Below are positions 1 to 38,215 of a stretch of DNA of 38,215 bases, piece after piece. The stretch covers positions 1-38,215 of IMG/VR virus record IMGVR_UViG_2671180710_000023. The stretch is one strand, 5' to 3'. This stretch comes from a virus. Its lineage: Duplodnaviria > Heunggongvirae > Uroviricota > Caudoviricetes. A program made the position numbers and the translations under genes. The notes under the pieces were generated by a model. The model saw only the letters and a program-made list of their open reading frames with translations, was not told the origin of the DNA and made no database searches. How positions within the stretch are numbered: position 1 is the first letter of the stretch; every line of letters begins with the position of its first letter.

Positions 1-522
1 TCTGCACTGCCCGTTGGTGTGCCTGTTCCGTGGCCCTCAGCCACACCGCCAGCAGGGTGGCTGAAATGTAACGGAGCAGCATTTTCTTCTGAAATGTACC
101 CCAATCTGGCAAAGGCTTATCCTACAAATAAACTACCGGATCTACGGGGTGAATTTATCCGTGGCTGGGATGACGGACGTGGCGTGGATGCGGGGCGAGC
201 CTTGCTAAGGCTTCAGGATGACTCTTTTGAAGCGCACAGGCATGAGTCCTTTTTTTATGCGGGTATTTCACGCAATGAAATCCCATTAAAAAATCTTCCA
301 AGTTCAGACGAGATGCTGACTTTAAGTTCCACAACTAATGCCTTGTCACCGGACGGTATTGATGCCACCAATTCGTTAATTGGTAATGACGATTACAACT
401 GTCTTATCGAAGGGAATAAAAATAACAAACGAACAGCAACGGGTCTAAGTACCAGTATTGTCGGCGCAACTGAAACCCGCCCCCGTAACATTGCGTTTAA
501 TTACATCGTAAGGGCGGCATAG
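1..522 (+). CDS. Silent tail-fibre C-terminal (receptor-binding tip) cassette 1, 5-prime end cut by window edge
   Basis: Frame 1 from position 1 encodes SALPVGVPVPWPSATPPAGWLKCNGAAFSSEMYP...LPDLRGEFIRGWDDGRG (tail-collar-like block) and ends ETRPRNIAFNYIVRAA; same conserved ends as the expressed fibre C-terminus; no RBS or ATG of its own. Confidence 0.6.
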   Translation, partial: SALPVGVPVPWPSATPPAGWLKCNGAAFSSEMYPNLAKAYPTNKLPDLRGEFIRGWDDGRGVDAGRALLRLQDDSFEAHRHESFFYAGISRNEIPLKNLPSSDEMLTLSSTTNALSPDGIDATNSLIGNDDYNCLIEGNKNNKRTATGLSTSIVGATETRPRNIAFNYIVRAA

Positions 523-541
523 AAACGTTGGTTTGGGGGAA
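516..541 (+). other. hix/gix-like 26-bp crossover site (GGCATAGAAACG-TT-GGTTTGGGGGAA) at cassette 1/2 junction
   Basis: Reverse complement TTCCCCCAAACC-AA-CGTTTCTATGCC resembles Gin/Hin/Cin-family sites (12-2-12 layout with AAACC...GGTTT core); inverted relative to the site at 3054-3079. Confidence 0.6.
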
Positions 542-964
542 GGCTCAGCGCTGCCCGTTGGTGTGCCCGTTCCGTGGCCCTCAGCCACACCGCCAGCAGG
601 GTGGCTGAAATGTAACGGCGCAGCATTTTCTTCTGAAATGTACCCCAATCTGGCAAAGGCTTATCCTACAAATAAATTACCGGATTTACGGGGTGAGTTT
701 ATTCGCGGCTGGGATGACGGGCGGGGAATTGATTCAGGACGCACTCTACTTTCGTTACAGGGCGATATGTTTAAATCGCACAGTCATTACTTCCGTGAAA
801 TATGGGGTGCAAATGGACCAGATGGAACTGGTGGACCGTACATTGTCGGGGCGGATACAAACGGTTCGAGAATAAATTTAGGCACTATAGAAACCAGTGC
901 ACCTGGTGGTTCAGAAACCCGTCCCCGTAACATTGCATTTAATTACATCGTAAGAGCCGTATGA
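533..964 (+). CDS. Silent tail-fibre C-terminal cassette 2
   Basis: ORF opens in the crossover site with GEGSALPVGVPVPWP..., has a unique middle and ends ETRPRNIAFNYIVRAV; apparent TTG start lies inside the site, consistent with a fusion-only module. Confidence 0.6.
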   Translation: MGEGSALPVGVPVPWPSATPPAGWLKCNGAAFSSEMYPNLAKAYPTNKLPDLRGEFIRGWDDGRGIDSGRTLLSLQGDMFKSHSHYFREIWGANGPDGTGGPYIVGADTNGSRINLGTIETSAPGGSETRPRNIAFNYIVRAV

Positions 965-983
965 AAACGTTGGTTTGGGGGAA
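958..983 (+). other. hix/gix-like crossover site (CGTATGAAAACG-TT-GGTTTGGGGGAA) at cassette 2/3 junction
   Basis: Same half-site GGTTTGGGGGAA and central TT as the other cassette sites. Confidence 0.6.
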
Positions 984-1448
984 GGCTCTGCACTGCCCGT
1001 TGGTGTGCCTGTTCCGTGGCCCTCAGCCACACCGCCAGCAGGGTGGCTGAAATGTAACGGAGCAGCATTTTCTTCTGAAATGTACCCCAAACTGGCAAAG
1101 GCTTACCCCGCGAATAAATTACCGGATTTACGGGGTGAGTTTATTCGTGGCTGGGATGACGGGCGCGGGATTGATCCTGGTCGCCAGTTGCTTGGGTGGC
1201 AGAAAGGTACTTTGGTTGGTGGTAGAGATGACAATGATGCCGCAGTTGATATTTCATATATGAGTAACGGAAATAGTATTGATTACGGTGGCGATAAAAC
1301 ATTTTCAACGAATTACCGGAGTGATTATTTATGGTATGCAATTCTGGGTAACGTCACTGGTCGTGCCAAAGCTGCTTTAAGTGGGTCCTTTTTTAATGTA
1401 ACTCGTCCACGCAACATCGCCTTTAACTACATTGTGAGAGCAGCATAG
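975..1448 (+). CDS. Silent tail-fibre C-terminal cassette 3
   Basis: Conserved N-terminal tail-collar block, unique middle, conserved end VTRPRNIAFNYIVRAA. Confidence 0.6.
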   Translation: MGEGSALPVGVPVPWPSATPPAGWLKCNGAAFSSEMYPKLAKAYPANKLPDLRGEFIRGWDDGRGIDPGRQLLGWQKGTLVGGRDDNDAAVDISYMSNGNSIDYGGDKTFSTNYRSDYLWYAILGNVTGRAKAALSGSFFNVTRPRNIAFNYIVRAA

Positions 1449-1467
1449 AAACGTTGGTTTGGGGGAA
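1442..1467 (+). other. hix/gix-like crossover site (AGCATAGAAACG-TT-GGTTTGGGGGAA) at cassette 3/4 junction
   Basis: Near-identical to the site at 516-541. Confidence 0.6.
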
Positions 1468-1962
1468 GGCTCTGCACTGCCCGTTGGTGTGCCCGTTCCG
1501 TGGCCCTCAGCCACACCGCCAGCAGGGTGGCTGAAATGTAACGGCGCAGCATTTTCTTCTGAAATGTACCCCAAACTGGCAAAAGCCTACCCCGCGAATA
1601 AATTACCGGATTTACGGGGTGAGTTTATTCGTGGCTGGGATGACGGGCGGGGAATTGATTCAGGGCGTTCCTTGCTTAATGCACAATCACATTCGGTTAT
1701 AGATCATATTCACTATATGGAGTTATGGACTGGTGAAGGGCTTGCCGCAAATAGCACCCGTGCAGGAACAAACCCTGGTATACTGGCTACATACGGTGAT
1801 GGCGGGATTGTTAAAACAGATGAGTCAGGTGTAAAAGTTCCATCTTCACTACGTGCTATTGGCACTCGTGGTGTTTATAGATTAGGTGCCAACGGAGGGA
1901 ATACAGGAACGGAAAACCGCCCCCGTAATATTGCGTTTAACTATATTGTAAGGGCTACTTAA
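1459..1962 (+). CDS. Silent tail-fibre C-terminal cassette 4 (the only cassette followed by its own Tfa gene)
   Basis: Conserved N-terminal block, unique middle, end ENRPRNIAFNYIVRAT; its TAA stop overlaps the ATG of the downstream tfa (TAATGA). Confidence 0.6.
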   Translation: MGEGSALPVGVPVPWPSATPPAGWLKCNGAAFSSEMYPKLAKAYPANKLPDLRGEFIRGWDDGRGIDSGRSLLNAQSHSVIDHIHYMELWTGEGLAANSTRAGTNPGILATYGDGGIVKTDESGVKVPSSLRAIGTRGVYRLGANGGNTGTENRPRNIAFNYIVRAT

Positions 1963-2579
1963 TGAATAATGCTGCTGCAGTACTTGATCAGAATGGTATC
2001 GCTATAACTGCAGGCGATATTACCGTTTATAACTACGATGCTGAAAACCGTGAATATCTCTCTGCCACTGTTGAGTATCTCGCTTATGGTGTTGGAATTC
2101 CGGCTCACTCATGCATTGACGCGCCACCAGAAAAACGCCCCGGCTTCGCTGTCTGTCGTGATACCGACCAGAACATCTGGAAATATGTTCCAGACCACAG
2201 AGGAGAAACGGTTTACAGCACAGAGAATGGTAACGCTGTGCAAATCACACGACCGGGAGATTACCCTCCTGATACGACGGTGAAACAGCCAGCTACTATC
2301 TATGATGTCTGGGATGGTGAGACCTGGGTGACAGATGCGGGACGACAGCACGCAGCAGAACTGGAAGCTGCCGGAGCGCATCGTCAGCAACTTGAGGAAC
2401 AGGCAATGGCATCTGTTGAGCTTATAAATCTCAAACTACGAGCCGGACGCCGATTGACGCCCCAGGAGACGGAAAAACTAAACGCCGTGCTTGATTTCAT
2501 AGATGTGCTTAATGCGACTGACATCAGCACTGCACCGGATATCAACTGGCCGGAAATGCCTCTGGCAGCAGCCAGTTGA
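1962..2579 (+). CDS. Tail fibre assembly chaperone (Tfa; Mu U / lambda Tfa family)
   Basis: C-terminal VLDFIDVLNATDISTAPDINWPEMP matches the Tfa-family signature (lambda Tfa ...TSTAPDIEWP...); HRGETVY motif; coupled to cassette 4; convergent with the expressed fibre gene. Confidence 0.75.
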   Translation: MNNAAAVLDQNGIAITAGDITVYNYDAENREYLSATVEYLAYGVGIPAHSCIDAPPEKRPGFAVCRDTDQNIWKYVPDHRGETVYSTENGNAVQITRPGDYPPDTTVKQPATIYDVWDGETWVTDAGRQHAAELEAAGAHRQQLEEQAMASVELINLKLRAGRRLTPQETEKLNAVLDFIDVLNATDISTAPDINWPEMPLAAAS

Positions 2580-2585
2580 ATATAA

Positions 2586-3554
2586 CTAAGCCGCCCTCAC
2601 GATATAGTTAAATGCAATATTGCGGGGGCGGGTTTCACTACCACCTGTGTTACCAATACTTCCTCGTGAATGAAGCGTTGGTGATGGAGTCAAACTCCCT
2701 CCTGTATTTGTGGCATCAAGCCCCCTGCCTTGTGTATATGTTTTTTTGAAAATCGTAGCCAACTCCCATTCATCTTTTGTGTCATATCCATCGTTAGCTA
2801 CAACAATATGGCGGTGTTTTTCCAACATCCCGTTTTGAATGCTCAATAAAGCGCGTGCCGCATCAATTCCTCGCCCATCATCCCAGCCACGGATAAATTC
2901 TCCGCGTAAATCCGGTAATTTATTCGCGGGGTAGGCTTTTGCCAGTTTGGGGTACATTTCAGAAGAAAATGCTGCACCGTTACATTTCAGCCAGCCCGTT
3001 GGTGGTGTTGCTAAGGGCCACGGAACGGGCACACCAACGGGCAGTGCAGAGCCTTCTCCCAAACCAAGGTTTTTGACAAACAGCGCAGGCTCAGGAATAT
3101 CTGCGCCGTTCTGGTCTTTAGCCAGCTTTTCCGCCAGCTTGTTCAGTACCGTAGTCGCAAAGTTTGGATCATTACCGAGAGCGTCAGCCAGCTCTTTAAG
3201 CGTATCCAGTGTCTCAGGGGCGCTGCCTGCAAGTGCCGCAAGTGCTTTGGACACAAACTCCGTCGTCGCCAGCTTTTTGCTGTTATCACCATTTGCAGGT
3301 GTAGGTGCTGTTGGTGTGCCGGTGAATGTCGGACTGGCTTTCGTCGCGTACTGGGTATGCGGGTCAACTGCCGCGATATGTGCAGCCAGGTCTGTTCCGC
3401 TTTTTTCGACCTTCTGTTTGAGGTATGACGTTCGGCTGGCCAGTTGTTTAGCCTGGCGGTTAGAAATTCCGTCAGGTCCGCCCAGAACGGGGTCAGAGAC
3501 CTCAATCTGGTAGATGCCGTCTTCCCACTGCGGGGTTTCGGGTAGATTTGCCAT
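2586..3554 (-). CDS. Tail fibre protein (constant N-terminal part fused to the currently expressed variable C-terminal tip)
   Basis: 322 aa; N-terminal constant region; from residue ~163 (LGLGEGSALPVGVPVPWP...) shares the cassette conserved block and ends ETRPRNIAFNYIVRAA; sits after baseplate genes in Mu S position. Confidence 0.8.
   Translation of the reverse strand: MANLPETPQWEDGIYQIEVSDPVLGGPDGISNRQAKQLASRTSYLKQKVEKSGTDLAAHIAAVDPHTQYATKASPTFTGTPTAPTPANGDNSKKLATTEFVSKALAALAGSAPETLDTLKELADALGNDPNFATTVLNKLAEKLAKDQNGADIPEPALFVKNLGLGEGSALPVGVPVPWPLATPPTGWLKCNGAAFSSEMYPKLAKAYPANKLPDLRGEFIRGWDDGRGIDAARALLSIQNGMLEKHRHIVVANDGYDTKDEWELATIFKKTYTQGRGLDATNTGGSLTPSPTLHSRGSIGNTGGSETRPRNIAFNYIVRAA
3054..3079 (+). 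other. hix/gix-like crossover site inside expressed tail fibre gene (TTCTCCCAAACC-AA-GGTTTTTGACAA)
   Basis: At the constant/variable junction (codons FVKNLGLGEG); inverted repeat of cassette sites; resembles gix TTCCTGTAAACCGAGGTTTTGGATAA as recalled. Confidence 0.6.
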
Positions 3555-3556
3555 AA

Positions 3557-4135
3557 TTAACTGCTCCCGTGGTTGTAACTACCGTCATAACGGGTAGTAC
3601 TGTTGTATCGAATGGCGACAGACTGATATTCCAGACTTGCCAGATGACAGCGAGCCGGAGCAAAGGCAGCAAGCGTCTGACGTAACAGCGCCGCCTGATC
3701 GTTAGTGATGGGTTGTTGAAGGATGACGCGATAGACTGCCCAGGCTTGTGCATCACCATGGACGAAAAGCCCGTTGTACGTGTGTCTGCCGTCATAGCCA
3801 ATCTGCCCCGTACCTTCAATCAGATCCACTTCGCCGAAGCCAAAACGGCGGATAATTTCCCGGATTGACCACGGTGTTCCTTTATAGCGGTGTAGCTCAA
3901 TAGCGGATTTGATAAGCATGCGGCGTACATCGTCCGATTCCGCCAGTTCCCAGCCATCGCCGAACAGCGAGAACTGCTCGCCAAGCCATGGCAGCGCGGA
4001 ACTGTCGACAATATCGACGAGACCGACCATCAGTACGCTCAGGTCGATGTTATCCAGCCGTCGGGCCAGTCTTCCCAGCGTTCTGAGACTGATATCACCC
4101 TCAAGCGGTGGCGGGAGTTGTAGCACCTCAGCCAT
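3557..4135 (-). CDS. Baseplate/tail-fibre attachment protein (P2 gpI / Mu gp48-like)
   Basis: 192-aa ORF immediately upstream of the tail fibre gene in the baseplate cluster; start overlaps stop of the J-like gene. Confidence 0.6.
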   Translation of the reverse strand: MAEVLQLPPPLEGDISLRTLGRLARRLDNIDLSVLMVGLVDIVDSSALPWLGEQFSLFGDGWELAESDDVRRMLIKSAIELHRYKGTPWSIREIIRRFGFGEVDLIEGTGQIGYDGRHTYNGLFVHGDAQAWAVYRVILQQPITNDQAALLRQTLAAFAPARCHLASLEYQSVAIRYNSTTRYDGSYNHGSS

Positions 4136-5231
4136 CGGACACCCCGGTCATGTTAAGAGTGATCGCTGTACAGTTTGCCCATTCGTTTTCTGCCACCACC
4201 CTCAGTGCCGGTGTCACCAGTTCGACCTGGTACACCCCGGAAACGGACAACACGCTGATAATCTGGCTGGGAACAATATCGCGCCCCAGCGTGGCGGTAC
4301 GGGATGCCACCCAGTTCTGTATGGCGCTGTTAGCGTTGTCCTTTACCAACCTTGCATCCTGATCACGATAGATCGTAATCCTGGCTTCAATGGTGTAATC
4401 CACCTGAACAGGTGTTTTAGCCCGCACGGTATCAGTGAGTGGTCTGACTTTTTCGTCAGAACAGAAACTCTCTACCAGAGTGAGGATACTGCTGTCCGGC
4501 AGACCAGTGCTGAGCAGCGGATACAGCTCGACAGTGCCGGGAGCGGGAGAAAGAACAGCAACGTCGACAATGCCGGGATGCGCCCCCATAGCATGAAAAC
4601 GGTATGCACCACGGCTTCCGGCATTGGTGAATGACTCCGGGGCCAGCCTGATACGCTCCCGGAGCCGGTCATCGTCTTCCTGCTCTGAACCGCCAGAGCT
4701 GGCCGTCAGATTGGTCACCAGCAGGTCAATGTTATCAATCTCATCGAGTAACTGACTGACCTGCGCCGGTTGCCAGCCGTTGCCAGCGGTACCCGGCTCG
4801 GTACAGGTGGCCGTGACATTGACCAGCAGCAATCCGGCCTTCAGCACCACATCTGTATCGGTGGCAAAAATAATACTGTCGGAAGCGCTGACGCGGGTGC
4901 CTGCCGGGATCAGCACATCAATGGCCAGTGCCTCATCCACAGAGAACTGAAGTGTGGTGGTGGCAGGCTGCGCAGCAAGGCGGTATACGCCGACCAGTTC
5001 ACCGAGGTAATCAATCATCGGCTCACGGGAAAAAGCGACCAGATTCTGCTTCGCCGCCTCCTGTACTGCCACCCTGACCAGCATTTCGCGATAGGCCCAC
5101 AGGTCAATCAGCAGACGTTCAGCCTGTGCCGGGTACAGCGTTTTTCCGGTATCCTCTTCATACTTCGCAATCATTTCTGCCGTGATTTTATCGGCATCGC
5201 GTTCAATAAAATCGGGTTCTGTCAGCGCCAT
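4128..5231 (-). CDS. Baseplate J-like protein (P2 gpJ / Mu gp47-like)
   Basis: 367-aa ORF in conserved position between W-like and I-like genes; overlapping start/stop coupling. Confidence 0.65.
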   Translation of the reverse strand: MALTEPDFIERDADKITAEMIAKYEEDTGKTLYPAQAERLLIDLWAYREMLVRVAVQEAAKQNLVAFSREPMIDYLGELVGVYRLAAQPATTTLQFSVDEALAIDVLIPAGTRVSASDSIIFATDTDVVLKAGLLLVNVTATCTEPGTAGNGWQPAQVSQLLDEIDNIDLLVTNLTASSGGSEQEDDDRLRERIRLAPESFTNAGSRGAYRFHAMGAHPGIVDVAVLSPAPGTVELYPLLSTGLPDSSILTLVESFCSDEKVRPLTDTVRAKTPVQVDYTIEARITIYRDQDARLVKDNANSAIQNWVASRTATLGRDIVPSQIISVLSVSGVYQVELVTPALRVVAENEWANCTAITLNMTGVSDG

Positions 5232-5569
5232 AGCAGTTCCTGAGTACGGGGTTGTCCGTCTGAGCCTTTCCAGCTCACCCGGAGCGTAAGATGTTCGCCG
5301 TCGACGGCGGGTTTAACCGACATAAGCTGGCAGCGGGGTTCCCAGCGCCTGATGGCATCGACGGATTCGCGAACCACATGCGGAATGGCCCGGTCGACAG
5401 GCCAGTCGATATAAAGGTGCAGATTGCTGCCGAACTCCGGGCGATGCGGGTCGCTGCCGCGGGGAGTCCGCAGGATGATCTGGATGGACTGCCGGATATC
5501 ATCCAGCCCCCGGACAATTTCGCCGGGAGCCTGCAGAGCCGGTTGCCAGAATACTGAGGTCGTTTTCAT
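5222..5569 (-). CDS. Baseplate wedge protein (GPW/gp25-like)
   Basis: 115 aa, conserved position downstream of gpV-like gene; size and order typical of P2 gpW / Mu gp46. Confidence 0.6.
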   Translation of the reverse strand: MKTTSVFWQPALQAPGEIVRGLDDIRQSIQIILRTPRGSDPHRPEFGSNLHLYIDWPVDRAIPHVVRESVDAIRRWEPRCQLMSVKPAVDGEHLTLRVSWKGSDGQPRTQELLWR

Positions 5570-5625
5570 GGAGGCAGTATTGCCCCCGGGAAGTAAGCGC
5601 CGATATTAAAGGCGTTTAAGAAGGT

Positions 5626-6153
5626 TCAATGGGAATGGTGATTAGAGTTCTGACCATCAGCAAATATGTTACCCGTTGCATGGGCGCTTCCGTTGATTTC
5701 CAGATCACCATTGAGTGTCGCGGGGCCGTTGATCGTGGTAACTCCCGTGAGGTCGAGGTTTTTCCCTTTGAGAGAGATATCAGCGGCAACCTCCACCACG
5801 ATACGCTCAATACCTCCTCTGACCGTCAGCGTATGGGTCGCGCGGTTATAACTGAACTCCGCGCCATCAGCGTATTTCGTACCCCGGACGTTTTTATCAC
5901 TGAACGGCGGTTTATCGACGTCTGAGTACACCGCGCCCAGAATAACACCATCCTCGCCGTTGGCATCGAGCAGCACCTCAACCTGCTCCCCCACGTCAGG
6001 GAGCCAGTAATCCTTGTTATCCTGGGTATTGCGCTGTAGCACGTTAAGCCAGTTTGTGCGCAGATTATCGCATTCAGGCAGACGAACGCGGGCCTGAACC
6101 CTGTCGGCATCAACGGCACTGACCGTACCGACCTGACGGGTGACACCAGTCAT
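5626..6153 (-). CDS. Baseplate spike/assembly protein V-like
   Basis: 175 aa with N-terminal OB-like region and C-terminal Gly/Thr/Asn-rich repeats typical of gpV-type spikes; conserved position. Confidence 0.6.
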   Translation of the reverse strand: MTGVTRQVGTVSAVDADRVQARVRLPECDNLRTNWLNVLQRNTQDNKDYWLPDVGEQVEVLLDANGEDGVILGAVYSDVDKPPFSDKNVRGTKYADGAEFSYNRATHTLTVRGGIERIVVEVAADISLKGKNLDLTGVTTINGPATLNGDLEINGSAHATGNIFADGQNSNHHSH

Positions 6154-7304
6154 TTTTTCTTCTCCTTAATCACCGTCGATGTACTGCCATCCGGGTGATA
6201 AACCGTGAGTTTCTGAGTTTTTTGTTTTTTCCCTCTTGTGACTGGCCCCCGTGCCACTTCCAGCTCTGTGGTGTAGCCGCTGTTACGCTCAAACGCATGG
6301 CGGGCAGTGATTATCAGCCATGGACCGGATAACTGTCCAAAGCCCACCAGTTCAATTTTGTTGCCTGCTGTCAGTTGAGGCGTTCCCGTCAGCGTCAGGG
6401 AGCCGTTCTGCTGGTATTCGTTATGTCTGGCCAGTGCTGAATCCGCTTTAATCCGGGCACTGTCCGGGTCGCTGACGCGGCTGTTAACTTTAAGTGAGTC
6501 AGCGCTGGTAACCTTACCACCTTTGAGCTTTTTGTCGCTTTCACGGGTACCACCATCAGCTTCGTAGACGATCAGTTTTTTACTGCTGCTTTTCTGGTGT
6601 TTTACCTTTGCAGATTTATAGACCCGGTTGATGGTGTCACGCAGGGAAAAGCGGGCCACATCCTGCGGTTTTAACTGCCTGACCGGCTCCTGACTGCGCA
6701 GTGTGGCCAGATGAGAAAAAATCAGCTGGTCACTGACCACTTTCACTGCATAACCATACTCGCTGGCCAGCCGGCGCAGAAAACCCACGTCGGTTTCAGC
6801 ATACTGGGTCACCCGGTCGATTCTGATGGACTCAATGCTGCCCACCAGTTTCAGCCGGTGCTTTCTGGCAATCCGCCCCGCAACAGCCGCCAGCGTGGTG
6901 TTCTCAAAACCACGGCTGGATTTAGTCCGCAGAGCACTGTTAACCGAGGTGGCCACCCCACGGATAGCGACAACGGACGCGGGCGAACTCACTTCGATCT
7001 CGTCTATTGAGAATGTACCGCAGGACAGCAGTTTCTCGCCCTGATAACCCATTTTCAGCGTCAGCGTGTCACCCTTGCCCGGATACCACTTATCCAGCCA
7101 GCGGCCATCGGTGTCGTCCAGCTCCACCTCAATGGTATCGGACTCATTTTTGATGTTATCGCTCCAGACCACACGGGTGACATAAGGCGCGATATCAGAG
7201 GTGATGTTTTTCTGCAGATACCACAGCGTGAACACCGGCGTCAGCACATCGCTGACGCCGGTTAACGCTGATGTGGCTTGCGCAGTACTGTTTATCTCAG
7301 CCAT
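6150..7304 (-). CDS. Tail protein D-like (P2 gpD / Mu P family)
   Basis: 384 aa, position between X-like and V-like genes; Lys-rich C-terminus. Confidence 0.6.
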   Translation of the reverse strand: MAEINSTAQATSALTGVSDVLTPVFTLWYLQKNITSDIAPYVTRVVWSDNIKNESDTIEVELDDTDGRWLDKWYPGKGDTLTLKMGYQGEKLLSCGTFSIDEIEVSSPASVVAIRGVATSVNSALRTKSSRGFENTTLAAVAGRIARKHRLKLVGSIESIRIDRVTQYAETDVGFLRRLASEYGYAVKVVSDQLIFSHLATLRSQEPVRQLKPQDVARFSLRDTINRVYKSAKVKHQKSSSKKLIVYEADGGTRESDKKLKGGKVTSADSLKVNSRVSDPDSARIKADSALARHNEYQQNGSLTLTGTPQLTAGNKIELVGFGQLSGPWLIITARHAFERNSGYTTELEVARGPVTRGKKQKTQKLTVYHPDGSTSTVIKEKKK

Positions 7305-7507
7305 GGGGCAATATCCTCTTCTGTACGGGCATCTTCAGCCTCAATAACCGGGATCAGTAACAACAACCCGGAGGGCAGCACCGGCGTAATGGCCACGTGC
7401 GGATTGGCTGCAATAATCCGGGGATAGCCCAGCGGGTCACCGTAGTACTGCCATGCCAGCGAATCCCAGCGCTCTCCGTCACGGGTAATATGTTCAAGAA
7501 ACATCAC
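7292..7507 (-). CDS. Tail protein X-like (small LysM-like)
   Basis: 71 aa, WQYYGDP motif region reminiscent of P2 gpX-type small tail proteins; overlaps neighbours. Confidence 0.5.
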   Translation of the reverse strand: MMFLEHITRDGERWDSLAWQYYGDPLGYPRIIAANPHVAITPVLPSGLLLLIPVIEAEDARTEEDIAPWLR

Positions 7508-8388
7508 ACACTCCTCGTCAGTATTCTGGCGGCCATTGCACTTAATCCCGGAGACATGCGGTTGAATGCTGTGCCGGCGGCGTTAAGCTGCCCGGAAACG
7601 GTATCCAGAGCACCTGCAATATTTCTTTTGTCCACACCACTCAGCGCCGACTGCGCCTGCTGTACATACGTGGCTGACTCACTGGCTGTTCTGGCCAGAC
7701 TGATGGCATCGGGCATGGATTCAGAAAGTGCATTAAACGCCGGAACACTTTTCCCCAGAGCCCCGGATATATTACCCAGTCCGCTCATCAGTCCCGGCAC
7801 ACGGGTCAGCGCGACAACAGGGTTACCCTTCATTTTCTGCGCCACCCGAACGGCACTGATAGTGGTCTGTAGTACAGACTGCGCCTGTTTCGCATAGTTG
7901 ACGCCGTTACGGACGAACTGAGCCACCCCGGAAGGCGATGGAACAGCACCAGATATGGCCCCGGCACCGGGAACCTGCCTGCGTATTGCCGGCGGTTGCA
8001 GAGGATTTTTCGGGTCACCGGTGTATTCCCGGAGAGACACGGTGGCACTGACAGCCAGCACGTTACCGGTGCTGTCTGTCTGCTCGCTGGTTGCGGTCAC
8101 ATCGGTAATCACGAACCAGCCGCGATAGTCACCGTTGCCGAAGACCAGCGCCAGTGCCTGATGGGCCTTCATGGCTGTTCGCACTCTCGCCAGCTCCACG
8201 TCGGGCACACAATAATGCTGATGGAAGACCAGGCTTATCTGGATTTCGTCCAGCCTGTCGCCGACGAACTGCAGGCCGGGTTTACCCTCGATGCGGGCAT
8301 GCTCCGCATAATCGACGCCAAACGTGGCCTCGAAGCCGTCCCAGTAGGTAATCAGTTCAAACTCAATATCACCCAGTACGGCAAACAT
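7504..8388 (-). CDS. Tail protein downstream of tape measure (Mu N / DNA-circularisation-like or gpU-like)
   Basis: 294 aa directly after the tape measure gene (start overlaps TMP stop); Ala/Gly/Ser-rich C-terminal half; assignment by position. Confidence 0.45.
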   Translation of the reverse strand: MFAVLGDIEFELITYWDGFEATFGVDYAEHARIEGKPGLQFVGDRLDEIQISLVFHQHYCVPDVELARVRTAMKAHQALALVFGNGDYRGWFVITDVTATSEQTDSTGNVLAVSATVSLREYTGDPKNPLQPPAIRRQVPGAGAISGAVPSPSGVAQFVRNGVNYAKQAQSVLQTTISAVRVAQKMKGNPVVALTRVPGLMSGLGNISGALGKSVPAFNALSESMPDAISLARTASESATYVQQAQSALSGVDKRNIAGALDTVSGQLNAAGTAFNRMSPGLSAMAARILTRSV

Positions 8389-10853
8389 CAGCTGTACTCC
8401 TTACGTTGTTTCTGAGCCAGCAGACGCTCCAGCATTTTTTCCAGCTCATGCAGGCTCATATTCAGGGCACCAGCCAGCCCGGCAGGCGCTGCGGTTTCCT
8501 TACCATTGAGGAAAAACTGAGGATTAAAGCTGACCTGGATACCGCCAGACGCTCCACCGCCGGTTGCCGTTGCGCCACGGCCTGAATATCCGGCAGCCAT
8601 GATTTCCGGCGACGGGATACGGGGAACATCCGGTGTCATTTCAGCGGCCAGGCGCTGCCCGGCCAGTGCAGCAAGCGGAGTGGTTCGTTGCAGGCCAATG
8701 GCGGCACCCTGCGCGATATTGTCACCAAAGCCTATAAACACGCGACTCGGTGAATGGATGCCCAGCTTTTCGCTGAACCAGTCACTGATGCTGTCACCCA
8801 TTCCGGTTATGCTGGTTTTCAGTGACGCCCATTTGTTTCTGATGCCATTTATCAGCCCGTCAATAAGATGACCACCGAAGTCGGTGAATTTCGCCGGCAA
8901 ATCAACGCCGAGATATTTCAGCGCAGCCGCAAAGGCTTTATAAAGCAGACCTGCCGGAGACCAGTTAACCAGCAGTTTACCAGTTCCCGCGATACCGCCG
9001 TTAAAGGCTTCCTGGATGTCAGCCCAGCGCTGTTTAAACCAGCTACTGACCGCGCCCCAGTTGCGGTAGATAAGGTAAGCTGCTGCCGCGACGGCGGTGA
9101 TAGCGAGACCGATGGGATTCATCATCAGCGCCCGGCCAATCCAGAGAACGGCACGCCCGGCGCTCATAATTCCGCGAACCAGCCCCCCTGAGAGCACACC
9201 ACCCAGTGTTCTGGCTCCTCTGGCGACAGCACCAAAGCCTGTCACCAGCCAGCGGAGTTTACCGCCTTCCCCCAGTGCGAGCGTCAGACGAAGCCAGTTG
9301 GCCCGAAGTAAAACAGCATTTTTCCAGACGCTTACAAAGGGGGAAAGAAGGAGATTCAGCCCAAGCTTGAGACCGATAGTGGCCATCCTGAAAGCGAGTA
9401 ATGCGCCCACAACCTTTATGGTGCTGCTGACGAGCTGCGGATTTGCCGCTATCCATTTGCCAACACTGTCCATTAAAGGAATAAATGTTTCACCCAACTG
9501 GAGCAAAGCCGGACGCAAGGATTGCCCGATGCTGATAGCAGAATCATTAAAGCCGATCTGCATTCTGCGCCAGCGGCCTTCAAGCGTATCATTCTGCTTT
9601 GCAGCATCCTTATCCAGGGTAGAAATTGCAGCCGGAGCATTCATTTCCTGCTTACTGGAAAGGTATTTATCCCAGCCCTGTCGCATTGACAGTAAATGGT
9701 TGACAGTCTGAATATCGGTAAAGACCTCAGCCAGACCAAATGACTCCATGAGTTTCTGCTGACCTTCCTGATCGCCTCTTGCTCCTGCAGCTTTCCATTG
9801 CTGCAAAAACGTTTTGCCTTTACTGTCGATAAAACGGTTGGCAATCATCAGTGAAGCTTCGTACTGCGAAAAACCCTGAGCGACGTAATTCTGCATTGAC
9901 CCCTGGTAATCCACCCCGGCTTTAGCATATTTCTGGATGGTATCTCCGCGGCCCATTGCTGCCAGCCAGTTGGACATATTGGTGACCGCTTCCTCTGCAG
10001 AGCCACTACCTTTACCGACCTCCAGACTGGCAACAATCTGGGTAATCGCATCTTTTCCATAAATACCACGAGCAGCGAAGGCTTTAGCCATACCGGGTAA
10101 TGCTTTTGCCATATCCTTCAGCTCAAATGATCCAAGTTTGGCTCCTGTTGCCGCAATACCAAACGCCTGTTCAAGTTCTTTCGCATCAGTGATTCTGAGT
10201 GCATCGCTGAAGGCATAAGTCATTTTGGCAAGGTCGGTCATATCGGCTTTGGTTGCTGTAGCGGTCTTTCCAAGCATCTCTGCAAACGTTGCTGCCCGTT
10301 CGGGGGCCATACCATCAGCGACTAATTGTCCGACTCCCCCTAACAGAGACTCCTGCAGTTGGTTAACCTTCAGCGAGGCCTGTCTGATAGCCTGGCCAAT
10401 TGCACGTTCCTGTTTTGCATCCAGGTCTCCTGTGACACTGATATCCCGTAACTGTGATTCAAACGAGGCATATTGTTTAACCGAGGCCATGACCGGTGCG
10501 CCCAGCGTTCTGCCAATAGCATAGGTTTCTGCACCCTGACCATAGAGCGCCAGGCGGTTAGCCTTCAACGCATCACCGGTGGCTGATACTGCTGACAGAC
10601 GGCGCTGCTGACGTTCAATTTGCTCCATGGTGCGGCTTACCCGCAGCAACTCGCTGTTGAGACGCTGCATCCGGGAAGAACCCAGTTGACCATAACGTTC
10701 TGTTGCCCGGGTTAAGGCATTCTGGCGTTCCTGCAGACGGCGGGAGGTATCACCAAGGGAATCAAGGGCGCGTCGGGTGCCACTGACGGCTGAGCGGAAG
10801 CTGCTCCCGACAATGCCGCCAATAATGACGCCGACTGAAAATTCACTGGCCAC
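8388..10853 (-). CDS. Tail tape measure protein
   Basis: 821 aa, largest tail ORF, Ala/Gly-rich with helical repeats and hydrophobic segments; follows chaperone gene. Confidence 0.8.
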   Translation of the reverse strand: MASEFSVGVIIGGIVGSSFRSAVSGTRRALDSLGDTSRRLQERQNALTRATERYGQLGSSRMQRLNSELLRVSRTMEQIERQQRRLSAVSATGDALKANRLALYGQGAETYAIGRTLGAPVMASVKQYASFESQLRDISVTGDLDAKQERAIGQAIRQASLKVNQLQESLLGGVGQLVADGMAPERAATFAEMLGKTATATKADMTDLAKMTYAFSDALRITDAKELEQAFGIAATGAKLGSFELKDMAKALPGMAKAFAARGIYGKDAITQIVASLEVGKGSGSAEEAVTNMSNWLAAMGRGDTIQKYAKAGVDYQGSMQNYVAQGFSQYEASLMIANRFIDSKGKTFLQQWKAAGARGDQEGQQKLMESFGLAEVFTDIQTVNHLLSMRQGWDKYLSSKQEMNAPAAISTLDKDAAKQNDTLEGRWRRMQIGFNDSAISIGQSLRPALLQLGETFIPLMDSVGKWIAANPQLVSSTIKVVGALLAFRMATIGLKLGLNLLLSPFVSVWKNAVLLRANWLRLTLALGEGGKLRWLVTGFGAVARGARTLGGVLSGGLVRGIMSAGRAVLWIGRALMMNPIGLAITAVAAAAYLIYRNWGAVSSWFKQRWADIQEAFNGGIAGTGKLLVNWSPAGLLYKAFAAALKYLGVDLPAKFTDFGGHLIDGLINGIRNKWASLKTSITGMGDSISDWFSEKLGIHSPSRVFIGFGDNIAQGAAIGLQRTTPLAALAGQRLAAEMTPDVPRIPSPEIMAAGYSGRGATATGGGASGGIQVSFNPQFFLNGKETAAPAGLAGALNMSLHELEKMLERLLAQKQRKEYS

Positions 10854-11027
10854 GGTGGCTATCCTCTGAAAGCAAAAAAACGGAAGGGAAGTGTCTGAAC
10901 CCCATGCAGAACAGCCGCGACTGGCGGCTGTTAAGTGATACGTTGTTACTGATTGTCGCCGAACTCGCTTTTGATTTGCTCTTCAGCCTGCTCCAGCCAC
11001 ATCTCCAGATCGTCAGTATCGAGGGCA

Positions 11028-11363
11028 TCAATCTCCCCCGGCTGAAACCTGAACCATCTCGCCAGCAGGCCCTGCGCCTGCATCAGTGTTTTTGTCGCTC
11101 TTGCCCAGCCCAGTGATTTTCTGAAATCGTTTCTGCAGCTCCATATAGTCGGCAAGATCCATGTTATCGAGGTCTTCCGGGAGGATACCGGTGCTACGGG
11201 CAATCAGTGGTTCGTCCCAGTCTGCCGGGTCTTTGTTGATTTTGCGCACCTGCTTCAGGTCTTTTACTGTCAGGCGTTTCAGTTCAATCTGTTCAATTCT
11301 GGTACCTGCAGCAGTGGTGAAAGGATAAGACAGCGTAAAAGTATCTGGCTGGGTCTGTGACAT
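11028..11363 (-). CDS. Tail assembly chaperone (frameshift-prone gene upstream of tape measure)
   Basis: 111 aa acidic protein between tube and tape measure genes; overlapped by an out-of-frame ORF (10946-11203) with a plausible acidic C-terminal extension. Confidence 0.55.
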   Translation of the reverse strand: MSQTQPDTFTLSYPFTTAAGTRIEQIELKRLTVKDLKQVRKINKDPADWDEPLIARSTGILPEDLDNMDLADYMELQKRFQKITGLGKSDKNTDAGAGPAGEMVQVSAGGD

Positions 11364-11461
11364 GATCGTGCTCCTGTGTAAGTTCAGGGCAGTATGTCTG
11401 GCGGTGGACGTAACGGATATTAAAGGAGATTAAGAAGAAAGGGGCCGGAGCCCCTGTGATA

Positions 11462-11743
11462 TCAGCAAGTGCGAAACCCCTTGCAGTTACGCAGGAAAGC
11501 GATGAGAAGCGCCTTTCCCTCAGATTTGCCGGTGCCGGAGAACCAGTGGTCGGGCGGCTCCCATGCTTCAATCAAATCGGCCAGTTTGCGGGCCTTTGAA
11601 CGTGTGCAGTCAATCGGGTCATTGGTTTTACGGGTATTAAAAAGGGTTTCCACCCCCGGAATATCGAGAAGGGTAAACCACGTACCGTTCGACATGCCCA
11701 GTGCTGCACATCGACCTCCTTTATCAGTCAGTTCAACACTCAC
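11462..11743 (-). CDS. Hypothetical protein (between tail tube and chaperone genes)
   Basis: 93-aa ORF in operon context; no recognisable motif. Confidence 0.35.
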   Translation of the reverse strand: MSVELTDKGGRCAALGMSNGTWFTLLDIPGVETLFNTRKTNDPIDCTRSKARKLADLIEAWEPPDHWFSGTGKSEGKALLIAFLRNCKGFRTC

Positions 11744-11745
11744 TG

Positions 11746-12267
11746 TCAGCCCCCGATATTGATGCGGTAGTCGGTCAGTTGATCAACGCCACCGACGCGG
11801 AAGATGTTGGCCAGATAGTCCAGCTCCAGCAGCTCTTCACCATCCAGTACCTGTTTTATATACGTGCAGGTGAAGCTACTGGAGAACTCGGCGTTCTCGT
11901 GCTGTTTGAACGTTCCCATCGGGTTCTTCTTGAACATAATTGTCAGGAAGGTGACCAGCGGGATTTCGTCAATCAGCCCCTGCGAGCTGTAGCGCTGGAC
12001 GCTGGAACGACACTGCAGTGCCAGCGACTTATACGGGTTCGCGGCAGACAGCATCGCATCGCGGTAAAAGCTGTTCCATTTGATTTCGCCTTCCAGTTTG
12101 TCGAAGCCAGCCGGGAGCTCCACCTTACCCACCATTCCCAGTGCCTTGTGCTCCTGCATAATCATGGAGACATCGGGGAGTTTAACTTCCTCAGCCCGTC
12201 CCAGCAGGTTAGTACCATCCAGATAGATGTTGGCATTCGTGATTCGGTTTATCTCAATCTTTGACAT
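11746..12267 (-). CDS. Tail tube protein (P2 FII / Mu M-like)
   Basis: 173 aa immediately downstream of sheath gene; stop/start abutting. Confidence 0.75.
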   Translation of the reverse strand: MSKIEINRITNANIYLDGTNLLGRAEEVKLPDVSMIMQEHKALGMVGKVELPAGFDKLEGEIKWNSFYRDAMLSAANPYKSLALQCRSSVQRYSSQGLIDEIPLVTFLTIMFKKNPMGTFKQHENAEFSSSFTCTYIKQVLDGEELLELDYLANIFRVGGVDQLTDYRINIGG

Positions 12268-13694
12268 CAGTTGCCCCCTTTCAGGGTTAACAGGTATTCC
12301 GAGGTGATTTCAGTCTCAAACGTCAGTCGCTCCAGCGGCGGTGGTGGCGTATATTTGTAGCTCAGCAACAGGTGCCCGGCGGCCAGCTCCGTCTCCGGAT
12401 TGCGGGCCGGATCAAACCAGCAACGGAAGCCCAGTACCGCACCATCACCAGTCATTTTGCGACCGTAGGCGTTGACCGACTCCGTCAGTGCATCAATCAG
12501 CGCCTGAGTAATCGGCATGTCGATGTACTGCTGGCTGAAGTAACGAATGGACTCGTTGATCACATCACCGGTGCGGCGAACGTTCTCAAAGTTACGCATA
12601 TGGGTGACCGTTGGCCATGCCGCCGTCCGGTTACCCCACAGACGAAGGCCGCTGCCGTAACTGCTGAATACCGTGGTGATCCCCTGTTCGTTAAGCAGGT
12701 TCACCTCGCTCTGCGGATCGTCAATCATTGCCGACAGCTGGCGCTCCACGCCGGTGATCCCCAGAATTTCCTGATTGGAGGATGACCACCAGTACCCTTT
12801 GTCCAGGTCGACTTTGGCACGCAGGCCCGCCGCACGCTGGCTCAGTGGCTCCAGACGCTCCGTGTTCGTCACCGGGTCATATACCTTCACATGCGGGTAG
12901 CACAGGCGGACACGGTCAGAGCTGGTATTAAAGTTAATGGTGCCTTCCGGGCCACGTCCCGCCAGAGCCTGCGCAAAAGTGGTACCAACCGGCGCATCAA
13001 TATAGGTTACTGCTCCCAGTTTCTCAGCCATGGCGATAAGCTCAACCGAGACGCTGTTCTGGGTGCAGAATACCGGAGCAATCAGGATTTTGGCGAAGTA
13101 GCCAAACAGGTTAAAACTGTCGTTAAGCAGCTTCATGCCGGTACGGTTGCCTGCAGCGTTAACGGTACCGATGATATCAGCCGGGGTGACTCTGGTCGGA
13201 TCAGCATAGTTATAGCTGGCCTTCACCGTTGCATCTGCAGCAATGCTTTTACCCAGGTTAGTAATCACCCCGGTCTGTGCATCAAGCGAGTAGTCCTGAC
13301 CTTCAACATAAGGCTGACCGTCGCTGTCCGGTTTCAGTACCAGCTGCGCGACCACCGGATTAGCCAGCCGGGCTCTGCCTGTCGCCTTGTCGAACGACAC
13401 ATTCTCACTGACCACAGCGGTTTTATGCACAGACGGATCGAGTACGTTAATGACCAGAACGGTGCCTGCACCATGGTCATAAATCGCATCCAGCGCCTGC
13501 GGAATGGTAAAGCCGGTGAACTGGCTGCCAAATGCCGCCGCGTCTTTCTCAGACAGGCACTGTACCAGCGTATTGACGTCCCCCATTGGTGCGGTACCAA
13601 TCAGGCCAATAACGGCAGATTTCACCGTTTTAACCGGGCGGGCACCGTTTTCCACTTCAATGGTTTCGACGCCATGCAGATAGTTAGCTGCCAT
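12267..13694 (-). CDS. Contractile tail sheath protein (Mu L / P2 FI-like)
   Basis: 475 aa, typical size and position; followed by tube gene. Confidence 0.8.
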   Translation of the reverse strand: MAANYLHGVETIEVENGARPVKTVKSAVIGLIGTAPMGDVNTLVQCLSEKDAAAFGSQFTGFTIPQALDAIYDHGAGTVLVINVLDPSVHKTAVVSENVSFDKATGRARLANPVVAQLVLKPDSDGQPYVEGQDYSLDAQTGVITNLGKSIAADATVKASYNYADPTRVTPADIIGTVNAAGNRTGMKLLNDSFNLFGYFAKILIAPVFCTQNSVSVELIAMAEKLGAVTYIDAPVGTTFAQALAGRGPEGTINFNTSSDRVRLCYPHVKVYDPVTNTERLEPLSQRAAGLRAKVDLDKGYWWSSSNQEILGITGVERQLSAMIDDPQSEVNLLNEQGITTVFSSYGSGLRLWGNRTAAWPTVTHMRNFENVRRTGDVINESIRYFSQQYIDMPITQALIDALTESVNAYGRKMTGDGAVLGFRCWFDPARNPETELAAGHLLLSYKYTPPPPLERLTFETEITSEYLLTLKGGN

Positions 13695-13938
13695 GGGAGT
13701 CCTCCGTTTTCACTTCGCTGTCACTGCTGCTTCTGCGCTTTGGTGACTGCACAGCCGGTGTGCCGGCGGGTTTTGTCTCTTCAGATACCGGCGTCAGATG
13801 CTTCAGCGCCACCAGTACCTTCACGTAGTCATGCTCCTCCGGCAGGGAAACAGTTTTCCCCGGCCAGAGCAGGACTTCGGTTCCGTCCGACAGCGTGACG
13901 CCGCTGGCCGGGCCGGAATAGCGGTATGCTTTCATCAC
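13684..13938 (-). CDS. Small virion-associated protein (Mu gp38-like position)
   Basis: 84 aa, overlapping start/stop with neighbours. Confidence 0.4.
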   Translation of the reverse strand: MMKAYRYSGPASGVTLSDGTEVLLWPGKTVSLPEEHDYVKVLVALKHLTPVSEETKPAGTPAVQSPKRRSSSDSEVKTEDSHGS

Positions 13939-14399
13939 TCGCTTTCCTCATAGTTCACTTCGGTTAACAGCGGGCCGGACGGTAAATCGCTGTCTTCGAT
14001 AAAGACGCTTTCAGTCGCGAAGTCGAGGGCGTATTGCCACAGCCCCCTGACTTCACCGATAAACACCTCGCGGGTCAGCCAGATACGGCGGCGGCACCCG
14101 GGCGGGGTGTAGCCACCGAGAATGCGGCGGACAGCATCCAGGACATTAATCGCCCCTTTTTTACCGTTGAGCTGGCGGAAGACCACCGTGACGCAGAGCT
14201 GGATAGTCTGAGGCTGGATCACCGCACCGGTATCATCCAGCCTGTCAAAGCGCGAACCGGCATAGCTCAGCAGCAACGCGCCGACAGAATGATTGAGGCG
14301 ATATTCGGACGGCTTTTCCGGGAAGTACTCAACCTGCAGCTGAGGCAGCTTCTCGCGCAACCGGGCCAGCACCGCATCAAGGACGGGCAGAACGTTCAT
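13935..14399 (-). CDS. Head-tail connector/completion protein (Mu gp37-like)
   Basis: 154 aa, conserved position between gp36-like gene and sheath. Confidence 0.5.
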   Translation of the reverse strand: MNVLPVLDAVLARLREKLPQLQVEYFPEKPSEYRLNHSVGALLLSYAGSRFDRLDDTGAVIQPQTIQLCVTVVFRQLNGKKGAINVLDAVRRILGGYTPPGCRRRIWLTREVFIGEVRGLWQYALDFATESVFIEDSDLPSGPLLTEVNYEESE

Positions 14400-14845
14400 C
14401 AGTATTTCTCCAGTAAGCCGTCACGACCGCCGAAAGTGGCCGGACGGCTGCGTACACGAAACTCGCCAGGCTCAGGCACATCTTTCTGAGTGGACGGCAG
14501 CCCCAGCGTGAGCCTGTTATCACGTAACTCCCTGAGTTGCCGCAGCGCTTCTTTGTGGTCATCCTTCACCGTATCCGGGAGGTCACCTTCCGGGCGGCGG
14601 GCGTAGAGCCGGTAACGGACCAGCGTGATGGCAATGTCCCGCAGAACAGTCGGTATCTCTGCCAGTGGCAGGATATAGCGTCCGCGCAGATGGGCATCAA
14701 TCAGCTCGTCGGCATAGCGGATACAGCTGTCCACCACACGGGTATTCACTGTTGCAGGCGAGTCGAAGTCCATCTCTTCACTGGTAAGCTCGATCAGCGT
14801 TCGTTCCGGCACCTGCGCAAGCAAATCCTCCAGGGTGCAGTACAT
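14399..14845 (-). CDS. Head-tail joining protein (Mu gp36-like, DUF1320-type)
   Basis: Likely start at ATG 14845 (MYCTLEDLLAQVPERTLIELTSEE...), 1 nt after the upstream stop. Confidence 0.5.
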   Translation of the reverse strand: MYCTLEDLLAQVPERTLIELTSEEMDFDSPATVNTRVVDSCIRYADELIDAHLRGRYILPLAEIPTVLRDIAITLVRYRLYARRPEGDLPDTVKDDHKEALRQLRELRDNRLTLGLPSTQKDVPEPGEFRVRSRPATFGGRDGLLEKY

Positions 14846-14846
14846 G

Positions 14847-15185
14847 TCACACCCCGCGCAGGATACGAATGACGTCGCCTTCACCCCCGGCTTCATCAAG
14901 TGCAATACCACAGGATTTACCGTCGCCGGACTGCGGCACGGCTCTGGCCTGAGCATCTGACTGAACAGCCACACCACGGCTGACAGCGGCCCCGGCCTCG
15001 ACAGCAATAATGCCCAGAACGCTCACCGGCGTGCTGTCGCCGGTAACAGCATCCACTTCGGCAACCCCGAGCGCTGCGGCACCGGCTTTACAGGGGGTAT
15101 TATCTGCCCCGACAAAACGCTGCTGTGCCAGTGCGGCCCCTGCCGTTACGGTTGTGATCAGAATGACCTGCTGAGTGGTTCCCAT
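14847..15185 (-). CDS. Small head protein (possible decoration/gp35-like)
   Basis: 112 aa Ala/Val/Gly-rich protein immediately after major head gene. Confidence 0.4.
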   Translation of the reverse strand: MGTTQQVILITTVTAGAALAQQRFVGADNTPCKAGAAALGVAEVDAVTGDSTPVSVLGIIAVEAGAAVSRGVAVQSDAQARAVPQSGDGKSCGIALDEAGGEGDVIRILRGV

Positions 15186-15194
15186 AACGCCTCC

Positions 15195-16148
15195 TTATTT
15201 ACTGATACCGGTAATGAGATACCCGGCATCGCCACCAACCACGGCGACTTTGTAGATATCGGTATAACGGCAGTACTTCACCTTGCCGCCGGCTCCGTCG
15301 TACTTGTCGGCAACAGGCATCCCCTTACGGCGCAGGGTGTAGCCGAAGGACGGCTCGTTCTCGTCCGCGCTGTCCGCCCCCGGCTGCGGCTTGCCGACGT
15401 AGTGCAGCATCAGATTGTCTCCCCAGATATCCGTCGGCACGCTGTCCTTATCCATTGCCGCTTTCATGGACGGCAGGGAGACAGGAGCACCGATGACGAT
15501 CTCTTCGATCTGAAAGAGGTCCTGCAGGATCTCCGTGGTGATGCGCTTGCGTTCGTTGGCTCCGATGGCTGCCTGAATTGCCGGGTGGAACTTCAGCAGC
15601 GCCATCACGCCGGCCCCCATGGTCATCAGGTTAGGACGCAGCCCCGTGGCCGTACGGACCGCTTCCATACCGGCTTCAATCACCCCGATGGGGTCCCCCT
15701 TACCACCGGCCCAGCGGTCGCCGGCTGTCAGTTTTTTAACGTGCCCGGTACGGTAGACCTTTTCATCCTGAGCCAGACGGGCGGCGATAAGTTCACGGCG
15801 CAGATTCACGCCATTCGTGGCGCGACGGATGGCCTTGCTCTCCTCGTTAAACATGGACTCCGCCTGTTCGCGATAGTCCACTGGCGCAGCCAGATCGTGC
15901 TCACCCAGCACCAGATCAAGCGTGCCGGTTTTCTCACGGACCAGAACATTGCTGTCCGCCCCGACGGCACGCTCGGTGTCATATTCCACAAAGGCGGTTT
16001 TCCCGAAGGTCGGCACACGCACGCCTTCCTTGTCCGTCAGCACGACGGGGAAAATACGTTCGCCAATGAATGCGGCATTTTTATAGCCTCGGGCGATACT
16101 GGTCAGTACCGGATCAACGACACGTTTACCTTTTAAGTAATCAGACAT
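15195..16148 (-). CDS. Major head (capsid) protein, Mu T-like
   Basis: 317 aa; position after protease/scaffold gene; size and order typical of Mu gpT. Confidence 0.75.
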   Translation of the reverse strand: MSDYLKGKRVVDPVLTSIARGYKNAAFIGERIFPVVLTDKEGVRVPTFGKTAFVEYDTERAVGADSNVLVREKTGTLDLVLGEHDLAAPVDYREQAESMFNEESKAIRRATNGVNLRRELIAARLAQDEKVYRTGHVKKLTAGDRWAGGKGDPIGVIEAGMEAVRTATGLRPNLMTMGAGVMALLKFHPAIQAAIGANERKRITTEILQDLFQIEEIVIGAPVSLPSMKAAMDKDSVPTDIWGDNLMLHYVGKPQPGADSADENEPSFGYTLRRKGMPVADKYDGAGGKVKYCRYTDIYKVAVVGGDAGYLITGISK

Positions 16149-16162
16149 GCTCTCTCCTTAAA

Positions 16163-17278
16163 TTACAGGCAGCGTGCGACAGCAGCCTCATAGCTGATGC
16201 CTTCTTTTTTGGACAGGGCCACTGCTTTCTGATGCAGGGCCAGACGCTCAGGATCGGCTTCTGCAAACTCCGCCACATCCACCTTCACCGCGTCGCCGAC
16301 ACGATCCTTTGTGGCCTGTTCGGCGAAGTTCATCACCGGCTCCCCGTCGGAGAGCAATGAACGGAAGGCGGTGGCCAGCGGTGTGCGGCTTTCCCCCTCA
16401 GCAAACTCCACCGGCTTGTCGCCACCGGCGACGGCATCCAGCAGGGCAACCACCACGGAGGAGGCGCGGGGAGCCAGACGCCCCTCTGCGACCAGTTTTT
16501 CTGCAAAGGCCACATTGTCCTTATGCAGTTGCTCCTGTCTGACCTGTGCATCACGCGCATCGCGATCAGCAGCCTGCTGCTTCAGGCGGCGGTTCTCCTC
16601 CTGAAGGGCTTCAATCTCTTCTTTTGTCATCGATGATTCCTCGTTACTTGCGGAAGACGGCCCCGGGCCTGTCTCACTGAATTGTGCACCTGCTGCATCC
16701 TGCGACAGTGTGTCGCGGTACGCCTCTTCGCGCAGACTGTTGAGCTGCCATTCCGGCAGGACTTTTTCTGCCTCGTCCAGACTGAAGCGGGCGATCAGAA
16801 AATCGCGCAGCTTTCCCCACAGGGAGGCATTCGTGATGGCCTGCCAGTCGGCGAACTCCACCACACCTTCTTCCTGCTCACTGAAGGACACCTGTTTCAG
16901 CCCTTTGACGGAAGGTGGCTGTGCCCCGAGAAAGCCCACATGGCGAAGGTAGAGCACGCCGGGCTTCGGATTGGACGGTGAATCCGGGAGGTAGAAAGAG
17001 GCGGACACTTTTTTGAATCGTCCGTCGGTGACCATCTCAGCAAACTGCGGGTCCAGCTGGGCAGGCTCTGCCATCAGATCGACGCCGCTGAGCGACAGGG
17101 CTTTCACCCAGCCCCACGCCGGGTCTTCCGTTCTGGGATGACCAATCACGAGTGGTGCTTCATGGACGGACGGGTCATAGGCTTTCACGCAGGCGGCAAG
17201 ATCGTCTGGCGTGAACGGCAGTTTTTTGCCGTGCATATCGGTATGAGTACCGGCTTTAAAAATGTGAATGGCTGACAT
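16163..17278 (-). CDS. Head maturation protease/scaffold, Mu I-like
   Basis: 371 aa; N-terminal domain plus C-terminal coiled-coil (EEIEALQEENRRLKQQAADRDARD). Confidence 0.7.
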   Translation of the reverse strand: MSAIHIFKAGTHTDMHGKKLPFTPDDLAACVKAYDPSVHEAPLVIGHPRTEDPAWGWVKALSLSGVDLMAEPAQLDPQFAEMVTDGRFKKVSASFYLPDSPSNPKPGVLYLRHVGFLGAQPPSVKGLKQVSFSEQEEGVVEFADWQAITNASLWGKLRDFLIARFSLDEAEKVLPEWQLNSLREEAYRDTLSQDAAGAQFSETGPGPSSASNEESSMTKEEIEALQEENRRLKQQAADRDARDAQVRQEQLHKDNVAFAEKLVAEGRLAPRASSVVVALLDAVAGGDKPVEFAEGESRTPLATAFRSLLSDGEPVMNFAEQATKDRVGDAVKVDVAEFAEADPERLALHQKAVALSKKEGISYEAAVARCL

Positions 17279-17492
17279 TTTGCTGTCCCGCGTTATGTTG
17301 TCGGAGACAGTTTGTGAGAAATGCAGGCCCGGCGATTTTAATCTGCTTTAGAAAACATCAGGGGAGAAGGACAGGGAAAGCAATGCGGTGAACCGGAGGC
17401 GGTTATAAAACAGAGGCTGTAAAGCCTTTATAAAGGTAATACAGCCCCTCATTCGCTGGCAATGATAAATCACCCGCCTGAAGAGAGAAAAC

Positions 17493-17951
17493 TCAGCGAC
17501 GGGCCGCTGATTCAAGATGGCGGACAATGGTATCGAGGATGGGGATTACCACTTCAGGCTGTAGTTCTCCATCCCCCGTCACCGGCAGGAACGGGCGGGC
17601 CGGAAGTTCAACAGACTCATTACGCCCCGTTTTACCCCCGAACTGGTGAATGGCACCGTAAACAACGTTGGTCCCCACAACAGCCTGCCGGTCGTCATGG
17701 TCGGTTGATACTGACCCCATCAGACGCCCGGTATCCTGTAGTGTCTGCCCGTCACGTTCTTCCGCTGCCAGCGAGGGCATCCACCCCGGACGCCCCTCAT
17801 CAAGAAAATTAAACTGTGTTTCCGCCAGCAGGGTTCCGGCGATTTTGCGCATCGCGGGCTCCAGGTCTGTGGCAGCAAGATCCAGCGCACGGAGGCTCCG
17901 GCGCAGGGATTTATCGTTAATGGTGATACTGACCAGGTTATCGGAAGCCAT
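17493..17951 (-). CDS. Virion morphogenesis protein (Mu G-like)
   Basis: 152 aa, position between F-like and I-like genes. Confidence 0.55.
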   Translation of the reverse strand: MASDNLVSITINDKSLRRSLRALDLAATDLEPAMRKIAGTLLAETQFNFLDEGRPGWMPSLAAEERDGQTLQDTGRLMGSVSTDHDDRQAVVGTNVVYGAIHQFGGKTGRNESVELPARPFLPVTGDGELQPEVVIPILDTIVRHLESAARR

Positions 17952-17953
17952 TG

Positions 17954-18802
17954 TTATCCTCTCAGTTCCTGTTGTGCCAGTGGCTGAAGCGTACCCTGAT
18001 AGCAGGCCAGGTCGGGACGGTATGCTGCCCCCGGTGCATAAGACCAGCCGACGTCGGTGGTCACCTTCGTGGTGCCGGTATTAAAGGTGGCCACGTTCCG
18101 CATTTCGCCGGTTTTCTCTGAGACCAGTTTCAGTTCCTGGCCCATGGCAGAGCCGGAGCTGATAACCTTCAGGCCACGGGCACGGACATCCGCCGCACTC
18201 AGGGCAATCACACTACAGCGGCAGCGCCAGCCGTTCGGCGGGTAAAATGCCTGCCAGAACGGGTCATCCCAGCGCAGCACCAGACCATGCAGCGCCAGAT
18301 GGCTCCTGCGGGTATGGCTGTCGTTGATGCCGGTATACATCCAGTACGGCCTGTCGTCGACGTTTTCCATCTGTTCCGCCCAACGACCGGCGCTGTAGAG
18401 TACGGACATATTGGTGCGAAAGATGGTATCGAGCCGCCACGGACTGCCCTGCTGAATGGTGACCGGCTCACCCGTTACCGGGTCAGTCGTGTCACGCGGT
18501 CCCCACCATCCCCTGCGCTTCAGCGCCGGCTCCAGCTCCTGTCGGAACCAGCGATCGGTTTTTCCTTCATCGACAGCCTGCTGCAGTGCCCCACGAATAT
18601 CTTCCAGGATATCCAGGCGGGTCACTTTAGCGACGGTAAAGGCGCGGGCATGGGCTTCCTGCCACATTTCTTCCCAGTCCCAGGTAATCTGATACCCTTT
18701 GGACTTCAGGTAGCTGATTGCCCGCTTCGGGGGAAGCGTCATGCAGTACGCCAGTTCAGCCGTTGTCACGCTCATGCAGACGCCCCCAGATATTTGCCAC
18801 AA
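17954..18802 (-). CDS. Head morphogenesis protein, Mu F-like (SPP1 gp7 family)
   Basis: 282 aa with WRCRCSV motif region typical of the F/gp7 family; follows portal gene. Confidence 0.7.
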   Translation of the reverse strand: MWQISGGVCMSVTTAELAYCMTLPPKRAISYLKSKGYQITWDWEEMWQEAHARAFTVAKVTRLDILEDIRGALQQAVDEGKTDRWFRQELEPALKRRGWWGPRDTTDPVTGEPVTIQQGSPWRLDTIFRTNMSVLYSAGRWAEQMENVDDRPYWMYTGINDSHTRRSHLALHGLVLRWDDPFWQAFYPPNGWRCRCSVIALSAADVRARGLKVISSGSAMGQELKLVSEKTGEMRNVATFNTGTTKVTTDVGWSYAPGAAYRPDLACYQGTLQPLAQQELRG

Positions 18803-20249
18803 AGAGAATGCGGGCCAACCGTTCCTGCAGATCGTCCGTGTTCATCTGAGGGTAGAGCTCCGCCAGTTCGCCCAGCAGCTCAGACGGGTTAACCCCATTT
18901 TCGACCCGCTTAAACAGAGGTGCCAGGACGGGTTCCAGCGTGCCATTTAACACACCTCCGTTCATCAGAATGTCCAGCGCGTCGTCAAGCTGCTGTTGTG
19001 CATCATGATCGGCGCTTATCGCCTCGGCAAATTCCGCAGGCACTGCCCCGTCCGCAACCGGTGCATCAGAGAGGTCAATATCCCCCTCCTGCAGCTGGTA
19101 CTCCCGCATGAAGTACTGCGGGGTCAGGCGCAGTCCCGCGCGGGTGAGTTTTTCGTCGCGGGTGGCGCGGGTGTCATCAATGGTCTCCTGTTCCCACATG
19201 GCCCAGACCGGACACGGCACATCGCCGAAGTTCAGGGTGACCACCGTTCTGATAACCTGATTCACTGCTGCCTGAATGATGTCCGCATCCGCATCGCGGA
19301 TATCAGCCGTTACCTCCAGCCCGGCCTGTGCAGAGGCCTTGTTACTGTTCGCTTCCGTGGTCTGATTCTGACCCAGTAATGCAATGGAGATCTCACTGCG
19401 TGACAGTGTGATCAGCTCGCGGAATACCTCGCTGCTGTCCGCCTTACCATCCGCGGCTTTGAGTTCGATGCTGCTGTCATCGGGGATGGCGGCCACCGCG
19501 TCCTCCACCATCTGCTCCATGGAGTCCAGCAGTTTTTCAATCTCTGCATCATTTGCACCCCTCGGGTGCTTACCGATCACCCACGGGGAGCCAAACTTTT
19601 CGGCAAAGCGGAGCCAGAATTTCATCCCGCCTTTCTTGAAGGCGACCGGCCAGAAGCACATGGACAGGTCCGGGAAACCGTAAGGATTGTCATACGAGGC
19701 ATCCTGTGCCGGCACCACGAATTTTGACGGTGACAGCAGCTCACCCTCCACACCCGCATCACGTGCCCGGAAGCGCAGGCAGTTGTCCGTATCAAACTGA
19801 AACCACTCAGGCGGTTTGCCGACAATATCCGTCACTGCCCACGCCCTGACCGAACGGCCCCACATGATTTCACAGGGCTGATACCCGTAGAGCACGGCAT
19901 CACTCATCTCACCGATGATGCGGGACAGATCCAGATCGTCGAGCATGTCGCGGATGAAACGGAAGACCCGGGCAGAAGCGTGACCGCGCTCCAGTCCACG
20001 CTCCAGTGATTTGAGCGCTGCTTTACGTCTGCGGATACTGCCCCCAACCAGCGGGTCGGTGCGCAGTTCGCGGTAGATACGGATATCCCGTCCCTGAGCC
20101 TTGAGAATGGGATCAGGATTGGGCAGGTACATTCCCAGAGCGTAAAAGTCGATGGCGCGACTGCGGGAGGCAATCTGCGCGGTCAGTGATTTTTTGGGTT
20201 CGGCGAACGCCACGAACTCATCGGGTGAAACCCAGATGCCTTTTGCCAT
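18756..20249 (-). CDS. Portal protein (Mu gp29-like, DUF935-type)
   Basis: 497 aa, immediately downstream of terminase large subunit. Confidence 0.75.
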   Translation of the reverse strand: MAKGIWVSPDEFVAFAEPKKSLTAQIASRSRAIDFYALGMYLPNPDPILKAQGRDIRIYRELRTDPLVGGSIRRRKAALKSLERGLERGHASARVFRFIRDMLDDLDLSRIIGEMSDAVLYGYQPCEIMWGRSVRAWAVTDIVGKPPEWFQFDTDNCLRFRARDAGVEGELLSPSKFVVPAQDASYDNPYGFPDLSMCFWPVAFKKGGMKFWLRFAEKFGSPWVIGKHPRGANDAEIEKLLDSMEQMVEDAVAAIPDDSSIELKAADGKADSSEVFRELITLSRSEISIALLGQNQTTEANSNKASAQAGLEVTADIRDADADIIQAAVNQVIRTVVTLNFGDVPCPVWAMWEQETIDDTRATRDEKLTRAGLRLTPQYFMREYQLQEGDIDLSDAPVADGAVPAEFAEAISADHDAQQQLDDALDILMNGGVLNGTLEPVLAPLFKRVENGVNPSELLGELAELYPQMNTDDLQERLARILFVANIWGRLHERDNG

Positions 20250-21565
20250 CAGAATCCCTCCAGCATGTGGGCGGCTTCACGGCGGCGGCGCGAACGCGCC
20301 ACCACCGGCCCTGACGGTCCGTCAGTGGCGTTAATAGCCAGAAAACAGGCCCATGTACGGTCGGCGTGACCTGCTGCATCACTTTCCGCCACAAAGCGAG
20401 GCGCTCCGGTAGGTCCGGTGATCTTACGGAGTTTATGCAGATCACTGCGCAGTACCACATCTCCCGCCGGAATACGCAGGCGGCGGTCCTCAAACATCTC
20501 CCTGCCACGGATCGCGAGGGTGAGCTTGTTCGGGCTGTTAAATATCACCCCCTCCACACGACTCCTGCCGTGGCGCTCCTGAGCATCTTCCACAGGCTTT
20601 TCTCCCATTCCGGTCTGATCCATACAGCAGCGCAGCACGCGGTAACGGAAAAATACGTCATCCAGCAAAGCATCCTGCTCAGCAAAGGTGGCCCGTTTAC
20701 GGGTGATGATTTCCCGGGTCCAGTAGACATCCCCCACCTGTTCAAGCACCCAGATCACAAACAGGTCATTACGGACAGCAATATCCACCCCCACAAAGCA
20801 GGGGCCACCCGTATAGTGCACCGGCAGTCCGGCAGCATCGTGCTCCACGCCGTCAATCAGTTCAAACGTCAGCCAGGCCGATGCCTCATCCAGCCACTTC
20901 AATTCAAACTCCTGTGCCCAGGCGTCATCATCGCTGAGCGCCTGTCGCATCTGTGCAATGTCACGCGGAAGGCCGTCGCGCACGGCACGGTAAATATCCA
21001 CGATGTGACGTGACCAGACATTTTCAAGGGCGTTGCTGGTCATCAGTTCATAAAACTTGTTTCCCTTGCCGTTCGGCGTCGATGTCACACGCAGTCTGTA
21101 GCCGTTGGAAATGACCGGAAACAGGGCGGTCCAGATTTTGCGACTGTCGGCATGGAAGGCGAACTCATCCAGAAAGACGTTAGCCGCAAACCCACGTGCC
21201 GTGTCGGGATTTGCCGGCAGGGCCGTGATACGGGAGCCACCGGGTAACTCCACCTCAAGCATGGTGTAGCGTTCGCCGCTTTCAGCACGGTAATAACTTT
21301 CCACCTCACGGGCCGCCATCCGGTAGGCGCTGCAGTGTTTTTTCACCCCCTCCACCATGGCTTCTTTTGCCTGACGCTCCCCACGCGATAGGATCACCCA
21401 GCGAGTGCGTCCCCCTGATGCCTCTGTTTCAAAACAGTCATCAACCAGTTCCAGCGTGGTGGTGAACGTCTTGCCCGTCTGGCGGGCAAACATGCCAATC
21501 TTGAAACGGGCACGATCCAGAAACCACGCCTGCTGGTAGGGATACAGCTGAATGGCCGCTGTCAT
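20249..21565 (-). CDS. Terminase large subunit
   Basis: 438 aa; N-terminal ATPase Walker A-like FARQTGKT, C-terminal nuclease-like region. Confidence 0.8.
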   Translation of the reverse strand: MTAAIQLYPYQQAWFLDRARFKIGMFARQTGKTFTTTLELVDDCFETEASGGRTRWVILSRGERQAKEAMVEGVKKHCSAYRMAAREVESYYRAESGERYTMLEVELPGGSRITALPANPDTARGFAANVFLDEFAFHADSRKIWTALFPVISNGYRLRVTSTPNGKGNKFYELMTSNALENVWSRHIVDIYRAVRDGLPRDIAQMRQALSDDDAWAQEFELKWLDEASAWLTFELIDGVEHDAAGLPVHYTGGPCFVGVDIAVRNDLFVIWVLEQVGDVYWTREIITRKRATFAEQDALLDDVFFRYRVLRCCMDQTGMGEKPVEDAQERHGRSRVEGVIFNSPNKLTLAIRGREMFEDRRLRIPAGDVVLRSDLHKLRKITGPTGAPRFVAESDAAGHADRTWACFLAINATDGPSGPVVARSRRRREAAHMLEGF

Positions 21566-22116
21566 GAGATCACCCCGTAAATCTGTTCCCGCACCATCTT
21601 CAGGGTTTCCAGACTCAGGCGGGTGTCGCCGGACTTCGCCTGTTTTTCCAGAGCATTCATCCGCGCCTCAATTTTTGCCAGCACCTCGGCCCGGAATCGC
21701 TTGTGGGTCACCGAAGCCCGTACCAGTGTGGCTATACTTTCCGAAGCAGTGGCCAGCAGTTTTGCGCGTTTTGCAGGATCATCACTTTCCCCGATTTCCT
21801 GCAGACGCATCAGAACATCCAGCATCTCGGTCTGAATCAGTGCCATCATCCCGGCAGAACGATCGTCCGCCTCGTCACCGGCTTCCTGCGCCATCAGACG
21901 TGCGGCCTCGGTGGCGGCGCGGATGCGGGCCAGTTGTCGCTCCATTTTGTAGCCAAACCGCTGCAGGGAAGAGCGGGTGATGACGTATCCCTTCTCCTTC
22001 AGCAGGGCTTCCAGCCGGGCGTAGCCGCTGAAGTTATTCTCCGTCAGGGCACGCTCCAGCCAGCGGCGTACTTCTGTCGGGAGAGAATCAATGCTGCTGC
22101 GACGTCCCATAATCAC
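21562..22116 (-). CDS. Terminase small subunit-like protein (Mu gp27-like)
   Basis: 184 aa, overlaps start of terminase large subunit; N-terminal basic/HTH-like region. Confidence 0.55.
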   Translation of the reverse strand: MIMGRRSSIDSLPTEVRRWLERALTENNFSGYARLEALLKEKGYVITRSSLQRFGYKMERQLARIRAATEAARLMAQEAGDEADDRSAGMMALIQTEMLDVLMRLQEIGESDDPAKRAKLLATASESIATLVRASVTHKRFRAEVLAKIEARMNALEKQAKSGDTRLSLETLKMVREQIYGVIS

Positions 22117-22424
22117 TCACTCCAGTATTTTTCCGGTCGGGCAATACCCGGGCCGCATTCCACGGTGTATTCCACAATATCCACACCAAGGCGACTCAGA
22201 TCGGCAAACCAGTCACCGGAAGGTCTCTTCTCCAGTTCCACCATTTTGCGATCTGCCAGGTAATCAAGCTCACGGCGCAGCTCCAGTTGCGTTGTGTCCG
22301 GGTAGATGGCGCGGGACACTTCCAGCAGCAGCGTCTCGCTGGCGGTGTAAGGGCGGGTTTTGTTCAGGGCAACCAGCAGACTCCAGCGCAGGGATTCGCG
22401 GCGTACCCGGGTAATATCGACCAT
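22113..22424 (-). CDS. Hypothetical late protein (Mu gp26-like position)
   Basis: 103 aa, coupled to neighbours. Confidence 0.4.
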   Translation of the reverse strand: MVDITRVRRESLRWSLLVALNKTRPYTASETLLLEVSRAIYPDTTQLELRRELDYLADRKMVELEKRPSGDWFADLSRLGVDIVEYTVECGPGIARPEKYWSE

Positions 22425-22750
22425 TATTGACCTCCGGTATTGCGGTACTGCTGTACCACTTCCAGTTTGTTGTAAAGTGCGTCCAGTTTGGCCTCGATGA
22501 CTGTCTGGCCACGGATATAATCCTCGCGACGGACATAATTCAGCGGTAAATCCGCTTTAAATCGCATAAATTCCTTTTCCAGCTCGCCCCAGTTGGAGGC
22601 GGACTGTTGCAGGGCCTGTTCAAGGGAGGCGAATCGTGCCGCCTGGCGTTCTTCTGTTTTACTGAACAACCATTTGGCGAGCCCTCCAACAAACCCCATG
22701 AAGGTGAGCAGAAAACTCACCACCGTCCAGAATTCAACCTGCAGTGTCAT
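22424..22750 (-). CDS. Membrane-anchored late protein (Mu gp25-like)
   Basis: 108 aa with N-terminal TM helix (FWTVVSFLLTFMGFVGGLAKWLF) then coiled coil. Confidence 0.45.
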   Translation of the reverse strand: MTLQVEFWTVVSFLLTFMGFVGGLAKWLFSKTEERQAARFASLEQALQQSASNWGELEKEFMRFKADLPLNYVRREDYIRGQTVIEAKLDALYNKLEVVQQYRNTGGQ

Positions 22751-23397
22751 TTCTGTAATCCTTCCCGTTCATCCAGTAGCGCGTTTATCTGGTTCCGCCA
22801 GCGACGACATTGCCCTGCGTTGTCGATGATGTTGGCGAGAACGTCACGCTGGGAGACGCCTGAGTCGCGTAGCCAGGCGTCAGCGGTTTCAGGTTGCCCG
22901 GTCGCTGCGCCAGTGCCGGTGCCAGCGGCGGCAACTGAGTCTGAATGACCGCTGTCGACGGATGCGTTGTCATATCCGAGTGCGGCGTTGTACTGGCGCA
23001 CGAAACCGCGAGTAAACACGCACTCAATGGGATGGCTCTTACCTTTTTCATCAATCCAGCGCTGTGTGACATCGTTAATTTGCCCCTGTAGTTGTTTGTT
23101 CTGACTCTCCAGTTGAGCAATCTGCCCAAGATAACCGGCCTCAGCCCGTTGCCCGGCGGCCACCTGCTCCTGATACCGTCTGGCCCAGGCCCGCAGTGCA
23201 GCGTTCTCAAGCGTTGTCTGCTCTGTTTTGTACGTGTCGAATGCTGACTGCAACTGGCTGAGCGCGATATCACCGTCACGCTTTGCAGAGTCATGACCAC
23301 TTCTGTATCCCATGGCATACAGGCCGACCAGAAAGGCATTGATAAGAATGGCCAGCAGAATGCCGCGCCACGGTAGATTTTTAACCAGATGCCACAC
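22747..23397 (-). CDS. i-spanin (Rz-like)
   Basis: Probable GTG start at 23397 with GGAGG 8 nt upstream; N-terminal TM (WRGILLAILINAFLVGLYAMGY), long coiled-coil periplasmic domain; follows endolysin. Confidence 0.65.
   Translation of the reverse strand: MWHLVKNLPWRGILLAILINAFLVGLYAMGYRSGHDSAKRDGDIALSQLQSAFDTYKTEQTTLENAALRAWARRYQEQVAAGQRAEAGYLGQIAQLESQNKQLQGQINDVTQRWIDEKGKSHPIECVFTRGFVRQYNAALGYDNASVDSGHSDSVAAAGTGTGAATGQPETADAWLRDSGVSQRDVLANIIDNAGQCRRWRNQINALLDEREGLQK
22785..23051 (-). CDS. o-spanin (Rz1-like lipoprotein) embedded in alternate frame of Rz
   Basis: MKKVRAIPLSACLLAVSCAS... signal peptide with lipobox-like AVSC then Pro-rich mature region; wholly inside the Rz gene. Confidence 0.55.
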   Translation of the reverse strand: MKKVRAIPLSACLLAVSCASTTPHSDMTTHPSTAVIQTQLPPLAPALAQRPGNLKPLTPGYATQASPSVTFSPTSSTTQGNVVAGGTR

Positions 23398-24121
23398 AGC
23401 TGCTGCCTCCCCATGTGAGATATCGCGGTGCCAGCTCGTGCAGGATGCGCTGCGGATAATGGCGGTTCTCCCGCCAGCTGGCCGCATTGCGTCCGGCATT
23501 CACCGTGGCGACATGTCCGAACCAGCGGGTGCTGTCCAGACCTTTCTGTGATGCAAGCCGCCTGTCCCGTTGTACCCAGCCCAGACCACCGTTATAGCCC
23601 GACAGTGTCATGGCCATACGCTCGCAGTCACTGGCGGCGCTGACACGCTGCCACAGCCAGCGGTCATAGCTGACCAGCGCCCGGATAGCCCATGCCGGAT
23701 TAAACGGCTCACGACTGCTCAGCATCGGTATCAACTGGCTTATCCAGTCGGCAGTGGCAGGCATGAACTGCGCCAGTCCCTGAGCGCCAGCCGGCGAGAT
23801 CGCATCAGGTCGCCAGCCGCTTTCCTGATGCAGTTGCGCGGCGAAATCGGCCACCGGCGCAGACAGTCCCCATTCAAGCCGGGCATTACGGATCACATCA
23901 TCGCGATACTGCAGCGCAGCCTGCGGAGGTTGTGCTGCGCATGCCTGGCTGAAAAAGCCGCCACACCAGAGCAACATTGCGACAAAGAATACCCATGCCA
24001 TATGAACCAGAAAGGTCCCGGCGCGGACTGACAGGCGTTCGGTTCTGATGAAGACCCGAAAGGCTTCGAAAGCCAGTTTCAGGGACATGCATACAATCCA
24101 GGTGATCTGCGGCCAGTTCAT
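23381..24121 (-). CDS. Endolysin, lytic transglycosylase (SLT-domain) type with N-terminal signal-anchor
   Basis: Hydrophobic N-terminal segment (MAWVFFVAMLLWCGGFF) then HQESGW catalytic-Glu motif region and GAQGLAQFMP typical of SLT domains. Confidence 0.7.
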   Translation of the reverse strand: MNWPQITWIVCMSLKLAFEAFRVFIRTERLSVRAGTFLVHMAWVFFVAMLLWCGGFFSQACAAQPPQAALQYRDDVIRNARLEWGLSAPVADFAAQLHQESGWRPDAISPAGAQGLAQFMPATADWISQLIPMLSSREPFNPAWAIRALVSYDRWLWQRVSAASDCERMAMTLSGYNGGLGWVQRDRRLASQKGLDSTRWFGHVATVNAGRNAASWRENRHYPQRILHELAPRYLTWGGSSCVASG

Positions 24122-24123
24122 GA

Positions 24124-24474
24124 TTAAAGCCCCATCGCAACAGCCAGGCAGACCGCTGCAACAATCAGTGCACGGCGGATTAACGCAGCAGAAAACACCA
24201 GGTGAAGGCCGGTCTGTACCGGGAAACGCCCTTCAGCCATCAGCCTGTCGTCATGTTTCAGGTACTGACCGGGACGGGCTTTGGGGAAGAGCGAACGGTC
24301 AAGCCAGTAACCCAGCACTGCTGCCAGCGTGATGAGTGCCAGCTTGTAGATCACAACAGGCAGCTGCTGTGGTGAGACCAGAGCGATGGTGCCCAGCAAC
24401 AGCACTGAGGTCAGCAGCCAGCCGCTGAGGCGAGGTTTTTTAACAGGGGGAATGAATTTTTTCAGGTTTTTCAT
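24124..24474 (-). CDS. Holin-like membrane protein (first gene of late/lysis transcript)
   Basis: ATG at 24474 with GAGGAG RBS; 2-3 predicted TM helices; immediately upstream of endolysin. Confidence 0.55.
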   Translation of the reverse strand: MKNLKKFIPPVKKPRLSGWLLTSVLLLGTIALVSPQQLPVVIYKLALITLAAVLGYWLDRSLFPKARPGQYLKHDDRLMAEGRFPVQTGLHLVFSAALIRRALIVAAVCLAVAMGL

Positions 24475-24604
24475 GTGTGTCTCCTCGTTTGGTGGAGACA
24501 GCATCACAAATACAGGGCGCAAAGGATTTTAAAGCGCGTTAAGAGAGCCGAGGATACGGGATGTGCAGGATAAACGATGAATTATTCACAGAGGAGAATA
24601 CGAT

Positions 24605-25081
24605 ATGACGCACACACTGAATCCGGTCATCACTGTCACTGTGTCAGGTCCTGTGGGCAGCGGTAAAAGTTACGTACTGGCGCGGATAGAAGAGATGGTG
24701 AAACAGGAACTCGGAAACAGCGTCATTGTCGATGCTGCTGACGTGGAGAATGAGCGCCGTATGAATGGCGAAGATCTGACGACCTGGCAGAAGCCACGGG
24801 GTGGCACAGTGATCAGGCTAGAGGAATACACGGGACAGGGCCTGTTGTCATACGGCGAGGAGCGTATCTGTCGGACGAATGAGCTGCTGGATGTTATATG
24901 CCCCACGGGCCGGCAACCCTGGATACTGCCCGATGCACTGCATGCCACCATTGCGGCACTGATGACAGTTTACGATCAGGAGCTGCTCATGAAGGAGTTA
25001 CGTAAACTCACCGGTCAGCCAACAGAATGTTGTTCGTCTCCGAAGTACGGCAAACAGGAAAACGCCCCGGATAATCCTTAA
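24605..25081 (+). CDS. Small P-loop NTPase / nucleotide-kinase-like protein (accessory gene)
   Basis: Strong RBS (GAGGAG); Walker A GPVGSGKS at residues 15-22 and Walker-B-like VIVDAAD ~20 residues later; orientation opposite to flanking operons. Confidence 0.5.
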   Translation: MTHTLNPVITVTVSGPVGSGKSYVLARIEEMVKQELGNSVIVDAADVENERRMNGEDLTTWQKPRGGTVIRLEEYTGQGLLSYGEERICRTNELLDVICPTGRQPWILPDALHATIAALMTVYDQELLMKELRKLTGQPTECCSSPKYGKQENAPDNP

Positions 25082-25100
25082 GATACCTCCTGAGCAGAAA

Positions 25101-25116
25101 CAGCCCTGAAGGGCTG
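25101..25116 (-). terminator. Possible weak terminator hairpin between convergent genes
   Basis: CAGCCC-TGAA-GGGCTG stem-loop; on the minus strand followed by TTTCTGCT, just after the stop of the 196-aa gene; no clean U-run. Confidence 0.3.
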
Positions 25117-25118
25117 CA

Positions 25119-25709
25119 CTAAAAAAAGAAGTGTATTATTGCCCAAACAGCTATAACGATGATTCCCAGCCCAAGAGCCGATTCTAACTTATCTTTGGCA
25201 GTCATTTTTACTGTTGTAGCGGGCGCAGGTAAGTCTTGCTGCTGTGGATTTTCTGTTAGTTGTTTACGAGAAGAAACATCGCCCCTGTTAGTTTGCTTCA
25301 TGTTGATTACAGATGCGTTATGGGCATTATCAGCAGCAATTGACTGAAGTTTTACAAAAGTTTTTGAATCTGTTTTAGCCAGAAGTAACCTATTTCCCGT
25401 AAACATTGCCTTAAAAGTGATAGTTTTTTTCGTCTTGTCCGCCGCACCAAGCAAACCTCCAATGACCAACCCTGCACCACCAAAGATTAATCCACCAAGC
25501 AAACCTGCGCCTGCCGCCTTACCTATACGGCTTTCCTCTTCACTATCCGCAAGTTCAATCGATAAAAGCTCTTCTTTCAGATTTAATACAATATTTTCAG
25601 GAAAGCCTTGTTTTGGTTTTTTGGCAAACACGATGGTACCGAACCCCATGCTTGCCCACCCTTTAGGAAAACTTCCTGCGATAACCTGAATCCCTGCCAT
25701 GTTCATCAC
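25119..25709 (-). CDS. Glycine-zipper membrane protein (repressor operon, distal gene)
   Basis: AAGGTGA RBS; GKAAGAGLLGGLIFGGAGLVIGGLLGAA glycine-zipper hydrophobic segment plus C-terminal TM (LGLGIIVIAVWAIIHFFF). Confidence 0.55.
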   Translation of the reverse strand: MMNMAGIQVIAGSFPKGWASMGFGTIVFAKKPKQGFPENIVLNLKEELLSIELADSEEESRIGKAAGAGLLGGLIFGGAGLVIGGLLGAADKTKKTITFKAMFTGNRLLLAKTDSKTFVKLQSIAADNAHNASVINMKQTNRGDVSSRKQLTENPQQQDLPAPATTVKMTAKDKLESALGLGIIVIAVWAIIHFFF

Positions 25710-25790
25710 CTTTTACATTAAAATTTCAGAACGCAGCATGATGCCGCCTTTGTCTTTTTTCTGATCCCATGGTAATTCAGCTGTTATTTT

Positions 25791-26777
25791 CTATTTAAGA
25801 ATAAAACGGTACTTACTGTCAGGAGTGCTTTGCTGATCAAGTAGCAGTGAACGACATGGAGCAGTCAAAACCCGAGCATAACTACCATCAGGGCTTATGT
25901 TAATGTAACAAACCTTGCCCTTAACACTATAATTTTCGGGGACGGATGCCTTTGCTGATACAGTAAATTTAAGGGTATGCCAGCCCGTTTTTTGCTTGTA
26001 GCTTGAAACCGAATGGAAATCATCTGAGTACTTATTTAACCCTGGAAACATGCTGCGCAGTGCGGGGATGGAATCTTCTATTATTTTATCGTTGGTTTTA
26101 ATGTTAAAAACGCTGGTTTCAGTAGAAGCTACTGCTTTGGCATTTCCCCATTTACCAGCGAACACAATCATTCCCACGAAAAATATTGCTACAAGAACTA
26201 ACACTCCCCCCAACACTACTACATGAGGCTTCCGGCTTCTGGTTGGTACAGTTGCGACTGATTTTGCACCGCTTTCCGATGGAGGTGATAGAGTTTTACT
26301 CTCATCACGAATATTCAGCAGATCATCAAAATAACCAAACACAGCCTGCAACTGCTCTTTGTCTAGGCCTTTAAGATGGGTTGTACCGAAATGCTTCAGA
26401 CAGTATCTGTCACGGTCAAGACGATACCCAGGGTCAGTAAGCGCCATTATTTTGCTGACCAGAAGATTACAGTCCTTCATATTCTGGATCTGTTGTGCAT
26501 ATCTCTGAAGGATCTCAACCGCACCATGATAATCAGCCGCAGTCATTTCATTAACTGTTTTGGTATTAAGTTTCGTGTGGATCGTCATCCATAGCTCGCG
26601 CTTACTTTCCCCCAGATCAACCAATTCATCCATCAATCTGTGTAAATCGCGTTTTTGCAGCAACGAAATTGGTTGCTGGGCCGAAGGAAGTATGTCAGCA
26701 GAATAGTTATGAATGGTAACATCACCGCTGACAACGTTACCCACATCCCCGTTAACTGTTTGCTTCTCTTTACTCAT
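25791..26777 (-). CDS. Single-pass membrane protein (repressor operon, translationally coupled to repressor)
   Basis: ATGA overlap with repressor stop; ~180-aa cytoplasmic N-domain, TM helix (VVVLGGVLVLVAIFFVGMIVFAG), ~120-aa C-domain; AT-rich codon usage unlike structural genes. Confidence 0.55.
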   Translation of the reverse strand: MSKEKQTVNGDVGNVVSGDVTIHNYSADILPSAQQPISLLQKRDLHRLMDELVDLGESKRELWMTIHTKLNTKTVNEMTAADYHGAVEILQRYAQQIQNMKDCNLLVSKIMALTDPGYRLDRDRYCLKHFGTTHLKGLDKEQLQAVFGYFDDLLNIRDESKTLSPPSESGAKSVATVPTRSRKPHVVVLGGVLVLVAIFFVGMIVFAGKWGNAKAVASTETSVFNIKTNDKIIEDSIPALRSMFPGLNKYSDDFHSVSSYKQKTGWHTLKFTVSAKASVPENYSVKGKVCYINISPDGSYARVLTAPCRSLLLDQQSTPDSKYRFILK

Positions 26778-27235
26778 CTTCTCTTGGTATTTTTGTTCAC
26801 TATTCCACCTGTTCCTATGGTTACGTTACCTTTGATAACATTCCCCAGAACATCTCCATGAATAACCTGTTCCGCCCGTTCTCTGGAGGAGCCAGTAGTC
26901 AAGGCCGACAAAACTGAACCTTTGACCTGTAATGGTGCCTGCCGGTAGTGCTGCAGTAACTCCATTTCATCACGTGATAAAGTTATACCTGATGACTCCC
27001 CGGTAAGAATGAACTGTACATTGGCCCCAATTCTTGCAAAGGCTGCAAGTAACTCACCTCCGGGAACAGCAACCCCTCGTTCATATTTCCCCCACATTTC
27101 TCTTGAAACGCCACAAAGGGCTGCTACTTCAGCCTGCTTGAGTGATAACCGCGAACGCTCAGCTTTGAACCGCGACGCGCAAAGAGAATCAAAATTCACA
27201 TAAACCTCATTGACAATGAGAACTATAGTTCTCAT
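26774..27235 (-). CDS. XRE-family HTH repressor (c-repressor analogue)
   Basis: HTH_3-like LSLKQAEVAALCGVSREMWGKYERGVAVPGGELLAAFARIGANVQFIL; divergent from Ner-like gene across operator-bearing promoter; true start may be GTG near 27199. Confidence 0.7.
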   Translation of the reverse strand: MRTIVLIVNEVYVNFDSLCASRFKAERSRLSLKQAEVAALCGVSREMWGKYERGVAVPGGELLAAFARIGANVQFILTGESSGITLSRDEMELLQHYRQAPLQVKGSVLSALTTGSSRERAEQVIHGDVLGNVIKGNVTIGTGGIVNKNTKRR

Positions 27236-27238
27236 AAT
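27210..27238 (+). promoter_or_regulatory. Early promoter (TTGACA-17-CATAAT) with embedded perfect palindromic operator TGAGAACTATAGTTCTCA (27217-27234)
   Basis: Consensus -35, 17-bp spacer, near-consensus -10 about 45 bp upstream of ner-like ATG; 7-4-7 perfect inverted repeat spans spacer and -10. Confidence 0.6.
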
Positions 27239-27285
27239 CTATCACATATAAAACAAACATCATTGCATCAACAAAGGAGACAACA

Positions 27286-27474
27286 ATGACTTCCGAACAA
27301 GTTAAAAATCTCTTCCGTCAGCGTGGTATCACGTTTACCCGCTGGGCCGAAGAACACGGCTACAGCCGCAATGAGGTCTATCGTGTTCTCAATGGACAGA
27401 CCAAAGCTCGTTACGGCAAAGCCCATGAAATTGCTGTAAAACTGGGATTAAAACCCACGTCAAATGCGGCATAA
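27286..27474 (+). CDS. Ner-like small DNA-binding protein (Cro analogue)
   Basis: 62 aa; AAAGGAGA RBS; pattern ITFTRWAEEHGYSRNEVYRVL...GKAHEIAVKLGLKP resembles Mu Ner/Nlp HTH; first gene of early operon. Confidence 0.6.
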   Translation: MTSEQVKNLFRQRGITFTRWAEEHGYSRNEVYRVLNGQTKARYGKAHEIAVKLGLKPTSNAA

Positions 27475-27835
27475 ATTTTCCACATATGCAACAGGTTATC
27501 ACATATTGCAAAAATGGAAATGTGACATGAGTAAAGTAAATATTTCCAGTTCTGGGACCCGCATCCTACGTGTACTCAAAGCTCTACGCGGTCATGCTCT
27601 GAACGGTGTTTCTAACGGTGAACTGGCATCAGCCCTGGGGGAGTCCCCGGCGAATATCAATCGAGCACTTAATACCCTTATTGAAGAGGGACTGGCCATG
27701 AAATTAGAGAACGGACGTTTCGCACCGGGAATCCAGTTACTACAGATCGCCATGGCTCACAGTCACGAGATGGCGCGTGCACAGGATCGTATTAACGAAA
27801 TCAACCAACGAGTTATTTCAGGTAGTCGTTTGTAA
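27464..27835 (+). CDS. Winged-HTH protein (IclR-N-terminal-like DNA-binding domain)
   Basis: GTRILRVLKALRGHALNGVSNGELASALGESPANINRALNTLIEEGLAM fits wHTH; start may be ATG 27464 (overlapping ner stop) or 27527. Confidence 0.5.
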   Translation: MRHKFSTYATGYHILQKWKCDMSKVNISSSGTRILRVLKALRGHALNGVSNGELASALGESPANINRALNTLIEEGLAMKLENGRFAPGIQLLQIAMAHSHEMARAQDRINEINQRVISGSRL

Positions 27836-27845
27836 GGAGTAATCA

Positions 27846-28760
27846 ATGGGACGCACCAAATCACCCGTTAACACTGAACTGAATGTTGAGGTTCCGCTGT
27901 CAGATAACATCAATGTCAATTTGAACGCTATGACACAGCATCGCATGGAAATTATGCAGCAGTTTGGTGATGGACTGCCTTATGAACGTGATCGCATTGT
28001 TCACGAAGCACGTTTTTATATGGCGCAGAGTGCTGAATCTATGCTGGAAGCGGGTAAGCGGCTGATCATCTTAAAAGAAAATGAGCCACACGGTGATTTT
28101 ACAAACATTTTAGAAAATGAACTCGGACTTGCACCACAAGTTGCTCGCCGCATGATGCAAGCCAGTATGAAGTTTTTGGGAGAAGGTGATGAGCCAACAA
28201 AACGCTCAACGTTGAGCGTTTTGGGGAAAGCCAAACTGTACGACCTGATGGTTCTGGATAATGAAGAACTTGATGAATTGGCCGACGGCGGCACAGTTGC
28301 CGGCCTGACGCTTGACGACGTTGATCGCATGTCAGTACGTGAATTGCGTCAGGCCCTGCGCGAAGCGCGCGAAACCAACACAGCACAACAGCGCGTACTC
28401 GCCGACAAAAATGAAAAAATAGACTCACTCTCCACCAGACTGGAGAAGAAATCCCGTATTCAGCCACCTGAGCCTGATGAAGAGGTGAAGAAACTGCGGG
28501 CGGAAGTGACCGCGTTAGCGGTTGAGGCGGAATCTGCCATCGCCGTTCGACTGTCCAGCGCTTTTGAGACACTGTGCGCATATTGTGCTGAAAACATGAT
28601 TGATACCCCCAGAGACTTCATGGCAGGCCTGGTCTGTCAACTGGAAAGCACAGCGCGTAGCCTGCGCTCCACATTTGACCTGCCGGACGAGCCAACAGGC
28701 GATGTCGCGCCTTCATGGCTGACTGAGCCGACGCCACAGATTAACGGGCTGGAGGCATAA
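27846..28760 (+). CDS. Hypothetical early protein (304 aa) between ner and transposase
   Basis: Strong RBS (AAGGAG); acidic, coiled-coil-rich; no catalytic motif recognised. Confidence 0.5.
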   Translation: MGRTKSPVNTELNVEVPLSDNINVNLNAMTQHRMEIMQQFGDGLPYERDRIVHEARFYMAQSAESMLEAGKRLIILKENEPHGDFTNILENELGLAPQVARRMMQASMKFLGEGDEPTKRSTLSVLGKAKLYDLMVLDNEELDELADGGTVAGLTLDDVDRMSVRELRQALREARETNTAQQRVLADKNEKIDSLSTRLEKKSRIQPPEPDEEVKKLRAEVTALAVEAESAIAVRLSSAFETLCAYCAENMIDTPRDFMAGLVCQLESTARSLRSTFDLPDEPTGDVAPSWLTEPTPQINGLEA

Positions 28761-28763
28761 CCA

Positions 28764-30533
28764 ATGAATGCTGCCCTGACTGAACGACTGGTTTATGTCG
28801 CCCGCGCGGCACGTGACGCGGGGCATGGTAAACGCGGTGCAATATACGACGCTGCCTGTGCTGAACTTGGCATGTCCCGCGCCACTCTGCTGCGCAGGCT
28901 GAAGGAGGTATCTGTGACTGATAAACGCAAAAAACGCGCCGATGCCGGGCGCAGCGCCCTGACCCGCGACGAAGCCGCGCTGATATCTGCCACACTACGT
29001 GAGGCCACCCGCAAGAACGGTAAGCGTCTCTATTCCATCGCGGATGCAGTGGAAACCCTGCGGGCTAACGGCTTTATCTCCGCAGGCAGAACAGATGAAA
29101 CCACCGGTGAGTTTTTCCCGTTGTCCGAAGATGCCATCAGTCGTGCCCTGCGTAACTATGGCCTGCACCCGGAACAACTGGATGCCCCTGCGCCGCATAC
29201 CGAAGTGGCCAGTCTGCATCCCAATCATGTCTGGCAGATTGACGCCTCACTCTGCACGCTTTACTACCTGAGCAATGGACATAAAGGGCTGCAGGTGATG
29301 GACAGCGCGAAGTTCTACAAGAACAAGCCCGCTAACCTTGCCCGTATCGCCAGTGACCGCGTGTGGAGTTACGAGATTACCGACCATGCCAGCGGCTGGA
29401 TTTACGTTGAGTATGTGACGGGCGCGGAATCAGGTGAGAACCTGTGTTCTGTGCTTATCAACGCCATGCAGGAGCGTGGCGGCGCAGACGTGCTGCACGG
29501 CGTGCCGAAAATACTCTATCTCGACCCCGGCTCGGCAAACACCGCGGGTATGACGAAAAACATGTGCCGCTCACTGGGCATCGACCTGATAGCGCACAAG
29601 CCGCATAACGCCCGCGCCACCGGACAGGTGGAAAAGGCGCGTGACATTATCGAACGCAAGCTGGAGCCGGGTCTGAAATTCCGGCCGGTTCACAGTCTGG
29701 AAGAACTCAACGCGCTGGCCGCGAAATGGCGCAGCCACTTTAACGCAACAGCTGTTCACAGCCGCCACGGTAAAACCCGCACGGATATCTGGCTGAAGAT
29801 TACTGCTGAGCAGCTGAAAAAAGCGCCTTCCGTTGAGGTATGCCGTGAACTGGCTGTGGCGACACCAGAACTCCGCAAAGTCACGCCAAAACTTCGTGTC
29901 TCGTTCCGGGGCACTGAATTTGACGTATCAACGGTACCGGGCGTACTGGTTGGTGAAAAACTGATGATTACCCGTAACCCGTGGCGCAGCGATGTGGCAC
30001 AGGTGGTTCTGACCGGTGAGGACGGCCACGAGACGTTCTTCCTGGTCGAAGAGGTCAGAAAGAACGAGTTTGGCTTTGCTGAAGGCGCGGCGGTATTTGG
30101 CGAAAGTTACAAAGCCCTGCCGGAAACACCGGCACAGACGGCGGCAAAAGAAACCGAAGCGCTGGTCACCGGTACAGACAACGCCGCAGATGCAGCTGCC
30201 GCACGCAAGGCGAAGGCGCTGCCGTTCGGCGGGCGGCTTGACCCGTATAAACATATTGATGACGCCACACTTCCGGCCTGTATACCGAAGCGCGGTCAGG
30301 TCTCTGATGTACGCAGACCGCGCACTGAACAACGTCCCATGACTCATGTGGAGGCCGCGAAAGCCCTGCGCGATAAGTTCAGCGCCGACGGCCTTACCTG
30401 GACGCCGGAACATTACCGCCAGTTAACGGCACAGTACCCGGACGGCGTACCGGAAGCCGCACTGGATGAAGTAGTGGCCACGCTGACCACGCCGGCCCGC
30501 AGCAGCGTTATCAGCATTGTTAACGGCAACTGA
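28764..30533 (+). CDS. DDE transposase (Mu A-like, rve/integrase-core family)
   Basis: 589 aa; HVWQIDAS and LYLDPGSANT blocks consistent with DDE catalytic core; followed by overlapping AAA+ B gene. Confidence 0.8.
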   Translation: MNAALTERLVYVARAARDAGHGKRGAIYDAACAELGMSRATLLRRLKEVSVTDKRKKRADAGRSALTRDEAALISATLREATRKNGKRLYSIADAVETLRANGFISAGRTDETTGEFFPLSEDAISRALRNYGLHPEQLDAPAPHTEVASLHPNHVWQIDASLCTLYYLSNGHKGLQVMDSAKFYKNKPANLARIASDRVWSYEITDHASGWIYVEYVTGAESGENLCSVLINAMQERGGADVLHGVPKILYLDPGSANTAGMTKNMCRSLGIDLIAHKPHNARATGQVEKARDIIERKLEPGLKFRPVHSLEELNALAAKWRSHFNATAVHSRHGKTRTDIWLKITAEQLKKAPSVEVCRELAVATPELRKVTPKLRVSFRGTEFDVSTVPGVLVGEKLMITRNPWRSDVAQVVLTGEDGHETFFLVEEVRKNEFGFAEGAAVFGESYKALPETPAQTAAKETEALVTGTDNAADAAAARKAKALPFGGRLDPYKHIDDATLPACIPKRGQVSDVRRPRTEQRPMTHVEAAKALRDKFSADGLTWTPEHYRQLTAQYPDGVPEAALDEVVATLTTPARSSVISIVNGN

Positions 30534-30543
30534 GGAGGGAAAC

Positions 30544-31710
30544 ATGCTGGTACTGAAGCAGCAACTGAAAGAGGCCCGTATTCCACAGGCGGTGGTGGCG
30601 AGAGCTGTCGATGTTTCTGAGGCCACGCTGGCCCAGATTGTGAATCATAACGCGTGGCCCCGCACCAGCCCCGGAGAAGTGCGCCGGCGTCTTGCGTCCT
30701 GGCTGGAAAGTCAGGGAATTGATACAGCGAAGAGTTTTGATGCTGTACAGGGCGCGGCCACGCCCCGTACAGCGGGTACCACAGATAAAACGAGCCTCAG
30801 TGAGGAAGAGAATATGTTACTCAAAAAACAGGTGTTATTTCCAGCAACCAAAAAAGCGTTTGGTCTTTTTCGTGACCCGTTCGCCGACGAAGCCATGCAG
30901 GGTTCTGATGATGTGTTCACCACACCAGACATTCGCTACGTGCGTGAGGCGTTGTACCAGACAGCCCGTCATGGTGGGTTTATGGCCGTCATCGGTGAGT
31001 CCGGTGCGGGTAAATCCACGCTGCGCCGCGACCTGACTGAACGTATTAACCGCGAGAATGCGCCAGTAATTGTTATTGAGCCATACATCATCGCTATGGA
31101 AGATAACGATGTGAAAGGGAAAACCCTGAAGGCAGCAGCTATTGCCGAAGCCATTATCAGTACCATCGCACCACTGGAAAGCATCAGACGCAGTCAGGAC
31201 GCCCGCTTTCGCCAGTTGCATCGCGTCCTGAAAGACAGCAGCCAGGCGGGGTTCAGCCACGTTCTGGTGATTGAGGAGGCCCACAGTCTGCCCATTCCGA
31301 CACTGAAACACCTCAAACGCTTTTTTGAGCTGGAGTCCGGTTTCAAAAAACTGCTGTCCATCGTGCTGATTGGCCAGCCGGAACTGGCGACAAAACTGTC
31401 TGAACGCAATATGGAAGTCCGTGAAGTCGTTCAGCGCTGTGAGGTGGTCGAACTTCTGCCTCTGGACAATAACCTTGAAGAATTTCTGACGTTCAAACTG
31501 CAACGGGCCGGTAAACAGCTGACGGACATTATGGACGCCAGCGCAGTGGATGCCATACGTGCCCGCCTGAGCAATCCGGGAAGTCACCGTAAAAATATGG
31601 TCAGCCTGCTGTATCCGCTGGCCGTCAGTAACCTGGTAATAGCCGCCATGAATCTGGCAGCTGAAATCGGGGTTCCACAGGTCAACGCTGACGTTGTCAA
31701 AGGGGTTTAA
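30544..31710 (+). CDS. Transposition ATPase (Mu B / TniB-like AAA+)
   Basis: ATG 30544 preceded by GAGGAGGG; Walker A GESGAGKST, Walker B VLVIEEAH; immediately after transposase. Confidence 0.8.
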   Translation: MLVLKQQLKEARIPQAVVARAVDVSEATLAQIVNHNAWPRTSPGEVRRRLASWLESQGIDTAKSFDAVQGAATPRTAGTTDKTSLSEEENMLLKKQVLFPATKKAFGLFRDPFADEAMQGSDDVFTTPDIRYVREALYQTARHGGFMAVIGESGAGKSTLRRDLTERINRENAPVIVIEPYIIAMEDNDVKGKTLKAAAIAEAIISTIAPLESIRRSQDARFRQLHRVLKDSSQAGFSHVLVIEEAHSLPIPTLKHLKRFFELESGFKKLLSIVLIGQPELATKLSERNMEVREVVQRCEVVELLPLDNNLEEFLTFKLQRAGKQLTDIMDASAVDAIRARLSNPGSHRKNMVSLLYPLAVSNLVIAAMNLAAEIGVPQVNADVVKGV

Positions 31711-31712
31711 TA

Positions 31713-31982
31713 ATGAAATCCACCACAGGTATCAACCAGCAAATCAGCAAAGTGCAGTCAGCCATTATGGCGCTTAAGGCGACGAACACGGATGTACAAA
31801 GCATCACCATCAGGGGTAACAAACCTGTCATCCGCGTTTCCCGGAGTGCGCATTGCATGCGCATGCTTGAGCAGGGAAAGGCCTGTTATCTGTATACCGG
31901 ACATGACCACAGGGGATATTTCCGTCAGGGCGTTTTCGAACTGCACGGCTGTCGCGTCGTGTGGCCGGAATCTTTGTGGTAA
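31713..31982 (+). CDS. Hypothetical early protein (Mu kil position)
   Basis: 89 aa, RBS present; Cys/His-containing. Confidence 0.4.
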   Translation: MKSTTGINQQISKVQSAIMALKATNTDVQSITIRGNKPVIRVSRSAHCMRMLEQGKACYLYTGHDHRGYFRQGVFELHGCRVVWPESLW

Positions 31983-32009
31983 TCAGCACAACCGGAGAAA
32001 TCATAAAAA

Positions 32010-32540
32010 ATGGCAAAAAGTACAAAAGGGGCAAAACGTATCAAGGCCGCAGCGGCACTCTGGGTACCAGGGACACGCGAAGAGGTCATTGAGGGCATCA
32101 GACTGCTCGGTGACGCACAACGTGAACTGGTCAGGGCTGAAACAGAAATGAATGACGCCATTGGCGATATCACCGCACGTTATGCCCCGCTCACCGAGAG
32201 CCTGAAAAAACGCATGGCCGAACTGCAGTCCGGTATCCAGACATGGTGTGAGGCACACCGTGATGAACTGACCGGCAACGGGAAGGTGAAGTTCGCTAAC
32301 CTCACCACCGGCGAGGTGCAGTGGCGAAACCGTCCGCCATCAGTCAGTATCCGTGGGGCGGATAATGTTATTGAATTACTGAGACGTCTGGGGCTTGAGC
32401 GCTTTATCCGTGTAAAGGAGGAAATAAATAAAGACGCTATCCTGAATGAAAAGGACGCCGTGAAAAATATTCCCGGTATTACCATAAAAAGTGATATTGA
32501 GGATTTTTCAATAATTCCTTTTGAGCAGGATGTGCAGTAA
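32010..32540 (+). CDS. gam: Host-nuclease inhibitor Gam (Mu Gam family)
   Basis: 176 aa; ...TEMNDAIGDITARYAP...WCEAHRDELT...GKVKFANLTTGEVQWRNRPPSVSIRG...GITIKSDIEDFSIIPFEQ closely parallels Mu Gam as recalled. Confidence 0.85.
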   Translation: MAKSTKGAKRIKAAAALWVPGTREEVIEGIRLLGDAQRELVRAETEMNDAIGDITARYAPLTESLKKRMAELQSGIQTWCEAHRDELTGNGKVKFANLTTGEVQWRNRPPSVSIRGADNVIELLRRLGLERFIRVKEEINKDAILNEKDAVKNIPGITIKSDIEDFSIIPFEQDVQ

Positions 32541-32637
32541 ACACACCACGTTAATTATTTAATAAAAACATTTTCTTTTTTATTCCGGCGTCAGCGCCGT
32601 GGGCTTCTGCACGCCGGAAACAGAGGAGAATTAAATT

Positions 32638-32832
32638 ATGATATTTAAATGTATTCAGTGCGAGAGGGATATAACAGCCCTGCGTTTTCACAGCGCCATC
32701 GCCGTGATGTCCGGTAAGTACCACGTACCTGCAGTACGTGTCACCCTGGTCTGTCCGTACTGCAGCCAGCATTTTTCGGCAGATTTGCCCGTCATGGAAT
32801 TCTCCCGCCCCGACAGGGAGGAAGCGCAATGA
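32638..32832 (+). CDS. Small zinc-ribbon protein
   Basis: 64 aa with CxxC...CPYC (C5, C8, C39, C42); good RBS (GAGGAG). Confidence 0.45.
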   Translation: MIFKCIQCERDITALRFHSAIAVMSGKYHVPAVRVTLVCPYCSQHFSADLPVMEFSRPDREEAQ

Positions 32833-33101
32833 TTACCCCACAGGACGCAGAAAAACGGACCCGCGAAATTGTCGCGGAGTACATCAGTGAATGTGGTTGT
32901 GAAAACCCCAGGCATATCCGGCTGGTATTAACCAAATTAATCAGCATGGCCGCGCAGGCTATTGTGGCGACCAACGGAAAGGCGGCTGCCCTGCAGGTAC
33001 TGGTGAACACACTCACCCACACGGCAGAGCACGATGTGCCGTACCGGATGGAAACCACTGCAGAAGGCGGCCTGCACATCACCGTTAGCCGGAAGCACTG
33101 A
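32829..33101 (+). CDS. Hypothetical early protein
   Basis: 90 aa, coupled to neighbours. Confidence 0.4.
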   Translation: MITPQDAEKRTREIVAEYISECGCENPRHIRLVLTKLISMAAQAIVATNGKAAALQVLVNTLTHTAEHDVPYRMETTAEGGLHITVSRKH

Positions 33102-33110
33102 GGTCGCAGC

Positions 33111-33407
33111 ATGACACGGAACACCATACTCACCCGCACCGCCCTCTACCATCTGGCCCTGCAGCGTTTCGGGCCGGACGCACAGGCCATGAAACTGACA
33201 GAAGAGGCCGCTGAACTGGCGGCCAGTGCTGCCCGCAACCTGAACGGACAGGGCAGCGAAAGTGATCTCGCGGCAGAGCTGGCAGACGTGGAAATCATGA
33301 CAGAGCAGTTGCGCCTTCAGGGGATGGACCGGCTGATTGACTTCCACAAACAGAAAAAACTGGAACGTCTGGCTGCACGACTGGGCGTGATTTACACGAA
33401 CGAGTAA
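33111..33407 (+). CDS. MazG-like nucleotide pyrophosphohydrolase (small all-alpha NTP-PPase)
   Basis: 98 aa with EEAAELA ... ELADVEIM paired acidic motifs characteristic of MazG/HisE-type NTP-PPases. Confidence 0.5.
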   Translation: MTRNTILTRTALYHLALQRFGPDAQAMKLTEEAAELAASAARNLNGQGSESDLAAELADVEIMTEQLRLQGMDRLIDFHKQKKLERLAARLGVIYTNE

Positions 33408-33421
33408 CCGGGAGGCATTCA

Positions 33422-33637
33422 ATGGCTGACATACTCAGGGAAATCACCGCATGGACACTGATTCTTACTGGCCTGGCGACATGCCTCAGTGCGGGGGCAG
33501 CCCTGGCTGCCCTGCTGATGCACATAACAACACAGTGGTTCTGGGAAAAGCTTAAAGCAGCATACAGCCTGAAAGAGCTGTCCGACGCTGTCCGGGCATG
33601 GAAACGGCAGAAAAATACCGGAGATACTGAACAATGA
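33422..33637 (+). CDS. Small membrane protein
   Basis: 71 aa with one TM helix (WTLILTGLATCLSAGAALAALLM). Confidence 0.4.
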   Translation: MADILREITAWTLILTGLATCLSAGAALAALLMHITTQWFWEKLKAAYSLKELSDAVRAWKRQKNTGDTEQ

Positions 33638-34317
33638 CAGACCAGAATAAACACATTGAGAAACTGAAAAAGTTGCTGGCGCTGGCCGCATCCGGCAACC
33701 CGCACGAGGCCGCTCTGGCACTGCGCCGTGCACGTAAACTGATGGATGTTCACGGCATCACACATTCCGACATCGCCATGAGTGATATTGATGAAACCAT
33801 CAGTCACTACTGGCCGACAGGCAGCCTCCGTCCGCCGCGCTACATGCTGGGCCTGATGAACATCATCCGCGAGGCATTTGGTGTTAACTCCATCATTCAC
33901 CCCGGCACATATCCGGGTGTGGGGTTCTACGGCAACCGGGAACGGGCTGCACTGGCTGCATACACCTGGGAAGTGCTGGCCCGTCAGCTGAAAAAGGCGC
34001 GTCAGCAGTATATCAGTGCACAGAACAAAAGAATAAAAACCGCCACCCGTACCAGCCGTGGTGACCAGTTTGCTGAAGGCTGGGTGCTGGCCGTTATCAG
34101 TGAAATACAGTCCTTCGCCCTGACCGATGACGAACGTGAACTGATGCAGCAGTGGCTGGAACATAAATACCCGCAGACGCAAACCACCAGGGCGCGTAAA
34201 CCGGGAAGAAGCCGCAATGGCGACGCCTCACGCTATGCGGGGTTTCGAGAAGGGCAGAACGTCAGACTGCACCGACCGGTCAGTGGGCGGGAACAGCAGA
34301 AACTGGAGGCCAGATGA
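33634..34317 (+). CDS. Conserved Mu-like early protein (DUF2786-like N-terminus)
   Basis: 227 aa; N-terminal IEKLKKLLALAASGNPHEAALALRRARKLM motif region common in transposable-phage early proteins. Confidence 0.45.
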   Translation: MTDQNKHIEKLKKLLALAASGNPHEAALALRRARKLMDVHGITHSDIAMSDIDETISHYWPTGSLRPPRYMLGLMNIIREAFGVNSIIHPGTYPGVGFYGNRERAALAAYTWEVLARQLKKARQQYISAQNKRIKTATRTSRGDQFAEGWVLAVISEIQSFALTDDERELMQQWLEHKYPQTQTTRARKPGRSRNGDASRYAGFREGQNVRLHRPVSGREQQKLEAR

Positions 34318-34544
34318 TGACGTTATCAGGTAACAGCCGGAAATTAAAAGCCTGCCGAATATCTGCCAGATATCTTTTTGCCCGCGCCTTTTTTAAGAAC
34401 GTCAGGCCGGGGATCACAATTGGTGTTATTGCCGGACGCGAACAGGTTGAAAAATACATGTCAGGTGCATGGTGGAATAATGACCCTGTCATTGCTGCCC
34501 GTAATATTCATATCAGTTGGGGGGATATTCAGAATGACTGCTGA
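34314..34544 (+). CDS. Hypothetical small protein
   Basis: 76 aa; overlaps neighbours. Confidence 0.35.
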   Translation: MMTLSGNSRKLKACRISARYLFARAFFKNVRPGITIGVIAGREQVEKYMSGAWWNNDPVIAARNIHISWGDIQNDC

Positions 34545-34749
34545 ATCTGTTGTATGTGCCCTGTTCTGGTATTGTTTTGTCGGTTGGTGTACTGCTGAAC
34601 TGCACCGCCGTTCAGGGTTTTATTCACGTTACAGTGGTGCCAGCTACTGGATTAGCTGGTCGGTGATGTTCCTGTGCTGGCCTGTGGCGCTTCCTTTATA
34701 TGTCGATTATATCGGTGGCGCAAGTAAAAGGAGCAACGATGATGACTAA
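34534..34749 (+). CDS. Small membrane protein
   Basis: ATG 34534 overlapping upstream stop; two hydrophobic helices (VVCALFWYCFVGWCTA, WISWSVMFLCWPVALPLYV). Confidence 0.4.
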   Translation: MTAESVVCALFWYCFVGWCTAELHRRSGFYSRYSGASYWISWSVMFLCWPVALPLYVDYIGGASKRSNDDD

Positions 34750-35191
34750 ACAACATCTTATCCAGCTCATTCATATTGCCCGTAATGAACTGGGTATGGA
34801 TGAAGACACCTACCGCCAGATGTTACAGGGGCTGACCGGTAAAGCCTCAACCAAAGGAATGGATACCACACAACTAAACTGCGTGCTGGAATCCATGAAA
34901 AGGAAAGGCTTTCGCGTTAAGCCTGCCGGAAAAGCCAGCTCCGGTTTACCGCTGGATAACCATCCGCAGTCCAGGAAAATCCGTGCGCTATGGCTTGAAA
35001 TGGCTGCTGCCGGCATTGTTCGTGACCGTTCAGAAAATGCATTAGCGCGGTGGATCAAGCGGGAAACGGGCATCAGCGCCCTGCGCTGGCTCAGTACTGA
35101 ACAGGCAAGCAGTGTTATTGAGAAACTGAAGAAGTGGCAGCACAGAGCTGCGGGAGTAAAACATGAGCGACCTGAATCAGTTTCGAAGTAA
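34739..35191 (+). CDS. GemA-like regulatory protein (Mu gp16 family, DUF1018-like)
   Basis: ATG 34739 with AAGGAG RBS; ~150 aa basic protein immediately upstream of mor. Confidence 0.5.
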   Translation: MMTKQHLIQLIHIARNELGMDEDTYRQMLQGLTGKASTKGMDTTQLNCVLESMKRKGFRVKPAGKASSGLPLDNHPQSRKIRALWLEMAAAGIVRDRSENALARWIKRETGISALRWLSTEQASSVIEKLKKWQHRAAGVKHERPESVSK

Positions 35192-35561
35192 AGGGCCGGA
35201 ACTCCTGGTGGAGCTGGCACAGCATACCTCTGAGACCGTTCGCGAGATTATTGATATTGAGCCCGCAATTGCCGACCAGATTGGTCAGGCCGTCGCGAAC
35301 CGAATGATGCAGGTCTGGGGCGGGCAAAACGTTTATTTCCCGATGGGCATGGTATGGAAGGTCAGTCAGCGCGACCGGGAAATCTTCAGGGAGTTTAACG
35401 GACGCAACCACCACGAACTGGCCCGCAAGTTTGGTGTTTCGCTTCAGTGGGTCTACAGCGTGGTTAAGCGGGTCAGAAAAGAAGAACTGGATCGGATGCA
35501 GGGCAGGTTGTTTGATGAAGATCTGCCAGAGGAGACGAAAGACGTTAACAAATCCAGATAA
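35163..35561 (+). CDS. mor: Mor-family late transcription activator
   Basis: 132 aa; C-terminal HTH region ELARKFGVSLQWVYSVVKRVRKEE; last gene of early/middle operon, followed by terminator. Confidence 0.7.
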   Translation: MSDLNQFRSKGPELLVELAQHTSETVREIIDIEPAIADQIGQAVANRMMQVWGGQNVYFPMGMVWKVSQRDREIFREFNGRNHHELARKFGVSLQWVYSVVKRVRKEELDRMQGRLFDEDLPEETKDVNKSR

Positions 35562-35606
35562 TTCCTGCTTGTTAAAGTCCTTTCAAAAATCTCCTTATTG
35601 TATAAG

Positions 35607-35637
35607 AGCACGGTAGACCCTTTACCGTGCTTTTTTT
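35607..35637 (+). terminator. Rho-independent terminator after mor
   Basis: Perfect 9-bp stem AGCACGGTA / TACCGTGCT with 7-nt loop followed by TTTTTT; 45 bp downstream of mor stop. Confidence 0.75.
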
Positions 35638-35675
35638 ATGCTCTCTATGTAATATTCAGGATGCAGGGAGAAAAT

Positions 35676-36308
35676 ATGTTTGACGTTTCGTTATTAAATC
35701 TGCCATGGGCAACACTGGTGACCCTGACCAGTGGCTATATTGGGTATTTTATTGCGAATGTGGGGCTGAAGGATCACCACAAACCCATTGAGGTGACTTT
35801 TTCTTCGCTGATTTTTGGCCTGACAGCAATGATGGCTTACCAGGCTGTTATGTGGGCAGGTCTGAATGCCTGGCTGGCAACACCCCCAGCACTTCTGTGT
35901 GCCGTTACATGCGGTGCGTGGTGGCGCAGGTACGGTCGCAAATGGATGTACAGATTACTGTGGAATAATGATATTTCATGGTCTGACGATACCAGCTCAG
36001 CATGGCAGGCAATGTTTGATCAAACAGGCTTCAGCGTCACCGAGGTCAGAGTGATTCTTCGCGATGGTTCCGGTATGATGTCACGGCTGCCAGGGAACTT
36101 TGAAGAGTGGCCTAACGGTCCGTTTACCCTGGGAAATAAAGGCGATATGGTTCTTTACGTCACGCACAGCAGCCCTTCAGGAAGTAACGAATGGGAAGAG
36201 TATAAAGGCGTGGTTGATAAGTACTGGGGAGCTCTGGCAACCTATATTCCAGCAGATCAGATTGCCAGAGTGGAGATCAGGCGCGTTCGTGCAACGAACG
36301 ATGAATGA
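35676..36308 (+). CDS. 3-TM membrane protein with C-terminal soluble domain (accessory gene at prophage right end)
   Basis: ATG 35676 with AGGGAGA RBS (the upstream TTG-initiated extension in the ORF track runs through the terminator); three hydrophobic helices then ~110-aa hydrophilic domain. Confidence 0.55.
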   Translation: MFDVSLLNLPWATLVTLTSGYIGYFIANVGLKDHHKPIEVTFSSLIFGLTAMMAYQAVMWAGLNAWLATPPALLCAVTCGAWWRRYGRKWMYRLLWNNDISWSDDTSSAWQAMFDQTGFSVTEVRVILRDGSGMMSRLPGNFEEWPNGPFTLGNKGDMVLYVTHSSPSGSNEWEEYKGVVDKYWGALATYIPADQIARVEIRRVRATNDE

Positions 36309-36479
36309 TGTTTATTTTTTCCCTGGAGCAGGAGCTGCCGGCATAGTGGTTTTATTGGCAGAGGAAGACGATTCTCCTTTTCTACCGGAATCGCGCTCGA
36401 ACGTCACAATGTGCTTGCTTTTGGGCTTTTCTGAGTAATCCAGGCTGTCATGCTTATTGTTTTGAGTAGTCATTGGAAT

Positions 36480-36669
36480 CATCCTTTTTGTTACGGGTCA
36501 TGTTTCAGCAAACTCGATTCTAAGTTGCCAGGAAGGATGATTTCAATGCCCGACTTATCTATCGTATAGCGGAAAAGAATTTCAGTTCTGTTCACCAGAA
36601 CCCATGTTAACCCACTCCAATTCGTTATTTATCTCACGGATCCCCCTTCATTTATCTCATGTCTGATCA
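36480..36669. repeat. Right-end terminal region with repeated TTTCA-containing motifs (putative transposase-binding sites) ending ...TGATCA
   Basis: Recurrent CATGTTTCAG / GATTTCAATG / AATTTCAGTT / TTATTTATCTCA / TCATTTATCTCA motifs in the last ~190 bp before the host junction; Mu R-end sites contain TTTCA cores. Confidence 0.45.
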
Positions 36670-38215
36670 GATGACGCCGCAGAATGCGCGTATCTGGTAT
36701 ATCAGCCCGAAAGAGCCGCACAATAAAACGGCTTATTTTGTCGATGCGCCGTATCAGGTCGATAAAATCAGCGCACAAACTTTCGCCGACTGGCAGAAAA
36801 AAGCCGCCGACATTGCGCTCTCTTTGCCAGAGCTTAACCCCTATATTCCTGACGATTTCTCGCTGATTAAGTCAGAGAAGAAATATGACCATCCAGAGCT
36901 GATTGTTGATGAGTCGAATCTGCGTGTGGTGTATGCGCCAAGCCGTTATTTTTCCAGCGAACCCAAAGCTGATGTCAGCCTGATTTTGCGTAATCCGAAA
37001 GCCATGGACAGCGCCCGCAATCAGGTGATGTTTGCGCTCAATGATTATCTCGCAGGGCTGGCGCTTGATCAGTTAAGCAACCAGGCGTCGGTTGGTGGCA
37101 TAAGTTTTTCCACCAACGCTAACAACGGCCTTATGGTTAATGCTAATGGTTACACCCAGCGTCTGCCGCAGCTGTTCCAGGCATTGCTGGAGGGCTACTT
37201 TAGCTATACCGCCACGGAAGATCAGCTTGAGCAGGCAAAGTCCTGGTATAACCAGATGATGGATTCCGCAGAAAAGGGCAAAGCGTTCGAGCAGGCGATT
37301 ATGCCCGCGCAGATGCTCTCGCAAGTGCCGTACTTCTCGCGAGATGAACGGCGCAAAATTTTGCCCTCCATTACGTTGAAAGAGGTGCTGGCCTATCGCG
37401 ACGCCTTAAAATCAGGGGCTCGACCAGAGTTTATGGTTATTGGCAACATGACCGAAGCCCAGGCAACAACGCTGGCACGCGATGTGCAAAAACAGTTGGG
37501 CGCTGATGGTTCAGAGTGGTGTCGTAACAAAGATGTCGTGGTCGATAAAAAACAATCCGTCATCTTTGAAAAAGCCGGTAACAGCACCGACTCCGCACTG
37601 GCAGCGGTATTTGTACCGACTGGCTACGATGAATACACCAGCTCAGCCTATAGCTCACTGTTGGGGCAGATCGTACAGCCGTGGTTCTACAATCAGTTGC
37701 GTACCGAAGAACAGTTGGGCTATGCCGTGTTTGCATTCCCAATGAGCGTGGGGCGTCAGTGGGGCATGGGCTTCCTTTTGCAAAGCAATGATAAACAGCC
37801 TTCATTCTTGTGGGAGCGTTACAAGGCGTTTTTCCCAACCGCAGAGGCAAAATTGCGGGCGATGAAGCCAGAAGAGTTTGCGCAAATCCAGCAGGCGGTA
37901 ATTACCCAGATGCTGCAGGCACCGCAAACGCTCGGCGAAGAAGCATCGAAGTTAAGTAAAGATTTCGATCGCGGCAATATGCGCTTCGATTCGCGTGATA
38001 AAATCGTGGCCCAGATTAAACTGCTGACGCCGCAAAAACTGGCCGATTTCTTCCATCAGGCGGTAGTCGAGCCGCAAGGCATGGCTATCCTGTCGCAGAT
38101 TTCCGGCAGCCAGAATGGGAAAGCCGAATATGTACACCCTGAAGGCTGGAAAGTGTGGGAGAACGTCAGCGCGTTGCAGCAAACAATGCCCCTGATGAGT
38201 GAAAAGAATGAGTGA
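36659..38215 (+). CDS. ptrA: Host protease III (pitrilysin) gene, 3-prime portion truncated by prophage insertion; first ~3 codons of the ORF are phage-end sequence
   Basis: Translation from TPQNARIWYISPKEPHNKTAYFVDAPYQ... to ...QTMPLMSEKNE matches my recollection of the C-terminal half of E. coli PtrA (M16 family); homology begins abruptly at about 36670. Confidence 0.7.
   Translation: MSDQMTPQNARIWYISPKEPHNKTAYFVDAPYQVDKISAQTFADWQKKAADIALSLPELNPYIPDDFSLIKSEKKYDHPELIVDESNLRVVYAPSRYFSSEPKADVSLILRNPKAMDSARNQVMFALNDYLAGLALDQLSNQASVGGISFSTNANNGLMVNANGYTQRLPQLFQALLEGYFSYTATEDQLEQAKSWYNQMMDSAEKGKAFEQAIMPAQMLSQVPYFSRDERRKILPSITLKEVLAYRDALKSGARPEFMVIGNMTEAQATTLARDVQKQLGADGSEWCRNKDVVVDKKQSVIFEKAGNSTDSALAAVFVPTGYDEYTSSAYSSLLGQIVQPWFYNQLRTEEQLGYAVFAFPMSVGRQWGMGFLLQSNDKQPSFLWERYKAFFPTAEAKLRAMKPEEFAQIQQAVITQMLQAPQTLGEEASKLSKDFDRGNMRFDSRDKIVAQIKLLTPQKLADFFHQAVVEPQGMAILSQISGSQNGKAEYVHPEGWKVWENVSALQQTMPLMSEKNE

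Follow-up and report, generated by a model that had tools for sequence, protein, structure and literature searches.

A probable Min-type multiple-inversion switch of tail-fibre tips in a Mu-like prophage of Escherichia coli

We analysed a stretch of viral DNA of 38,215 nucleotides, hereafter the window, and found that its positions 1-3554 very probably form a host-range switch carried by a Mu-like transposable prophage of E. coli, a multiple-inversion system of the Gin/Pin/Cin/Min kind with the architecture of p15B Min. The region holds four promoterless tip cassettes on the + strand, one tfa gene, and one expressed fibre gene on the - strand (Table 1). Natural isomers prove inversion in the Mu-like relatives of this prophage, and the present copy presumably continues to switch.

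Layout of the locus and its crossover sites

The fibre gene is the last gene of a - strand late tail operon, with gpI (3557-4135) upstream. It consists of a constant 5' part (Sc) and the expressed tip, E, and inverted repeats of 211-265 nt (82-93% identity) tie the start of every cassette to positions 2808-3073. The four + strand cassettes, with their repeats, had already been recognized in a sequence-only reading of this DNA, and we located them as claimed. Cassette c1 matched its full-length counterpart in E. coli JB2 (543 nt) at 525 of 528 nt; c1 lacks approximately the first 16 nt together with its crossover site, and the window edge falls just past the position expected for that site. The c2 segment was 99.8% identical in A31, JB2 and one P2-like prophage, and c3 is carried in the opposite orientation by JB2. 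The stop codon of c4 overlaps the start of tfa (TAATG), and c4, tfa and tip E' constitute a composite segment of 1612 nt that was 95-99.7% conserved across all arrays examined.

Table 1. Features of the tip-switching locus (coordinates are those of the window)
Feature	Position	Strand	Remarks
Silent tip cassette c1	1..522	+	Collar, E 1.4e-14; HRH motif; left end outside the window
Silent tip cassette c2	529..964	+	Collar, E 3.8e-15; single segment, 442 nt between crossover points
Silent tip cassette c3	971..1448	+	Collar, E 3.7e-14; single segment, 484 nt
Silent tip cassette c4	1455..1962	+	Collar, E 2.1e-14; left arm of composite segment
tfa, tail-fibre assembly (chaperone) gene	1962..2579	+	Pfam Caudo_TAP, E 1.5e-25
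Expressed tip E	2586..3066	-	Right arm of composite segment; part of 322-aa fibre ORF 2586-3554
Sc, constant 5' part of fibre gene	3067..3554	-	Start codon and GGGAG Shine-Dalgarno
Crossover site S2	516..541	-	TTCCCCCAAACC AA CGTTTCTATGCC, minus-strand reading; inverted relative to S0
Crossover site S3	958..983	-	TTCCCCCAAACC AA CGTTTTCATACG; inverted relative to S0
Crossover site S4	1442..1467	-	TTCCCCCAAACC AA CGTTTCTATGCT; inverted relative to S0
Crossover site S0	3054..3079	+	TTCTCCCAAACC-AA-GGTTTTTGACAA; constant/variable junction of expressed fibre gene

The inverted partner site proposed for the expressed gene, where its constant part meets the variable part, was present (S0). A site had also been proposed before every cassette; this held for c2, c3 and c4, while that of c1 lies beyond the window edge. 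The pattern TTCYCCCAAACCAASGTTT occurred four times, against 0.00 occurrences expected from 100 shuffles. S0 and its inverted partners S2-S4 display the 26-bp layout of two half-sites around a shared core dinucleotide that characterizes Gin/Hin/Cin/Pin/Min sites, with AA as the core throughout and inner halves reading TTC(T/C)CCCAAACC. The claimed 12-2-12 dyad organization was good only in S0 (9 of 12 positions) and poorer in the cassette sites (5 of 12, core AAACC-AA-CGTTT), whose degenerate outer half is the 3' end of the neighbouring cassette with its stop codon. Homology between Sc-tip E and the cassettes ended at the central dinucleotide. The suggested likeness to Gin-family sites was borne out. 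The four sites, S0 among them, were nearly identical to the pix sites of e14 taken from MG1655 (TTCTCCCAAACC-AA-GGTTTTCGAGAG and ...AA-CGTTTATGAAAA), and Mu gix (TTCCTGTAAACC-GA-GGTTTTGGATAA) is of the same 12-2-12 type. The window sites likewise agree with the 26-bp consensus from the literature and with the EC958 Phi2 site, GGTTTGGGGGAA (PMC4134206).

The invertase of related prophages

In agreement with the sequence-only reading, a tblastn search of the whole window found no gene for a serine recombinase (best E value 0.36). A 190-aa Gin/Pin-family invertase was encoded directly beyond the array, where one had been expected, in each of the 11 assemblies of related Mu-like prophages that we examined (A31, three assemblies of 8178, FEA3, DEF2, DEF10, 3-72, JB2, MS20655 and 12089). 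This protein contains Resolvase and HTH_7 domains, shares 81.5% identity with PinE and 71.6% with Gin, and has the Gin structure 4m6f as its best match in the PDB (E 6e-91), with the catalytic Ser9 in the context YIRVSTNDQ. Known systems have a Fis-bound recombinational enhancer in cis, in the 5' portion of the gene for the invertase. Over their first 240 nt, the invertase genes of the relatives aligned well with gin and pinE DNA, and the protein is conserved there too; a strict Fis-consensus search of these genes, gin and pinE gave nothing in any of them, gin included. For the copy in the window, whose insertion site was shared by no genome in the collection compared, we infer an invertase of its own just left of position 1 or one supplied in trans.

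We considered it improbable that the array is a frozen relic, built by past inversion and then left with a lost or inactivated invertase and a fibre locked on tip E. The lack of an invertase in the window would fit such a history, as would the existence of damaged relatives, namely strain 97.3, which has the window's backbone with a two-state segment and a frameshifted invertase, and MS20655, in which tfa and a tip are truncated. The arrangement of the window, with all single cassettes on one side and tfa in antisense, is also not obviously optimal. However, the four window sites were intact, with identical inner halves and AA core, all five tip ORFs were open, and the invertase was intact in each of the 11 close relatives with such an array. 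Furthermore, E. coli commonly harbours several Pin-family invertases. These enzymes can act in trans on the segments of other prophages, as PinQ does on e14 (PMC12529663), and such action is also discussed in PMC4134206.

Natural isomers, predicted fusions and tip proteins

Near-identical prophages at a single chromosomal site (the yehR locus) in mouse E. coli presented four different isomers. When cut at the central dinucleotide, every segment was 100% identical among them, and the 1500-nt flanks were identical among the four loci compared; the annotated gene order of DEF10 was that of 3-72. The crossovers mapped to intervals of at most 22-40 nt at the sites, within repeats of more than 200 nt. 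Identical segments and crossovers confined to the sites therefore indicate site-specific inversion and not general recombination. It is highly improbable that these rearrangements arose by RecA-dependent homologous recombination across the inverted repeats of 210-265 bp. Although the repeats are long and similar enough in principle, scattered crossovers would have left mosaics, and the cassette 5' regions diverge from nt 22-40 onward with 7-23 mismatches per 200 nt. In addition, homology stops at the central AA, and a dedicated invertase always adjoins the array in the relatives.

Further arrangements of the array were found in A31, JB2, MS20655 and 12089, and all arrays examined followed the predicted order of Sc, co-oriented single cassettes, composite segment, anti-oriented single cassettes and invertase. 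Strain 8178 displayed one configuration in three assemblies; switching is therefore either too slow to differ per sample, or the assemblies show the majority form.

The sequence-only reading had anticipated in-frame fusions, and inversion in silico at the central AA indeed joined Sc to c4, c3 and c2 to give fibres of 331, 321 and 307 aa, respectively. The hybrid junction predicted after inversion, TTCCCCCAAACCAAGGTTTTTGACAA, is exactly the S0 found in other genomes. We searched positions 1-3700 and detected neither a promoter-like site on the + strand nor a terminator, and no Shine-Dalgarno sequence was present ahead of the TTG codons of the cassettes, which are therefore silent until fused. 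Least credible of all is the view that the + strand cassettes encode small tail proteins expressed on their own, as paralogues in tandem with TTG starts, for although each ORF has a possible TTG start and RefSeq annotates homologues as separate CDSs ('phage tail protein'), the TTG lies inside the crossover site without these expression signals, the ORFs start exactly where the variable part of the expressed gene starts, the fibre shaft and baseplate-attachment parts are absent, and the same cassettes are fused to Sc elsewhere, as is c1 in MS20655 (a 1026-nt fibre gene).

The locus thus presents the features of a p15B Min-type system, with more than two sites (four visible and one implied), one constant 5' part and several promoterless in-frame 3' parts. 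The number of alternative tips, put at five or more in the sequence-only reading, was five in the window. In a state-space search, three sites gave 4 isomers with three alternative tips, five sites gave 48 isomers, and six sites gave 240, a number equal to that reportedly reached by p15B Min.

All five tips possess a Pfam Collar domain (PF07484, E 1e-13 to 4e-15), and each consists of an almost invariant start of approximately 75 aa, a variable middle of 55-90 aa and an invariant end, RPRNIAFNYIVRA; an HxH motif is found in four of the five, c3 being the exception. Tip E matched the T4 gp37 tip (2xgf, E 2.3e-16), with its N- and C-terminal stretches aligned, including the C-terminal NIAFNYIVR, and residues 137-167 of Sc matched the Mu tail fibre S (8ju3, E 3e-7). 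Each tip is a T4-gp37-like collar-plus-head module, in which the two conserved stretches, at the start and at the end, probably form the collar jointly, and the variable middle is probably the receptor-binding part. It is purely the divergence in sequence that suggests differing receptor specificities among the tips.

We propose the following mechanism. The - strand late operon ends in a single fibre gene, in which Sc is joined at S0 to one of at least five tips. At its 5' end, each cassette carries an inner half-site; the adjoining DNA provides the outer half, whether the end of another cassette, Sc, or DNA on the invertase side. The invertase would cut two inverted sites at their central AA and flip the intervening DNA. 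With single cassettes and one composite segment, successive inversions would permute order and orientation such that any tip can come in frame onto Sc, and a lysogen population would release phage with different tips.

The tfa gene, which the sequence-only reading did not include, sits within the invertible DNA, and we found no second tfa homolog in the window. In the window configuration this sole tfa lies in antisense to the late operon, an odd arrangement if the fibre operon is fully functional. According to the state-space search, exactly half of all isomers, that of the window included, have tfa in antisense to the late operon, and tip E is never co-expressible with tfa in any isomer. Taking into account that the single tfa is locked in the composite segment and antisense in half of the isomers, inversion may control not just the tip but also the fibre chaperone, an idea that we regard as tentative and rather unlikely. 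Two readings are conceivable. Some gp37-like tips may fold without Tfa, which would be unexpected for such tips, or the shufflon may additionally be an on/off switch for fibre assembly or use the tfa of other prophages.

Relation to known inversion systems

The inversion mechanism has been known since the studies on Mu, P1 and p15B, and current understanding is therefore unchanged by this locus. The resemblance to Min of p15B (Iida 1990; Sandmeier, Iida, Arber 1990/1992; summarised in PMC6109161) had been noted in the sequence-only reading and proved apt. In both p15B Min and the present locus family, a Gin/Pin serine invertase adjoins a group of more than two 26-bp sites, the invertible segments overlap, and a constant fibre 5' part is combined with many alternative 3' tips. 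The backbones differ, in that p15B is a P1-like plasmid, whereas the present array, with at least five sites implied (four visible), is found in a chromosomal Mu-like transposable prophage. The P1-like plasmid pKOr024_2 harbours nine sites belonging to the same family, shared cassettes and an invertase of 96.3% identity.

The Pin/P segment of e14 shares near-identical crossover sites, its invertase at the identity given above, and Collar tips on a constant part, but it has two sites, two states and a tfa for each tip (tfaP and tfaE), in contrast to at least five tips and one tfa here. In the Gin/G segment of Mu, the module likewise lies at the end of the tail operon with the adjoining invertase transcribed away from it, Gin is the best structural homolog of the relatives' invertase, and the end of Sc resembles Mu S. 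The Mu segment differs in having two sites, a GA core, two states and Sv-U / U'-Sv' pairs. A prophage fibre-tip multi-inversion by a Hin homolog is also present in the P2-like prophage shufflon of EPEC E2348/69, which has three inverted repeats and in which four variants and three alternative C-termini were demonstrated by PCR (Goldberg et al. 2014, PMC4272514). These counts are those predicted here for three sites; the EPEC array differs in having fewer cassettes and a P2-like backbone. In the R64 shufflon (Rci, pilV), multiple inversions similarly exchange the C-terminus of a single adhesin-like protein, but Rci belongs to the tyrosine recombinases and acts on sfx sites. Membership in the R64 type was rejected, as the relatives' recombinase is a serine invertase and the sites are pix/gix-like.

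The locus is a real instance of the host-range switch first described in p15B in 1990, which is common in E. coli. It provides a clean, well-delimited example for annotation, in that annotations routinely and wrongly present silent cassettes of this kind as separate 'phage tail proteins'. The comparisons show that one invertase-plus-cassette module with shared sites occurs in E. coli on Mu-like, P2-like and P1-like backbones, its arrays having 3-9 sites each, a spread that is useful for host-range prediction and for engineering with swappable tips. For the temperate phage, the switch would be a means of hedging its host range, as one lysogen may release particles with any of at least five tips.

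Organization of the tail-fibre locus and its crossover sites

In regions 25100-36672 and 36659-38215, the window shows the element to be a Mu-like transposable prophage. Its early (plus strand) and late (minus strand) genes diverge from ~27.3 kb, a layout that Mu does not have. The right end, at ~36,671-36,674, splits a host M16-peptidase gene. Members of the same prophage family occupy many chromosomal locations in the closest complete genomes, which is what a transposable phage would be expected to show. The fibre gene comes last in the late tail operon, preceded by gpI (3557-4135), J, W, V, D, X and the tape measure gene. The coordinates of the features are summarized in the table.

Features of the tail-fibre locus and the prophage backbone
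Feature	Position (nt)	Strand	Remarks
Cassette c1	1-522	+	ORF-like
Cassette c2	529-964	+	ORF-like
Cassette c3	971-1448	+	ORF-like
Cassette c4	1455-1962	+	ORF-like
tfa, tail-fibre assembly gene	1962-2579	+	3' of c4
Composite segment (c4-tfa-tip E')	1455-3066
Fibre gene	2586-3554	-	322 aa, convergent with tfa
Sc, constant 5' part of fibre gene	3067-3554	-
Crossover site S0	3054-3079		26 bp, TTCTCCCAAACC-AA-GGTTTTTGACAA, exactly at constant/variable junction
Crossover sites S2, S3, S4	516-541, 958-983, 1442-1467		Three inverted copies, TTCCCCCAAACC-AA-CGTTT...
HxH motif, c1	~235-243		HRH
HxH motif, c2	~775-783		HSH
HxH motif, c4	~1702-1710		HIH
HxH motif, tip E	~2812-2820	-	HRH
HTH repressor-like gene	26774-27235	-
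rve DDE transposase	28764-30533
MuB-like AAA protein	30517-31710
Mor/gp16	Near right end

Each cassette start has an inverted repeat (211-265 nt, 82-93% identity) at 2808-3073 in the fibre gene, and the ends of the cassettes are paired with 2586-2645 by shorter repeats. All five tips, those of c1 to c4 and tip E, which is now on the expressed fibre gene, contain a Pfam Collar domain. When the five tips were aligned, an almost invariant start of ~75 aa was followed by a variable middle of ~55-90 aa and an invariant end, RPRNIAFNYIVRA. The expressed fibre protein matched the solved receptor-binding tip of T4 gp37 (2xgf) with an E value of 2.3e-16, the collar and the C-terminal NIAFNYIVR both aligning, and was also similar to short-tail-fibre structures, the matches to the T4 gp37 and gp12 tips being significant. 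In gp37, the chain goes out to the tip and then returns; such an out-and-back fold would give a variable middle between conserved ends. An HxH motif is present directly 3' of the collar in four of the five tips, as in the metal-binding tips of T4 gp37 and gp12. The tip without it is c3, whose head fold may differ from those of the others.

Concerning the crossover sites, four occurrences of their common 19-nt pattern were counted, compared with 0.00 in 100 shuffles. The inner half-site is the cassette's own, while the outer half is contributed by the neighbour, which may be the preceding cassette with its stop-codon region, Sc or the flank of the invertase. This accounts for good dyad symmetry being confined to S0. 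The pix sites of e14, taken from the records, are TTCTCCCAAACC-AA-GGTTTTCGAGAG and TTCTCCCAAACC-AA-CGTTTATGAAAA, and gix of Mu, likewise from its record, is TTCCTGTAAACC-GA-GGTTTTGGATAA; the sites of the window are of the pix type. They also conform to the consensus and the Phi2 site of E. coli EC958 (PMC4134206). The sequence-only reading had placed a site before each cassette. This was the case for three of the four and not for c1, because the window begins ~16 nt inside c1, just beyond the expected end of its crossover site. A gapped alignment of c1 with a 543-nt cassette from strain JB2 gave 525/528. The start of the window has the appearance of a break in the contig or assembly within repeated, invertible DNA rather than of a biological boundary.

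The sequence-only reading had also claimed that inversion between the expressed site and a cassette site would generate an in-frame fusion. Inversion in silico, with cuts at the central AA, indeed produced in-frame fibres of 331, 321 and 307 aa for S0 with S4, S3 and S2, respectively. The resulting junction is the hybrid TTCCCCCAAACCAAGGTTTTTGACAA, which is precisely the S0 of other genomes. We could not identify a sigma-70-like promoter on the plus strand of 1-3700, a terminator in 1-3700, or a Shine-Dalgarno sequence 5' of the cassette TTG codons; the cassettes therefore remain unexpressed unless they are fused. The possibility that they are tandem paralogues expressed independently was rejected, as they have neither a plus-strand promoter nor a Shine-Dalgarno sequence at the TTG codons.

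Natural isomers and the invertase

One prophage adjoining yehR in mouse-associated E. coli was found to carry the array in four different arrangements, three of which come from sibling isolates of a single study. One arrangement each is present in strains 8178, FEA3 and DEF2, and the fourth is shared by 3-72 and DEF10, which have a common annotated gene order. With the central dinucleotide taken as the cutting point, the segments of the array show 100% identity across strains, and 1500 nt of flanking sequence on either side is identical between the four loci that were compared (L002, L005, L006 and L007). These isomers were found among Harbin and Guangzhou mouse isolates; the three assemblies of 8178 display one configuration only. 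The 5' repeats of the cassettes diverge from nt 22-40 on, with 7-23 mismatches within the first 200 nt, and the crossovers must therefore have occurred within ≤22-40 nt around the sites. Confinement of this kind is the signature of site-specific exchange, and RecA-type recombination was rejected as the cause of the rearrangements on these grounds. In strains A31, JB2, MS20655 and 12089, the cassettes of the window itself occur, at 99.7-100% identity, in differing order and orientation, and in MS20655 Sc is fused to c1. The composite segment of MS20655 (NZ_CP082080, 5847-6472) is damaged, with tfa cut to 498 nt and the neighbouring tip reduced to a 207-nt fragment, and is an example of module decay.

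In agreement with the sequence-only reading, no serine-invertase ORF was detected in the window by tblastn with the A31 invertase as query (best E value 0.36). In the related genomes, a gene for a 190-aa recombinase directly adjoins the outermost cassette on its outer side, with transcription directed away from the array, in 11 of the 11 assemblies examined (A31, 8178 (three), FEA3, DEF2, DEF10, 3-72, JB2, MS20655 and 12089). The expectation that the invertase of this copy would be situated just beyond position 1 is thus a well-founded inference. The recombinase of the relatives comprises Resolvase and HTH_7 domains, is 81.5% identical to PinE of e14 and 71.6% identical to Gin of Mu, and matches the Gin crystal structure with an E value of 6e-91; an Rci-type shufflon was rejected in view of this match. 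A strict Fis-consensus search for an enhancer in the relatives' invertase genes gave no match, and none was obtained with gin itself. None of the collection's E. coli genomes shares the prophage-host junction of the window (0 records covering ≥80% of the query). As Pin-family enzymes work in trans (PMC12529663; PMC4134206), a missing invertase alone would not lock the array.

Array architecture and relation to known systems

Every array examined starts with Sc, after which come single cassettes in the orientation of Sc, one composite segment (tip-tfa-tip'), anti-oriented single cassettes and finally the invertase. The numbers of isomers were calculated by a breadth-first search over the allowed inversions, which gave 4, 12, 48, 240 and 80,640 isomers for 3, 4, 5, 6 and 9 sites, respectively. 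The Min system of p15B has 6 sites and 240 isomers, equal to our count for 6 sites. In an EPEC P2-like prophage, four variants with three alternative C-termini have been verified by PCR (Goldberg et al., PMC4272514), numbers exactly equal to the 3-site prediction of this architecture. For the window, at least five sites and 48 isomers are implied. JB2 has every cassette of the window and one extra, and a sixth tip, perhaps of the 472-nt type present in A31 and JB2, may therefore lie outside the window.

The locus belongs to the Gin/Pin family of inversion systems and, within it, to the multiple-inversion type of p15B Min; Min is a serine recombinase whose multiple inversions lead to variable tail fibres (PMC6109161). 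Invertases 93-96% identical at the amino acid level, together with the same sites and some of the same cassettes, are present on a P2-like prophage and a P1-like plasmid. The plasmid, pKOr024_2 (NZ_CP147095, 2214-9889), has nine sites and eight silent cassettes in a row. The P2-like prophage (NZ_CP145668, 3489-7103) has five sites, a fibre 5' part annotated as fragmented, and one 442-nt cassette that occurs twice in opposite orientations. The backbone of the window is also known with a classical two-state Sv-U/U'-Sv' segment. In E. coli O68:H12 97.3 (NZ_CP061758, 4025-6975), a two-state Sv-tfa/tfa'-Sv' segment is accompanied by a frameshifted invertase; Sc and gpI are 99.7% identical to those of the window, and the module is adjoined by fragments of Tn3 and IS4321 as well as a second recombinase gene. 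In this strain, the variable module has been swapped as a whole at the crossover site. Among 5426 complete E. coli genomes, 2097 match some part of the 3.6-kb region, and the particular Sc of the window is present in 52; the finding is therefore real but of a known, common kind. In the phage collection there was no close relative, the best match having 80.7% identity with a coverage of 20% of the query.

Orientation of the tail-fibre assembly gene

The sole tail-fibre chaperone gene of the window, tfa, resides within the composite segment. In the present configuration it lies in antisense orientation relative to the late operon, and no tfa is co-transcribed with the expressed tip E. According to the inversion model, tfa is antisense in half of all isomers, and co-expression of tip E and tfa is never possible. 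Both orientations of tfa are found in natural genomes. It is possible that some tips fold without the need for Tfa, that tfa is driven by an unrecognised promoter, or that tfa is borrowed from other prophages. The orientation of tfa is the only aspect of the locus with some potential for novelty.

Follow-up and report, generated by a model that had tools for sequence, protein, structure and literature searches.

A prophage of E. coli with the mirror-image layout of phage BcepMu and an early operon opposed to its late genes

The Burkholderia phage BcepMu was reportedly described by Summer et al. in 2004 (J Mol Biol 340:49), and its relatives comprise phiE255 (genus Bcepmuvirus) as well as the E. 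coli/Klebsiella records PhiKM, Phi06_2974 B and KP12. That paper is found in the reference lists of PMC5977238 and PMC11610265, the former also stating the inverted early operon of the Pseudomonas phage B3 (Beetrevirus), whose relatives have been classed as flexible-tailed (PMC6776037). Concerning phage Mu itself, its activators Mor and C bind 16-bp dyads centred at -43.5, which substitute for the -35 element (PMC4390567, PMC2582627).

The window, i.e. the whole stretch of 38,215 nucleotides analysed here, is very probably an E. coli prophage, a BcepMu-type transposable myovirus whose layout is standard and published for the BcepMu-like and B3-like phages. Since the early genes of the BcepMu-like group run opposite to the Mu orientation, the layout is real, yet it has been known since 2004 and is not new; the prophage is an ordinary member of an already described group. 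The earlier note on this DNA was thus right about a non-Mu layout and a distinct lineage, but it omitted that the lineage is known as that of the BcepMu-like phages, and its 'Mu-like gene content' was an overstatement, only 10 genes of the window having a BLASTP match to Mu against 36 to BcepMu. The prophage combines Mu-like head genes and a P2-like contractile tail with a BcepMu/B3-type rve (DDE) transposase and its ExeA-like AAA+ partner, and is organized as follows:

2586..24474, minus strand: late region, with the holin ATG at 24474 and the tail fibre at the far end
24605..26777, both strands: variable accessory block of low GC (0.43)
26774..27235, minus strand: lysogeny repressor, XRE-type HTH (Pfam HTH_31/HTH_3), co-directional with the late genes
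27286..35561, plus strand: early operon (Pfam rve, AAA_22, Phage_Mu_Gam, GemA, Mor)
36670..38215, plus strand: flanking host sequence, encoding the C-terminal half of an M16 peptidase whose gene is interrupted by the prophage (Pfam Peptidase_M16_M, M16_C, PqqF-like_C_4)

The ORF list, the homology table and Pfam agree with the earlier note that the late genes are encoded on the minus strand to the left of the repressor and that the early operon runs toward the right end with mor at its close; between the two lies the repressor/accessory block, 24605-27235. The tail-fibre switching locus is, as had been proposed, at the far left, where it consists of four C-terminal cassettes with inverted repeats:

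19-522, 533-964, 975-1448 and 1459-1962, plus strand: four silent alternative tail-fibre C-terminal cassettes (translations, repeats)
1962..2579, plus strand: tail-fibre assembly protein gene (Pfam Caudo_TAP, E 1.5e-25)
2586-3554, minus strand: expressed tail fibre gene, the last of the late region

The translations of the silent cassettes have an N-terminal crossover segment in common with the expressed fibre, each cassette forms an inverted repeat of 211-265 nt with the expressed gene (at 2808-3073), and families of direct repeats are present as well. The segment 1..1962 forms the left-hand portion of an invertible region with several cassettes, in which the assembly gene at present has the orientation of the silent cassettes; this ORF does not encode an invertase. 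In E. coli A31, which carries a different inversion isomer, the invertase is located immediately left of the cassettes, and by comparison with that genome the left ~0.7 kb of the prophage, including the invertase, extends beyond position 1; neither the left end nor the invertase nor the target duplication is contained in the window.

The late region, the genes of which are named after the PGAP annotation of a sibling prophage, reads downward from 24474 through holin, SLT endolysin, spanin, TerS, TerL, portal, F and G, followed by protease/scaffold, capsid, head-tail genes, sheath, tube, tape measure, P2-type baseplate and tail fibre. Its 28 genes matching BcepMu gp21-gp52 are collinear without a break, at 24-77% identity. 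Three features within it deserve mention:

20249..21565, minus strand: large terminase (TerL), 438 aa, a replaced allele (identity comparison)
17414..17427, minus strand: terminator-like hairpin between the G-like gene and P_I, within the larger conserved palindromic element CCTTTATAAAGGCTTTAC
11440..11455, minus strand: terminator-like hairpin directly 5' of P_tail

The TerL exhibits only 24% identity to its counterparts from ST131, KP12, PhiKM and BcepMu, whereas the flanking genes reach 47-59% to BcepMu; no DNA match to the relatives compared covers 20313-21742, and both the Terminase_6N and 6C domains are intact (Pfam). The hairpin at 17414..17427 is kept in BcepMu and the enterobacterial relatives, with stem changes that preserve pairing.

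The central block and the start of the early operon contain the following features:

24605-25081, plus strand: accessory gene
25101..25116: GC-rich hairpin CAGCCC-TGAA-GGGCTG between convergent genes (read from the sequence)
25119-25709, minus strand: accessory gene
25791-26777, minus strand: accessory gene, overlapping the repressor stop by 4 nt
27210..27238, plus strand: predicted early promoter TTGACA-17-CATAAT (11/12 matches)

All three accessory genes belong to PHROG families of unknown function, the block has no PADLOC match, and its position is filled by different genes in PhiKM, KP12 and BcepMu. The hairpin between the convergent genes probably ends the repressor-side transcript ahead of the lysis genes. 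The repressor, with 38.5% identity to its BcepMu counterpart gp17, is followed by the promoter in whose spacer a perfect 20-bp palindrome, ATGAGAACTATAGTTCTCAT (27216-27235), is present as a candidate operator.

The early operon itself is composed of:

27286-27474, plus strand: Cro-like (XRE/Cro-type) HTH gene, homologue of BcepMu gp16
28764-30533, plus strand: transposase (Pfam rve)
30544-31710, plus strand: ExeA-like AAA+ transposition partner (AAA_22)
32010-32540, plus strand: Gam (Phage_Mu_Gam)
34742-35191, plus strand: GemA (Pfam GemA)
35163-35561, plus strand: Mor/C-family activator (Pfam Mor), the last early gene
35607..35637, plus strand: intrinsic terminator AGCACGGTA...TACCGTGCT with a T run, closing the operon just past mor (read from the sequence)
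35676..36308, plus strand: right-end gene, 210 aa, phrog_12870 (function unknown), a separate transcription unit past the terminator

A wHTH regulator and then a DUF3102 gene lie between the Cro-like gene and the transposase, and small ORFs followed by a DUF2786 gene between Gam and GemA. Seven of the early genes match BcepMu gp16, 12, 10, 9, 8, 2 and 1, in order. The ner position of the earlier note is occupied by the BcepMu gp16 homologue, for which BLAST gives no similarity to Mu Ner. The transposase shows 69% identity to BcepMu gp9 and 56% to that of B3, without a BLASTP match to MuA, and its partner is not MuB, to which it has no BLASTP similarity. Neither Pfam nor PADLOC returned a match for the right-end gene.

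Searching for Mor-dependent promoter motifs above 24474 and elsewhere, as the earlier note had proposed, revealed a candidate dyad 5' of four late gene blocks:

24524..24545, minus strand: predicted P_lys, CTCTTAACGCGCTTTAAAATCC + 18 nt + GATGCT, 5' of the holin ATG 24474
17333..17354, minus strand: predicted P_I, TTTCTAAAGCAGATTAAAATCG, 5' of the protease/scaffold gene (start 17278)
11415..11436, minus strand: predicted P_tail, TTCTTAATCTCCTTTAATATCC, 5' of the tail chaperone and tape-measure genes (start 11363)
5601..5622, minus strand: predicted P_baseplate, TTCTTAAACGCCTTTAATATCG, 5' of the gpW-like gene

The motif is an imperfect dyad; its consensus, TTAAA-N4-TTTAA, is matched exactly by one copy of the four. 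The pattern TAANNNNNWTTAAWAT occurs four times in the window against 0.05 expected, always intergenic and on the late strand, and the four sites score 23.6-27 as compared with a maximum of 19 in shuffles; as the motif was first spotted by eye and formalised afterwards, these within-window statistics are partly circular and the independent support comes from the cross-species matches. A matrix built solely from the four sites of the window has its best matches in relatives 5' of the protease gene, ~7 kb upstream of it and ~6 kb downstream, which are the distances of the holin and tail promoters in the window, the labels 'holin' and 'tail' in the relatives resting on distance from the protease gene. 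This three-site pattern was seen in Pseudocitrobacter, two Symbiopectobacterium genomes and Salmonella diarizonae, while in a gammaproteobacterial MAG the matrix finds only the site 5' of the protease gene; the protease identity across the relatives with the motif ranges from 43% to 75%. In a 7-species alignment of the intergenic region 5' of the protease gene, the P_I motif is the only invariant island, and sites orthologous to P_lys are present in L009-L012 and BcepMu. A -10-like hexamer NANNCT is located 18-19 nt 3' of the motif, placing the dyad centre at -42.5 to -43.5, and a -35 element is missing from all four promoters. At P_baseplate the -10-like AATACT lies just 6 nt from the ATG at 5569, an arrangement shared with BcepMu 30771-30825. 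Since a motif search found it in neither B3 nor Mu, the motif is specific to the BcepMu-type lineage.

The position and conservation of the motif are direct observations, as are the gene homologies, the order and strands, and the end structure; from them we infer the binding of the Mor homologue to the dyad and the transcription start sites. It is unlikely, albeit with an appreciable residual chance, that the conserved 22-nt element serves instead as another signal, such as a site recognised by a host factor or by some other phage regulator, while Mor would act at a different place. Mor binding is a prediction from sequence, an AT-rich motif could serve as an UP-like or IHF/Fis-type element, and the window-only matrix recovers the BcepMu sites weakly, with a good 20.1 for the baseplate site but a weak 13.6 for P_I and the holin site not above threshold. 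The dyad symmetry, the centre near -43, the missing -35 element and the number of four sites, however, correspond to the documented design of Mor/C promoters, and no other candidate late regulator was detected by Pfam or by the search for Mor/C paralogues in the window, Mor being the last early gene.

With Mor as the late activator, derepression would fire the strong sigma-70 early promoter, in the spacer of which the palindrome may act as operator. The early operon would then yield the transposition proteins and, last before the terminator, the single Mor/C-family activator. Its dimer would diffuse and bind the dyad in the four late promoters, switching on the lysis/packaging, head, tail and baseplate/fibre transcripts. 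The Mor/C gene is the sole such paralogue in the window, which suggests a two-tier, early-to-late cascade, as opposed to the early, middle (Mor) and late (C) tiers of Mu. Mor is indeed, as previously claimed, distant from the late promoter (about 10.6 kb) and on the other strand; a position 11 kb from its promoter is, however, no puzzle, the distance being irrelevant because Mor is a diffusible protein, Mor/C proteins being activators that act in trans.

Relative to Mu, the entire immunity-plus-early module is inverted in place, leaving the repressor central and co-directional with the late genes and the early operon reading outward toward the nearer end, with mor as its final gene. Whole-genome comparison gave a mirror image of the BcepMu map, with B3 having the same inverted early operon: the 36 matching genes stand in exact mirror-image order with equal relative orientations and a mean identity of 50%. 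BcepMu DNA has no megablast match to the window, and the relationship therefore rests on protein similarity and synteny rather than on the strict nucleotide-identity genus rule. The closest phage, PhiKM (94% identity), is placed under Bcepmuvirus by GenBank, and KP12, with its own invertase at the fibre end, is collinear with the window. A true Mu relative (Muvirus) with a recent private inversion of the left 10 kb is very improbable: Mu homologues of Mor, GemA, Gam (62% identical) and several head proteins do occur, but BLASTP matches no gene of the window to MuA, MuB, c, Ner or any Mu tail protein, and in distant relatives, those of Burkholderia, Pseudomonas, Salmonella and Symbiopectobacterium, this orientation is likewise fixed, which makes the inversion ancient and lineage-typical.

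The segment from 3544 to 36670 is collinear, at 90-98% identity, with a prophage in the complete chromosome of ST131 strain 2822; only a TerL cassette and portions of the tape-measure gene deviate. An assembly artefact or chimera, in which an unrelated transposon-like early region would have been joined to a P2/Mu-like late region, might be suggested by the GC drop to 0.43-0.46 in the central block and by the resemblance of the two halves to different classical phages (P2-like tail, non-Mu rve transposase). This reading has a practically negligible probability and is refuted by collinear independent genomes, namely that ST131 chromosome, 35 complete E. coli genomes in which 24000-38215 is covered contiguously to 80% or more, the phage records KP12 and PhiKM spanning the same junctions in the same gene order, and BcepMu with identical order at about 50% amino-acid identity.

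The BcepMu-type prophage has been inserted into the host M16 peptidase gene by transposition, its right end being:

36627..36669, plus strand: right transposon end, with the repeat ATTTATCTCA twice, at 36627-36636 and 36650-36659, and the terminal ...TGATCA

The last prophage nucleotide is 36669, with CA as the final dinucleotide, and the junction reads ...TCTGATCA followed by GATGAC. The right end is identical in the ST131 prophage, and a sibling prophage has the ends TG...CA with a 6-bp target duplication GCTACG. The flank from 36670 on has matches in all 5426 complete E. coli genomes, and its peptidase Pfam match begins within the middle domain.

Among the known systems, BcepMu shares with the prophage the mirrored order and strands from Mor to the HTH gene, repressor, accessory block, lysis, head, P2-like tail and fibre, the rve transposase (69%) and ExeA-like ATPase (59% identity), the SLT endolysin with holin and Rz, one Mor/C gene at the early end, the late-promoter motif at orthologous positions and, at its Mor-proximal end, analogous paired repeats with a terminal CA. 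It differs in having an annotated single-stranded DNA-binding protein, HU and DUF3164 versus the Mu-type Gam here, in lacking a multi-cassette invertible tail-fibre locus (PMC2628397), and in its central accessory genes and TerL, the allele here being unrelated. B3 resembles the prophage in the inverted early operon with Mor last at the genome end, the repressor co-directional with the late genes, the transposase family, the holin/SLT/Rz lysis cassette and the Mu-like head genes, but it is devoid of the sheath, tube and P2-type baseplate genes and of the late-promoter motif defined here. Like Mu, the prophage has a lifestyle of replicative transposition and inserts at random into genes of the host. 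The two also share Gam, GemA, Mor/C, TerS (gp27), portal, F, G and gp36 as homologous proteins, four late promoters that depend on an activator and have a dyad near -43 (predicted here), and an invertible segment for the tail fibre at the late-gene end, whereas Mu has co-directional early and late genes with the repressor at the extreme left, MuA/MuB, two Mor/C paralogues with a three-tier cascade, and a tail of its own type instead of the P2-like one.

The ORF map, the protein-family scans and BLASTP against the reference phages bear out the strands and the gene order described in the earlier note, with the late genes reading leftward and the early operon rightward from a central region in which the GC content of the window drops to 0.43-0.46. 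On the same ORF map, mor lies about 10.6 kb from the first late promoter, in agreement with the ~11 kb estimated previously. The main features are as follows (window coordinates, strand):

19-1962, plus: four silent C-terminal tail-fibre cassettes
1962-2579, plus: tail-fibre assembly gene (Caudo_TAP), next to the cassettes
24474 down to 2586, minus: late region, comprising in order lysis and packaging genes (holin, SLT endolysin, spanin, two small membrane proteins, TerS with the domain Phage_Mu_Gp27, TerL), head genes (portal, F-like, G-like, protease/scaffold, capsid, head-tail proteins) and tail genes (sheath, tube, chaperone, tape measure, P2-type baseplate with homologues of gpU, X, D, V, W, J and I, tail fibre)
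24605-25081, plus; 25119-25709, minus; 25791-26777, minus: three central genes of unknown function
26774-27235, minus: XRE-type repressor
27210-27238: predicted early promoter, near-consensus TTGACA-17-CATAAT
from 27286, plus: early genes, i.e. Cro-like HTH, winged-helix regulator, DUF3102, transposase (rve domain, 28764-30533), AAA+ partner (30544-31710), Gam, several small ORFs, DUF2786, GemA and the Mor-family activator (35163-35561)
35607-35637: strong intrinsic terminator after mor, closing the early operon

A chimera or an assembly artefact, raised in the earlier note as what would overturn this map, was not seen, independent genomes and phage records being collinear with the window. The stretch 3544-36670 is collinear, at 90-98% identity, with the sibling prophage in the complete chromosome of E. 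coli ST131 strain 2822, except for the TerL cassette and a part of the tape-measure gene; in 35 complete genomes, the segment 24000-38215 is present in one piece to at least 80%, and the same junctions are spanned by Klebsiella phage KP12 and Escherichia phage PhiKM. As for the TerL cassette, the TerL gene together with the DNA reaching into the end of TerS (20249-21742) is a swapped allele, the encoded protein sharing only 24% identity with its ST131 counterpart, although the two prophages are otherwise 95-98% identical; the TerL proteins of KP12, PhiKM and BcepMu are just as distant. It has 438 residues, compared with 500-531 in these four, with both terminase domains intact, and the segment is, as judged from these alignments, a sharp mosaic boundary within the packaging module.

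Some of the comparison records have to be handled with care. Those of PhiKM (PQ738613; 19287-21129) and phiE255 (the whole record) are circularly permuted, which could mislead layout comparisons; in the former, the tail-fibre end abuts the Mor end directly, with neither transposon termini nor host DNA between them, and for a transposable phage this end-to-end joining looks like an assembly convention or artefact. The record of KP12 (OM835952) is placed by the GenBank taxonomy in Vequintavirinae, at odds with its BcepMu-like gene map, and is entitled "clone KP12_2, partial sequence"; it probably represents a contig of prophage origin that was co-assembled and assigned to the wrong taxon.

The right end of the prophage is now exactly defined. 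All complete E. coli genomes match the window from 36670 on, the prophage-specific match ending at 36669-36670, and the junction reads ...TCATTTATCTCATGTCTGATCA followed by GATGAC, with two ATTTATCTCA repeats and a terminal CA at 36669; the Mor-proximal end of BcepMu has the same design, i.e. two spaced repeats and a terminal CA. What follows on the right is the C-terminal half of an M16 peptidase gene, so a host gene has been interrupted. Of the TG...CA termini, the window holds the right one (CA, 36669), the left end with some 0.7 kb lying outside. The ST131 prophage, 97.6% identical, has the same right end and begins at the left with TGATGCGCC; its termini are TGATGCG...TGATCA, and it is flanked by a 6-bp target duplication, GCTACG, within a split esterase gene. 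In E. coli A31, the invertase gene and a TGATGCG terminus are reached some 0.7 kb leftward from the counterpart of window position 1. To the left of the window, the source prophage is expected to have a Gin/Cin-type invertase gene of about 570 nt and a terminus reading 5'-TGATGCGCCGCGCGATAAA, preceded by the 6-bp duplication GATGAC and the N-terminal half of the M16 peptidase gene.

The tail-fibre switching locus placed by the earlier note at the far left is real, as evidenced by its cassettes and inverted repeats, with the invertase itself off the window. Every cassette contains an inverted repeat of 211-265 nt matching 2808-3073 of the expressed fibre gene, and strain A31 carries a different inversion isomer of this region. 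The segment 1-3554 (L005 6001-9504) forms a multi-cassette inversion system with four silent cassettes and an expressed one, rather than a simple two-state G segment; BcepMu itself lacks any invertible segment. In the isomer present in the window, the assembly gene is directed away from the expressed fibre. A 2610-bp inversion has been reported between subcultures of a BcepMu-like E. coli prophage (PMC11610265).

Concerning the early control region, a perfect 20-bp palindrome (27216-27235) fills the spacer of the early promoter and overlaps the start codon of the repressor, so it is a candidate, and likely, operator. Owing to the inversion of the early module, the repressor transcript is co-directional with the lysis genes; one convergent gene and a GC hairpin (25101-25116) are located between them and could plausibly insulate the lysis operon in a lysogen. 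The stretch between the repressor and the lysis genes (24605-26777) is a low-GC accessory block, its three genes all belonging to PHROG families of unknown function. The gene for 328 residues overlaps the repressor stop codon by 4 nt and is therefore probably expressed in lysogens. In PhiKM and KP12, this spot is occupied by a Dam methylase gene and others, so that the block is a hotspot of variation and a candidate carrier of exclusion or defence functions; the genes co-transcribed with the repressor (25119-26777) could represent undescribed superinfection-exclusion or defence genes. For the accessory genes in the centre and at the right end, PADLOC returned nothing convincing, and for the gene 24605-25081 the Pfam search gave a sub-threshold P-loop match only. 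A further gene of unknown function (35676-36308, 210 residues, phrog_12870) follows the early terminator and precedes the right transposon end. It seems to form a unit of its own and has upstream of it TAATAT, which resembles a -10 element.

The search for promoter motifs upstream of 24474 and elsewhere, suggested in the earlier note, revealed a 22-nt element, roughly yTTTAAAGnCCTTTAAAAtC, ahead of four late gene blocks:

24545-24524, minus: predicted late promoter motif, holin
17354-17333, minus: predicted late promoter motif, protease/scaffold
11436-11415, minus: predicted late promoter motif, tail chaperone and tape measure
5622-5601, minus: predicted late promoter motif, gpW-like baseplate gene

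Its core is an imperfect dyad, the exact form TTAAA-N4-TTTAA occurring at the baseplate site alone. The pattern TAANNNNNWTTAAWAT has four matches in the window—precisely the four sites—against 0.05 expected, and the matrix scores of the sites are 23.6-27 compared with at most 19 in shuffled sequence, both statistics being partly circular because the pattern was derived from those very sites. An independent, cross-species comparison was made with the matrix built from the four window sites alone, the related loci being numbered with the protease start at 10001. The best matches are:

Pseudocitrobacter: 9925, 2538, 16126
Symbiopectobacterium (isolate Tser): 9925, 3209
Candidatus Symbiopectobacterium endolongispinus: 9919, 2675, 15551
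Salmonella diarizonae: 9932, 2611, 15914
gammaproteobacterial MAG: 9889 only

Among these relatives, the identity of the protease ranges from 75% down to 43%. The first match in each of them lies directly upstream of the protease gene, the others being found at the distances of the holin and tail promoters of the window, to which they were assigned by distance alone. Aligned across seven species, the intergenic region preceding the protease gene has the motif as its sole invariant island. The sites of BcepMu itself were recovered unevenly by the window-only matrix. The motif is absent from Mu and B3, so it is no general Mor/C site.

At all four sites, the motif is followed after 18-19 nt by a -10-like hexamer of the form NANNCT (GATGCT, CAAACT, CATACT and AATACT), with no -35 element, and the centre of the dyad falls at -42.5 to -43.5. 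In Mu, the promoters activated by Mor and C—the four late ones among them—carry in place of the -35 element an imperfect dyad of 16 bp with its centre at -43.5 (PMC4390567, PMC2582627). In sequence, the four predicted sites follow the same design, i.e. a -10, no -35 and a dyad near -43.5. The window has only one gene of the Mor/C family, its product, of 132 residues, being about equidistant from Mu Mor (31% identity) and Mu C (35%). One Mor/C gene together with the Mu-like promoter design at four sites argues for a single activator, the last product of the outward-reading early operon, that would act in trans on all four late promoters; for a diffusible protein, their distance from mor and their orientation are immaterial. 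It is thus judged somewhat likelier than otherwise that the phages of the BcepMu type use a two-tier lytic cascade, in which one Mor/C protein directly activates four late promoters through a lineage-specific dyad at about -43, one of the transcripts, that for the baseplate, being apparently leaderless. The literature searched, the original BcepMu paper excepted, contained no description of this late regulon, and a search for BcepMu late promoters yielded nothing relevant. The predicted motif offers a simple, testable handle on late-gene control by a single Mor/C protein in this group.

Terminator-like hairpins directly upstream of two of the sites (17427-17414 and 11455-11440) would mark transcript boundaries. 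At the baseplate promoter (5569-5622, minus), 6 nt separate the -10-like hexamer from the annotated ATG, which has no Shine-Dalgarno sequence, and the same arrangement is seen in BcepMu (30771-30825). This points to a leaderless transcript conserved between the two phages, or else to a start codon that was mis-called. A weak match to the motif just after mor (35569-35590), considered as an analogue of Pm, was rejected; it lies between the mor stop codon and the strong terminator, and its score of 13.6 equals the average best in shuffles. Between the G-like and protease genes, a hairpin (17395-17440, minus; ~18740-18790 in BcepMu) contains a conserved palindromic element, CCTTTATAAAGGCTTTAC, the stem changes between species preserving the pairing. 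It may be a terminator only; by analogy with Mu, in which the central strong gyrase site (annotated at 17879-17880) occupies the same intergenic position, a gyrase-site analogue is possible, the element being within ~0.6 kb of the prophage midpoint.

With regard to the relationship to known phages, 36 window genes have their best BLASTP match in BcepMu, with a mean identity of 50% (24-77%). The matches run from gp52 to gp21 along the minus strand, with gp17 corresponding to the repressor, and through gp16, 12, 10, 9, 8, 2 and 1 along the plus strand, so that the map is an exact mirror image of that of BcepMu with all relative orientations kept: the early operon is inverted with respect to the late genes and finishes with Mor/C at the end of the genome, and the centrally placed repressor reads in the late direction. 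The transposase (28764-30533; Pfam rve) is 68.7% identical over 581 residues to BcepMu gp9, annotated in the BcepMu record as Tn552/IS1604-like, and 56% identical to that of B3; it has no BLASTP match to MuA, and its tblastn matches are confined to phages of the BcepMu and B3 types and to their relatives. The AAA+ partner directly downstream (Pfam AAA_22) is 59% identical to the ExeA-like gp8 of BcepMu. The portal, F, G, gp36 and TerL have matches in both Mu and BcepMu, TerS belongs to Pfam Phage_Mu_Gp27, and the sheath (77%), the tube (68%) and the homologues of gpU, X, D, V, W, J and I match BcepMu genes annotated as P2-like. The window thus has the combination typical of the BcepMu-like phages, in which a Mu-like head module is coupled to contractile tail genes of the P2 type.

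The gene content was thus described too strongly as Mu-like, since only 10 genes match Mu (fibre fragment, baseplate protein, gp36, G, F, portal, TerL, Gam, GemA and Mor), with no BLASTP match among the window genes to MuA, MuB, c, Ner and most Mu tail proteins. In Muvirus (Mu, D108, SfMu), MuA/MuB are present, the c/Ner switch is at the extreme left and the early genes are co-directional with the late ones, whereas the window gave no BLASTP match to Mu gp1-gp4 and its early operon has the opposite orientation; the Mu-centred names MuA, MuB and Ner should not be transferred to this prophage. B3, of the genus Beetrevirus, also has an inverted early operon that carries Mor at the end of the genome, and its repressor reads in the late direction. 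The early module of the window agrees with it, but genes for a sheath, a tube and a P2-type baseplate, all missing from the B3-type tail module, are present in the window.

It should be pointed out that ICTV practice for a genus is roughly 70% genome-wide nucleotide identity. BcepMu, the type species, is absent from the megablast matches of the whole window, so that the resemblance, with its protein mean of 50%, stays below that level, although PhiKM, 94% identical, is filed by GenBank under Bcepmuvirus. The prophage may safely be called BcepMu-like, an assignment by protein similarity and layout apart from the strict genus rule. As to the distinct lineage postulated in the earlier note, the lineage is indeed other than Mu, but both it and its layout were already well known from the maps of BcepMu and B3, a point that had been missed. 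With the inverted layout in both these phages, and PhiKM placed in Bcepmuvirus, the seemingly odd arrangement is what is normally seen in a recognised group, known from E. coli, Klebsiella, Salmonella and Burkholderia, among others, and deserves no flag of novelty, the late-promoter motif being a modest, testable addition. In comparison with Mu, the layout amounts to the immunity-plus-early module flipped in place.

Follow-up and report, generated by a model that had tools for sequence, protein, structure and literature searches.

A Gin/Min-type multiple-inversion tail-fibre locus of a Mu-like prophage with a single chaperone gene convergent with one of its tips

Phage Mu has two crossover sites and a mirrored arrangement, Sv-U and U'-S'v, which puts every tip into one transcript with a chaperone of its own. 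The Min system of plasmid p15B and of P1-like IncY phage-plasmids has a Din-family invertase, several crossover sites and alternative fibre-gene 3' ends. Swaps of tail-fibre tips made to retarget phages or tailocins usually fail without the matching chaperone. P1/D6-like elements likewise have two sites and a mirrored pair, each tip with its own chaperone gene. The claim of an initial annotation of the DNA studied here, that in Mu and P1 every variable part comes with a U or U' of its own, holds for Mu and for P1/D6-like elements but not for the P1-like plasmids that carry the type of array described below. Sequencing has revealed tail-fibre shufflons akin to our locus, with an invertase and several inverted repeats that give alternative C-termini, in E. 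coli EC958 Phi1, Phi2 and Phi4 (PMC4134206), in Enterobacter phage FRphi (PMC13418256) and in the P2-like prophage of EPEC E2348/69 (PMC4272514); the isomers of these shufflons coexist in cultures. The EC958 arrangement is described as mirror-image, every tip having its cognate minor fibre gene (PMC4134206), unlike ours, and chaperone genes are not mentioned in the passages of the EPEC (PMC4272514) and FRphi (PMC13418256) reports that were searched. As a mirrored comparison EC958 Phi4 is of limited use, its tips being of a non-collar type.

The window, a stretch of 38,215 nucleotides from IMG/VR record IMGVR_UViG_2671180710_000023, belongs to a Mu-like transposable prophage, and in its positions 1–3554 we recognise the promoter-distal end of a multiple-inversion tail-fibre locus ('shufflon') of the Gin/Min type, which lies at the end of the element (Table 1). 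The window begins inside the array, leaving the invertase gene outside. In all of the relatives, which were drawn from complete E. coli genomes, IMG/VR and plasmid records (a Tfa query against the genome contigs collection gave no relatives), a 190-residue recombinase lies ~60 nt beyond the outermost site, just to the left of the DNA equivalent to the window and in the same orientation as the tail operon. It is Gin-like (PDB 3UJ3, Mu Gin, E 2.9e-90; Pfam Resolvase and HTH_7). The locus resembles Mu G/Gin and P1 C/Cin in having a site inside the fibre gene, a tip switched by inversion, a chaperone gene on invertible DNA and, as seen in its relatives, a Gin-like serine invertase at the end of the element. 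It differs from both in having at least five sites and one chaperone gene for at least five tips, one of which is never co-transcribed with it. Its 26-bp sites number more than two, its invertible segments overlap and its tip cassettes are of the collar type, all as in Min-type and P1-like loci, and in IncY/P1-like records the recombinase is 96% identical to that of the window's relatives, with the same boundary sequence and the same single-tfa core. Unlike the P1-like plasmids, the host element here is a transposable prophage, the constant part of the fibre is short (~160 residues) and the Tfa is only ~60% identical. The locus joins the already known p15B Min-type shufflons as a new example; identity with Min proper we infer from the P1-like relatives.

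Table 1 Features of the tail-fibre locus in the window
Feature	Position	Strand	Basis
Silent tip cassette c1 (collar type, HRH)	1..522	+	Pfam Collar E 1.4e-14; alignment to other cassettes
26-bp crossover site, start of c2; central dinucleotide 529-528	516..541	-	Pattern match, 0 mismatches; 0 expected
Silent tip cassette c2 (collar type, HSH)	533..964	+	Pfam Collar E 3.8e-15
26-bp crossover site, start of c3	958..983	-	Pattern match, 1 mismatch
Silent tip cassette c3 (collar type, no HxH)	975..1448	+	Pfam Collar E 3.7e-14
26-bp crossover site, start of c4; left boundary of invariant core	1442..1467	-	Pattern match, 0 mismatches
Silent tip cassette c4	1459..1962	+	Pfam Collar E 2.1e-14
Candidate weak sigma-70-like match, CTGGCA, 17 nt, TAAATT (8/12), in collar-coding part of c4, ~360 nt upstream of tfa	1576..1604	+	Below scan threshold
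tfa, the element's only tail-fibre assembly chaperone gene, 205 aa	1962..2579	+	Pfam Caudo_TAP E 1.5e-25
6-nt spacer between convergent stops	2580..2585	.	Sequence; no terminator
Fibre ORF, 322 aa	3554..2586	-	Pfam Collar E 1.1e-13; stop TAG 2588-2586
Tip cassette c5 (HRH), fused to constant part in the window; expressed tip	2586..3053	-	ORF and cassette alignment
26-bp crossover site within expressed fibre gene, TTCTCCCAAACC AA GGTTTTTGACAA	3054..3079	+	Pattern match and sequence
Constant 5' fibre part (Sc, ~160 aa: baseplate attachment and short shaft)	3080..3554	-	Same Sc on different cassettes in relatives
P2 gpI-family baseplate protein, directly upstream of fibre gene, late tail operon	3557..4135	-	Pfam Tail_P2_I E 6.1e-24

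The crossover sites, which are of the Gin/Hin type, were located with the pattern TTCYCCCAAACCAASGTTTYT, which gave four matches where none was expected, three on the minus strand (521–541, 963–983 and 1447–1467) and one on the plus strand (3054–3074). The minus-strand sequence of the site at the start of c4 is TTCCCCCAAACC AA CGTTTCTATGCT; all four sites have a central AA, and both the site in the fibre gene and the others in the window fit the consensus of Mu, P1, e14 and p15B sites quoted in PMC4134206. With a cut-off site implied at position 1 the element has at least five. The reading frame is preserved across the site in the expressed fibre gene, which is the only one of the four that is inverted relative to the others. 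Every inversion from the window isomer therefore flips the segment containing tfa and co-orients tfa with the fibre gene, as the initial annotation had said of any inversion.

All five cassettes match the Pfam Collar domain and four of the five contain, at the level of sequence, an HxH motif. A variable insert parts the N-terminal block of the collar domain from its C-terminal strand. Both collar halves of c5 are matched by the T4 gp37 tip (2XGF, E 2.3e-16), and the tips of the window thus resemble T4 gp37 in collar halves and HxH motif. The 5' end of c1 and its crossover site are lost at the window edge; cassettes of its type occur in four of the related loci (L002, L003, L006 and L011). Cassettes c1–c4 are promoterless and lie upstream of tfa, and a c4-type cassette directly precedes tfa in 11 of the 11 loci that have this stretch. 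The constant part, 93–99% identical in amino acid sequence across the relatives, is there fused to other cassettes, at least five types in all. A fixed, non-invertible phage fibre bearing a tip like c5 might have revealed whether c5 occurs in the absence of tfa, but a tblastn search with the variable part of c5 brought none to light.

The single chaperone gene, tfa, encodes a protein whose residues 80–200 match Caudo_TAP (PF02413) with 90.3 bits against a cut-off of 22.1, and which is 60% identical to the Tfa of HK97 and, to the same degree, to that of the P1-like loci; a PDB sequence search with it gave no match. The TAA stop of c4 overlaps the tfa ATG (TAATG), and a Shine–Dalgarno-like AAGGG lies 8 nt before this ATG. 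At the other end the TGA stop of tfa (2577–2579) faces the stop of the fibre gene, and the initial annotation was right that the two converge within 7 bp, the gap being 6 nt (2580–2585). It was also right that cassettes 1–3 have no tfa of their own, there being none among the cassettes before tfa is reached, and that the element has only one, since tblastn with five different Tfa proteins found no second copy in the 38 kb. A hidden chaperone gene antisense to tfa was considered and rejected, the open antisense stretches not being conserved in homologous tfa genes. With one tfa and no antisense ORF, the locus departs from a mirrored segment, in which each tip has its own co-oriented chaperone. 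It departs too from T4 gp37/gp38 (PMC9608196) and from Stf/Tfa of lambda and HK97, where the chaperone gene comes immediately after the fibre gene within one operon and there is no inversion.

This layout is not peculiar to the window. We mapped 14 Mu-like and four P1-like loci, with two to seven cassettes in the former and up to nine in the latter, and every one has exactly one tfa and collar-type cassettes. An invariant core is found everywhere: site, cassette, tfa, convergent cassette, site. The convergent partner of tfa is of the c5 type in the 12 clustered loci, and the remaining two (L018 and L019) also have a cassette there; L019, with two cassettes, is a minimal locus, and its state is that of the window, with tfa convergent. 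The stop-to-stop gap is equally tiny in the Mu-like relatives and the P1-like loci. No crossover site lies between tfa and c5 in any relative examined, so that use of c5 always leaves tfa antisense to the late operon, and with the core conserved the asymmetry is built in. Comparison of the relatives thus indicates that the tfa asymmetry is a conserved design, neither transient nor degenerate. The asymmetric chaperone arrangement of the initial annotation is therefore real, but it does not belong to the present orientation only: c5 and tfa are permanently convergent in every relative examined. Near-identical prophages carry the same cassette types permuted and inverted behind the same constant part, from which we conclude that inversion does occur and isomers exist. 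E. coli A31 was rejected as a simple two-inversion isomer of the window, having an extra cassette type absent from the window and no c1.

Could the locus nevertheless be a degenerate G segment of the Mu type that recently lost a second chaperone gene, the equivalent of U'? Mirrored two-chaperone relatives do exist in the same phage lineage and with the same recombinase protein. The prophages of E. coli strains 97.3 and CFS3292 and Klebsiella phage KP12 share with the window a constant part 99% identical in nucleotide sequence, the same crossover sites and the same or nearly the same recombinase. Unlike the window, however, they oppose a collar tip with a 200-residue Tfa to a gp53-like tip with its own accessory gene, which encodes a 146-residue Tfa in 97.3 and CFS3292 and, in KP12, an 80-residue ORF with no Pfam match. 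The second Tfa of the mirrored loci thus belongs to a different tip class. Moreover, the single-tfa core with its 6-nt gap is identical in the 14 Mu-like and four P1-like loci, whose Tfas are ~60% identical; the sequence between the two stops holds no tfa remnant, and no antisense ORF is conserved in tfa. We regard such a loss, which the initial annotation had proposed to look for in related prophages, as extremely improbable.

We propose instead the following. A serine invertase would invert DNA between oppositely oriented sites and so join the constant part (3554–3080), at its 26-bp site, to one of at least five collar-type, T4 gp37-like tips. The tfa gene sits in the invariant central segment, and the window shows the isomer with c5 fused to the constant part; in about half of the isomers, tfa and the fibre gene would be transcribed together. 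A single Tfa would serve all tips through their common collar halves, the N-terminal PWP...DDGRG block and the C-terminal RPRNIAFNYIVRA, and in the c5 state the tip would be assembled without operon-coupled Tfa. Taken as a whole, that is, a Gin/Min-type shufflon with a built-in asymmetry, a class-level Tfa and a c5 tip that does without operon-coupled Tfa, this is the explanation that we favour on balance. Its anatomy, sites, conservation, orientation counts and selection on c5 are observations; how widely Tfa acts, and how, if at all, it reaches the tip in the c5 state, is inference.

The Tfa is probably a class-wide chaperone that tracks the conserved collar halves rather than the variable parts. 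The Tfas of the window, HK97, the P1-like loci and L023, which are ~60% identical over their whole length, adjoin tips with unrelated variable parts and near-identical collar halves, and the alternative tip of the other, gp53-like class comes with a different Tfa that has a different N-terminal domain; this reading is drawn from four or five pairs of Tfa and tip. In published work, binding to the fibre is assigned to the N-domain of Tfa, which is variable, and trimerisation to the conserved C-domain (PMC9608196).

For c5 itself we suggest, tentatively, that no Tfa is needed, or only trace amounts. Several observations run against this part of the proposal. T4 gp37 requires gp38 (PMC9608196), the fixed collar-type fibre of HK97 keeps a co-oriented tfa directly 3' of stf, and in the mirrored sibling loci each tip retains a co-oriented Tfa; together these suggest that co-transcription is important and that a tip of the gp37 type does not normally manage without a chaperone. 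The mature fibres of Mu and Ur-lambda reportedly retain their Tfa (PMC9608196), which would call for stoichiometric amounts and not traces. The c5 sequence contains no marker of self-folding.

The nearest alternative to a Tfa-free c5 is a low level of independent tfa transcription, which we consider possible though rather unlikely. In its full form, to which we give a similarly restrained credence, all tips including c5 would need Tfa, and tfa would be transcribed from a promoter either within c4 or at the recombinase boundary, facing the array. Every isomer would then be productive, and it would be explained how one tfa suffices for up to nine cassettes; the gene also has the Shine–Dalgarno-like sequence of its own noted above. 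Promoter and terminator scans of the window and two relatives gave nothing above chance on the tfa strand. In positions 1–4200 no site on this strand reached the threshold of the sigma-70 scan, which gave two sites in all against 4.4 expected, both on the other strand, and the own promoter for tfa that the initial annotation had suggested found no support in any scan. The candidate within c4 has a sense-oriented counterpart in every cassette, scoring 9/12 in the P1-like ones. However, the match also occurs in the non-invertible stf gene of HK97, and because this fixed gene shares it we have downgraded it to what is probably a by-product of coding sequence. At the boundary, in the stretch that separates the start of the recombinase gene from the outermost site, Mu-like and P1-like loci alike conserve an extended -10-like element, TGGTATAGGT, that faces the array, but it lacks the key final T of the -10 hexamer and has no -35. 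Were this a real promoter, geometry would have it transcribe tfa in precisely those isomers where the late operon fails to. A comparison of the gaps that precede late operons with the sequence 5' of tfa found no meaningful shared words. Finally, there is no terminator-like site in positions 1–4200, and with none between the convergent genes a weak promoter would meet late transcription head-on.

A further reading, also raised in the initial annotation, is that the window isomer is non-productive, antisense tfa meaning no functional fibres as the price of shuffling. It accords with the usual chaperone dependence of gp37-like tips (PMC9608196) and with the failure of the scan to find a tfa promoter, and in FRphi only one of three locked states of the fibre shufflon infected the tested host (PMC13418256). 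Yet c5, which can never have tfa in sense, is intact everywhere except in L018, whose tfa and c5 are both cut short by a deletion (tfa was intact in the 13 of 13 loci checked). Its pN/pS is 0.07–0.09, indicating strong purifying selection, and the most divergent pair differ in the variable part by 19 synonymous and four non-synonymous changes; the estimate is a sum over pairwise comparisons that lack phylogenetic independence, and gene conversion within the first 210 nt may have influenced it. A dead c5 state is unlikely under such selection. If the reading held, one of the two states of the minimal locus L019 would yield nothing, and the c5-expressed state recurs across independent genomes. 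We therefore consider non-productivity improbable.

It is also conceivable, though in our view doubtful, that in Min-type fibre shufflons tfa itself is what is switched, each inversion setting both the tip and the presence of Tfa. Given the reported retention of Tfa on mature fibres in Mu and Ur-lambda, tips could then be made with or without a Tfa cap, and c5 would have evolved as an obligately Tfa-free gp37-like tip. The switched tfa would in that case be a second layer of host-range variation. Natural systems of this type serve as many as nine gp37-like tips with a single chaperone gene and keep one tip that is never co-transcribed with it. The locus could therefore reveal which part of a tip the chaperone recognises and whether folding of a gp37-like tip is possible in its absence. 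It bears as well on the bet-hedging cost of DNA shuffling, that is, on the fraction of isomers that give infective particles. In 19 E. coli records tfa is antisense in nine and co-oriented in ten, the expectation under free shuffling being 50%.

The locus is very probably a Din-invertase fibre switch and, within these, probably belongs to the multiple-inversion systems of the Min/p15B type. In the mirrored segments of Mu and P1, one chaperone per tip is the defining feature, whereas the locus studied here has no such pairing. The fibre gene and tfa, the tail-fibre assembly chaperone gene, converge with their stop codons nearly touching, as the initial annotation had proposed, with 6 nt between positions 2586 and 2579. 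A tblastn search of the whole 38 kb with five different Tfa proteins located this one tfa and no second. The stop codon of the last plus-strand cassette, c4, overlaps the tfa start in the sequence TAATG. Alignment of the cassettes identified an invariant N-terminal block of ~ 66 residues (SALPVGVPVPWP...DDGRG), a variable middle of 60–100 residues and an invariant C-terminus (RPRNIAFNYIVRA). The tips fall into two sub-classes: four of the five contain HxH (HRH, HSH, HIH, HRH), resembling in this the metal-binding needle of T4 gp37, and c3 (975–1448) has a DDND-type stretch in its place.

Table. Features of the fibre locus and of the prophage that carries it
Feature	Position	Strand	Details
Tip cassettes (n = 4)	1–522, 533–964, 975–1448, 1459–1962	+	Pfam Phage Tail Collar domain in each ORF
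tfa	1962–2579	+	205 aa; stop TGA at 2577–2579; Pfam Caudo_TAP, E 1.5e-25
Fibre gene	3554–2586	−	322 aa; stop TAG at 2588–2586; Pfam Phage Tail Collar domain
Crossover sites, 3 copies	before cassettes c2–c4	one strand	pattern match
Crossover site, 1 copy	3054–3079	opposite strand	inside expressed gene, constant/variable junction
SLT lysin	23381–24121	−	
Holin	24124–24522	−	
HTH repressor	26774–27235	−	
rve transposase	28764–30533		
AAA+ MuB-like protein	30517–31710		
Host M16 peptidase gene	starts 36659		

The remainder is an almost whole Mu/BcepMu-like transposable prophage (4128–38215) with the array at its end, also encoding homologues of Mu gp27, TerL, Portal_Mu and Mu F and P2-like baseplate genes. 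Its relatives are inserted at differing chromosomal positions, where they adjoin host genes that are truncated; transposition would lead one to expect this.

The hix/pix-like crossover site, TTCYCCCAAACCAASGTTTYT, occurs four times in the window against none expected by chance, and the reading frame of the expressed gene is unbroken across the central AA dinucleotide of its copy. The window starts 3 nt beyond the expected end of a fifth site (window 1–20), indicating that the sequence was cut inside the repeated array; the recombinase gene, and possibly a further cassette, lies outside it. By the orientations of the sites, every inversion from the present isomer uses the site in the expressed gene and turns tfa to sense, which bears out the earlier proposal that any inversion would bring tfa into the expressed operon. 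When 5,426 complete E. coli genomes were searched with tfa and, separately, with the constant 5' part of the fibre gene, the two lay a few kilobases apart in 19 records. Of these, 9 have both on one strand, so that tfa is antisense as it is in the window, and 10 have them on opposite strands; 50% is the expectation for free shuffling of a two-faced core. Related loci carry identical cassette types in differing order and orientation behind near-identical constant parts, and long-read studies have shown isomers of such loci side by side within cultures (PMC4272514, PMC4134206, PMC13418256).

All components (recombinase, tfa, sites, cassettes and constant part) were mapped in 14 loci of Mu-like elements and 4 of P1-like phages or plasmids, and each locus has exactly one tfa and between 2 and 9 cassettes. 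In every Mu-like locus, a c4-type cassette precedes tfa with overlapping stop and start, and a convergent cassette lies ~ 6 nt beyond tfa, being of the c5 type (that of the tip now expressed) in 12 clustered loci. The minimal locus, in E. coli 2014C-3075 (L019), consists of recombinase, c4, tfa and a convergent c5 joined to the constant part, the same state as in the window. No mapped locus has a crossover site between tfa and either neighbour, and a sense-oriented tfa can therefore never come to lie downstream of c5. The P1-like IncY plasmids have a 96% identical recombinase, an identical boundary sequence and the same core, with a Tfa only ~ 60% identical; the module is thus common to Mu-like and P1-like phages. 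Judged from these sequences, the single-tfa asymmetry is structural and not a one-off state, and the suggestion that a second tfa might have been lost, to be sought in related prophages, is contradicted by them. The element is ordinary in kind; its single-tfa design is real and conserved. The parts of recent shufflon reports that our search reached do not discuss the single chaperone gene, and a study of Xenorhabdus tailocins asks the same question generally, whether there is a common chaperone or none is needed (PMC13280938). Among the IncY/P1-like phage-plasmids of E. coli and Salmonella (L015 2400–7600, L016, L020, L009), up to 9 collar cassettes accompany the single tfa. One cassette is frameshifted in E. 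coli A33 (L014 3016–3509).

In the relatives, the array is followed by a 190-residue serine invertase (E 2.9e-90 against Mu Gin; Resolvase and HTH_7 domains), which lies ~ 60 nt outside the outermost site and reads in the same direction as the tail operon. These 60 nt, TGGTATAGGT included, are kept across the Mu-like and P1-like loci (L001 5940–6000; L002–L020) and could be either a promoter or control region of the invertase or an array-facing promoter.

The tip is homologous to both collar halves of the receptor-binding tip of T4 gp37 (2XGF, E 2.3e-16), including the terminal NIAFNYIVR motif. In T4, gp38 can be replaced by the Tfa of lambda, and mutations in gene 37 can make gene 38 dispensable. 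T4 gp37 requires gp57A and gp38, and in published structures the variable N-domain of Tfa is the fibre-binding part (PMC9608196). The full-length identity of the window Tfa with those of HK97, the P1-like plasmids and a sibling prophage is ~ 60%, and the tips adjoining these genes have unrelated variable parts and near-identical collar halves. Sibling prophages that share the constant part and the recombinase have, in a mirrored layout like that of Mu, an alternative, gp53-like tip with its own 146-residue Tfa, different in its N-terminal domain. Together with the published role of that domain, these pairings suggest that each tip class has one Tfa, and this would account for a single tfa in an all-collar array. 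In the mirrored siblings (L022 3000–6000, L023 2900–6000; constant part 99% identical in nucleotides), a collar tip with a 200-residue Tfa stands opposite the gp53-like tip and its Tfa, and the two chaperone genes share 29 nt at their 3' ends. The layout is similar in Klebsiella phage KP12; there an 80-residue ORF without a Pfam match follows the non-collar tip, antisense to and overlapping the tfa 3' end (L010 1118–1360), and is perhaps a chaperone not recognised as such, or else the first part of a Tfa resembling the 146-residue one of L023.

As to how Tfa is supplied while tfa is antisense, our tentative first choice, held at well below even probability, is that c5 is assembled with no Tfa or with trace amounts only. 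That tfa is transcribed independently is held only slightly less likely. No sigma-70-like site on the tfa strand reached the threshold of the promoter scan, and there are two weak candidates: CTGGCA-17-TAAATT, which every cassette has in its collar-coding part and the fixed stf gene of HK97 has as well, and the conserved TGGTATAGGT at the recombinase boundary, facing the array. The terminator scan found none between the convergent genes, no motif was shared with late-operon leaders, and tfa contains no conserved antisense ORF. Both in fixed collar fibres (HK97) and in the mirrored siblings, the chaperone gene is still co-oriented with its tip, which argues that co-transcription usually matters. 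The remaining probability goes largely to other routes, such as mixtures of isomers in the replicated DNA, arising once late transcription has read through into the recombinase gene, which is co-oriented.

All loci but that of E. coli MS20655 have an intact c5-type cassette; there, a deletion of ~ 0.4 kb (L018 4501–5130) truncates tfa and c5 at their 3' ends. Summed over pairs that are not phylogenetically independent, pN/pS is 0.07 for the whole of c5 and 0.09 for its variable part, compared with 0.15 for c4 and 0.34 for tfa (few changes), so that c5 is at least as constrained; the two most distant alleles are separated in the variable part by 19 synonymous changes and only 4 non-synonymous ones. 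A cassette that never worked should not look so, and the reading that the c5 state is non-productive, which the initial annotation had offered, is therefore improbable. Between c5 alleles (window 2586–3053; L001–L014), ~ 31% of synonymous and 2% of non-synonymous sites differ, against only 4–5.5% of synonymous sites in the neighbouring tfa and c4, indicating that c5 forms deep allelic lineages within an otherwise young module.

Follow-up and report, generated by a model that had tools for sequence, protein, structure and literature searches.

The window, by which we mean the whole stretch of 38,215 nucleotides analysed here, is an Escherichia coli prophage, 99.7% identical to NZ_CP061758. Of 5426 complete E. 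coli genomes, 642 (~12%) carry similar DNA with this locus; the window's relatives are classed as Bcepmuvirus-like, and Escherichia phage PhiKM is 86% identical. All the genes that matter here lie on the minus strand. A tail sheath gene (13694..12267, identified with Pfam) is followed by an FII-like tail tube gene (12267..11746; PF04985, E=5e-55) and by a 93-aa ORF (11743..11462, taken from the ORF list), which separates the tube gene from ORF A (11363..11028). The zero-frame product of ORF A is a gpE-like tail assembly chaperone of 111 aa. A further entry of the ORF list, ORF B (11203..10946), counts 85 codons from its first TTG and ends in …RWFRFQPGEIDALDTDDLEMWLEQAEEQIKSEFGDNQ. The gene of the tape measure protein, the presumed client of the chaperone, lies beyond (10853..8388; PF10145, E=1e-15, with matching PGAP and phage annotations).

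The chaperone assignment comes from several sources. ORF A matches PF10109 (Phage_TAC_7) over residues 8-82 with 79.9 bits and E=1.4e-22, the Pfam cut-off being 25 bits. The Pfam entry is described as 'Phage tail assembly chaperone proteins, E, or 41 or 14', which is the family of P2 gpE and Mu gp41. In PHROGs the same ORF matches phrog_166, a tail protein family (E=3.5e-32), and PGAP names it 'phage tail assembly protein'. Its place between the tail tube and tape measure genes is the one that gpE holds in P2. A search of NCBIfam gave no match for ORF A or for ORF B.

The first codon positions of the two ORFs leave remainders of 2 (A) and 1 (B) modulo 3, so that ORF B lies in the +1 (equivalently -2) frame relative to ORF A. 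The preliminary description had reported a chaperone ORF overlapped by a second ORF shifted by +1/-2 rather than by the usual -1; its coordinates, peptide and frame all agree with the ORF list. ORF B itself resembles the E' extension of P2. The C-terminal half of the window's copy scores 16.5 bits (E=0.006) against PF06528 (Phage_P2_GpE), which is under the Pfam cut-off of 23 bits, and 10 of 11 related +1-frame segments match the same family at E<=0.05. When a profile built from ten +1-frame segments of the window's clade, with P2 left out, was aligned with P2 gpE+E' in hhalign, it fell onto E' residues 102-136 with a probability of 79.5% and E=1.5e-5. The ORF B segment also matches phrog_8286, a family of unknown function (E=3e-32, PHROGs). 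In some E. coli genomes PGAP annotates the last 45 codons of ORF B as a 'GpE family phage tail protein'; in others it omits them.

We then compared the locus across its relatives. The comparison set holds 127 related loci, which come down to 92 distinct sequences, and it was extended with Burkholderia relatives of the BcepMu clade (15 loci) and with Ralstonia relatives. Bacterial genomes supplied 41 loci and viral contigs 80, and several phage records were included. Positions written +n are counted from the codon for Met in the conserved MDLADY motif. The preliminary description had named the conservation of the overlap among homologous phages as a check, and the +1 frame proves to be open in 92 of 92 distinct sequences, as well as in the BcepMu-clade and Ralstonia relatives. 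What it encodes follows a common pattern, …W….K(T/V)..QA..(L/M)LARWFRFQP(G/S)E(I/L)(D/N).L..(D/E)(L/F)E.WL..A..QIK.E.GD, which holds from Burkholderia to Escherichia, also in sequences whose frame-A tail varies. Because the +1 frame is open in all 92 sequences, its peptide is conserved and its variation falls at +1 third positions, the overlap of A and B is more than chance. Judged from these comparisons of sequence, ORF B is genuinely coding and a homologue of P2 E'. The locus as a whole is best explained as the gpE / gpE+E' pair of an E. coli prophage that is a BcepMu-like myovirus with a P2-type tail. The E/E+E'-type layout that had been noticed earlier thus stands: PF10109 in ORF A, an E'-like segment in +1 and the tube and tape measure genes on either side.

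Where do the two frames join? Stop codons give the outer bounds. In the 92 distinct sequences, no upstream stop of the +1 frame comes later than 25-27 nt after the anchor and no frame-A stop earlier than +69, which leaves a permitted interval of 42 nt. Other relatives end frame A at +81, +111, +117, +123, +126 or +132, and the stop of frame B is fixed in most of them. Two sequences read frame A on to +213 and are in-frame A-B fusions, as in locus L016. Proteins that appear in databases as 'fusions' were also considered as evidence and set aside: they join the frames at differing homopolymers, come mostly from read-assembly sources and are probably products of indel errors.

Variation within the alignment narrows the interval. 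Upstream, per-site entropy is highest at frame-A position 3 (1.01 bits, against 0.43 and 0.31 at the other two positions). From +63, ~27 nt past the site that we propose below, the peak has moved to frame-A position 1, that is, position 3 of frame B (0.66 against 0.26 and 0.25); the stretch from +42 to +63 shows a mixed pattern. A tryptophan codon of the +1 frame, TGG at +55 (11107-11105 in the window), is 99% conserved; the frame-A residue that overlaps it is L, M or V, always encoded by NTG and followed by G. In addition, the four codons from +30 to +41 are nearly invariant at every position. From the entropy pattern, the near-invariance of +30 to +41 and the change of periodicity, the switch from A to B is placed between ~+36 and +55. 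The region read in both frames extends over ~95 nt (11122..11028), as entropy and stop codons indicate, frame 0 encoding the variable C-terminal tail of the chaperone and +1 the N-terminal portion of the E'-like segment. The programmed frameshift in a tail assembly chaperone gene that the preliminary description put forward is well supported by this switch of periodicity, together with the open frame and the homology.

In the window the permitted interval reads CAG AAA CGA TTT CAG AAA ATC ACT GGG CTG G, and it offers four elements on which a tRNA could re-pair in +1: AAA_C, TTT_C, AAA_A and GGG_C. Only TTT_C (+36 to +39; 11126-11123 in the window) is universal, being found in 92 of 92 distinct sequences, and UUU followed by a pyrimidine, as UUU_Y +1 sites require, is present in all BcepMu-clade and Ralstonia loci as well. 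The AAA_C at +30 was rejected as a slip site since its codon is unconserved (ACC, GAG, CAA, GGC, CGT and others), and so was GGG_N at +51, just before the Trp codon, where GGG occurs in 77 of 92 sequences and is absent from Photorhabdus (GGA TTG) and BcepMu (AGC ATG G).

Conservation reaches one codon further upstream. The cassette CGA_UUU_C (CGA at 11129-11127, UUU at 11126-11124, C at 11123) is kept in 91 of 92 distinct enterobacterial sequences; all but one of the 127 loci contain CGATTTC, which forms the sole fully invariant block in a DNA alignment of 14 sequences. This is a constraint on codons and not only on residues. Synonymous-codon entropy for conserved frame-A residues lies between 0.4 and 1.8 bits in each of 26 upstream columns; it drops to 0.09 at Arg +33 (CGA 91, CGG 1) and to 0.00 at Phe +36 (TTT 92), the two lowest values of all conserved degenerate columns up to there, and it is low downstream. 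Other conserved Arg columns are mixtures of CGC, CGT and CGG, and the other Phe column has TTC and TTT at 53 : 15. Among the 124 Arg codons of the structural genes in the window, 8 are CGA; TTT is not rare in the window (42 TTT : 33 TTC).

The cassette is retained well outside E. coli. A Salmonella Infantis prophage reads AAA CGA TTT CAG, the Symbiopectobacterium and Arsenophonus copies read GGC CGA TTT CGC, and Ralstonia phage YO107_2, GC-rich and 45% identical, reads ACC CGA TTT CTG with its E'-like ORF in +1. In the BcepMu clade, the aligned Phe codon and its neighbours read (TCC/GCC/TCT) TTT CG(C/T) in 15 of 15 Burkholderia loci, and the +1 frame is open and gives F-A-A-W…; in BcepMu structural genes, at 65% GC, TTT accounts for only 6 of 40 Phe codons.

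The target frame could in principle be reached by +1 or by -2. At the cassette, re-pairing by -2 would put UUU on GAU, CAG on UUC or, in tandem, AAA/CGA on AGA/AAC, and all of these pairings, reasoned from the sequence, are non-cognate. As the conserved site offers nothing on which a tRNA could re-pair by -2, +1 is the better reading of the direction. Stimulators were sought around the site. An SD-like sequence is missing at the distance known from prfB; the downstream RNA fold is not significant for the single sequence (z=-1.55), and the RNAalifold consensus over the 14-sequence alignment reaches -2.6 kcal/mol with 0 covarying pairs. As for the A site, E. coli uses the zero-frame codon CAG often and the +1 codon AGA seldom, whereas a classical hungry-codon site would have it the other way round. 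In fact, neither a slowly decoded zero-frame A-site codon (CAG in the E. coli relatives) nor another stimulator was found at the cassette.

A side observation concerns the CGA codon. Its invariance could alternatively mean that the +1 frame is already being read there, GAT TTC giving Asp-Phe. Against this reading, no universal slip site lies upstream, and the BcepMu clade would have Thr-Pro-Phe, so that Asp is unconserved.

To explain these results we propose the following. It is very probable that some trans-frame fusion of A and B is made, and we think it likely, with rather less confidence, that it arises when ribosomes slip by +1 on CGA_UUU_C (11129-11123) to yield an E+E'-like protein of 138 aa. 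Most ribosomes would finish ORF A at its own stop and release the 111-aa chaperone. A minority would slip while peptidyl-tRNA-Phe (anticodon GAA) occupies the P site on UUU (11126-11124): the tRNA would re-pair from UUU to the overlapping UUC (11125-11123), no new codon would begin at base 11123, and translation would go on in +1 from AGA (11122) to the stop at 10948-10946. Such a +1 re-pairing should be favourable because the third-position pair changes from a G:U wobble to G:C. The predicted fusion, join(11363..11124, 11122..10946), would combine chaperone residues 1-80 (…ELQKRF) with the E'-like +1 segment of 58 codons and a stop at 11122..10946, identified by translation and homology (RKSLGWARATKTLMQAQGLLARWFRFQPGEIDALDTDDLEMWLEQAEEQIKSEFGDNQ), for a total of 138 aa. 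Its junction peptide, if the slip occurs on UUU_C, is predicted to be LQKRFRKSLGWARATKTLMQAQGLLARWFRFQPGE. A PDB sequence search with this predicted fusion returned no match.

By analogy with lambda G/GT and P2 E/E+E', the N-terminal domain shared by both forms would bind the tape measure protein, and the extension would recruit the tail tube protein. If the two parts have these roles, the efficiency of the shift would set the ratio of the short and long forms. We expect this efficiency to be low, as for other UUU_Y sites. The codon CGA is decoded through an I:A wobble, and E-site stability matters in RF2 frameshifting; on this basis the invariant CGA, as a weakly held E-site codon, might favour the slip.

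Other places and other routes can be imagined. The window might slip, wholly or in part, on AAA_A in CAG AAA ATC (11120-11117), a lineage-specific minor +1 candidate two codons past UUU_C, which would yield a 138-aa product differing in a single residue (…KRFQK-SLGW…). The element is inside the permitted interval, re-pairing from AAA to AAA would be perfect and tRNA-Lys is a known slippery tRNA (PMC5009743). It occurs at +42, however, in only 12 of 92 distinct relatives, and because most carry CAA, CTC, CAC or GGC there it cannot be the conserved signal; we regard it as unlikely. Just as the shift might be moved, it might be dispensed with, ORF B being translated alone from an internal start such as that of PGAP's 45-aa CDS (MQAQGLLARWF…). 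Besides that annotation, the existence of the phrog_8286 family in PHROGs and the separate gp42 of the BcepMu record speak for this. Yet no start is conserved, the best being ATG at +79 in 37 of 92 distinct relatives; in the window this ATG follows no SD-like sequence; and the conservation of the +1 frame, invariant Trp included, reaches 24 nt upstream of it. The homologous P2 E', moreover, has been shown to be expressed only as E+E' (AF063097; PMC3931495). Independent translation thus seems quite improbable.

The preliminary description had placed the shift at an A-rich stretch, and GACAAAAACAC does lie at 11096-11086 as described, ~30 nt downstream of UUU_C. In its GAC AAA AAC context AAA_A would permit +1 re-pairing, and one database protein (P0003) is fused exactly there, most likely through a homopolymer sequencing error. 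But the A5 run is found in 13 of 92 distinct sequences, relatives reading GAC GAA AAC, AAC CAG GGC and others, and the +1 signal (the Trp codon and the changed periodicity) starts upstream of it. In six distinct relatives frame A stops at the run or a few nt past it (+69 in one, +81 in five), so close that hardly any space, if any, would be left for a shift on it. The stretch is therefore not a conserved shift site, and a +1/-2 shift on it is very unlikely. Several other database proteins (P0001, P0002 and others) are fused instead at a run of G5 (11039-11035) before the stop of ORF A (GCC GGG GGA GAT TGA, 11041-11028); the run adjoins the stop codon and resembles the GG_GGG_CGA of Mu (PMC3458567), on which a -2 (or here +1) shift could be modelled. 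Frame A ends upstream of it in 44 of 92 sequences and the run is missing in 38 of 92. The conserved LLARWFRFQP also lies upstream, with substitutions that are synonymous in +1 (Arg AGA/AGG/CGG, Phe TTT/TTC) and nonsynonymous in frame A (M/V, Q/P, S/P), and the PF06528 and hhalign matches begin upstream too. No Mu-type motif, a G run followed by CGA, occurs between the upstream stop of the +1 frame and the conserved Trp codon. A shift at the end of ORF A is accordingly given hardly any weight. Finally, open frames of this length are not rare in other frames of DNA with 54% GC, and ORF B could be one of them, without a product; its being open in all relatives, the conservation of its peptide from Beta- to Gammaproteobacteria, its +1 periodicity and its homology to P2 E' leave this reading with practically no probability.

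Most tailed phages make the longer second tail assembly chaperone by ribosomal frameshifting, and -1, -2 and +1 versions have all been recorded. The closest comparison for the slip that we propose on CGA_UUU_C is P2, in which gpE+E' arises by a -1 frameshift at T6G, E having 91 aa and E+E' 142 aa (Christie et al. 2002, as given in record AF063097). P2 shares the PF10109 chaperone domain, a PF06528-type E' extension and the position between FII and T, and its product sizes, 91/142 aa, are similar to the 111/138 aa of this locus. Its shift likewise comes right after the PF10109 domain and on Phe codons, no more than three alignment columns away from the Phe codon here. The signals differ in kind: P2 uses tandem -1 slippage on G_TTT_TTT_G (GGT TTT TTG), whereas here a single UUU followed by C would slip by +1. 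The window's permitted interval contains no T6 run and no X_XXY_YYZ heptamer. The gene layout differs as well, with ~95 nt of dual coding here and an E' that ends 92 nt before the tape measure start, whereas in P2 E' overlaps the start of T.

Mu makes Mu_56 from gp41 by a -2 shift on GG_GGG_CGA (Xu, Hendrix & Duda 2004; PMC3458567). Its gp41 is named in the PF10109 description together with gpE, its extension is also in +1/-2 and a CGA also adjoins the slip. In Mu, however, tRNA-Gly and tRNA-Arg slip in tandem by -2 on G5 close to the ORF's end, so that the product gains a residue, and the site here is without a G run; by inspection alone, the Mu extension does not evidently resemble E'. In a Pasteurella phage relative, the E'-like ORF lies in the -1 frame, with an A_AAG_GGA heptamer. 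The gpE family would thus use all three directions, -1 in P2 and the Pasteurella phage, -2 in Mu and +1 in the window's clade. In lambda, G and GT are two products of one start made in a fixed ratio, the short one coating the tape measure and the long one also binding the tube protein (PMC5009743). The functional logic is the same, but lambda is a siphovirus, shifts by -1 on G_GGA_AAG and has no sequence similarity to this locus.

The closest matches to the proposed signal are found in unrelated genes. A UUU_Y-type +1 slip is the likely site in YopN-TyeA of Yersinia, and influenza PA-X is made by +1 slippage on UCC_UUU_CGU, with low efficiency and no evident stimulators (PMC5009743). These sites, together with E. 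coli UUU_Ynn and amalgavirus UUU_CGN, share the slip of tRNA-Phe from UUU to UUC in the P site, and they are likewise without an evident RNA structure or SD stimulator. The UCC_UUU_CGC of the BcepMu clade differs from the PA-X UCC_UUU_CGU in the last base only. In the enterobacterial clade, the 3' codon is CAG, CAA or CAT rather than a rare CGN, and the 5' codon is the invariant CGA. BcepMu itself (AY539836) has the orthologous locus, with gp41 as the chaperone and gp42 as the E'-like +1 ORF. In its record gp42 stands as a gene of its own, and slippage is proposed for the pair gp42/gp43; our comparison instead joins gp41 to gp42 at TCC_TTT_CGC, and gp43 has no counterpart in the window.

We lean, if only slightly, towards a broader view. 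All BcepMu-like myophages and prophages of Beta- and Gammaproteobacteria may make E+E' through a stimulator-less +1 slip on an invariant cassette; Enterobacterales and Ralstonia would use CGA_UUU_C, Burkholderia UCC/GCC_UUU_CGY. This cassette would be a bacterial counterpart of that of PA-X, placed at the Phe position where P2 shifts by -1, the direction having been swapped in place within one chaperone family, and the invariant CGA, read through an I:A wobble, would adjust the product ratio by destabilising the E site.

That a shift exists here is unsurprising, because frameshifting in tail assembly chaperones is textbook knowledge and all directions are on record. The event is a further case of a well-known kind, and its exact signal appears to be unannotated. 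Slippage is not annotated in the E. coli, PhiKM and KP12 records that we examined; PGAP gives either no E' CDS or the 45-aa fragment, and we found no description of the BcepMu-type +1 site in the searchable literature, although the primary P2 and Mu papers may mention it. The value of the finding is practical and modest: it allows the shift to be mapped to one conserved UUU_C, a signal that is widespread in E. coli prophages. The site would add a naturally used and widely conserved bacterial case to the short list of +1 UUU_Y sites, which holds YopN-TyeA and a few others, and the invariant CGA beside the slip codon would offer a simple handle on E-site effects in +1 frameshifting. For the P2 gpE family, it would mean that -1, -2 and +1 shifts are all used, and that the -1 and +1 sites stand at nearly the same position of the protein.

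A 93-aa ORF (window 11462-11743, minus strand) separates the tail tube gene from the chaperone gene; it matches phrog_1239 (E=7e-48) and, weakly, DUF7739. After it, also on the minus strand, comes a terminator-like hairpin (AGGGGCTCCGGCCCCT + TTCTTCTT, 11440-11455). Because BcepMu has a mere ~120-nt gap at this position, the 93-aa ORF may be an accessory gene that was inserted into the tail operon and has its own terminator. At the other end of the chaperone region, the E' stop (10946) is separated from the tape measure gene, which starts with GTG (10853), by 92 untranslated nt, and this gap contains a 9-bp hairpin, AACAGCCGC-CAGTC-GCGGCTGTT (10910-10932, minus strand).

How the E' locus is annotated is inconsistent between records. 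In some E. coli genomes PGAP calls a 45-aa CDS (locus L003, 1747-1884), named 'GpE family phage tail protein', but in others of near-identical sequence it calls none (L003 versus L004, RefSeq), and it marks slippage in none of the E. coli RefSeq records examined. In the BcepMu record (locus L051, 5859-6364), the E' homologue gp42 is entered as a gene of its own and gp42/gp43 are proposed as the frameshift pair.

Public assemblies also hold single ORFs in which the chaperone and E' frames are fused (database proteins P0001-P0007 and P0011). Their junctions differ, falling at the G5 run, the A5 run or other homopolymers. In-frame fusions are present in two genome assemblies, Erwinia tracheiphila and Apirhabdus apintestini (loci L016, 1501-1917, and L034, 1435-1914). 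All these fusions are probably indel errors or pseudogenes and not evidence for a shift site.

In Pasteurella phage AFS-2018a (locus L049, 777-1004), a relative in the same chaperone family, the E'-like ORF occupies the -1 frame, whereas that of the window lies in the +1 frame. The Pasteurella phage's chaperone ORF ends in an A_AAG_GGA heptamer, and neither this motif nor the -1 arrangement is annotated in the phage's record. As read from these sequences, the -1 ORF shows that the predicted direction of frameshifting differs among members of the chaperone family.

Follow-up and report, generated by a model that had tools for sequence, protein, structure and literature searches.

We found that the immunity region of an E. 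coli prophage encodes an XRE-family repressor whose C-terminal tag HGDVLGNVIKGNVTIG is mirrored by the N-terminus NGDVGNVVSGDVTIHN of a membrane protein encoded directly downstream, at the ends that adjoin in gene order. Corresponding matches between the tail of an XRE repressor and the head of the next, tightly coupled, membrane-anchored protein occur in about 80 non-redundant pairs, encoded by prophages of beta- and gammaproteobacteria. The reading that we prefer, drawn from sequence comparison and with even chances of being right as a whole, is an immunity cassette in which a repressor is joined by a cognate membrane-anchored repressor modulator and followed by a separate PH_gly_zipper gene expressed in the lysogen.

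The window, i.e., the whole stretch of 38,215 nucleotides that was analysed, is a BcepMu-like transposable prophage with E. coli as host. Comparison with phage PhiKM by blastn delimits the cassette (Table 1), since its flanks are conserved (24000-25069 at 96.8% identity, 27234-28192 at 84%) and its interior is unrelated. An earlier note on this DNA had described an AT-rich segment between lysis module and immunity region and suggested acquired cargo, which agrees with the G+C content of 0.43-0.45 against 0.54-0.60 in the structural region, with the position between the lysis cassette and the early operon, and with the exchange seen against PhiKM. The plus-strand P-loop gene, which fell within the range of that note and was left undescribed there, is cut off at the left junction: it matches phrog_3787 over positions 1-157 of 242, and PhiKM, whose similarity stops at 25069, has the full-length 242-aa version. 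The palindrome extends across the right junction (27233/27234): the greater part, with the perfect core AGAACTATAGTTCT, belongs to the cassette, and its final 9 bp belong to the conserved flank. The early promoter (TTGACA-17-CATAAT, 27210-27238, plus strand) is divergent from the repressor gene. The weak hairpin described behind the last gene is present, but it is no better than shuffled sequence (z = -1.06) and was not called by a terminator scan.

Table 1. Features of the immunity cassette and its surroundings in the window.
Feature	Position	Strand	Remarks
SLT endolysin, lysis cassette	23381-24121		
Holin, lysis cassette	24124-24522		
Truncated P-loop ORF, outside the module	24605..25081	+	158 aa vs 242 aa in relatives
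Exchangeable immunity cassette (repressor, partner, third gene, hairpin)	25070..27233	-	G+C ~0.43
Weak stem-loop directly after the last stop codon	25100..25117	-	7-bp G+C-rich stem, short U-containing tail
193-aa protein, putative PH_gly_zipper family	25119..25700	-	196 aa from GTG 25709
C-terminal TM of the 193-aa protein	~25122-25190	-	
Glycine zipper of the 193-aa protein	~25440-25523	-	
328-aa single-pass membrane protein, cognate partner of the repressor	25791..26777	-	
Partner, periplasmic alpha/beta domain	25794..26117	-	PGLNKY motif; residues about 221-328; pLDDT >90
Partner, transmembrane helix	26157..26213	-	residues 189-207; hydrophobic model helix
Partner, cytoplasmic helical Flk_N-like domain	26304..26687	-	residues about 31-158; pLDDT >90
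Partner, N-terminal tag	26709..26753	-	NGDVGNVVSGDVTIHN
XRE-family prophage repressor	26774..27235	-	153 aa from annotated ATG 27235
Repressor, C-terminal tag	26813..26860	-	HGDVLGNVIKGNVTIG, then Lys/Arg-rich tail
34-bp imperfect palindrome, candidate operator	27209..27242	.	covers the divergent early promoter

All open reading frames claimed for the module are present on the minus strand. The repressor gene is divergent from a ner-like/transposase operon, and its product matches HTH_31 (4.7e-7) and HTH_3 as well as the repressor families phrog_8 and phrog_2328. Its true start is probably GTG 27199, giving 141 aa, as homologous repressors start at GTG ('MNFDSLCA') and the -10 box of the divergent early promoter includes the annotated ATG 27235. 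The tag HGDVLGNVIKGNVTIG is kept in every repressor that precedes a 328-aa homologue (seven distinct repressors compared); in the Citrobacter-type repressor, which has no partner, exactly this segment is gone as a clean deletion. Upstream proteins with a tag tail belong to a single XRE-HTH family, which is found at the place of the repressor in phages of two unrelated types, namely BcepMu-like and P2-like, in the latter between cox and int.

The ATG of the partner gene overlaps the repressor TGA by 4 bp, as had been claimed, and such an overlap recurs in all contexts for which gene coordinates were read; in every context read, the 328-aa-type gene lies directly behind a tag-bearing repressor. 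The protein is covered over its full length by phrog_10002 (8e-228) and has 24 homologues in Enterobacterales. Its described single-pass nature fits the model, which has confident domains on either side of one helix, with Lys/Arg-rich sequence on the N-terminal side. Among 18 homologues, with identity to the window protein as low as 44%, the tag residues G10, G13, N14, V15, V16, S17, G18, V20, and I22 are invariant; with a pLDDT <50 the tag is predicted to be unstructured in the monomer. The cytoplasmic domain is related to the host protein Flk, as indicated by NCBIfam NF007987 (2.9e-12, residues 19-147), by BLASTP with E. coli K-12 Flk (1e-5) and by precomputed Pfam PF27202 (Flk_N) matches of homologues. 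However, 46.6 bits against a curated cut-off of 353 place it outside the full-length Flk equivalog, which has two repeats and a tail anchor only. The periplasmic domain of 108 residues that follows the helix contains an invariant Cys290/Cys308 pair and occurs elsewhere alone behind lipoboxes or signal peptides; phage KP12 encodes it as a lipoprotein directly after the repressor. A sequence search of solved structures with both the 328-aa and the 193-aa protein gave nothing below E 0.07.

Relatives of the partner point towards anti-repressors. Fifteen of 27 relatives with class-B tags (see below) match phrog_245 'anti-repressor Ant' (best E 2.3e-8) and seven match phrog_2127 'anti-repressor', names that are annotations rather than tests; Pfam ORF6C is matched weakly (E about 0.01). 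Within the window's own partner family four of 18 members match phrog_245 and phrog_2127, these hits coming from relatives alone, as the window protein itself has no match to anti-repressor PHROGs at E <= 1. This bears on a toxin-antitoxin-like arrangement, in which the repressor tail would neutralise a toxic membrane partner and loss or inactivation of the repressor would free it. Such an addiction system would be in line with an upstream XRE-HTH gene with a 4-bp overlap and an unstructured C-terminal tail, with weak HTH-level matches to the MqsA, HipB, and PezA antitoxin models, and with small 2-TM partner variants that look like holins or toxins. We nevertheless consider it very improbable, as the HTH protein sits at the main repressor position of the phage with a palindrome over the early promoter, the 328-aa protein matches no toxin family in PADLOC, Pfam, or NCBIfam, and its Flk_N domain is related to Flk and anti-repressors instead of toxins.

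The earlier note overlooked the mirrored terminal motif that links the 328-aa protein to the repressor, which is the most informative feature of the region. The tags fall into three motif classes, and tail and head match at class level. Class-B pairs were found by DNA pattern scans for the tag G..NR.AGRD[FY].E: 63 of 120 viral loci have two same-strand copies of the pattern, mostly 70-95 nt apart, and of 79 ORFs with a class-B tag at their end, 77 have a following ORF, no more than 260 nt away, with such a tag at its start. For 62 of 69 non-redundant partners the score of the upstream tail exceeded the cut-off for a match; among the seven that fell short, one (L101) goes back to a mis-picked upstream ORF and is paired in the ORF tail/head survey. 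The third class was selected solely via the partner head QVAAGDI.N, and a matching repressor tail was present in 13 of 13 non-redundant cases, two-segment tails going with two-segment heads. The Burkholderia pair shares a variant of its own, VGQA[VI]Q. Local alignment scores of cognate tails and heads are 49-54 in the class comparison and 51-56 for the tag of the window's partner (shuffled mean 18.9, 99th percentile 33), and scores across classes, B against A or C, are 17-20 and equal the shuffled control. That the classes co-vary is also evident from locus L065, where the repressor is homologous to that of the window over HTH and linker (~69% nucleotide identity over 244 nt) and both repressor tail and partner head are of class B. 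Several tag classes coexist among E. coli prophages.

Identical tag residues are encoded by different codons in 60% of cases and nucleotide identity is 65%; codon usage in the tags thus demonstrates, as read from the sequences, selection at the protein level and not gene conversion. An origin of the tags as a relic of gene conversion or duplication was rejected on the same codon differences and on the conservation of both tags across distant lineages. Within class B there is no co-variation at the residue level (9.38 identical residues of 13 in cognate vs. 9.26 in non-cognate combinations; 787 of 5000 permutations reach the observed value), and therefore specificity of the tags, if any, would be coarse. 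The partners are of the Flk_N tail-anchored, the zinc-ribbon plus 2 TM, or the helical plus 2 TM type and are invariably membrane-anchored with a cytoplasmic tag. A mirrored tag is not general to all Flk_N partners, as a fourth group with NFGTQ heads goes with same-family repressors that end in a helical domain and have no mirrored tag. In 19 of 32 distinct class-B pairs the spacing of the two tag copies (in nt) is exactly divisible by 3. No slippery site for a repressor-partner fusion by -1 frameshift or readthrough was seen by eye in the window. Literature searches gave no description of tag-matched repressor/partner pairs.

A direct physical interaction of the tags appears rather probable to us, perhaps by homotypic beta-strand pairing, and synthesis from the same mRNA might help the association. 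The core unit of the cassette consists of the XRE repressor and the translationally coupled inner-membrane protein, the latter built in the order mirrored cytoplasmic tag, Flk_N-like helical domain, one TM helix, and disulfide-type periplasmic domain. A regulatory consequence for the repressor is conceivable, although we hold it to be somewhat less likely than its absence: the partner may hold or release the repressor at the membrane and in this way tune its availability, in the role of an anti-repressor or sensor anchored in the membrane, comparable to membrane anti-sigma factors, with its periplasmic domain as the possible input. As the repressor must stay active in the lysogen, constitutive sequestration alone cannot explain the system.

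Mu-family repressors are controlled via their C-termini by ClpXP and Lon. It could accordingly be asked whether the two tags, instead of binding each other, are recognised by one and the same host factor (protease, adaptor, or chaperone), with the membrane copy competing for it or acting as a decoy and so setting the turnover of the repressor. The exposed, unstructured nature of the tags and the lack of fine-scale co-variation within class B are consistent with such a reader. However, several tag classes in E. coli prophages make a single host reader less parsimonious, and a phage-encoded third-party reader outside the swapped cassette is unlikely since the flanks are common to a phage with a different cassette; we give this explanation very little credence. 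A quite unlikely variant of direct tag contact takes the mirrored tags as a prion-like or beta-solenoid templating device. Clustering of the partner, triggered for example by envelope or periplasmic stress or by superinfection, would turn its N-terminal tags into nuclei that draw in the repressor through its C-terminal tag; the repressor would end up inactive in an assembly at the membrane, and the prophage would be induced. This would be an amyloid-signalling-type switch acting on the lysis-lysogeny decision and not on a cell-death effector, and the tag classes would provide orthogonality among co-resident prophages. If tags did act by homotypic beta-assembly, transcriptional switches would join immune cell-death systems as a field of amyloid-type signalling. 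Control of repressor availability through the membrane, as we prefer to read the pairs, would turn a widespread and previously unremarked tail/head rule into a testable mechanism. It concerns non-SOS prophage exit, which is poorly understood for repressors that have no LexA-like cleavage domain, such as those of BcepMu-like and many P2-like phages.

The third gene most likely starts at ATG 25700, to judge from an AAGGTG Shine-Dalgarno sequence and the agreement with RefSeq and with the profile length of phrog_12025 (match 2.4e-128); the gap behind the partner gene is then 90 bp and not the 81 bp given before. The claimed glycine zipper and C-terminal TM were recovered, with GKAAGAGLLGGLIFGGAGLVIGGLLGAA and a hydrophobic C-terminus in the 196-aa ORF 25119-25709. 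The homologues P0026, P0027, P0032, P0033, and P0036 have a precomputed match to PF27000 (PH_gly_zipper), weak where so marked, and the protein itself has no match in PADLOC, NCBIfam, or Pfam (the Pfam set being searched without PF27000). Because of a pLDDT of 42.6 its AlphaFold model was left out of the fold search; the model, unreliable at this value, has strands and then a C-terminal helix, compatible with a PH-like fold. A tblastn search of isolated phages with the 193-aa protein gave no match, and the Burkholderia homologue matches isolated phages solely via its SHOCT tail.

The note had taken the 328-aa and 196-aa proteins as a Rex-like sensor/effector pair, in which superinfection would lead to membrane depolarisation (abortive infection) or phage exclusion. 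Both genes lie on the same strand behind the repressor and encode membrane proteins, glycine zippers are known from pore-forming toxins, and the trio of repressor, Flk_N, and PH_gly_zipper genes recurs in E. coli, Morganella, and a Burkholderia BcepMu-like prophage, which counts against complete independence of the genes. Between repressor and third gene there is no promoter above chance and no called terminator, in agreement with the claim for the stretch behind the partner gene; as the genes share a strand and are coupled or closely spaced, they may plausibly be expressed from the transcript of the lysogen. The arrangement thus holds, but the obligate pair does not, because each gene is often found without the other: the 328-aa-type gene alone in Salmonella, Yersinia, Serratia, and 27 E. 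coli genomes, the 196-aa family by itself in Citrobacter-type prophages, where another repressor precedes it. Moreover, searches of PADLOC, Pfam, and NCBIfam with both proteins gave no Rex, defence, lysis, virion, or housekeeping family (best PADLOC E for the 328-aa protein only 0.014), and a Rex-like pair leaves the mirrored tags and the anti-repressor-like domain unexplained, so that it can hardly be considered likely. Lambda cI-rexA-rexB likewise has genes downstream of a maintenance repressor on the same strand with at least one membrane product. It differs in RexB, with its four TM helices, and in the soluble RexA, in the lack of sequence similarity to the two proteins of the window, and in that the two genes here are separable, the 328-aa gene product being linked to the repressor through the mirrored tag.

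The slot behind the repressor holds variable cargo across relatives: a 94-aa, 203-aa, or 249-aa gene, a lipoprotein, or nothing. This would suit independent lysogenic-conversion or superinfection-exclusion genes (cf. K139 Glo, Cor, SieB), the tag serving only to co-localise or stabilise the partner, without a regulatory effect on the repressor. A lipoprotein gene directly after the repressor is the typical arrangement of exclusion lipoproteins, and the stand-alone periplasmic domain of KP12 has just this position. We regard independence as unlikely, however, as the repressor-side tags are conserved in about 80 pairs and exactly this segment is missing where there is no partner; tail-anchored partners without a periplasmic part further imply that an envelope-facing exclusion role cannot be general. 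For the 193/196-aa protein, our preferred reading, which is an even bet as a whole, would be a separate, facultative, lysogen-expressed membrane protein in the slot behind the repressor/partner unit, for which a role in exclusion or abortive infection is possible.

Among known systems, amyloid-signalling pairs (fungal HET-S/NWD2; bacterial BASS; E. coli prophage Bab/Agp, bioRxiv 10.1101/2024.11.07.622273) are similar in that adjacent genes share a short Gly/Asn/Val-rich motif between the upstream C-terminus and the downstream N-terminus and that motif classes vary between lineages; a shared motif in this position characterises the window pair and about 80 non-redundant pairs. The amyloid-signalling motif has about 20-25 aa, is rich in G, N, Q, V, and I and poor in K, P, and L, and tends to form beta structure (10.1101/2020.01.06.895854). 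Classes A (NGDVGNVVSGDVTIHN) and C (QQFNGPVG.VT.GDVVN) fit this composition, whereas class B (G..NR.AGRDY.E) is charged and rich in Arg, Asp, and Glu. Furthermore, in place of a membrane-targeting death domain of the Bell/HeLo type and an NLR/TPR sensor, the window pair has a DNA-binding XRE HTH repressor and a small membrane-anchored protein of a group with Flk_N or zinc-ribbon domains. Membrane anti-sigma factors (RseA with sigma-E) share the order of a regulator gene and a single-pass protein gene, a cytoplasmic N-terminus that binds the regulator, as the tag of the partner would, and a periplasmic domain as possible sensor. They are not homologous, however, and here the target would be a phage repressor, contact would be made via short mirrored tags, and many partners have a tail anchor and no periplasmic part. 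Phage anti-repressors have a central region with distant HMM similarity to the Flk_N-type domain of some partners, but known Ant proteins are soluble and come from separate regulated operons without translational coupling to their target repressor. Flk, finally, has the homologous N-terminal cytoplasmic helical domain and the same cytoplasmic-N, membrane-anchored topology, most phage relatives being tail-anchored as Flk is, yet it differs by two domain repeats, the lack of a mirrored tag and of a periplasmic domain, and a chromosomal flagellar role. Flk thereby gains phage relatives, which may illuminate its biochemistry.

The region is present with 99.7% identity in prophages on the chromosomes of E. 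coli IAI39, CE10 and about 95 further complete genomes, and its gene order is the BcepMu arrangement. The minus strand carries the virion genes, an Rz-like gene, an SLT endolysin, a holin and then the repressor/membrane-gene segment, and the divergent plus strand encodes a ner-like HTH protein, an IclR-type HTH protein, a DUF3102 protein, a DDE transposase and an AAA+ protein. The three minus-strand ORFs, the ATGA overlap and the glycine-zipper sequence described in the earlier note are all present, and the segment is AT-rich as claimed there, with a G+C content of 0.43-0.45 versus 0.54-0.60 in the structural genes. The hairpin reported after the last gene also exists, but it is weak (z = -1.06) and no terminator is called there. 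In comparison with the related isolate PhiKM, which is classified as Bcepmuvirus, the two flanks show identities of 97% and 84%, and the stretch between them (25070-27233) is unrelated; judged from this alignment, this stretch is a swapped cassette. The truncation of the P-loop ORF, which ends at residue 157 of 242 (full-length 242 aa in PhiKM and phrog_3787), coincides exactly with the left cassette junction at 25069/25070. The annotated repressor start (ATG 27235) lies within the -10 box of the early promoter and within the palindrome; repressor homologues begin at a GTG equivalent to 27199, which is most likely the true start and gives a repressor of 141 aa.

Coordinates of the features discussed (window positions unless a locus is named)
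Feature	Position	Strand	Remark
P-loop NTPase-like ORF	24605-25081	+	truncated, 158 aa; RefSeq name 'ABC transporter ATPase'
Weak hairpin	25100-25117		
PH_gly_zipper protein gene (third gene)	25119-25700/25709	-	193/196 aa
328-aa membrane protein gene (partner)	25791-26777	-	start overlaps repressor stop
XRE-family repressor gene	26774-27235	-	as annotated
34-bp palindrome, candidate operator	27209-27242		covers early promoter
Early promoter	27210-27238	+	TTGACA-17-CATAAT, divergent from repressor
E. coli K-12 flk	L006:12951-13946		
Stand-alone periplasmic-domain lipoprotein, Klebsiella phage KP12	L035:3486-4019		directly behind repressor
Other stand-alone periplasmic-domain proteins			P0041, P0045, P0049, P0053, P0064 and others
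Partner gene of Escherichia phage 520873	L036:3284-3896		

The window repressor ends in a short tag (...VIHGDVLGNVIKGNVTIGTGGIVNKNTKRR) that is mirrored at the head of the 328-aa partner encoded directly behind it (MSKEKQTVNGDVGNVVSGDVTIHNY). In the partner the tag is the most conserved stretch, with nine positions invariant among 18 homologues, the least similar of which is 44% identical to the window protein. The tag is kept in every linked repressor, and a homologous repressor of the Citrobacter type, which has no such partner, is missing exactly the tag segment. A different tag occurs in the P2-like Escherichia phage 520873, where the repressor tail reads ...ISGGNNRIAGRDYNETKGR and the next ORF, of Flk_N type and frameshifted in the record, has the head MAVNSNGSNNRVAGRDFHE. 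Beside the window type (class A), a scan of viral contigs for the class-B tag (G..NR.AGRD[FY].E) returned at least 120 loci; among the matches listed, 63 of 120 carry two same-strand copies, mostly 70-95 nt apart, and 77 of the 79 ORFs ending in the tag have a tag-starting ORF within 260 nt. The non-redundant class-B pairs number at least 47. When selection was made on the partners, 62 of 69 non-redundant ones among the matches listed had an upstream tail whose match scored higher than the cut-off, and one of the seven below it (L101) reflects a mis-picked upstream ORF and is paired in the tail-based count. All 13 non-redundant Flk_N partners of the third class (C), which was selected through the partner head alone (QVAAGDI.N), stand behind a repressor ending QQFNGPVG.VT.GDVVN-type, and second-segment tails (...SGVSFNFGVG) go with second-segment heads. 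A Burkholderia pair has its own variant (tail EVGQAVQVEGD, head PVGQAIQADQV). The upstream proteins form one XRE-HTH family with a shared layout, in which the HTH and a conserved helix are followed by a linker rich in Gly, Ala and Ser, then by the tag and a Lys-rich end. Their partners are Flk_N tail-anchored proteins, zinc-ribbon proteins with two TM helices or helical proteins with two TM helices, all of them membrane-anchored with the tag in the cytoplasm. The hosts are gamma- and betaproteobacteria, including Pseudomonas, Serratia, Enterobacter, Kosakonia, Erwinia, Azonexus and Thauera.

Some of these loci deserve separate mention. The partner gene of 520873 (NC_049344) is unannotated and lies between the repressor gene (gp04) and int; its frameshift splits it into ORFs of 55 aa and 115 aa, and viral contigs commonly contain an intact copy of 216 aa. 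Tag-bearing partners without a Flk_N domain (L074, L091, L111, L113, L057, L068, L045, L154 and others) are small proteins in which two TM helices come after either a CxxC...CxxC zinc ribbon or a helical segment. At L049 and L094 a small membrane protein is encoded directly upstream of the Flk_N partner, which suggests two tandem partner genes behind one repressor.

Local alignments of cognate tails and heads score 49-54 on average, whereas pairings of class B with A or C reach means of 17-20 and thus equal the shuffled control (mean 18.9, 99th percentile 33); classes A and C are themselves related. The repressor at locus L065 is homologous to the window repressor over HTH and linker, with about 69% nucleotide identity over 244 nt, and both its tail and the head of its partner are class B, which at the level of sequence is a coordinated swap of the two tags. 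Identical tag residues use different codons in 60% of cases (32 distinct DNA pairs), and therefore tag similarity is kept at the protein level; gene conversion as the source of the likeness is ruled out by these codon differences. No co-variation between partners was found at the variable positions of the class-B tag. Since immunity types differ in the cassette alone, a tag reader encoded by the phage has to be located within it, which favours direct contact of tail and head. The repressors in front of a fourth Flk_N group (NFGTQ heads) are of the same family and have a helical domain without mirrored tag at the C-terminus, and thus the adjacency of repressor and partner is more general than the tag. 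In this group (L214-L223) the partners are extended at the N-terminus by additional helical sequence and carry a G.GN..NFGTQ.NI motif, and the repressors have a conserved helical C-terminal domain (...ILKLVVNR). In the class-B pairs (L037-L156), which are not phylogenetically independent, the distance in nt between the tag copies is divisible by 3 in 19 of 32 distinct cases, compared with about 11 expected. With this spacing and no indel between the copies the two ORFs would share a frame, and stop-codon readthrough could occasionally produce a repressor-partner fusion.

The AlphaFold model of the 328-aa protein has an unstructured stretch (residues 1-30), a confident helical domain (31-158), a TM helix (189-207) and a confident alpha/beta domain (221-328). 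The earlier note had recognised no characterised family for this protein or for the 193-aa protein. HMM searches gave no defence family, placed the latter in phrog_12025 and revealed a Flk N-terminal domain in the former. The helical domain is homologous to the N-terminal domain of Flk according to NCBIfam (E 2.9e-12), BLASTP against K-12 Flk (1e-5) and the precomputed Pfam assignment Flk_N. Flk itself is anchored in the membrane by its tail and regulates the flagellar export switch from the cytoplasm (PMC13344023; PMC6794478). The N-terminal domain of host Flk is common to a large prophage family of tail-anchored proteins behind repressors, and Flk may be derived from, or share ancestry with, phage anti-repressor-like proteins. 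Flk_N-type domains match families annotated as anti-repressor in HMM comparisons, namely phrog_245 with 15 of 27 class-B members (best E 2.3e-8) and phrog_2127 with 7 of 27; in the 328-aa family of the window itself 4 of 18 members match anti-repressor PHROG families, and Pfam ORF6C gave weak matches only. The C-terminal domain contains an invariant cysteine pair and also occurs alone behind lipoboxes or signal peptides, and is therefore periplasmic. These stand-alone proteins are lipoproteins or secreted, with a PGLDKY motif and two Cys. An exhaustive profile search yielded 114 cluster representatives in two families, one with a short N-terminal motif, a Flk_N domain and a C-terminal TM helix (about 190-220 aa), the other with the periplasmic domain alone.

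For the third gene the most likely start is ATG 25700, which is preceded by an AAGGTG Shine-Dalgarno sequence and gives 193 aa, matching RefSeq and the phrog_12025 profile length. Its product is a member of phrog_12025, and homologues have a precomputed match to Pfam PF27000 (PH_gly_zipper), which is weak where graded. This small family occurs in Bcepmuvirus prophages of E. coli, Citrobacter, Morganella and Burkholderia, and in the Burkholderia homologue a SHOCT domain takes the place of the C-terminal TM helix. The predicted secondary structure comprises beta-strands broken by the glycine zipper, a long helix and a tail anchor, and the structural model is too poor to use. The sensor/effector system proposed for the two membrane proteins is not supported as an obligate pair: PADLOC, Pfam-A and NCBIfam gave no match suggesting a defence, lysis or virion function for either, and each gene also occurs without the other. 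In Yersinia, Serratia and Salmonella-type prophages the 328-aa family stands behind the same repressor type, overlapping by 4 bp in all cases with known gene coordinates, and what follows there is an unrelated gene or none. A copy with 93.5% identity in 27 E. coli genomes has an unrelated 203-aa gene behind it. In Citrobacter-type Bcepmuvirus prophages it is the 193-aa family that occurs by itself, and the repressor in front of it is a different one, of CI type. Homologues of both proteins share one Morganella contig, and in a BcepMu-like prophage of Burkholderia savannae the genes for repressor, Flk_N protein and PH_gly_zipper homologue all precede the holin gene. These contexts show a facultative association, and the Burkholderia trio and the Morganella contig speak against complete independence; we conclude that the third gene has long occupied this slot but can be dispensed with, and is not an obligate partner. 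The 90-bp spacer 5' of it aligns with the 3' end of a Citrobacter-type CI-like repressor gene, more exactly 25714-25790 with its last ~35 nt and the spacer beyond, which as moderate evidence suggests that one repressor type was replaced by another through recombination and that the joint is still visible here. The position of the gene argues for expression in the lysogen, and position and glycine zipper make a role in exclusion or abortive infection possible.

The most economical reading is that the partner acts as a cognate membrane-anchored modulator of the repressor, because it combines a matching cytoplasmic tag, an anti-repressor-like domain and a membrane anchor, in the window together with a periplasmic domain. 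Both tags would be made from adjacent positions on one mRNA, which could favour pairing in cis, and the repressor might be sequestered, stabilised, delivered to a protease or templated. No account of tag-matched repressor/partner pairs was found in the searchable literature. The architecture of the partner is analogous to that of a membrane anti-sigma factor. Amyloid-signalling pairs, including Bab/Agp of an E. coli prophage, follow the same defining gene-pair logic (10.1101/2024.11.07.622273; 10.1101/2020.01.06.895854), but the domains joined to their tags are entirely different from those of repressor and partner. The tag-matched pair can be regarded as a probable variation on three known kinds of system, namely repressor-linked lysogenic operons, membrane anti-factors and mirrored-motif gene pairs, and it would stand further apart from them should the tags work through templated assembly.

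Follow-up and report, generated by a model that had tools for sequence, protein, structure and literature searches.

A predicted P22/434-style repressor-operator switch within the early promoter of a BcepMu-like Escherichia coli prophage

Introduction

The operators of phage P22 are 18-bp dyads with a 7-4-7 layout. In lambda, P22, and 434, the S24 self-cleavage domain of the repressor defines the induction mechanism and not the DNA-binding mode. The c repressor of Mu carries a Mu-specific winged-helix domain related to the N-terminus of MuA, and it recognises numerous short repeats; these make up three operators over about 200 bp, where there is also an IHF site. For B3/D3112-like transposable phages of Pseudomonas such as Fc02, overlapping promoters pC2 and pE plus a distal promoter pC1 have been described; an arrangement presented as prevalent among transposable phages has the repressor and early promoters diverging and overlapping within a short intergenic stretch that precedes a ner homologue (PMC9936078). 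The Fc02-type promoters come from prediction together with RNA-seq coverage; the word "operator" is used just once in that paper, and those of its passages available to us describe no operator sequence (PMC9936078). In the searchable literature, we found no binding, footprint, or transcript data for BcepMu-like phages and no experimental operator study of BcepMu or transposable phages, only the B3/Fc02 promoter description and the assignments of BcepMu gp17 and gp16. The element studied here is common in E. coli (its early region was found in 634 of 5426 complete genomes, many of them from human isolates), yet its switch is uncharacterised in that literature.

We wanted to define how the early operon of this element may be controlled. 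We put at roughly four in five the probability that it carries a lysis-lysogeny switch of the P22/434 style, embedded in a strong sigma-70 early promoter (Pe) and made of a primary operator (O1), a weaker second operator (O2), and a repressor of 141 amino acids.

Results

The early region and its promoter

The window, that is, the whole 38,215-nucleotide stretch of viral DNA that was analysed, carries, on the evidence of its sequence, a BcepMu-like (BcepMu-type, Mu-like) transposable prophage of E. coli. It has the BcepMu-like early-region synteny and homology to gp17 and gp16 of BcepMu and their relatives. PhiKM, the closest isolated phage and the nearest isolated relative from E. coli, is classed in Bcepmuvirus and is 82% identical to the window right of the -10 hexamer of Pe. 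The prophage of strain IAI39 is 99% identical to the window, and its RefSeq annotation was used for the early genes. From the open reading frames and this annotation, a repressor gene on the minus strand is divergent from an early operon on the plus strand, and this synteny is kept in relatives. The first gene of the operon (27286..27474; open reading frame, RefSeq, phrog_925) encodes a small Ner-like/Cro-like HTH protein of 62 amino acids, which corresponds by position to gp16 of BcepMu; it falls below the Pfam cut-off of every family, with a weak match to HTH_31. The rest of the operon (27527..31710; open reading frames, RefSeq, Pfam) encodes an IclR-type wHTH protein (27527-27835), a DUF3102 protein (27846-28760), a DDE transposase (28764-30533), and a MuB-like ExeA ATPase (30544-31710). 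No terminator-like site was found in 26600-28000.

The promoter TTGACA-17-CATAAT of the original prediction was recovered by direct reading and promoter scanning, with a -35 hexamer at 27210..27215, a 17-nt spacer at 27216-27232, and a -10 hexamer at 27233..27238, the latter also being picked up by the position-weight scan. Pe is the sole promoter-like site of the 38-kb window with at least 11 of 12 consensus matches (0.26 expected from shuffles) and has its highest position-weight score (14.3). With standard sigma-70 geometry (6-8 nt past the -10 hexamer), transcription would start at 27244..27246, giving a ner leader of about 41 nt.

A palindrome fills the spacer of Pe

The inverted repeat TGAGAAC-TATA-GTTCTCA, already seen across the spacer and the -10 hexamer, occupies 27217-27234, but its symmetry proved perfect over 20 bp rather than 18. 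This 20-mer, ATGAGAACTATAGTTCTCAT (27216..27235), reads ATGAGAAC-TATA-GTTCTCAT; we named it O1 and regard it as the predicted primary operator of the repressor, based on direct reading, relatives, and co-variation with the recognition helix. O1 fills the spacer and extends 3 nt into the -10 hexamer, thus overlapping the core of the lytic promoter. With up to 3 mismatches tolerated, its 18-mer still has a single copy in the window. Since palindromes with arms of at least 10 bp occur in 22% of shuffled windows, the significance of O1 comes from its position and conservation.

The conserved part of O1 consists of the two arms of 7-8 bp, which flank a variable 4-bp centre, as in a dyad operator of 14-18 bp with constant outer half-sites (TGAGAAC-N4-GTTCTCA). 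Relatives that share these arms have TATA, AATA, TAAA, TAGA, TTTG, CAAA, or TTAA as centre. TATA itself is private to the window: two close E. coli copies, IAI39 and FDAARGOS_1252, carry AATA, and none of the 125 complete E. coli genomes of the window's immunity type matches the window base for base across 27190-27259. The -10-like TATAGT in the centre of the palindrome was discarded as not conserved, because centres vary among relatives.

A search for further TGAGAAC half-sites, proposed with the original prediction, gave no enrichment (7 in the window against 4.2 expected, not significant); the copies outside O1 are scattered through coding DNA. Two O1-like stretches were also set aside. One, TGAGAACCTGTGTTCTGT in the transposase gene (29435-29452; 2 mismatches in 14), was taken as a coding coincidence because it is identical base for base in the heteroimmune PhiKM and encodes GENLCSV. 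The other, at 27369-27393 within ner (72% to O1), has arms 6 nt apart and not 4; it encodes the conserved RNEVYRVLNG and is present in PhiKM too.

The palindrome follows the repressor and not the Ner-like protein

We compared the early regions of relatives. This repressor type accounts for only about 125 of the 634 complete E. coli genomes that bear the early region, and in heteroimmune E. coli prophages, homology to the window begins at 27233/4. Five immunity types have distinct palindromes left of this junction, which is shared by all, and each of the four other repressor types shows its own palindrome or pseudo-palindrome at the spacer position of Pe. Beyond E. coli, the same layout (a TTGACA-like hexamer, about 17 nt, (C)ATAAT, and a dyad in the spacer) recurs in phage BcepMu itself and in over 40 loci spread across many gamma- and betaproteobacterial genera; many of these loci share the ner-like/wHTH/DUF3102/transposase synteny. 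Among them, at least 15 different dyad sequences stand at the O1 position, always matched to the adjacent repressor, in a set of phylogenetically related loci retrieved by repressor homology, whose O1 18-mers were chosen by eye from the spacers. The arms change symmetrically, as in TGCGAAC..GTTCGCA or GAGATC..GATCTC, and they change with the repressor: a recognition helix SRE[MI]W goes with the half-site GAGAAC, SRETW with GAGATC, and [KQ]RETW with GTGAT[CT]. On this computational evidence, operator specificity in heteroimmune phages is set by the cognate repressor.

The main alternative is that the Ner-like/Cro-like protein binds the palindrome, either by itself or, on the model of lambda OR, in addition to the repressor. 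Cro and CI do share operators in lambda, P22, and 434, and the ner-like gene is the first one downstream of the palindrome. However, the Ner-like proteins of PhiKM and the S21EC prophage are identical (63/63 residues) although their palindromes are unrelated, the same holds for AR0349 and VTB96929v (62/63), and it is the repressor's recognition helix that the palindrome tracks. We therefore consider this alternative improbable. Altogether, the immunity swaps, the conserved layout, and the co-variation of half-site and recognition helix support the central claim of the original prediction, namely, that repressor at its operator blocks the early promoter from which the ner-like/transposase operon is read.

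The repressor probably starts within a second, degenerate site

The longest repressor frame (26774-27235, minus strand) begins at an ATG that is the complement of CAT 27233-27235, so that it overlaps the -10 hexamer as had been reported; PGAP places the start there in IAI39. The original prediction had left a choice between a leaderless or nearly leaderless mRNA read from this ATG and a start at a GTG close to 27199. The second option is the one that stood: the GTG at 27199-27197 is preceded, 5 nt upstream, by a Shine-Dalgarno sequence GAGG (27205..27208, minus strand), which abuts the -35 hexamer of Pe, and the gene so defined (26774..27199, minus strand) encodes 141 amino acids. Nearly all homologues begin at MNFDSL, corresponding to codon 13 of the long frame, and at this codon ATG and GTG alternate in relatives behind a conserved Shine-Dalgarno position that keeps a purine-rich GAGG, GGGG, or GGTG. 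In Pectobacterium, Brenneria, and Lonsdalea, the ATG of the palindrome is directly followed by TGA (loci L009, L010, and L012 are of this kind), and the upstream frame is closed in loci L017, L020, and L011 as well. The 12-codon N-terminal extension of the PGAP annotation, MRTIVLIVNEVY (27200..27235, minus strand), is merely O1, the -35 hexamer, and the Shine-Dalgarno sequence read in reverse, and we judge it non-coding from the homologue starts and closed frames. A protein of 153 amino acids from ATG 27235 is thus slightly less probable again than the reading in which Ner binds the palindrome; against the PGAP call, and the few database homologues with the same MRT..LIVN extension, it must also be set that ATG 27235 has no Shine-Dalgarno sequence before it and that there is no -10 element at the right distance for a leaderless start. 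RefSeq starts are inconsistent in this family, identical DNA being annotated with two different starts. From sequence comparison, then, the repressor is translated from GTG 27199, ATG 27235 being a by-product of the operator and the -10 hexamer, and the annotated 153-residue WP_001259268.1 needs correcting to 141 residues.

This repressor is an XRE (Cro/C1-type HTH) protein, matched by Pfam HTH_31 (30.7 bits, cut-off 27) and HTH_3. The nearest solved structures to its HTH are the N-terminal domain of P22 C2 (E 9e-5) and the 434 repressor (E 0.02). In the AlphaFold model, helices span residues 3-17, 22-29, 33-41 (the third helix), 48-56, and 61-66 with pLDDT above 90, forming a five-helix domain followed by a helical hairpin and a disordered C-terminal tail. 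The model served for the domain layout only, the sequence match to P22 C2 being sufficient for the fold. Pfam gave no match to peptidase S24 (PF00717) in the repressor, and only a few remote homologues carry that domain; since an S24/LexA-type C-terminal domain is lacking, RecA-driven self-cleavage is unlikely.

According to the original prediction, only one full operator copy is evident; this holds to the letter but leaves something out. Centred 34 bp to the left of the centre of O1 (upstream in window coordinates) is a degenerate site, AGAGAAT-CAAA-ATTCACA (27183..27200), which takes in the GTG and the first six codons of the repressor; half-site matches and recurrence in relatives make it a candidate second operator, O2. 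It agrees with the half-sites at 10 of 14 positions, for which the local chance is about 0.016. A cognate degenerate second site was found at 30-35 bp in 40 of 42 loci, a spacing not locked to the helical repeat. Second sites score 11.8 of 18 with cognate operators against 8.5 with non-cognate ones, and O2 co-varies with O1 across loci. In favour of O2, the codons of Ser5-Leu6 are fixed as TCT-CTT in 9 of 10 lineages. Being in coding DNA, O2 owes part of its conservation to the protein level. Within 53 bp, O1 and O2 bracket the -35 hexamer of Pe and the repressor Shine-Dalgarno sequence.

O2 also bears on whether the inverted repeat works by folding instead of by binding a protein: the DNA could extrude a cruciform here, or a repressor mRNA initiated at a distal promoter could form a hairpin. 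Symmetric changes in the arms of relatives would preserve pairing too, and a distal repressor promoter is known in the B3-like phage Fc02 (PMC9936078). Yet O2 resembles O1 in sequence and makes a poor hairpin, the arms correlate with specific residues of the recognition helix, the dyad sits in the -35/-10 spacer in every lineage, and no Rfam family matches, which leaves such a structure very improbable. Least probable of all is a real promoter with a chance palindrome of no regulatory role: the frequency in shuffled windows and the private perfect centre would allow it, but over 40 loci have a dyad at this exact position, in at least 15 different sequences, and it goes with the adjacent repressor in every case.

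The leader shared by heteroimmune phages

Right of the repressor operators, the ner leader (27236..27285) is about 91% identical across the five E. coli immunity types and partly conserved as far as Pseudomonas. It contains the ner Shine-Dalgarno sequence AAGGAG (27274-27279). The leader appears unstructured (z = -0.8), and Rfam gave no credible match. We infer that it is the candidate site of both the Ner-like protein and the repressor promoter. For the latter, a consensus scan of the minus strand gave nothing, and the position-weight scan gave weak candidates only, none of them convincing. The best, an extended -10 TGaTAGATT (27236..27244, minus strand), scores 8.8, and about one site per kb does as well; transcription from it would begin near 27229, downstream of ATG 27235, and the element is conserved only within the enterobacterial group. 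Its assignment as the repressor promoter is speculative.

Discussion

Our results lead us to propose the following switch. A dimer of the divergently encoded XRE-family repressor (141 amino acids, GTG 27199) would bind O1 through the arms (A)TGAGAAC and GTTCTCA(T), leaving the 4-bp centre free. As O1 occupies the spacer and the first bases of the -10 hexamer, the bound repressor should exclude RNA polymerase and keep the ner-like, wHTH, DUF3102, transposase, and MuB-like genes silent. The weaker O2, over the start codon and first six codons of the repressor's own gene, would most likely aid repression by pairwise cooperative binding, serve negative autoregulation of repressor transcription, or do both. 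The Ner-like protein would make no use of O1 or O2 and should act on the shared leader right of the -10 hexamer.

A broader reading, which we hold only tentatively and as a whole, is that two or three residues of the recognition helix and the half-site bases form a readable recognition code with at least 15 specificities, and that a constant promoter scaffold (TTGACA, 17 nt, CATAAT) hosts interchangeable operator cassettes throughout BcepMu-like transposable phages. With the second operator inside the first six codons, the repressor N-terminus and its autoregulatory site would be the same DNA and would have to co-evolve, and a Ner-like protein common to heteroimmune phages could act in trans across immunity types.

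The predicted switch is ordinary and of textbook design: it adds a new member, from a transposable phage, to the repressor-operator class of P22/434 type and changes no general principle. It provides two defined predicted operators and a rule to predict homoimmune and heteroimmune prophages of the BcepMu-like type. Moreover, nature supplies in this family repressor/operator pairs that are orthogonal yet share one promoter scaffold, and engineering could make use of them.

Compared with P22 c2 and 434 cI, the window has a repressor whose HTH finds those two proteins as its nearest structures and an 18-bp, 7-4-7 dyad with conserved outer half-sites and a freely varying 4-bp centre, a geometry like that of the P22 operators. 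In both cases, the operator overlaps the lytic promoter with a second, weaker site nearby, the repressor gene is divergent from the lytic operon, and immunity modules are exchanged as cassettes. Unlike P22 and 434, the window has a helical hairpin and a disordered tail in place of the S24/LexA-type domain, two operators about 33 bp apart instead of three at about 24 bp, an O2 inside the first codons of the repressor, a Cro analogue (Ner-like) that would not share the operators, and a transposable phage as host element. The order of genes, with the repressor on the left and ner-like, transposase A, and B-like ATPase on the right, is that of Mu; as in Mu, the repressor would silence the early transposition operon, and Ner, as we infer, would act at a site separate from the repressor operators. 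The Mu-specific domain, the many repeats, and the three operators of Mu are nevertheless absent, and the window has instead an XRE HTH repressor with one strong and one weak dyad within 53 bp. The short intergenic region ahead of the ner homologue is shared with B3/D3112-like phages, as described for Fc02 (PMC9936078); unlike theirs, the operator pair of the window is defined by co-variation. The gp17 repressor of BcepMu is homologous to that of the window (38.5% identical). In BcepMu, TTGACA, GGTAATCAAACGCATAC, and CATACT stand upstream of gp16, an HTH DNA-binding protein, and the ATG of gp17 lies under a related site at a distance of 34 bp. The BcepMu site differs from that of the window in its half-site specificity, which is of the GGTA..C type, and in its imperfect dyad.

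A probable palindromic operator within the early promoter

Direct reading of 26400-27900 placed a -35 box, TTGACA, at 27210-27215, followed after a 17-nt spacer by a -10 box, CATAAT, at 27233-27238. In this early promoter of the ner-like/transposase operon (Pe), the spacer is filled by a perfect 20-bp palindrome, O1 (ATGAGAAC-TATA-GTTCTCAT, 27216-27235), which also takes in the CAT of the -10 box. The promoter and inverted repeat of the original prediction were therefore present, the repeat being slightly longer than the 18 bp reported. Pe was the only promoter-like site found by a consensus scan of 26600-28000, and our own scan of the whole window returned no other site with at least 11 of 12 promoter matches (0.26 expected). 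It also had the top position-weight score, 14.3, two sites in the window reaching at least 12. The O1 18-mer occurred once in the window when three mismatches were allowed. Since a palindrome with 10-bp arms was found somewhere in 22% of dinucleotide-shuffled windows, such a repeat is unremarkable by itself, and the case for an operator rests on position and comparison.

The additional TGAGAAC half-sites that had been proposed as worth seeking were not enriched in the window. Two O1-like sites were rejected: one, within the transposase gene (29435-29452), has the same sequence in the heteroimmune phage PhiKM, and the other, in ner (27369-27393), has its arms at the wrong distance and codes for a conserved peptide that PhiKM shares.

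Other repeats were seen. The longest palindrome in the window, the perfect 26-bp CAAAACGCTCAACGTTGAGCGTTTTG at 28198-28223, falls within the DUF3102 gene. Of the loci fetched, IAI39 alone has it exactly; PhiKM and FDAARGOS_1252 gave no exact match. An inverted repeat at 7234-7262 (12-bp arms, 5-nt gap, CACCGGCGTCAG-CACAT-CGCTGACGCCGGT-like) has no T-run after it.

The palindrome travels with the repressor gene

The region matches at 99% identity a prophage found in E. coli IAI39, in CE10 and in about 125 further complete genomes, and parts of the early region occur in 634 of 5426 complete E. coli genomes. RefSeq annotates, leftward, an HTH protein (the repressor) with a long ATG start and, rightward, in order, a small DNA-binding protein, a second HTH protein, DUF3102, a transposase with an integrase catalytic (DDE) domain and an ExeA/MuB-like ATPase. 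As the early genes are so annotated and the closest isolated phage, PhiKM, is classed as Bcepmuvirus, the element is a BcepMu-like transposable prophage, and the palindrome lies in its immunity region.

In PhiKM and about 470 E. coli genomes, the match to the window starts at 27233/4, inside the -10 box, and a different repressor gene lies to the left. Four heteroimmune types were fetched for comparison, and all have a -35-like hexamer, a 16-17-nt spacer and (C/A/T)ATAAT, each with its own spacer sequence: PhiKM (TTGATA, TGCTCATAATTATGAGC, AATAAT) has a 16-bp perfect palindrome, VTB96929v (TTTACA, TATCCCATTTTTGGGAT, AATAAT) the dyad ATCCCA-TTTT-TGGGAT, and both CD306/S21EC (TTGACT, GGTGAGGTAATCTGCAC, CATAAT) and AR0349 (TTGCTT, TATACACATTTGTGCA, TATAAT) an imperfect dyad. 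Because each different repressor is accompanied by its own spacer sequence, the palindrome travels with the repressor gene and not with the operon under control. A reading of the palindrome by the Ner-like protein was excluded in the same comparison, since this protein is identical in PhiKM and S21EC (63/63) and nearly so in AR0349 and VTB96929v (62/63), while the palindromes within each pair are unrelated.

Two minus-strand ORFs within 25119-26777 accompany the window's immunity type only, the other E. coli types having a Dam methylase gene there. The first (328 aa, phrog_10002) has a start overlapping the repressor stop and is followed by the second (196 aa, phrog_12025), whose hydrophobic, Gly-rich stretches are suggestive of a membrane protein. 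They may be accessory or exclusion genes expressed during lysogeny.

Operator arms covary with the recognition helix

The repressor query returned 107 homologues, and 80 loci were obtained in a scan of one genome per species. The layout of a TTGACA-like hexamer, about 17 nt, CATAAT and a spacer dyad was found in more than 40 of the 80, in Serratia, Pectobacterium, Brenneria, Lonsdalea, Enterobacter, Izhakiella, Kosakonia, Gilliamella, Pseudomonas, Azonexus, Herbaspirillum, Collimonas, Thiothrix, Acidovorax, Pandoraea and others, with ner-like/wHTH/DUF3102/transposase genes downstream in many of them. BcepMu itself has TTGACA, GGTAATCAAACGCATAC and CATACT between gp17 (repressor) and gp16 (gene roles from PMC2628397).

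Arm changes were symmetric, as in Izhakiella (TGCGAAC..GTTCGCA), Enterobacter soli (GAGATC-TATA-GATCTC) and Pectobacterium colocasium (TGTGATC-TATA-GATCACA), and they covaried with the third HTH helix of the neighbouring repressor. The helix SRE[MI]WG[KR]YE goes with the half-site GAGAAC, SRETWGKYE with GAGATC, [KQ]RETWSRYE with GTGAT[CT], KK[LQ]AQL.YE with GGTA.TC and TKKSQIDYE with GGTAAC. Helix residue 1 (S vs K/Q) pairs with half-site base 3 (A vs T), and residue 4 (M/I vs T) with base 6 (A vs T), the combinatorial pattern to be expected of direct readout by the neighbouring protein. Altogether, the immunity swaps, the conserved layout and this covariation support the proposal of an early promoter occluded at its operator.

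In a phage collection, homologues of the repressor with 31-42% identity were also found in many phages of Ralstonia (RSA1, RsoM1USA, RSY1) and Burkholderia (AP3, PhiBP82.2). We take these phages to be P2-like and not transposable, so the repressor family may extend beyond transposable phages.

The repressor start codon

The longest leftward ORF (26774-27235, minus strand, 153 aa) does begin, as had been noticed, with an ATG that is the complement of the CAT in the -10 box. Twelve codons into it lies a GTG (27199-27197), with GAGG five nt upstream (27208-27205). Nearly all homologues start MNFDSLCA..., aligned to codon 13 of the long ORF, which is this GTG; at its position relatives alternate between ATG and GTG, with a purine-rich GAGG, GGGG or GGTG about 5 nt upstream. 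A leaderless or nearly leaderless start at ATG 27235, one of two options originally offered, was not supported: direct reading and a position-weight scan found no Shine-Dalgarno (SD) sequence before it and no -10 box at leaderless distance, and the frame is closed in relatives. In Pectobacterium, Brenneria and Lonsdalea the palindrome ATG is followed at once by TGA, and the upstream frame is also closed in Serratia sp. L9, P. colocasium and E. soli. The N-terminal extension, MRTIVLIVNEVY, is O1, the -35 box and the SD read on the opposite strand, and stays open only where this DNA happens to be stop-free. We conclude that the repressor is a 141-aa protein starting at GTG 27199, which was the other option.

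RefSeq repressor starts differ between CD306 and S21EC, the gene being annotated as 1115-1573 in one locus and 1115-1453 in the other, although the upstream DNA is identical where read; the longer version extends 120 nt further, crossing the operator region and entering the start codon of ner. As operator and promoter DNA is often stop-free, starts annotated in this family are unreliable.

A probable second operator and the centre of O1

O1 stood as the only full operator copy, as predicted, but a degenerate second operator over the GTG start had been missed. This site, O2 (AGAGAAT-CAAA-ATTCACA, 27183-27200), lies thirty-four bp left of O1 and matches 10 of 14 half-site positions, the chance of so good a match within 70 nt being about 0.016. 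Its right arm includes the GTG start and its left arm codes for Ser5-Leu6; the Pe -35 box and the repressor SD sit between O1 and O2. When each locus was searched 18-70 bp upstream with its own O1, the top match fell at 30-35 bp in 40 of 42 loci. Scored out of 18, these cognate matches reached 11.8, and O1 sequences of unrelated operator types, placed at the same sites, 8.5 +/- 1.5 (Mann-Whitney p about 1e-23, the loci not being independent). Codons 5-6 are TCT-CTT in 9 of the 10 GAGAAC-type lineages having Ser-Leu there, even in GC-rich Pseudomonas loci, whereas the other Ser and Leu codons of each gene are mixed; the lone exception (L028) is also the locus where O2 was not detected. The recurrent position, cognate scores and fixed codons indicate that O2 is constrained at the DNA level. 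O2 would serve cooperative binding or negative autoregulation, or the two together; as the 30-35 bp spacing is not locked to the helical repeat, cooperativity cannot be taken for granted.

The central four bases of O1 vary freely in relatives with identical arms (TATA, AATA, TAAA, TAGA, TTTG, CAAA, TTAA). The T at 27224 makes O1 perfect, with the centre TATA, where IAI39 and FDAARGOS_1252 carry A (AATA). Among the 125 complete E. coli genomes that carry this immunity type, none reproduces 27190-27259 of the window exactly, and the T at 27224 was found in none; the perfect centre is private to the window. The same T also makes a -10-like hexamer, TATAGT, on both strands.

The ner leader and the repressor promoter

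Heteroimmune phages have the leader at 27236-27285 in common, and its partial conservation reaches as far as Pseudomonas; it is the natural candidate site for the Ner-like protein. Its non-coding motif, AAACATC(A/T)TTGCATCA(A)C...GGAG, includes the direct repeat CATCA-TTG-CATCA and can be made out in equivalent leaders of loci ranging from E. coli to Pseudomonas and Cellvibrio-like ones. No Rfam family matched, and the leader is unstructured.

A 10-mer, TATCACATAT, is found immediately past the Pe -10 box (27240-27249) and again between ner and wHTH (27497-27506), the second copy being conserved in PhiKM; a related sequence, CCACATATGCAACA, lies at 27480-27493. The repeated 10-mer may mark a site for a shared regulator, or another promoter.

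Minus-strand scans located no convincing repressor promoter. The best candidate, an extended -10 box, TGaTAGATT (27244-27236), would place the transcription start near 27229, downstream of ATG 27235. It scores at a level met about once per kb, and its conservation is limited to enterobacterial copies. PMC9936078 describes overlapping pC2/pE promoters and a distal pC1 beyond ner in B3-like Pseudomonas phages, and an overlapping or a distal arrangement may apply here.

Comparison with known switches

Literature searches turned up no experimental study of operators in BcepMu-like phages. The repressor matched Pfam HTH_31 and HTH_3, with no match to peptidase S24, and its closest solved structures were the P22 C2 N-terminal domain (E 9e-5) and the 434 repressor. 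Its AlphaFold model has a confident five-helix domain, the third helix being residues 33-41, then a helical hairpin (76-102) and a disordered tail. P22 operators have a 7-4-7 geometry, as does O1. A Mu-type operator region was rejected: the gene order is like that of Mu, but a Mu-type DNA-binding domain and a short-repeat array are absent, and there is no enrichment of TGAGAAC half-sites. Given the HTH type, the closest structures and the 7-4-7 geometry, the system appears to work like a P22/434-type switch set in a Mu-type gene order. The comparative evidence supports the window's immunity region as a newly found member of a textbook switch class, not a new kind of system.

Follow-up and report, generated by a model that had tools for sequence, protein, structure and literature searches.

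The larger of two early genes that precede the transposase gene in an Escherichia coli prophage very probably codes for a protein that binds DNA at a fast-evolving site within its own coding sequence, a reading that we draw from sequence comparisons. The protein belongs to the DUF3102 family, and its predicted site is a perfect 26-bp palindrome that is kept across phages through compensatory changes on both arms. The variable bases of the palindrome track residues 1, 2 and 5 of a predicted recognition helix better than they track any other protein column. We put at roughly one in two the probability that the DUF3102 protein is a dimeric, site-specific DNA-binding adaptor that forms, together with its site, a cis-acting element of the transposition operon, with the neighbouring winged helix-turn-helix (wHTH) protein as a second subunit or regulator of the module. 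The intragenic palindrome, its covariation and the residue-base tracking in a DUF3102 gene are new here.

The window, the whole 38,215-nucleotide stretch that was analysed, is a BcepMu-like (Bcepmuvirus) prophage of E. coli, of the BcepMu/B3 type and not the Mu type. Its DNA is 93% identical to that of Escherichia phage PhiKM, a phage assigned to Bcepmuvirus, and it has the module order wHTH, DUF3102, an rve transposase (TnpA, ∼590 aa) and an AAA_22 ATPase (TnpB). In Mu the map runs c, ner, A, B, leaving the position between ner and A empty; for a prophage of the BcepMu/B3 type, Mu is therefore the wrong reference. The four-gene block lies downstream of a ner gene of the BcepMu gp16 type, divergent from an XRE repressor gene, and genes for Gam and Mor are found farther downstream. 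The main features of the region are the following.

26774-27235, - strand: XRE repressor gene
27210-27238, + strand: candidate early promoter pE (TTGACA-17-CATAAT; 11/12 consensus match)
27217-27236: operator-like palindrome, arms ATGAGAACTA and TAGTTCTCAT (inverted repeat I3), between the pE hexamers and opposite the XRE repressor gene
27286-27474, + strand: ner-like gene, first of the early operon, 62 aa, BcepMu gp16 family
27527-27835, + strand: wHTH gene, 102 aa, IclR/MarR-type winged helix with a C-terminal helix
27846-28760, + strand: DUF3102 gene, 304 aa, acidic
28764-30533, + strand: transposase A, 589 aa, rve DDE core at residues 152-282
30544-31710, + strand: transposition ATPase B (AAA_22/ExeA-like), last gene of the conserved four-gene block

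The ner-like gene product matches TIGR04111 at 94.4 bits (cut-off 34) and phrog_925 at E 1e-32, and palindromes comparable to the one at 27217-27236 occupy the same place in relatives. A TATCACATAT repeat (27240 and 27497) proved to be at chance level, being matched in 34 of 100 shuffles.

A preliminary description of this DNA had placed two genes between ner and A, and on the + strand open reading frames at 27464-27835 (123 aa) and 27846-28760 (304 aa) do separate the ner-like gene (27286-27474) from the rve transposase gene (28764-30533); both are real genes. What does not survive is the idea that they were inserted there as an extra layer. The block wHTH-DUF3102-TnpA-TnpB is syntenic in seven named phages (BcepMu, phiE255, B3, PM105, JBD25, phiSHP3 and PhiKM) and in ∼99% of a census of 240 loci, anchored on this type of transposase, from beta- and gamma-proteobacteria. 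The gene directly upstream of TnpA encodes a DUF3102 protein in 229 of 231 loci, the wHTH gene is present in 224 of 225, and the DUF3102 stop codon lies within ∼50 nt of the TnpA start in 212 of 240, so that the comparative genomics proposed earlier found both genes near-universal upstream of this TnpA type. Judged by synteny, both belong to the early core of BcepMu/B3-type transposable phages and are neither insertions nor morons. The orthologues BcepMu gp12/gp10, phiE255 gp42/gp41 and B3 ORF14/ORF13 stand in the same order just upstream of TnpA/TnpB and are annotated merely as 'conserved hypothetical', with neither a function nor a site given in the sources searched. The preliminary view was to fall if these were broadly conserved core early genes with a defined role; broadly conserved core genes they are, but no defined role is published in the literature searched.

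These distributions bear on the proposal that the two genes are acquired accessory functions for counter-defence, anti-repression or target immunity. Their position in the early operon and the acidity of the larger protein are in keeping with it, as are the small ORFs that fill the ner-A interval of D3112-like phages, some of which act on the host. Morons, however, do not occur in ∼99% of related beta- and gamma-proteobacterial elements as these two genes do; neither gene has the patchy presence or variable locus of a moron, both proteins have DNA-binding folds, and the variable accessory slot of the lineage is found elsewhere, between ner and the wHTH gene. We regard an accessory origin as very improbable. 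Among the functions first guessed at, that of a transposition regulator remains plausible and gains from the evidence for DNA binding and from the close coupling to TnpA, whereas counter-defence and anti-repression are unlikely.

The smaller gene had been described as a winged-HTH protein of ∼100-120 aa. The fold holds, but the start at 27464 does not: translation almost certainly begins at the ATG at 27527, giving 102 aa, because three observations agree. Positions 1-100 of the 101 in the phrog_1368 profile align to residues 22-121 of the 123-aa ORF, RefSeq gives the counterpart in a 99.5% identical prophage as a 309-nt gene, and orthologues are 100-104 aa long. The upstream ATG at 27464, which overlaps the end of ner, is probably not used. 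The protein scores 28.3 bits against Pfam HTH_IclR (PF09339; cut-off 22), and a PDB profile search returned MarR/IclR wHTH domains, with IclR, TtgV and KdgR at E 5e-5 to 1e-3. It thus shares, above the Pfam threshold and with matches to solved structures, the winged helix of IclR/MarR regulators; at 102 aa, against ∼250 aa, and with no second Pfam domain, it lacks the IclR effector-binding domain, and a single C-terminal helix stands in place of that domain and of the MarR dimerisation helices. NCBIfam equivalogs of the IclR type were far under their cut-offs, and for neither of the two proteins did NCBIfam yield anything informative. A search for conserved palindromes within the wHTH gene and immediately 5′ of it brought up only the pE operators. 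This slowly evolving protein may act as a second DNA-binding subunit or as a regulator of the same transposition module.

The 304-aa protein is a member of DUF3102 (PF11300, 28.5 bits at residues 65-173; cut-off 24.4) and of phrog_1748 (E 1.8e-140, residues 1-302 against positions 1-300 of 302), and PF11300 is also matched in 75 of 86 aligned homologues. The family is large, with >1,400 close homologues and 3,940 clusters at 50% identity. The preliminary description had called the protein acidic and coiled-coil-like with a strong ribosome-binding site, and each of these points was confirmed: the pI is 4.72 (53 D+E against 35 K+R), the AF2 model has helices as its only secondary structure, including a long helical hairpin (164-202/210-249), and AAGGAG lies 7 nt 5′ of the ATG. 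From the model and the alignment, the protein consists of an N-terminal helical HTH domain, the helical hairpin, a conserved C-terminal helix and a tail with a near-invariant W291. The HTH helices span residues 82-93 and 97-111 (pLDDT 84-94), and L93, G94 and R102 are invariant. The recognition helix is predicted to run from P97 to F110, with P97, Q98 and R101, picked by ranking on mutual information and co-change, as specificity residues. The parts of the gene referred to below are these.

28089-28178, + strand: predicted helix-turn-helix coding region, residues 82-111
28198-28223: perfect 13+13-bp palindrome (26 bp), arms CAAAACGCTCAAC and GTTGAGCGTTTTG, codons 118-127
28336-28757, + strand: C-terminal half, comprising the helical hairpin (164-249), a helix (256-276) and the acidic tail

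The HMM and structure searches suggested earlier succeeded in part: they yielded the HTH_IclR, DUF3102 and phrog matches given above, but sequence and profile searches of the PDB with the 304-aa protein returned no match, and Foldseek against the PDB gave none with E < 0.7. A model of the N-domain only drew weaker, generic HTH matches, with folliculin at the top. Pfam searches of the 86 homologues found only DUF3102 and coiled-coil noise, and in longer 'fused' homologues (482-545 aa) no additional domain could be recognised. No function for DUF3102 is described in the literature searched, including that on BcepMu, B3 and Beetrevirus. DUF3102 domains are also found next to Mor in non-transposable phage-plasmids; the domain is therefore not intrinsically one for transposition.

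The palindrome at 28198-28223, which we predict from its sequence properties to be the operator of the DUF3102 protein, follows directly after the HTH in a linker predicted to be disordered (pLDDT <50 at residues 113-125). It lies 350 nt into the gene, 540 nt 5′ of the TnpA start and ∼950 nt past pE. A perfect 13+13 dyad is expected ∼6e-4 times per 38 kb, and this one is unique in the window. Across 223 loci, the DUF3102 genes contain 126 strong palindromes, whereas the count is 14 for 1.8 kb of TnpA and 1 for the wHTH gene; B3, phiE255 and BcepMu have the intragenic palindrome too, with compensated arms. In family I the arms pair in 91.9% of cells, and the covariation score of 0.456 compares with 0.162 in shuffles (0/500) and with 0.04-0.10 when the register is slid; family II gives 81.5% paired and covariation of 0.442 against 0.139. 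The peptides encoded at the dyad vary freely (KRSTLSVLG, SKAALTPLLK, TPNGSEL, SRDGHDF and others) while the dyad is retained. In ∼30% of family members, PM105 for example, the dyad at this position is weak or absent, and it is absent from KS10 gp15 and from two DUF3102 genes of plasmid prophages; it is therefore not a general property of DUF3102 genes.

It could be argued that the palindrome acts as an RNA hairpin (a pause, attenuator or processing site) or as a DNA cruciform, and that the DUF3102 protein, if it binds at all, does so at another place. An A-tract, a covarying GC-rich stem and a T-tract do resemble a bidirectional terminator; the 11-bp RNA fold is stable (-20.7 kcal/mol, z -3.0), the inner stem of family I contains 7 G-U against 1 A-C cells, and the centre is conserved while the stem varies. 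An intrinsic terminator, defined as a GC-rich hairpin whose loop measures 3-8 nt and which has ≥5 T among the next 8 nt, is nevertheless rejected. A terminator scan leaves the palindrome uncalled because the T-run is 3-4 nt and not longer than the A-run: the tail reads TTTTGGGG, and the mean number of T downstream (3.9) is below that of A upstream (4.8). Many family II members have no T-run, that family shows no wobble bias, and Rfam gave no match. Moreover, the dyad passes through the centre with a spacer of 0-1 nt, which a hairpin loop would not need, and a structural role gives no reason why residues of a recognition helix should be the best predictors of the stem bases. We consider a hairpin or cruciform function unlikely.

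Among all variable protein columns, residue 101 has the top normalised mutual information with half-site positions 6-7 (0.88), exceeding that of residue 120, which is encoded by those very bases, and residue 98 is top for half-site position 8 (0.93). An arginine at residue 101 goes with CG in 16 of 16 cases and a glutamine with GC in 34 of 35, while A, V, H or T goes with GT or AT. When the rest of the DUF3102 protein is used to build a tree, residue 101 changes 25 times, and 21 of these changes share a branch with a change in the bases, the highest proportion for any column. The same residue-to-base mapping is seen both in EPH and in the BcepMu-like CEH, two divergent subfamilies, and family II supplies a replicate in which a helix residue tracks base -3 (R with C, E with G; normalised mutual information 0.92). 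If the code is true, the substitution R101Q would move the preference from CAAAACG.. to CAAAAGCG.. in the half-site. Tight physical linkage and mosaic recombination could inflate the correlation, because the helix codons are only 20-75 nt from the palindrome, and some of it may come from coevolution, at the protein level, with residue 120, which those bases encode. Columns of the wHTH protein, which served as a negative control, reach only 0.2-0.5 with the palindrome bases; since these values are low, the wHTH protein was rejected as the reader of the site.

The DNA-binding half of the DUF3102 protein diverges faster than its surroundings. Between phages whose TnpA proteins are ≥90% identical, the N-domain is 72% identical, compared with 92% for the wHTH protein and 94% for the C-domain. 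The evolution of the C-terminal half follows that of TnpA, with a Spearman correlation of 0.62 against 0.26 for the N-domain. The start of TnpA is 4 nt past the DUF3102 stop, and its GGAGG ribosome-binding site is within the DUF3102 gene.

By the profile evidence, the TnpA of the window is without the N-terminal enhancer-binding domain of MuA and D3112. PF02316 (HTH_Tnp_Mu_1) finds no match in the wHTH protein, the DUF3102 protein or TnpA, while a positive control, the D3112 TnpA, scores 149.7 bits at residues 8-125; the phrog_310 match to TnpA starts only at profile position 129. The same domain is reported missing from B3-type TnpA (PMC8705779). D3112, with HTH_Tnp_Mu_1 in its TnpA, has no DUF3102 gene, and KS10, with a different, short TnpA, has the DUF3102-like gp15 directly upstream, a complementary distribution of DUF3102 and domain I-alpha behind which there are very few lineages. 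In Mu and D108, as is proposed for the DUF3102 protein and its palindrome, an internal, phage-specific site, the enhancer (IAS), is read by an HTH-type part of the transposition machinery, domain I-alpha of MuA. These two phages, otherwise near-identical, differ in the I-alpha/operator region, which parallels the fast-diverging DUF3102 N-domain. Unlike I-alpha, the DUF3102 protein is a separate polypeptide with no sequence homology to it, its site is a single intragenic dyad and not an operator cluster, and no link to the repressor is evident.

By this analogy, the DUF3102 protein and its site may be functionally equivalent to the I-alpha/enhancer pair. The module from wHTH to TnpB would be transcribed, after the ner-like gene, from pE, whose operon is early in the B3-like phage Fc02; the DUF3102 protein, dimerised through its helical hairpin, would read the phage-specific palindrome with its N-terminal HTH, and its conserved C-terminal part would cooperate with the transposition proteins encoded just downstream. 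Protein and site would then serve the transposition operon as an internal nucleoprotein element that acts in cis, a counterpart, supplied in trans, of the pair that the short TnpA is missing. Such an element could mark 'self' DNA for the transposase and, like an immunity determinant, diversify fast; binding within the transcribed region might in addition create a roadblock and thereby a feedback on expression of A and B. A more specific version, which we put forward tentatively, is that B3/BcepMu-type phages have split the Mu enhancer function off into a separate protein, so that a DUF3102 dimer on a palindrome in its own frame recruits the I-alpha-less transposase through its C-terminal half, while HTH and site co-diversify, the site being kept linked within the gene and the linker enslaved to the operator. 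Searches of the window and of almost the entire B3 genome found no extra copies or half-sites of the palindrome, near the ends or elsewhere; a single site with none at the ends is permissive for an enhancer and proves nothing.

A less likely reading is that the DUF3102 dimer is purely a transcriptional autoregulator, an intragenic roadblock that limits read-through from pE into its own gene, A and B and has no direct role in the transpososome. Every binding-site observation, from the covariation to the residue-base tracking, fits such a role, as does the position of the site in the transcribed region, ∼950 nt past pE and before A and B. Fast diversification would then reflect heteroimmunity between co-resident prophages, and the early region, found in 634 of 5,426 complete E. 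coli genomes, is present in up to three copies per genome. The occurrence of DUF3102 beside Mor in non-transposable phage-plasmids points the same way, as do the reported transcripts of the pE operon in the B3-like phage Fc02, which 'dwindle distally'. Autoregulation leaves unexplained, however, why the C-terminal half tracks TnpA, why the stop-start coupling of DUF3102 and TnpA is near-universal, and why a DUF3102 gene lies upstream of the unrelated short TnpA of KS10; nor does it sit easily with outgroup DUF3102 genes that have no intragenic dyad.

Two other systems invite comparison with the proposed adaptor. Tn3-family elements encode TnpR, a site-specific HTH protein, beside the transposase gene, and its site, res, controls transposase expression; the likeness is one of analogy only, as the DUF3102 protein has no serine-recombinase domain and its site is intragenic, not intergenic. 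ParB, Spo0J and KorB use HTH domains to bind palindromic parS or OB sites, and in Bacillus subtilis a parS site lies inside spo0J. No ParBc or KorB Pfam match turned up in the query or its 86 homologues, even with E allowed to reach 1; the N-terminus forms a helical bundle, as opposed to the ParB/Srx-like CTP-binding domain of ParB/KorB, and the neighbours of DUF3102 are TnpA and TnpB, with no adjacent gene of the ParA type.

BcepMu/B3-like transposable prophages are very common, the DUF3102 family runs to thousands of clusters, and transposition in these phages is understood solely by analogy with Mu, though the Mu enhancer-binding domain is absent. If DUF3102 proteins do bind a palindrome in their own genes by a readable code, that activity would fill a gap in the transposition module and offer a handle for engineering mini-B3 or mini-BcepMu transposition tools. 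It would also provide a clean natural case in which an operator places constraints on a coding sequence and co-evolves with the protein that this sequence encodes. Were the protein a mere autoregulator, the outcome would be a tidy annotation and not a new mechanism. Orthologues of both the DUF3102 protein and the HTH protein have been seen by proteomics in an E. coli strain (PMC9927464).

The early operon lies on the + strand at 27.2–31.7 kb of the window, and its principal features, together with the divergent repressor gene, are as follows.

27210–27238, + strand: sigma-70-like promoter (TTGACA-17-CATAAT)
26774–27235, − strand: XRE repressor gene, opposite an operator-like palindrome
27286–27474, + strand: ner-like gene, BcepMu gp16 family (TIGR04111, 94 bits)
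between the ner-like and DUF3102 genes, + strand: winged-helix (wHTH) gene
27846–28760, + strand: DUF3102 gene, 304 aa
28764–30533, + strand: rve transposase gene (TnpA)
3′ of the transposase gene, + strand: AAA_22 transposition ATPase gene, followed by Gam

The preliminary description placed the wHTH and DUF3102 open reading frames correctly but misjudged the start of the former, which from sequence comparison is most probably ATG 27527, giving a protein of 102 aa. In a profile search the phrog_1368 alignment begins at residue 22 of the open reading frame, the RefSeq annotation in a 99.5%-identical prophage spans 309 nt, and orthologues are 100–104 aa long. The 102-aa protein consists of an IclR/MarR-type winged helix followed by a single C-terminal helix and lacks an effector domain. 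The portrayal of the larger product as an acidic, coiled-coil protein of 304 aa with a strong ribosome binding site is borne out by a pI of 4.72, an all-helical AF2 model with a long helical hairpin, and AAGGAG located 7 nt 5′ of the ATG. Peptides from DUF3102 and HTH orthologues have been found by proteomics (PMC9927464), and RNA-seq of the B3-like phage Fc02 confirmed early transcription of its pE operon, most ORFs of which, beyond A, B, gemA and mor, have no assigned role. In the literature searched, neither gene has a described function.

Two genes do separate ner from transposase A, as originally noted; the view that they are extra genes came from comparison with Mu, which is the wrong reference. 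The region matches Escherichia phage PhiKM (Bcepmuvirus) with 93% identity and recurs in 634 of the 5,426 complete E. coli genomes. The same pair lies directly 5′ of TnpA/TnpB in BcepMu, phiE255, B3, PM105, JBD25 and phiSHP3. We collected 240 loci from genomes, viral contigs and metagenomes, anchored on the window's transposase type (49–100% identity). A DUF3102 gene precedes TnpA in 229 of the 231 with sufficient flank, the wHTH gene was found in 224 of 225, and in 212/240 no more than about 50 nt separate the DUF3102 stop from the start of TnpA. Since both genes are nearly universal and accessory genes have their variable slot elsewhere, between ner and the wHTH gene, they are almost certainly core early genes of a non-Mu lineage and not insertions; that they serve counter-defence seems very improbable. 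PhiKM (5921–6238) and about 11 of the 240 loci carry an additional gene of ~105 aa between DUF3102 and TnpA, in a gap of 300–350 nt. The window's phage lacks it, and the junction is thus an occasional second accessory slot.

Within the DUF3102 gene lies a cis element that had gone unremarked and is well supported; it makes the DUF a testable DNA-binding hypothesis. This element is a perfect 13+13-bp palindrome (CAAAACGCTCAAC / GTTGAGCGTTTTG) at 28198–28223, unique in the window, whose DNA encodes a low-confidence linker of the protein. At the same position, perfect dyads with both arms co-changed occur in PhiKM (CCAAAACGCTCAGC / GCTGAGCGTTTTGG), phiE255 (..CGGACAGC / GCTGTCCG..), B3 (..CGGACAAC / GTTGTCCG..), BcepMu (TTCAAAAGCGGCGTT / AACGCCGCTTTTGAA) and many genomic loci. 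In a second, JBD25-like subfamily the analogous dyad is centred on an invariant ACGGT and sits in another loop, just 5′ of the HTH-coding part. For genes of the window's type (family I, alignment A6), 91.9% of cells are paired, with a covariation score of 0.456 against 0.162 after shuffling (0/500 as high) and 0.04–0.10 in slid registers; corresponding values for the JBD25-like genes (family II, A7) are 81.5%, 0.442 and 0.139 (0/500). Strong palindromes were counted in 223 loci: 126 lie in DUF3102 genes, 14 in TnpA (1.8 kb) and one in the wHTH gene. Peptides at the palindrome vary widely while the dyad persists; conservation is of the nucleotide sequence and not of the peptide. The dyad is weak or absent at this position in about 30% of family members, and the DUF3102 genes of outgroup phage-plasmids lack it. 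The window and almost all of the B3 genome each showed a single site, with none at the ends.

Which protein reads the palindrome is suggested by mutual information (MI) between residues and bases, computed over 66 non-redundant genes of family I. Residue 101, position 5 of the predicted recognition helix, is the best protein predictor of half-site positions 6–7 (normalised MI 0.88), exceeding even residue 120, which those bases encode: R accompanies CG (16/16), Q accompanies GC (34/35), and A, V, H or T accompany GT or AT. For half-site position 8 the best predictor is residue 98 (helix position 2; 0.93), and the mapping is common to two divergent subfamilies. When mapped on a tree built from the remainder of the protein, residue 101 has 25 inferred changes, 21 of which fall together with a base change, the highest value of all columns; columns physically between helix and site score much lower. 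Family II repeats the pattern, a helix residue tracking base −3 (R with C, E with G, others with A; 0.92). Positions 6–8 of one half-site are about 11–14 bp from those of the other, a spacing that would fit the usual geometry of an HTH dimer. Columns of the neighbouring wHTH protein, a control for linkage, reach an MI with the site of only 0.2–0.5, which argues against that protein as the reader. The residue-base correlations may owe part of their strength to linkage and mosaic recombination. Binding of the intragenic palindrome by the DUF3102 protein is likely, at a probability of roughly 70%. A structural role of the dyad in RNA or DNA is unlikely: an RNA hairpin of −20.7 kcal/mol could form, but the dyad is not terminator-like, its symmetry continues through the centre, and a hairpin leaves the residue-base code unexplained.

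Among solved structures, none matches the DUF3102 protein by sequence, and the evidence on its fold is weak. AF2 models predict, with confidence, an N-terminal helical domain (residues about 28–107, pLDDT 84–94) with a classic helix-turn-helix (helix 82–93, LG turn 93–94, helix 97–111), a low-confidence linker (113–125), a helical hairpin (164–249), and a C-terminal end with a further helix, an acidic tail and a near-invariant Trp. When TnpA is at least 90% identical between phages, median identity is 92% for the wHTH protein, 72% for the DUF3102 N-domain and 94% for its C-domain, with Spearman correlations to TnpA identity of 0.37, 0.26 and 0.62; in its evolution, the C-half resembles a partner of the transposition proteins. 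BcepMu gp10 and phiE255 gp41 have N-domains and palindromes of different subfamilies and near-identical C-halves, so the HTH and its site together resemble an exchangeable module for specificity or immunity. A mosaic joint lies within the gene between these two phages, and PM105 has the BcepMu type of N-domain without a strong dyad.

What binding would accomplish may be approached through the transposase. The window's TnpA (589 aa) lacks the Mu-type N-terminal DNA-binding domain, whereas D3112, whose TnpA (690 aa) has it, lacks a DUF3102 gene. In KS10 the short TnpA is a different one, and immediately 5′ of it stands a DUF3102-like gene without the intragenic dyad. In Mu and D108, the divergent, specificity-determining segment is the I-alpha/operator region (I-alpha being the MuA enhancer-binding domain), a divergence that parallels the DUF3102 pattern of the window's lineage. 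A review-type analysis reports that the enhancer-binding domain is absent from B3/Tn552-type phage transposases (PMC8705779). The complementary occurrence of DUF3102 and I-alpha is drawn from a handful of lineages. Tentatively, DUF3102 and the palindrome might form an enhancer-like, self-marking nucleoprotein element that replaces the missing I-alpha/IAS pair. Nearly as likely, DUF3102 might act purely as a roadblock autoregulator of A/B expression; enhancer-like action and autoregulation are not exclusive, and both can hold. In non-transposable IncF phage-plasmids of Enterobacter and Citrobacter (L008 and L009, 5899–6630), a 243-aa DUF3102 protein without the palindrome lies beside a Mor-family activator; the domain is thus also used outside transposition modules.

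The early promoter contains a second perfect palindrome, of 10+10 bp (ATGAGAACTA / TAGTTCTCAT, 27217–27236), which is placed between its −35 and −10 hexamers and overlaps the start codon of the repressor gene; it probably serves as the repressor/ner operator. In relatives the palindromes at this place differ (e.g., TGCTCATAA / TTATGAGCA), consistent with heteroimmunity. An exact 10-nt repeat, TATCACATAT, occupies the segment's only two intergenic spacers, 5′ of ner (27240–27249) and 5′ of the wHTH gene (27497–27506); it is at chance level against shuffles (34/100) and possibly meaningless.

Two − strand genes follow the repressor gene in the same orientation, encoding proteins of 328 aa (25791–26777, phrog_10002, overlapping the repressor stop by 4 nt) and 196 aa (25119–25709, phrog_12025), both with hydrophobic segments. 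The three genes look like a lysogeny-expressed operon, itself a candidate for a role in superinfection exclusion or defence. A single gene for a 158-aa P-loop protein (24605–25081, + strand; RefSeq 'ABC transporter ATPase') stands alone, oriented opposite to its neighbours, in a moron-like position between the lysis cassette and the immunity region. The early-side prophage end is at 36669 (...TGATCA), where phage DNA ends in ...CATGTCTGATCA; a CA terminus is typical of TG...CA transposable phages. Beyond the 36669/36670 junction is ptrA/recB DNA, universal in E. coli. The second prophage end falls outside the window, which starts within the tail-fibre region. There, four back-to-back ORFs of about 145–170 aa with TTG/GTG starts, each starting about 10 nt past the preceding stop, and a fifth of 205 aa (19–2579, + strand) run opposite to the tail genes. 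Their E. coli matches, which are highly mosaic, carry the annotation 'phage tail protein (x3)'; the ORFs may represent a segment for host-range variation or a set of alternative tail-fibre/chaperone cassettes.
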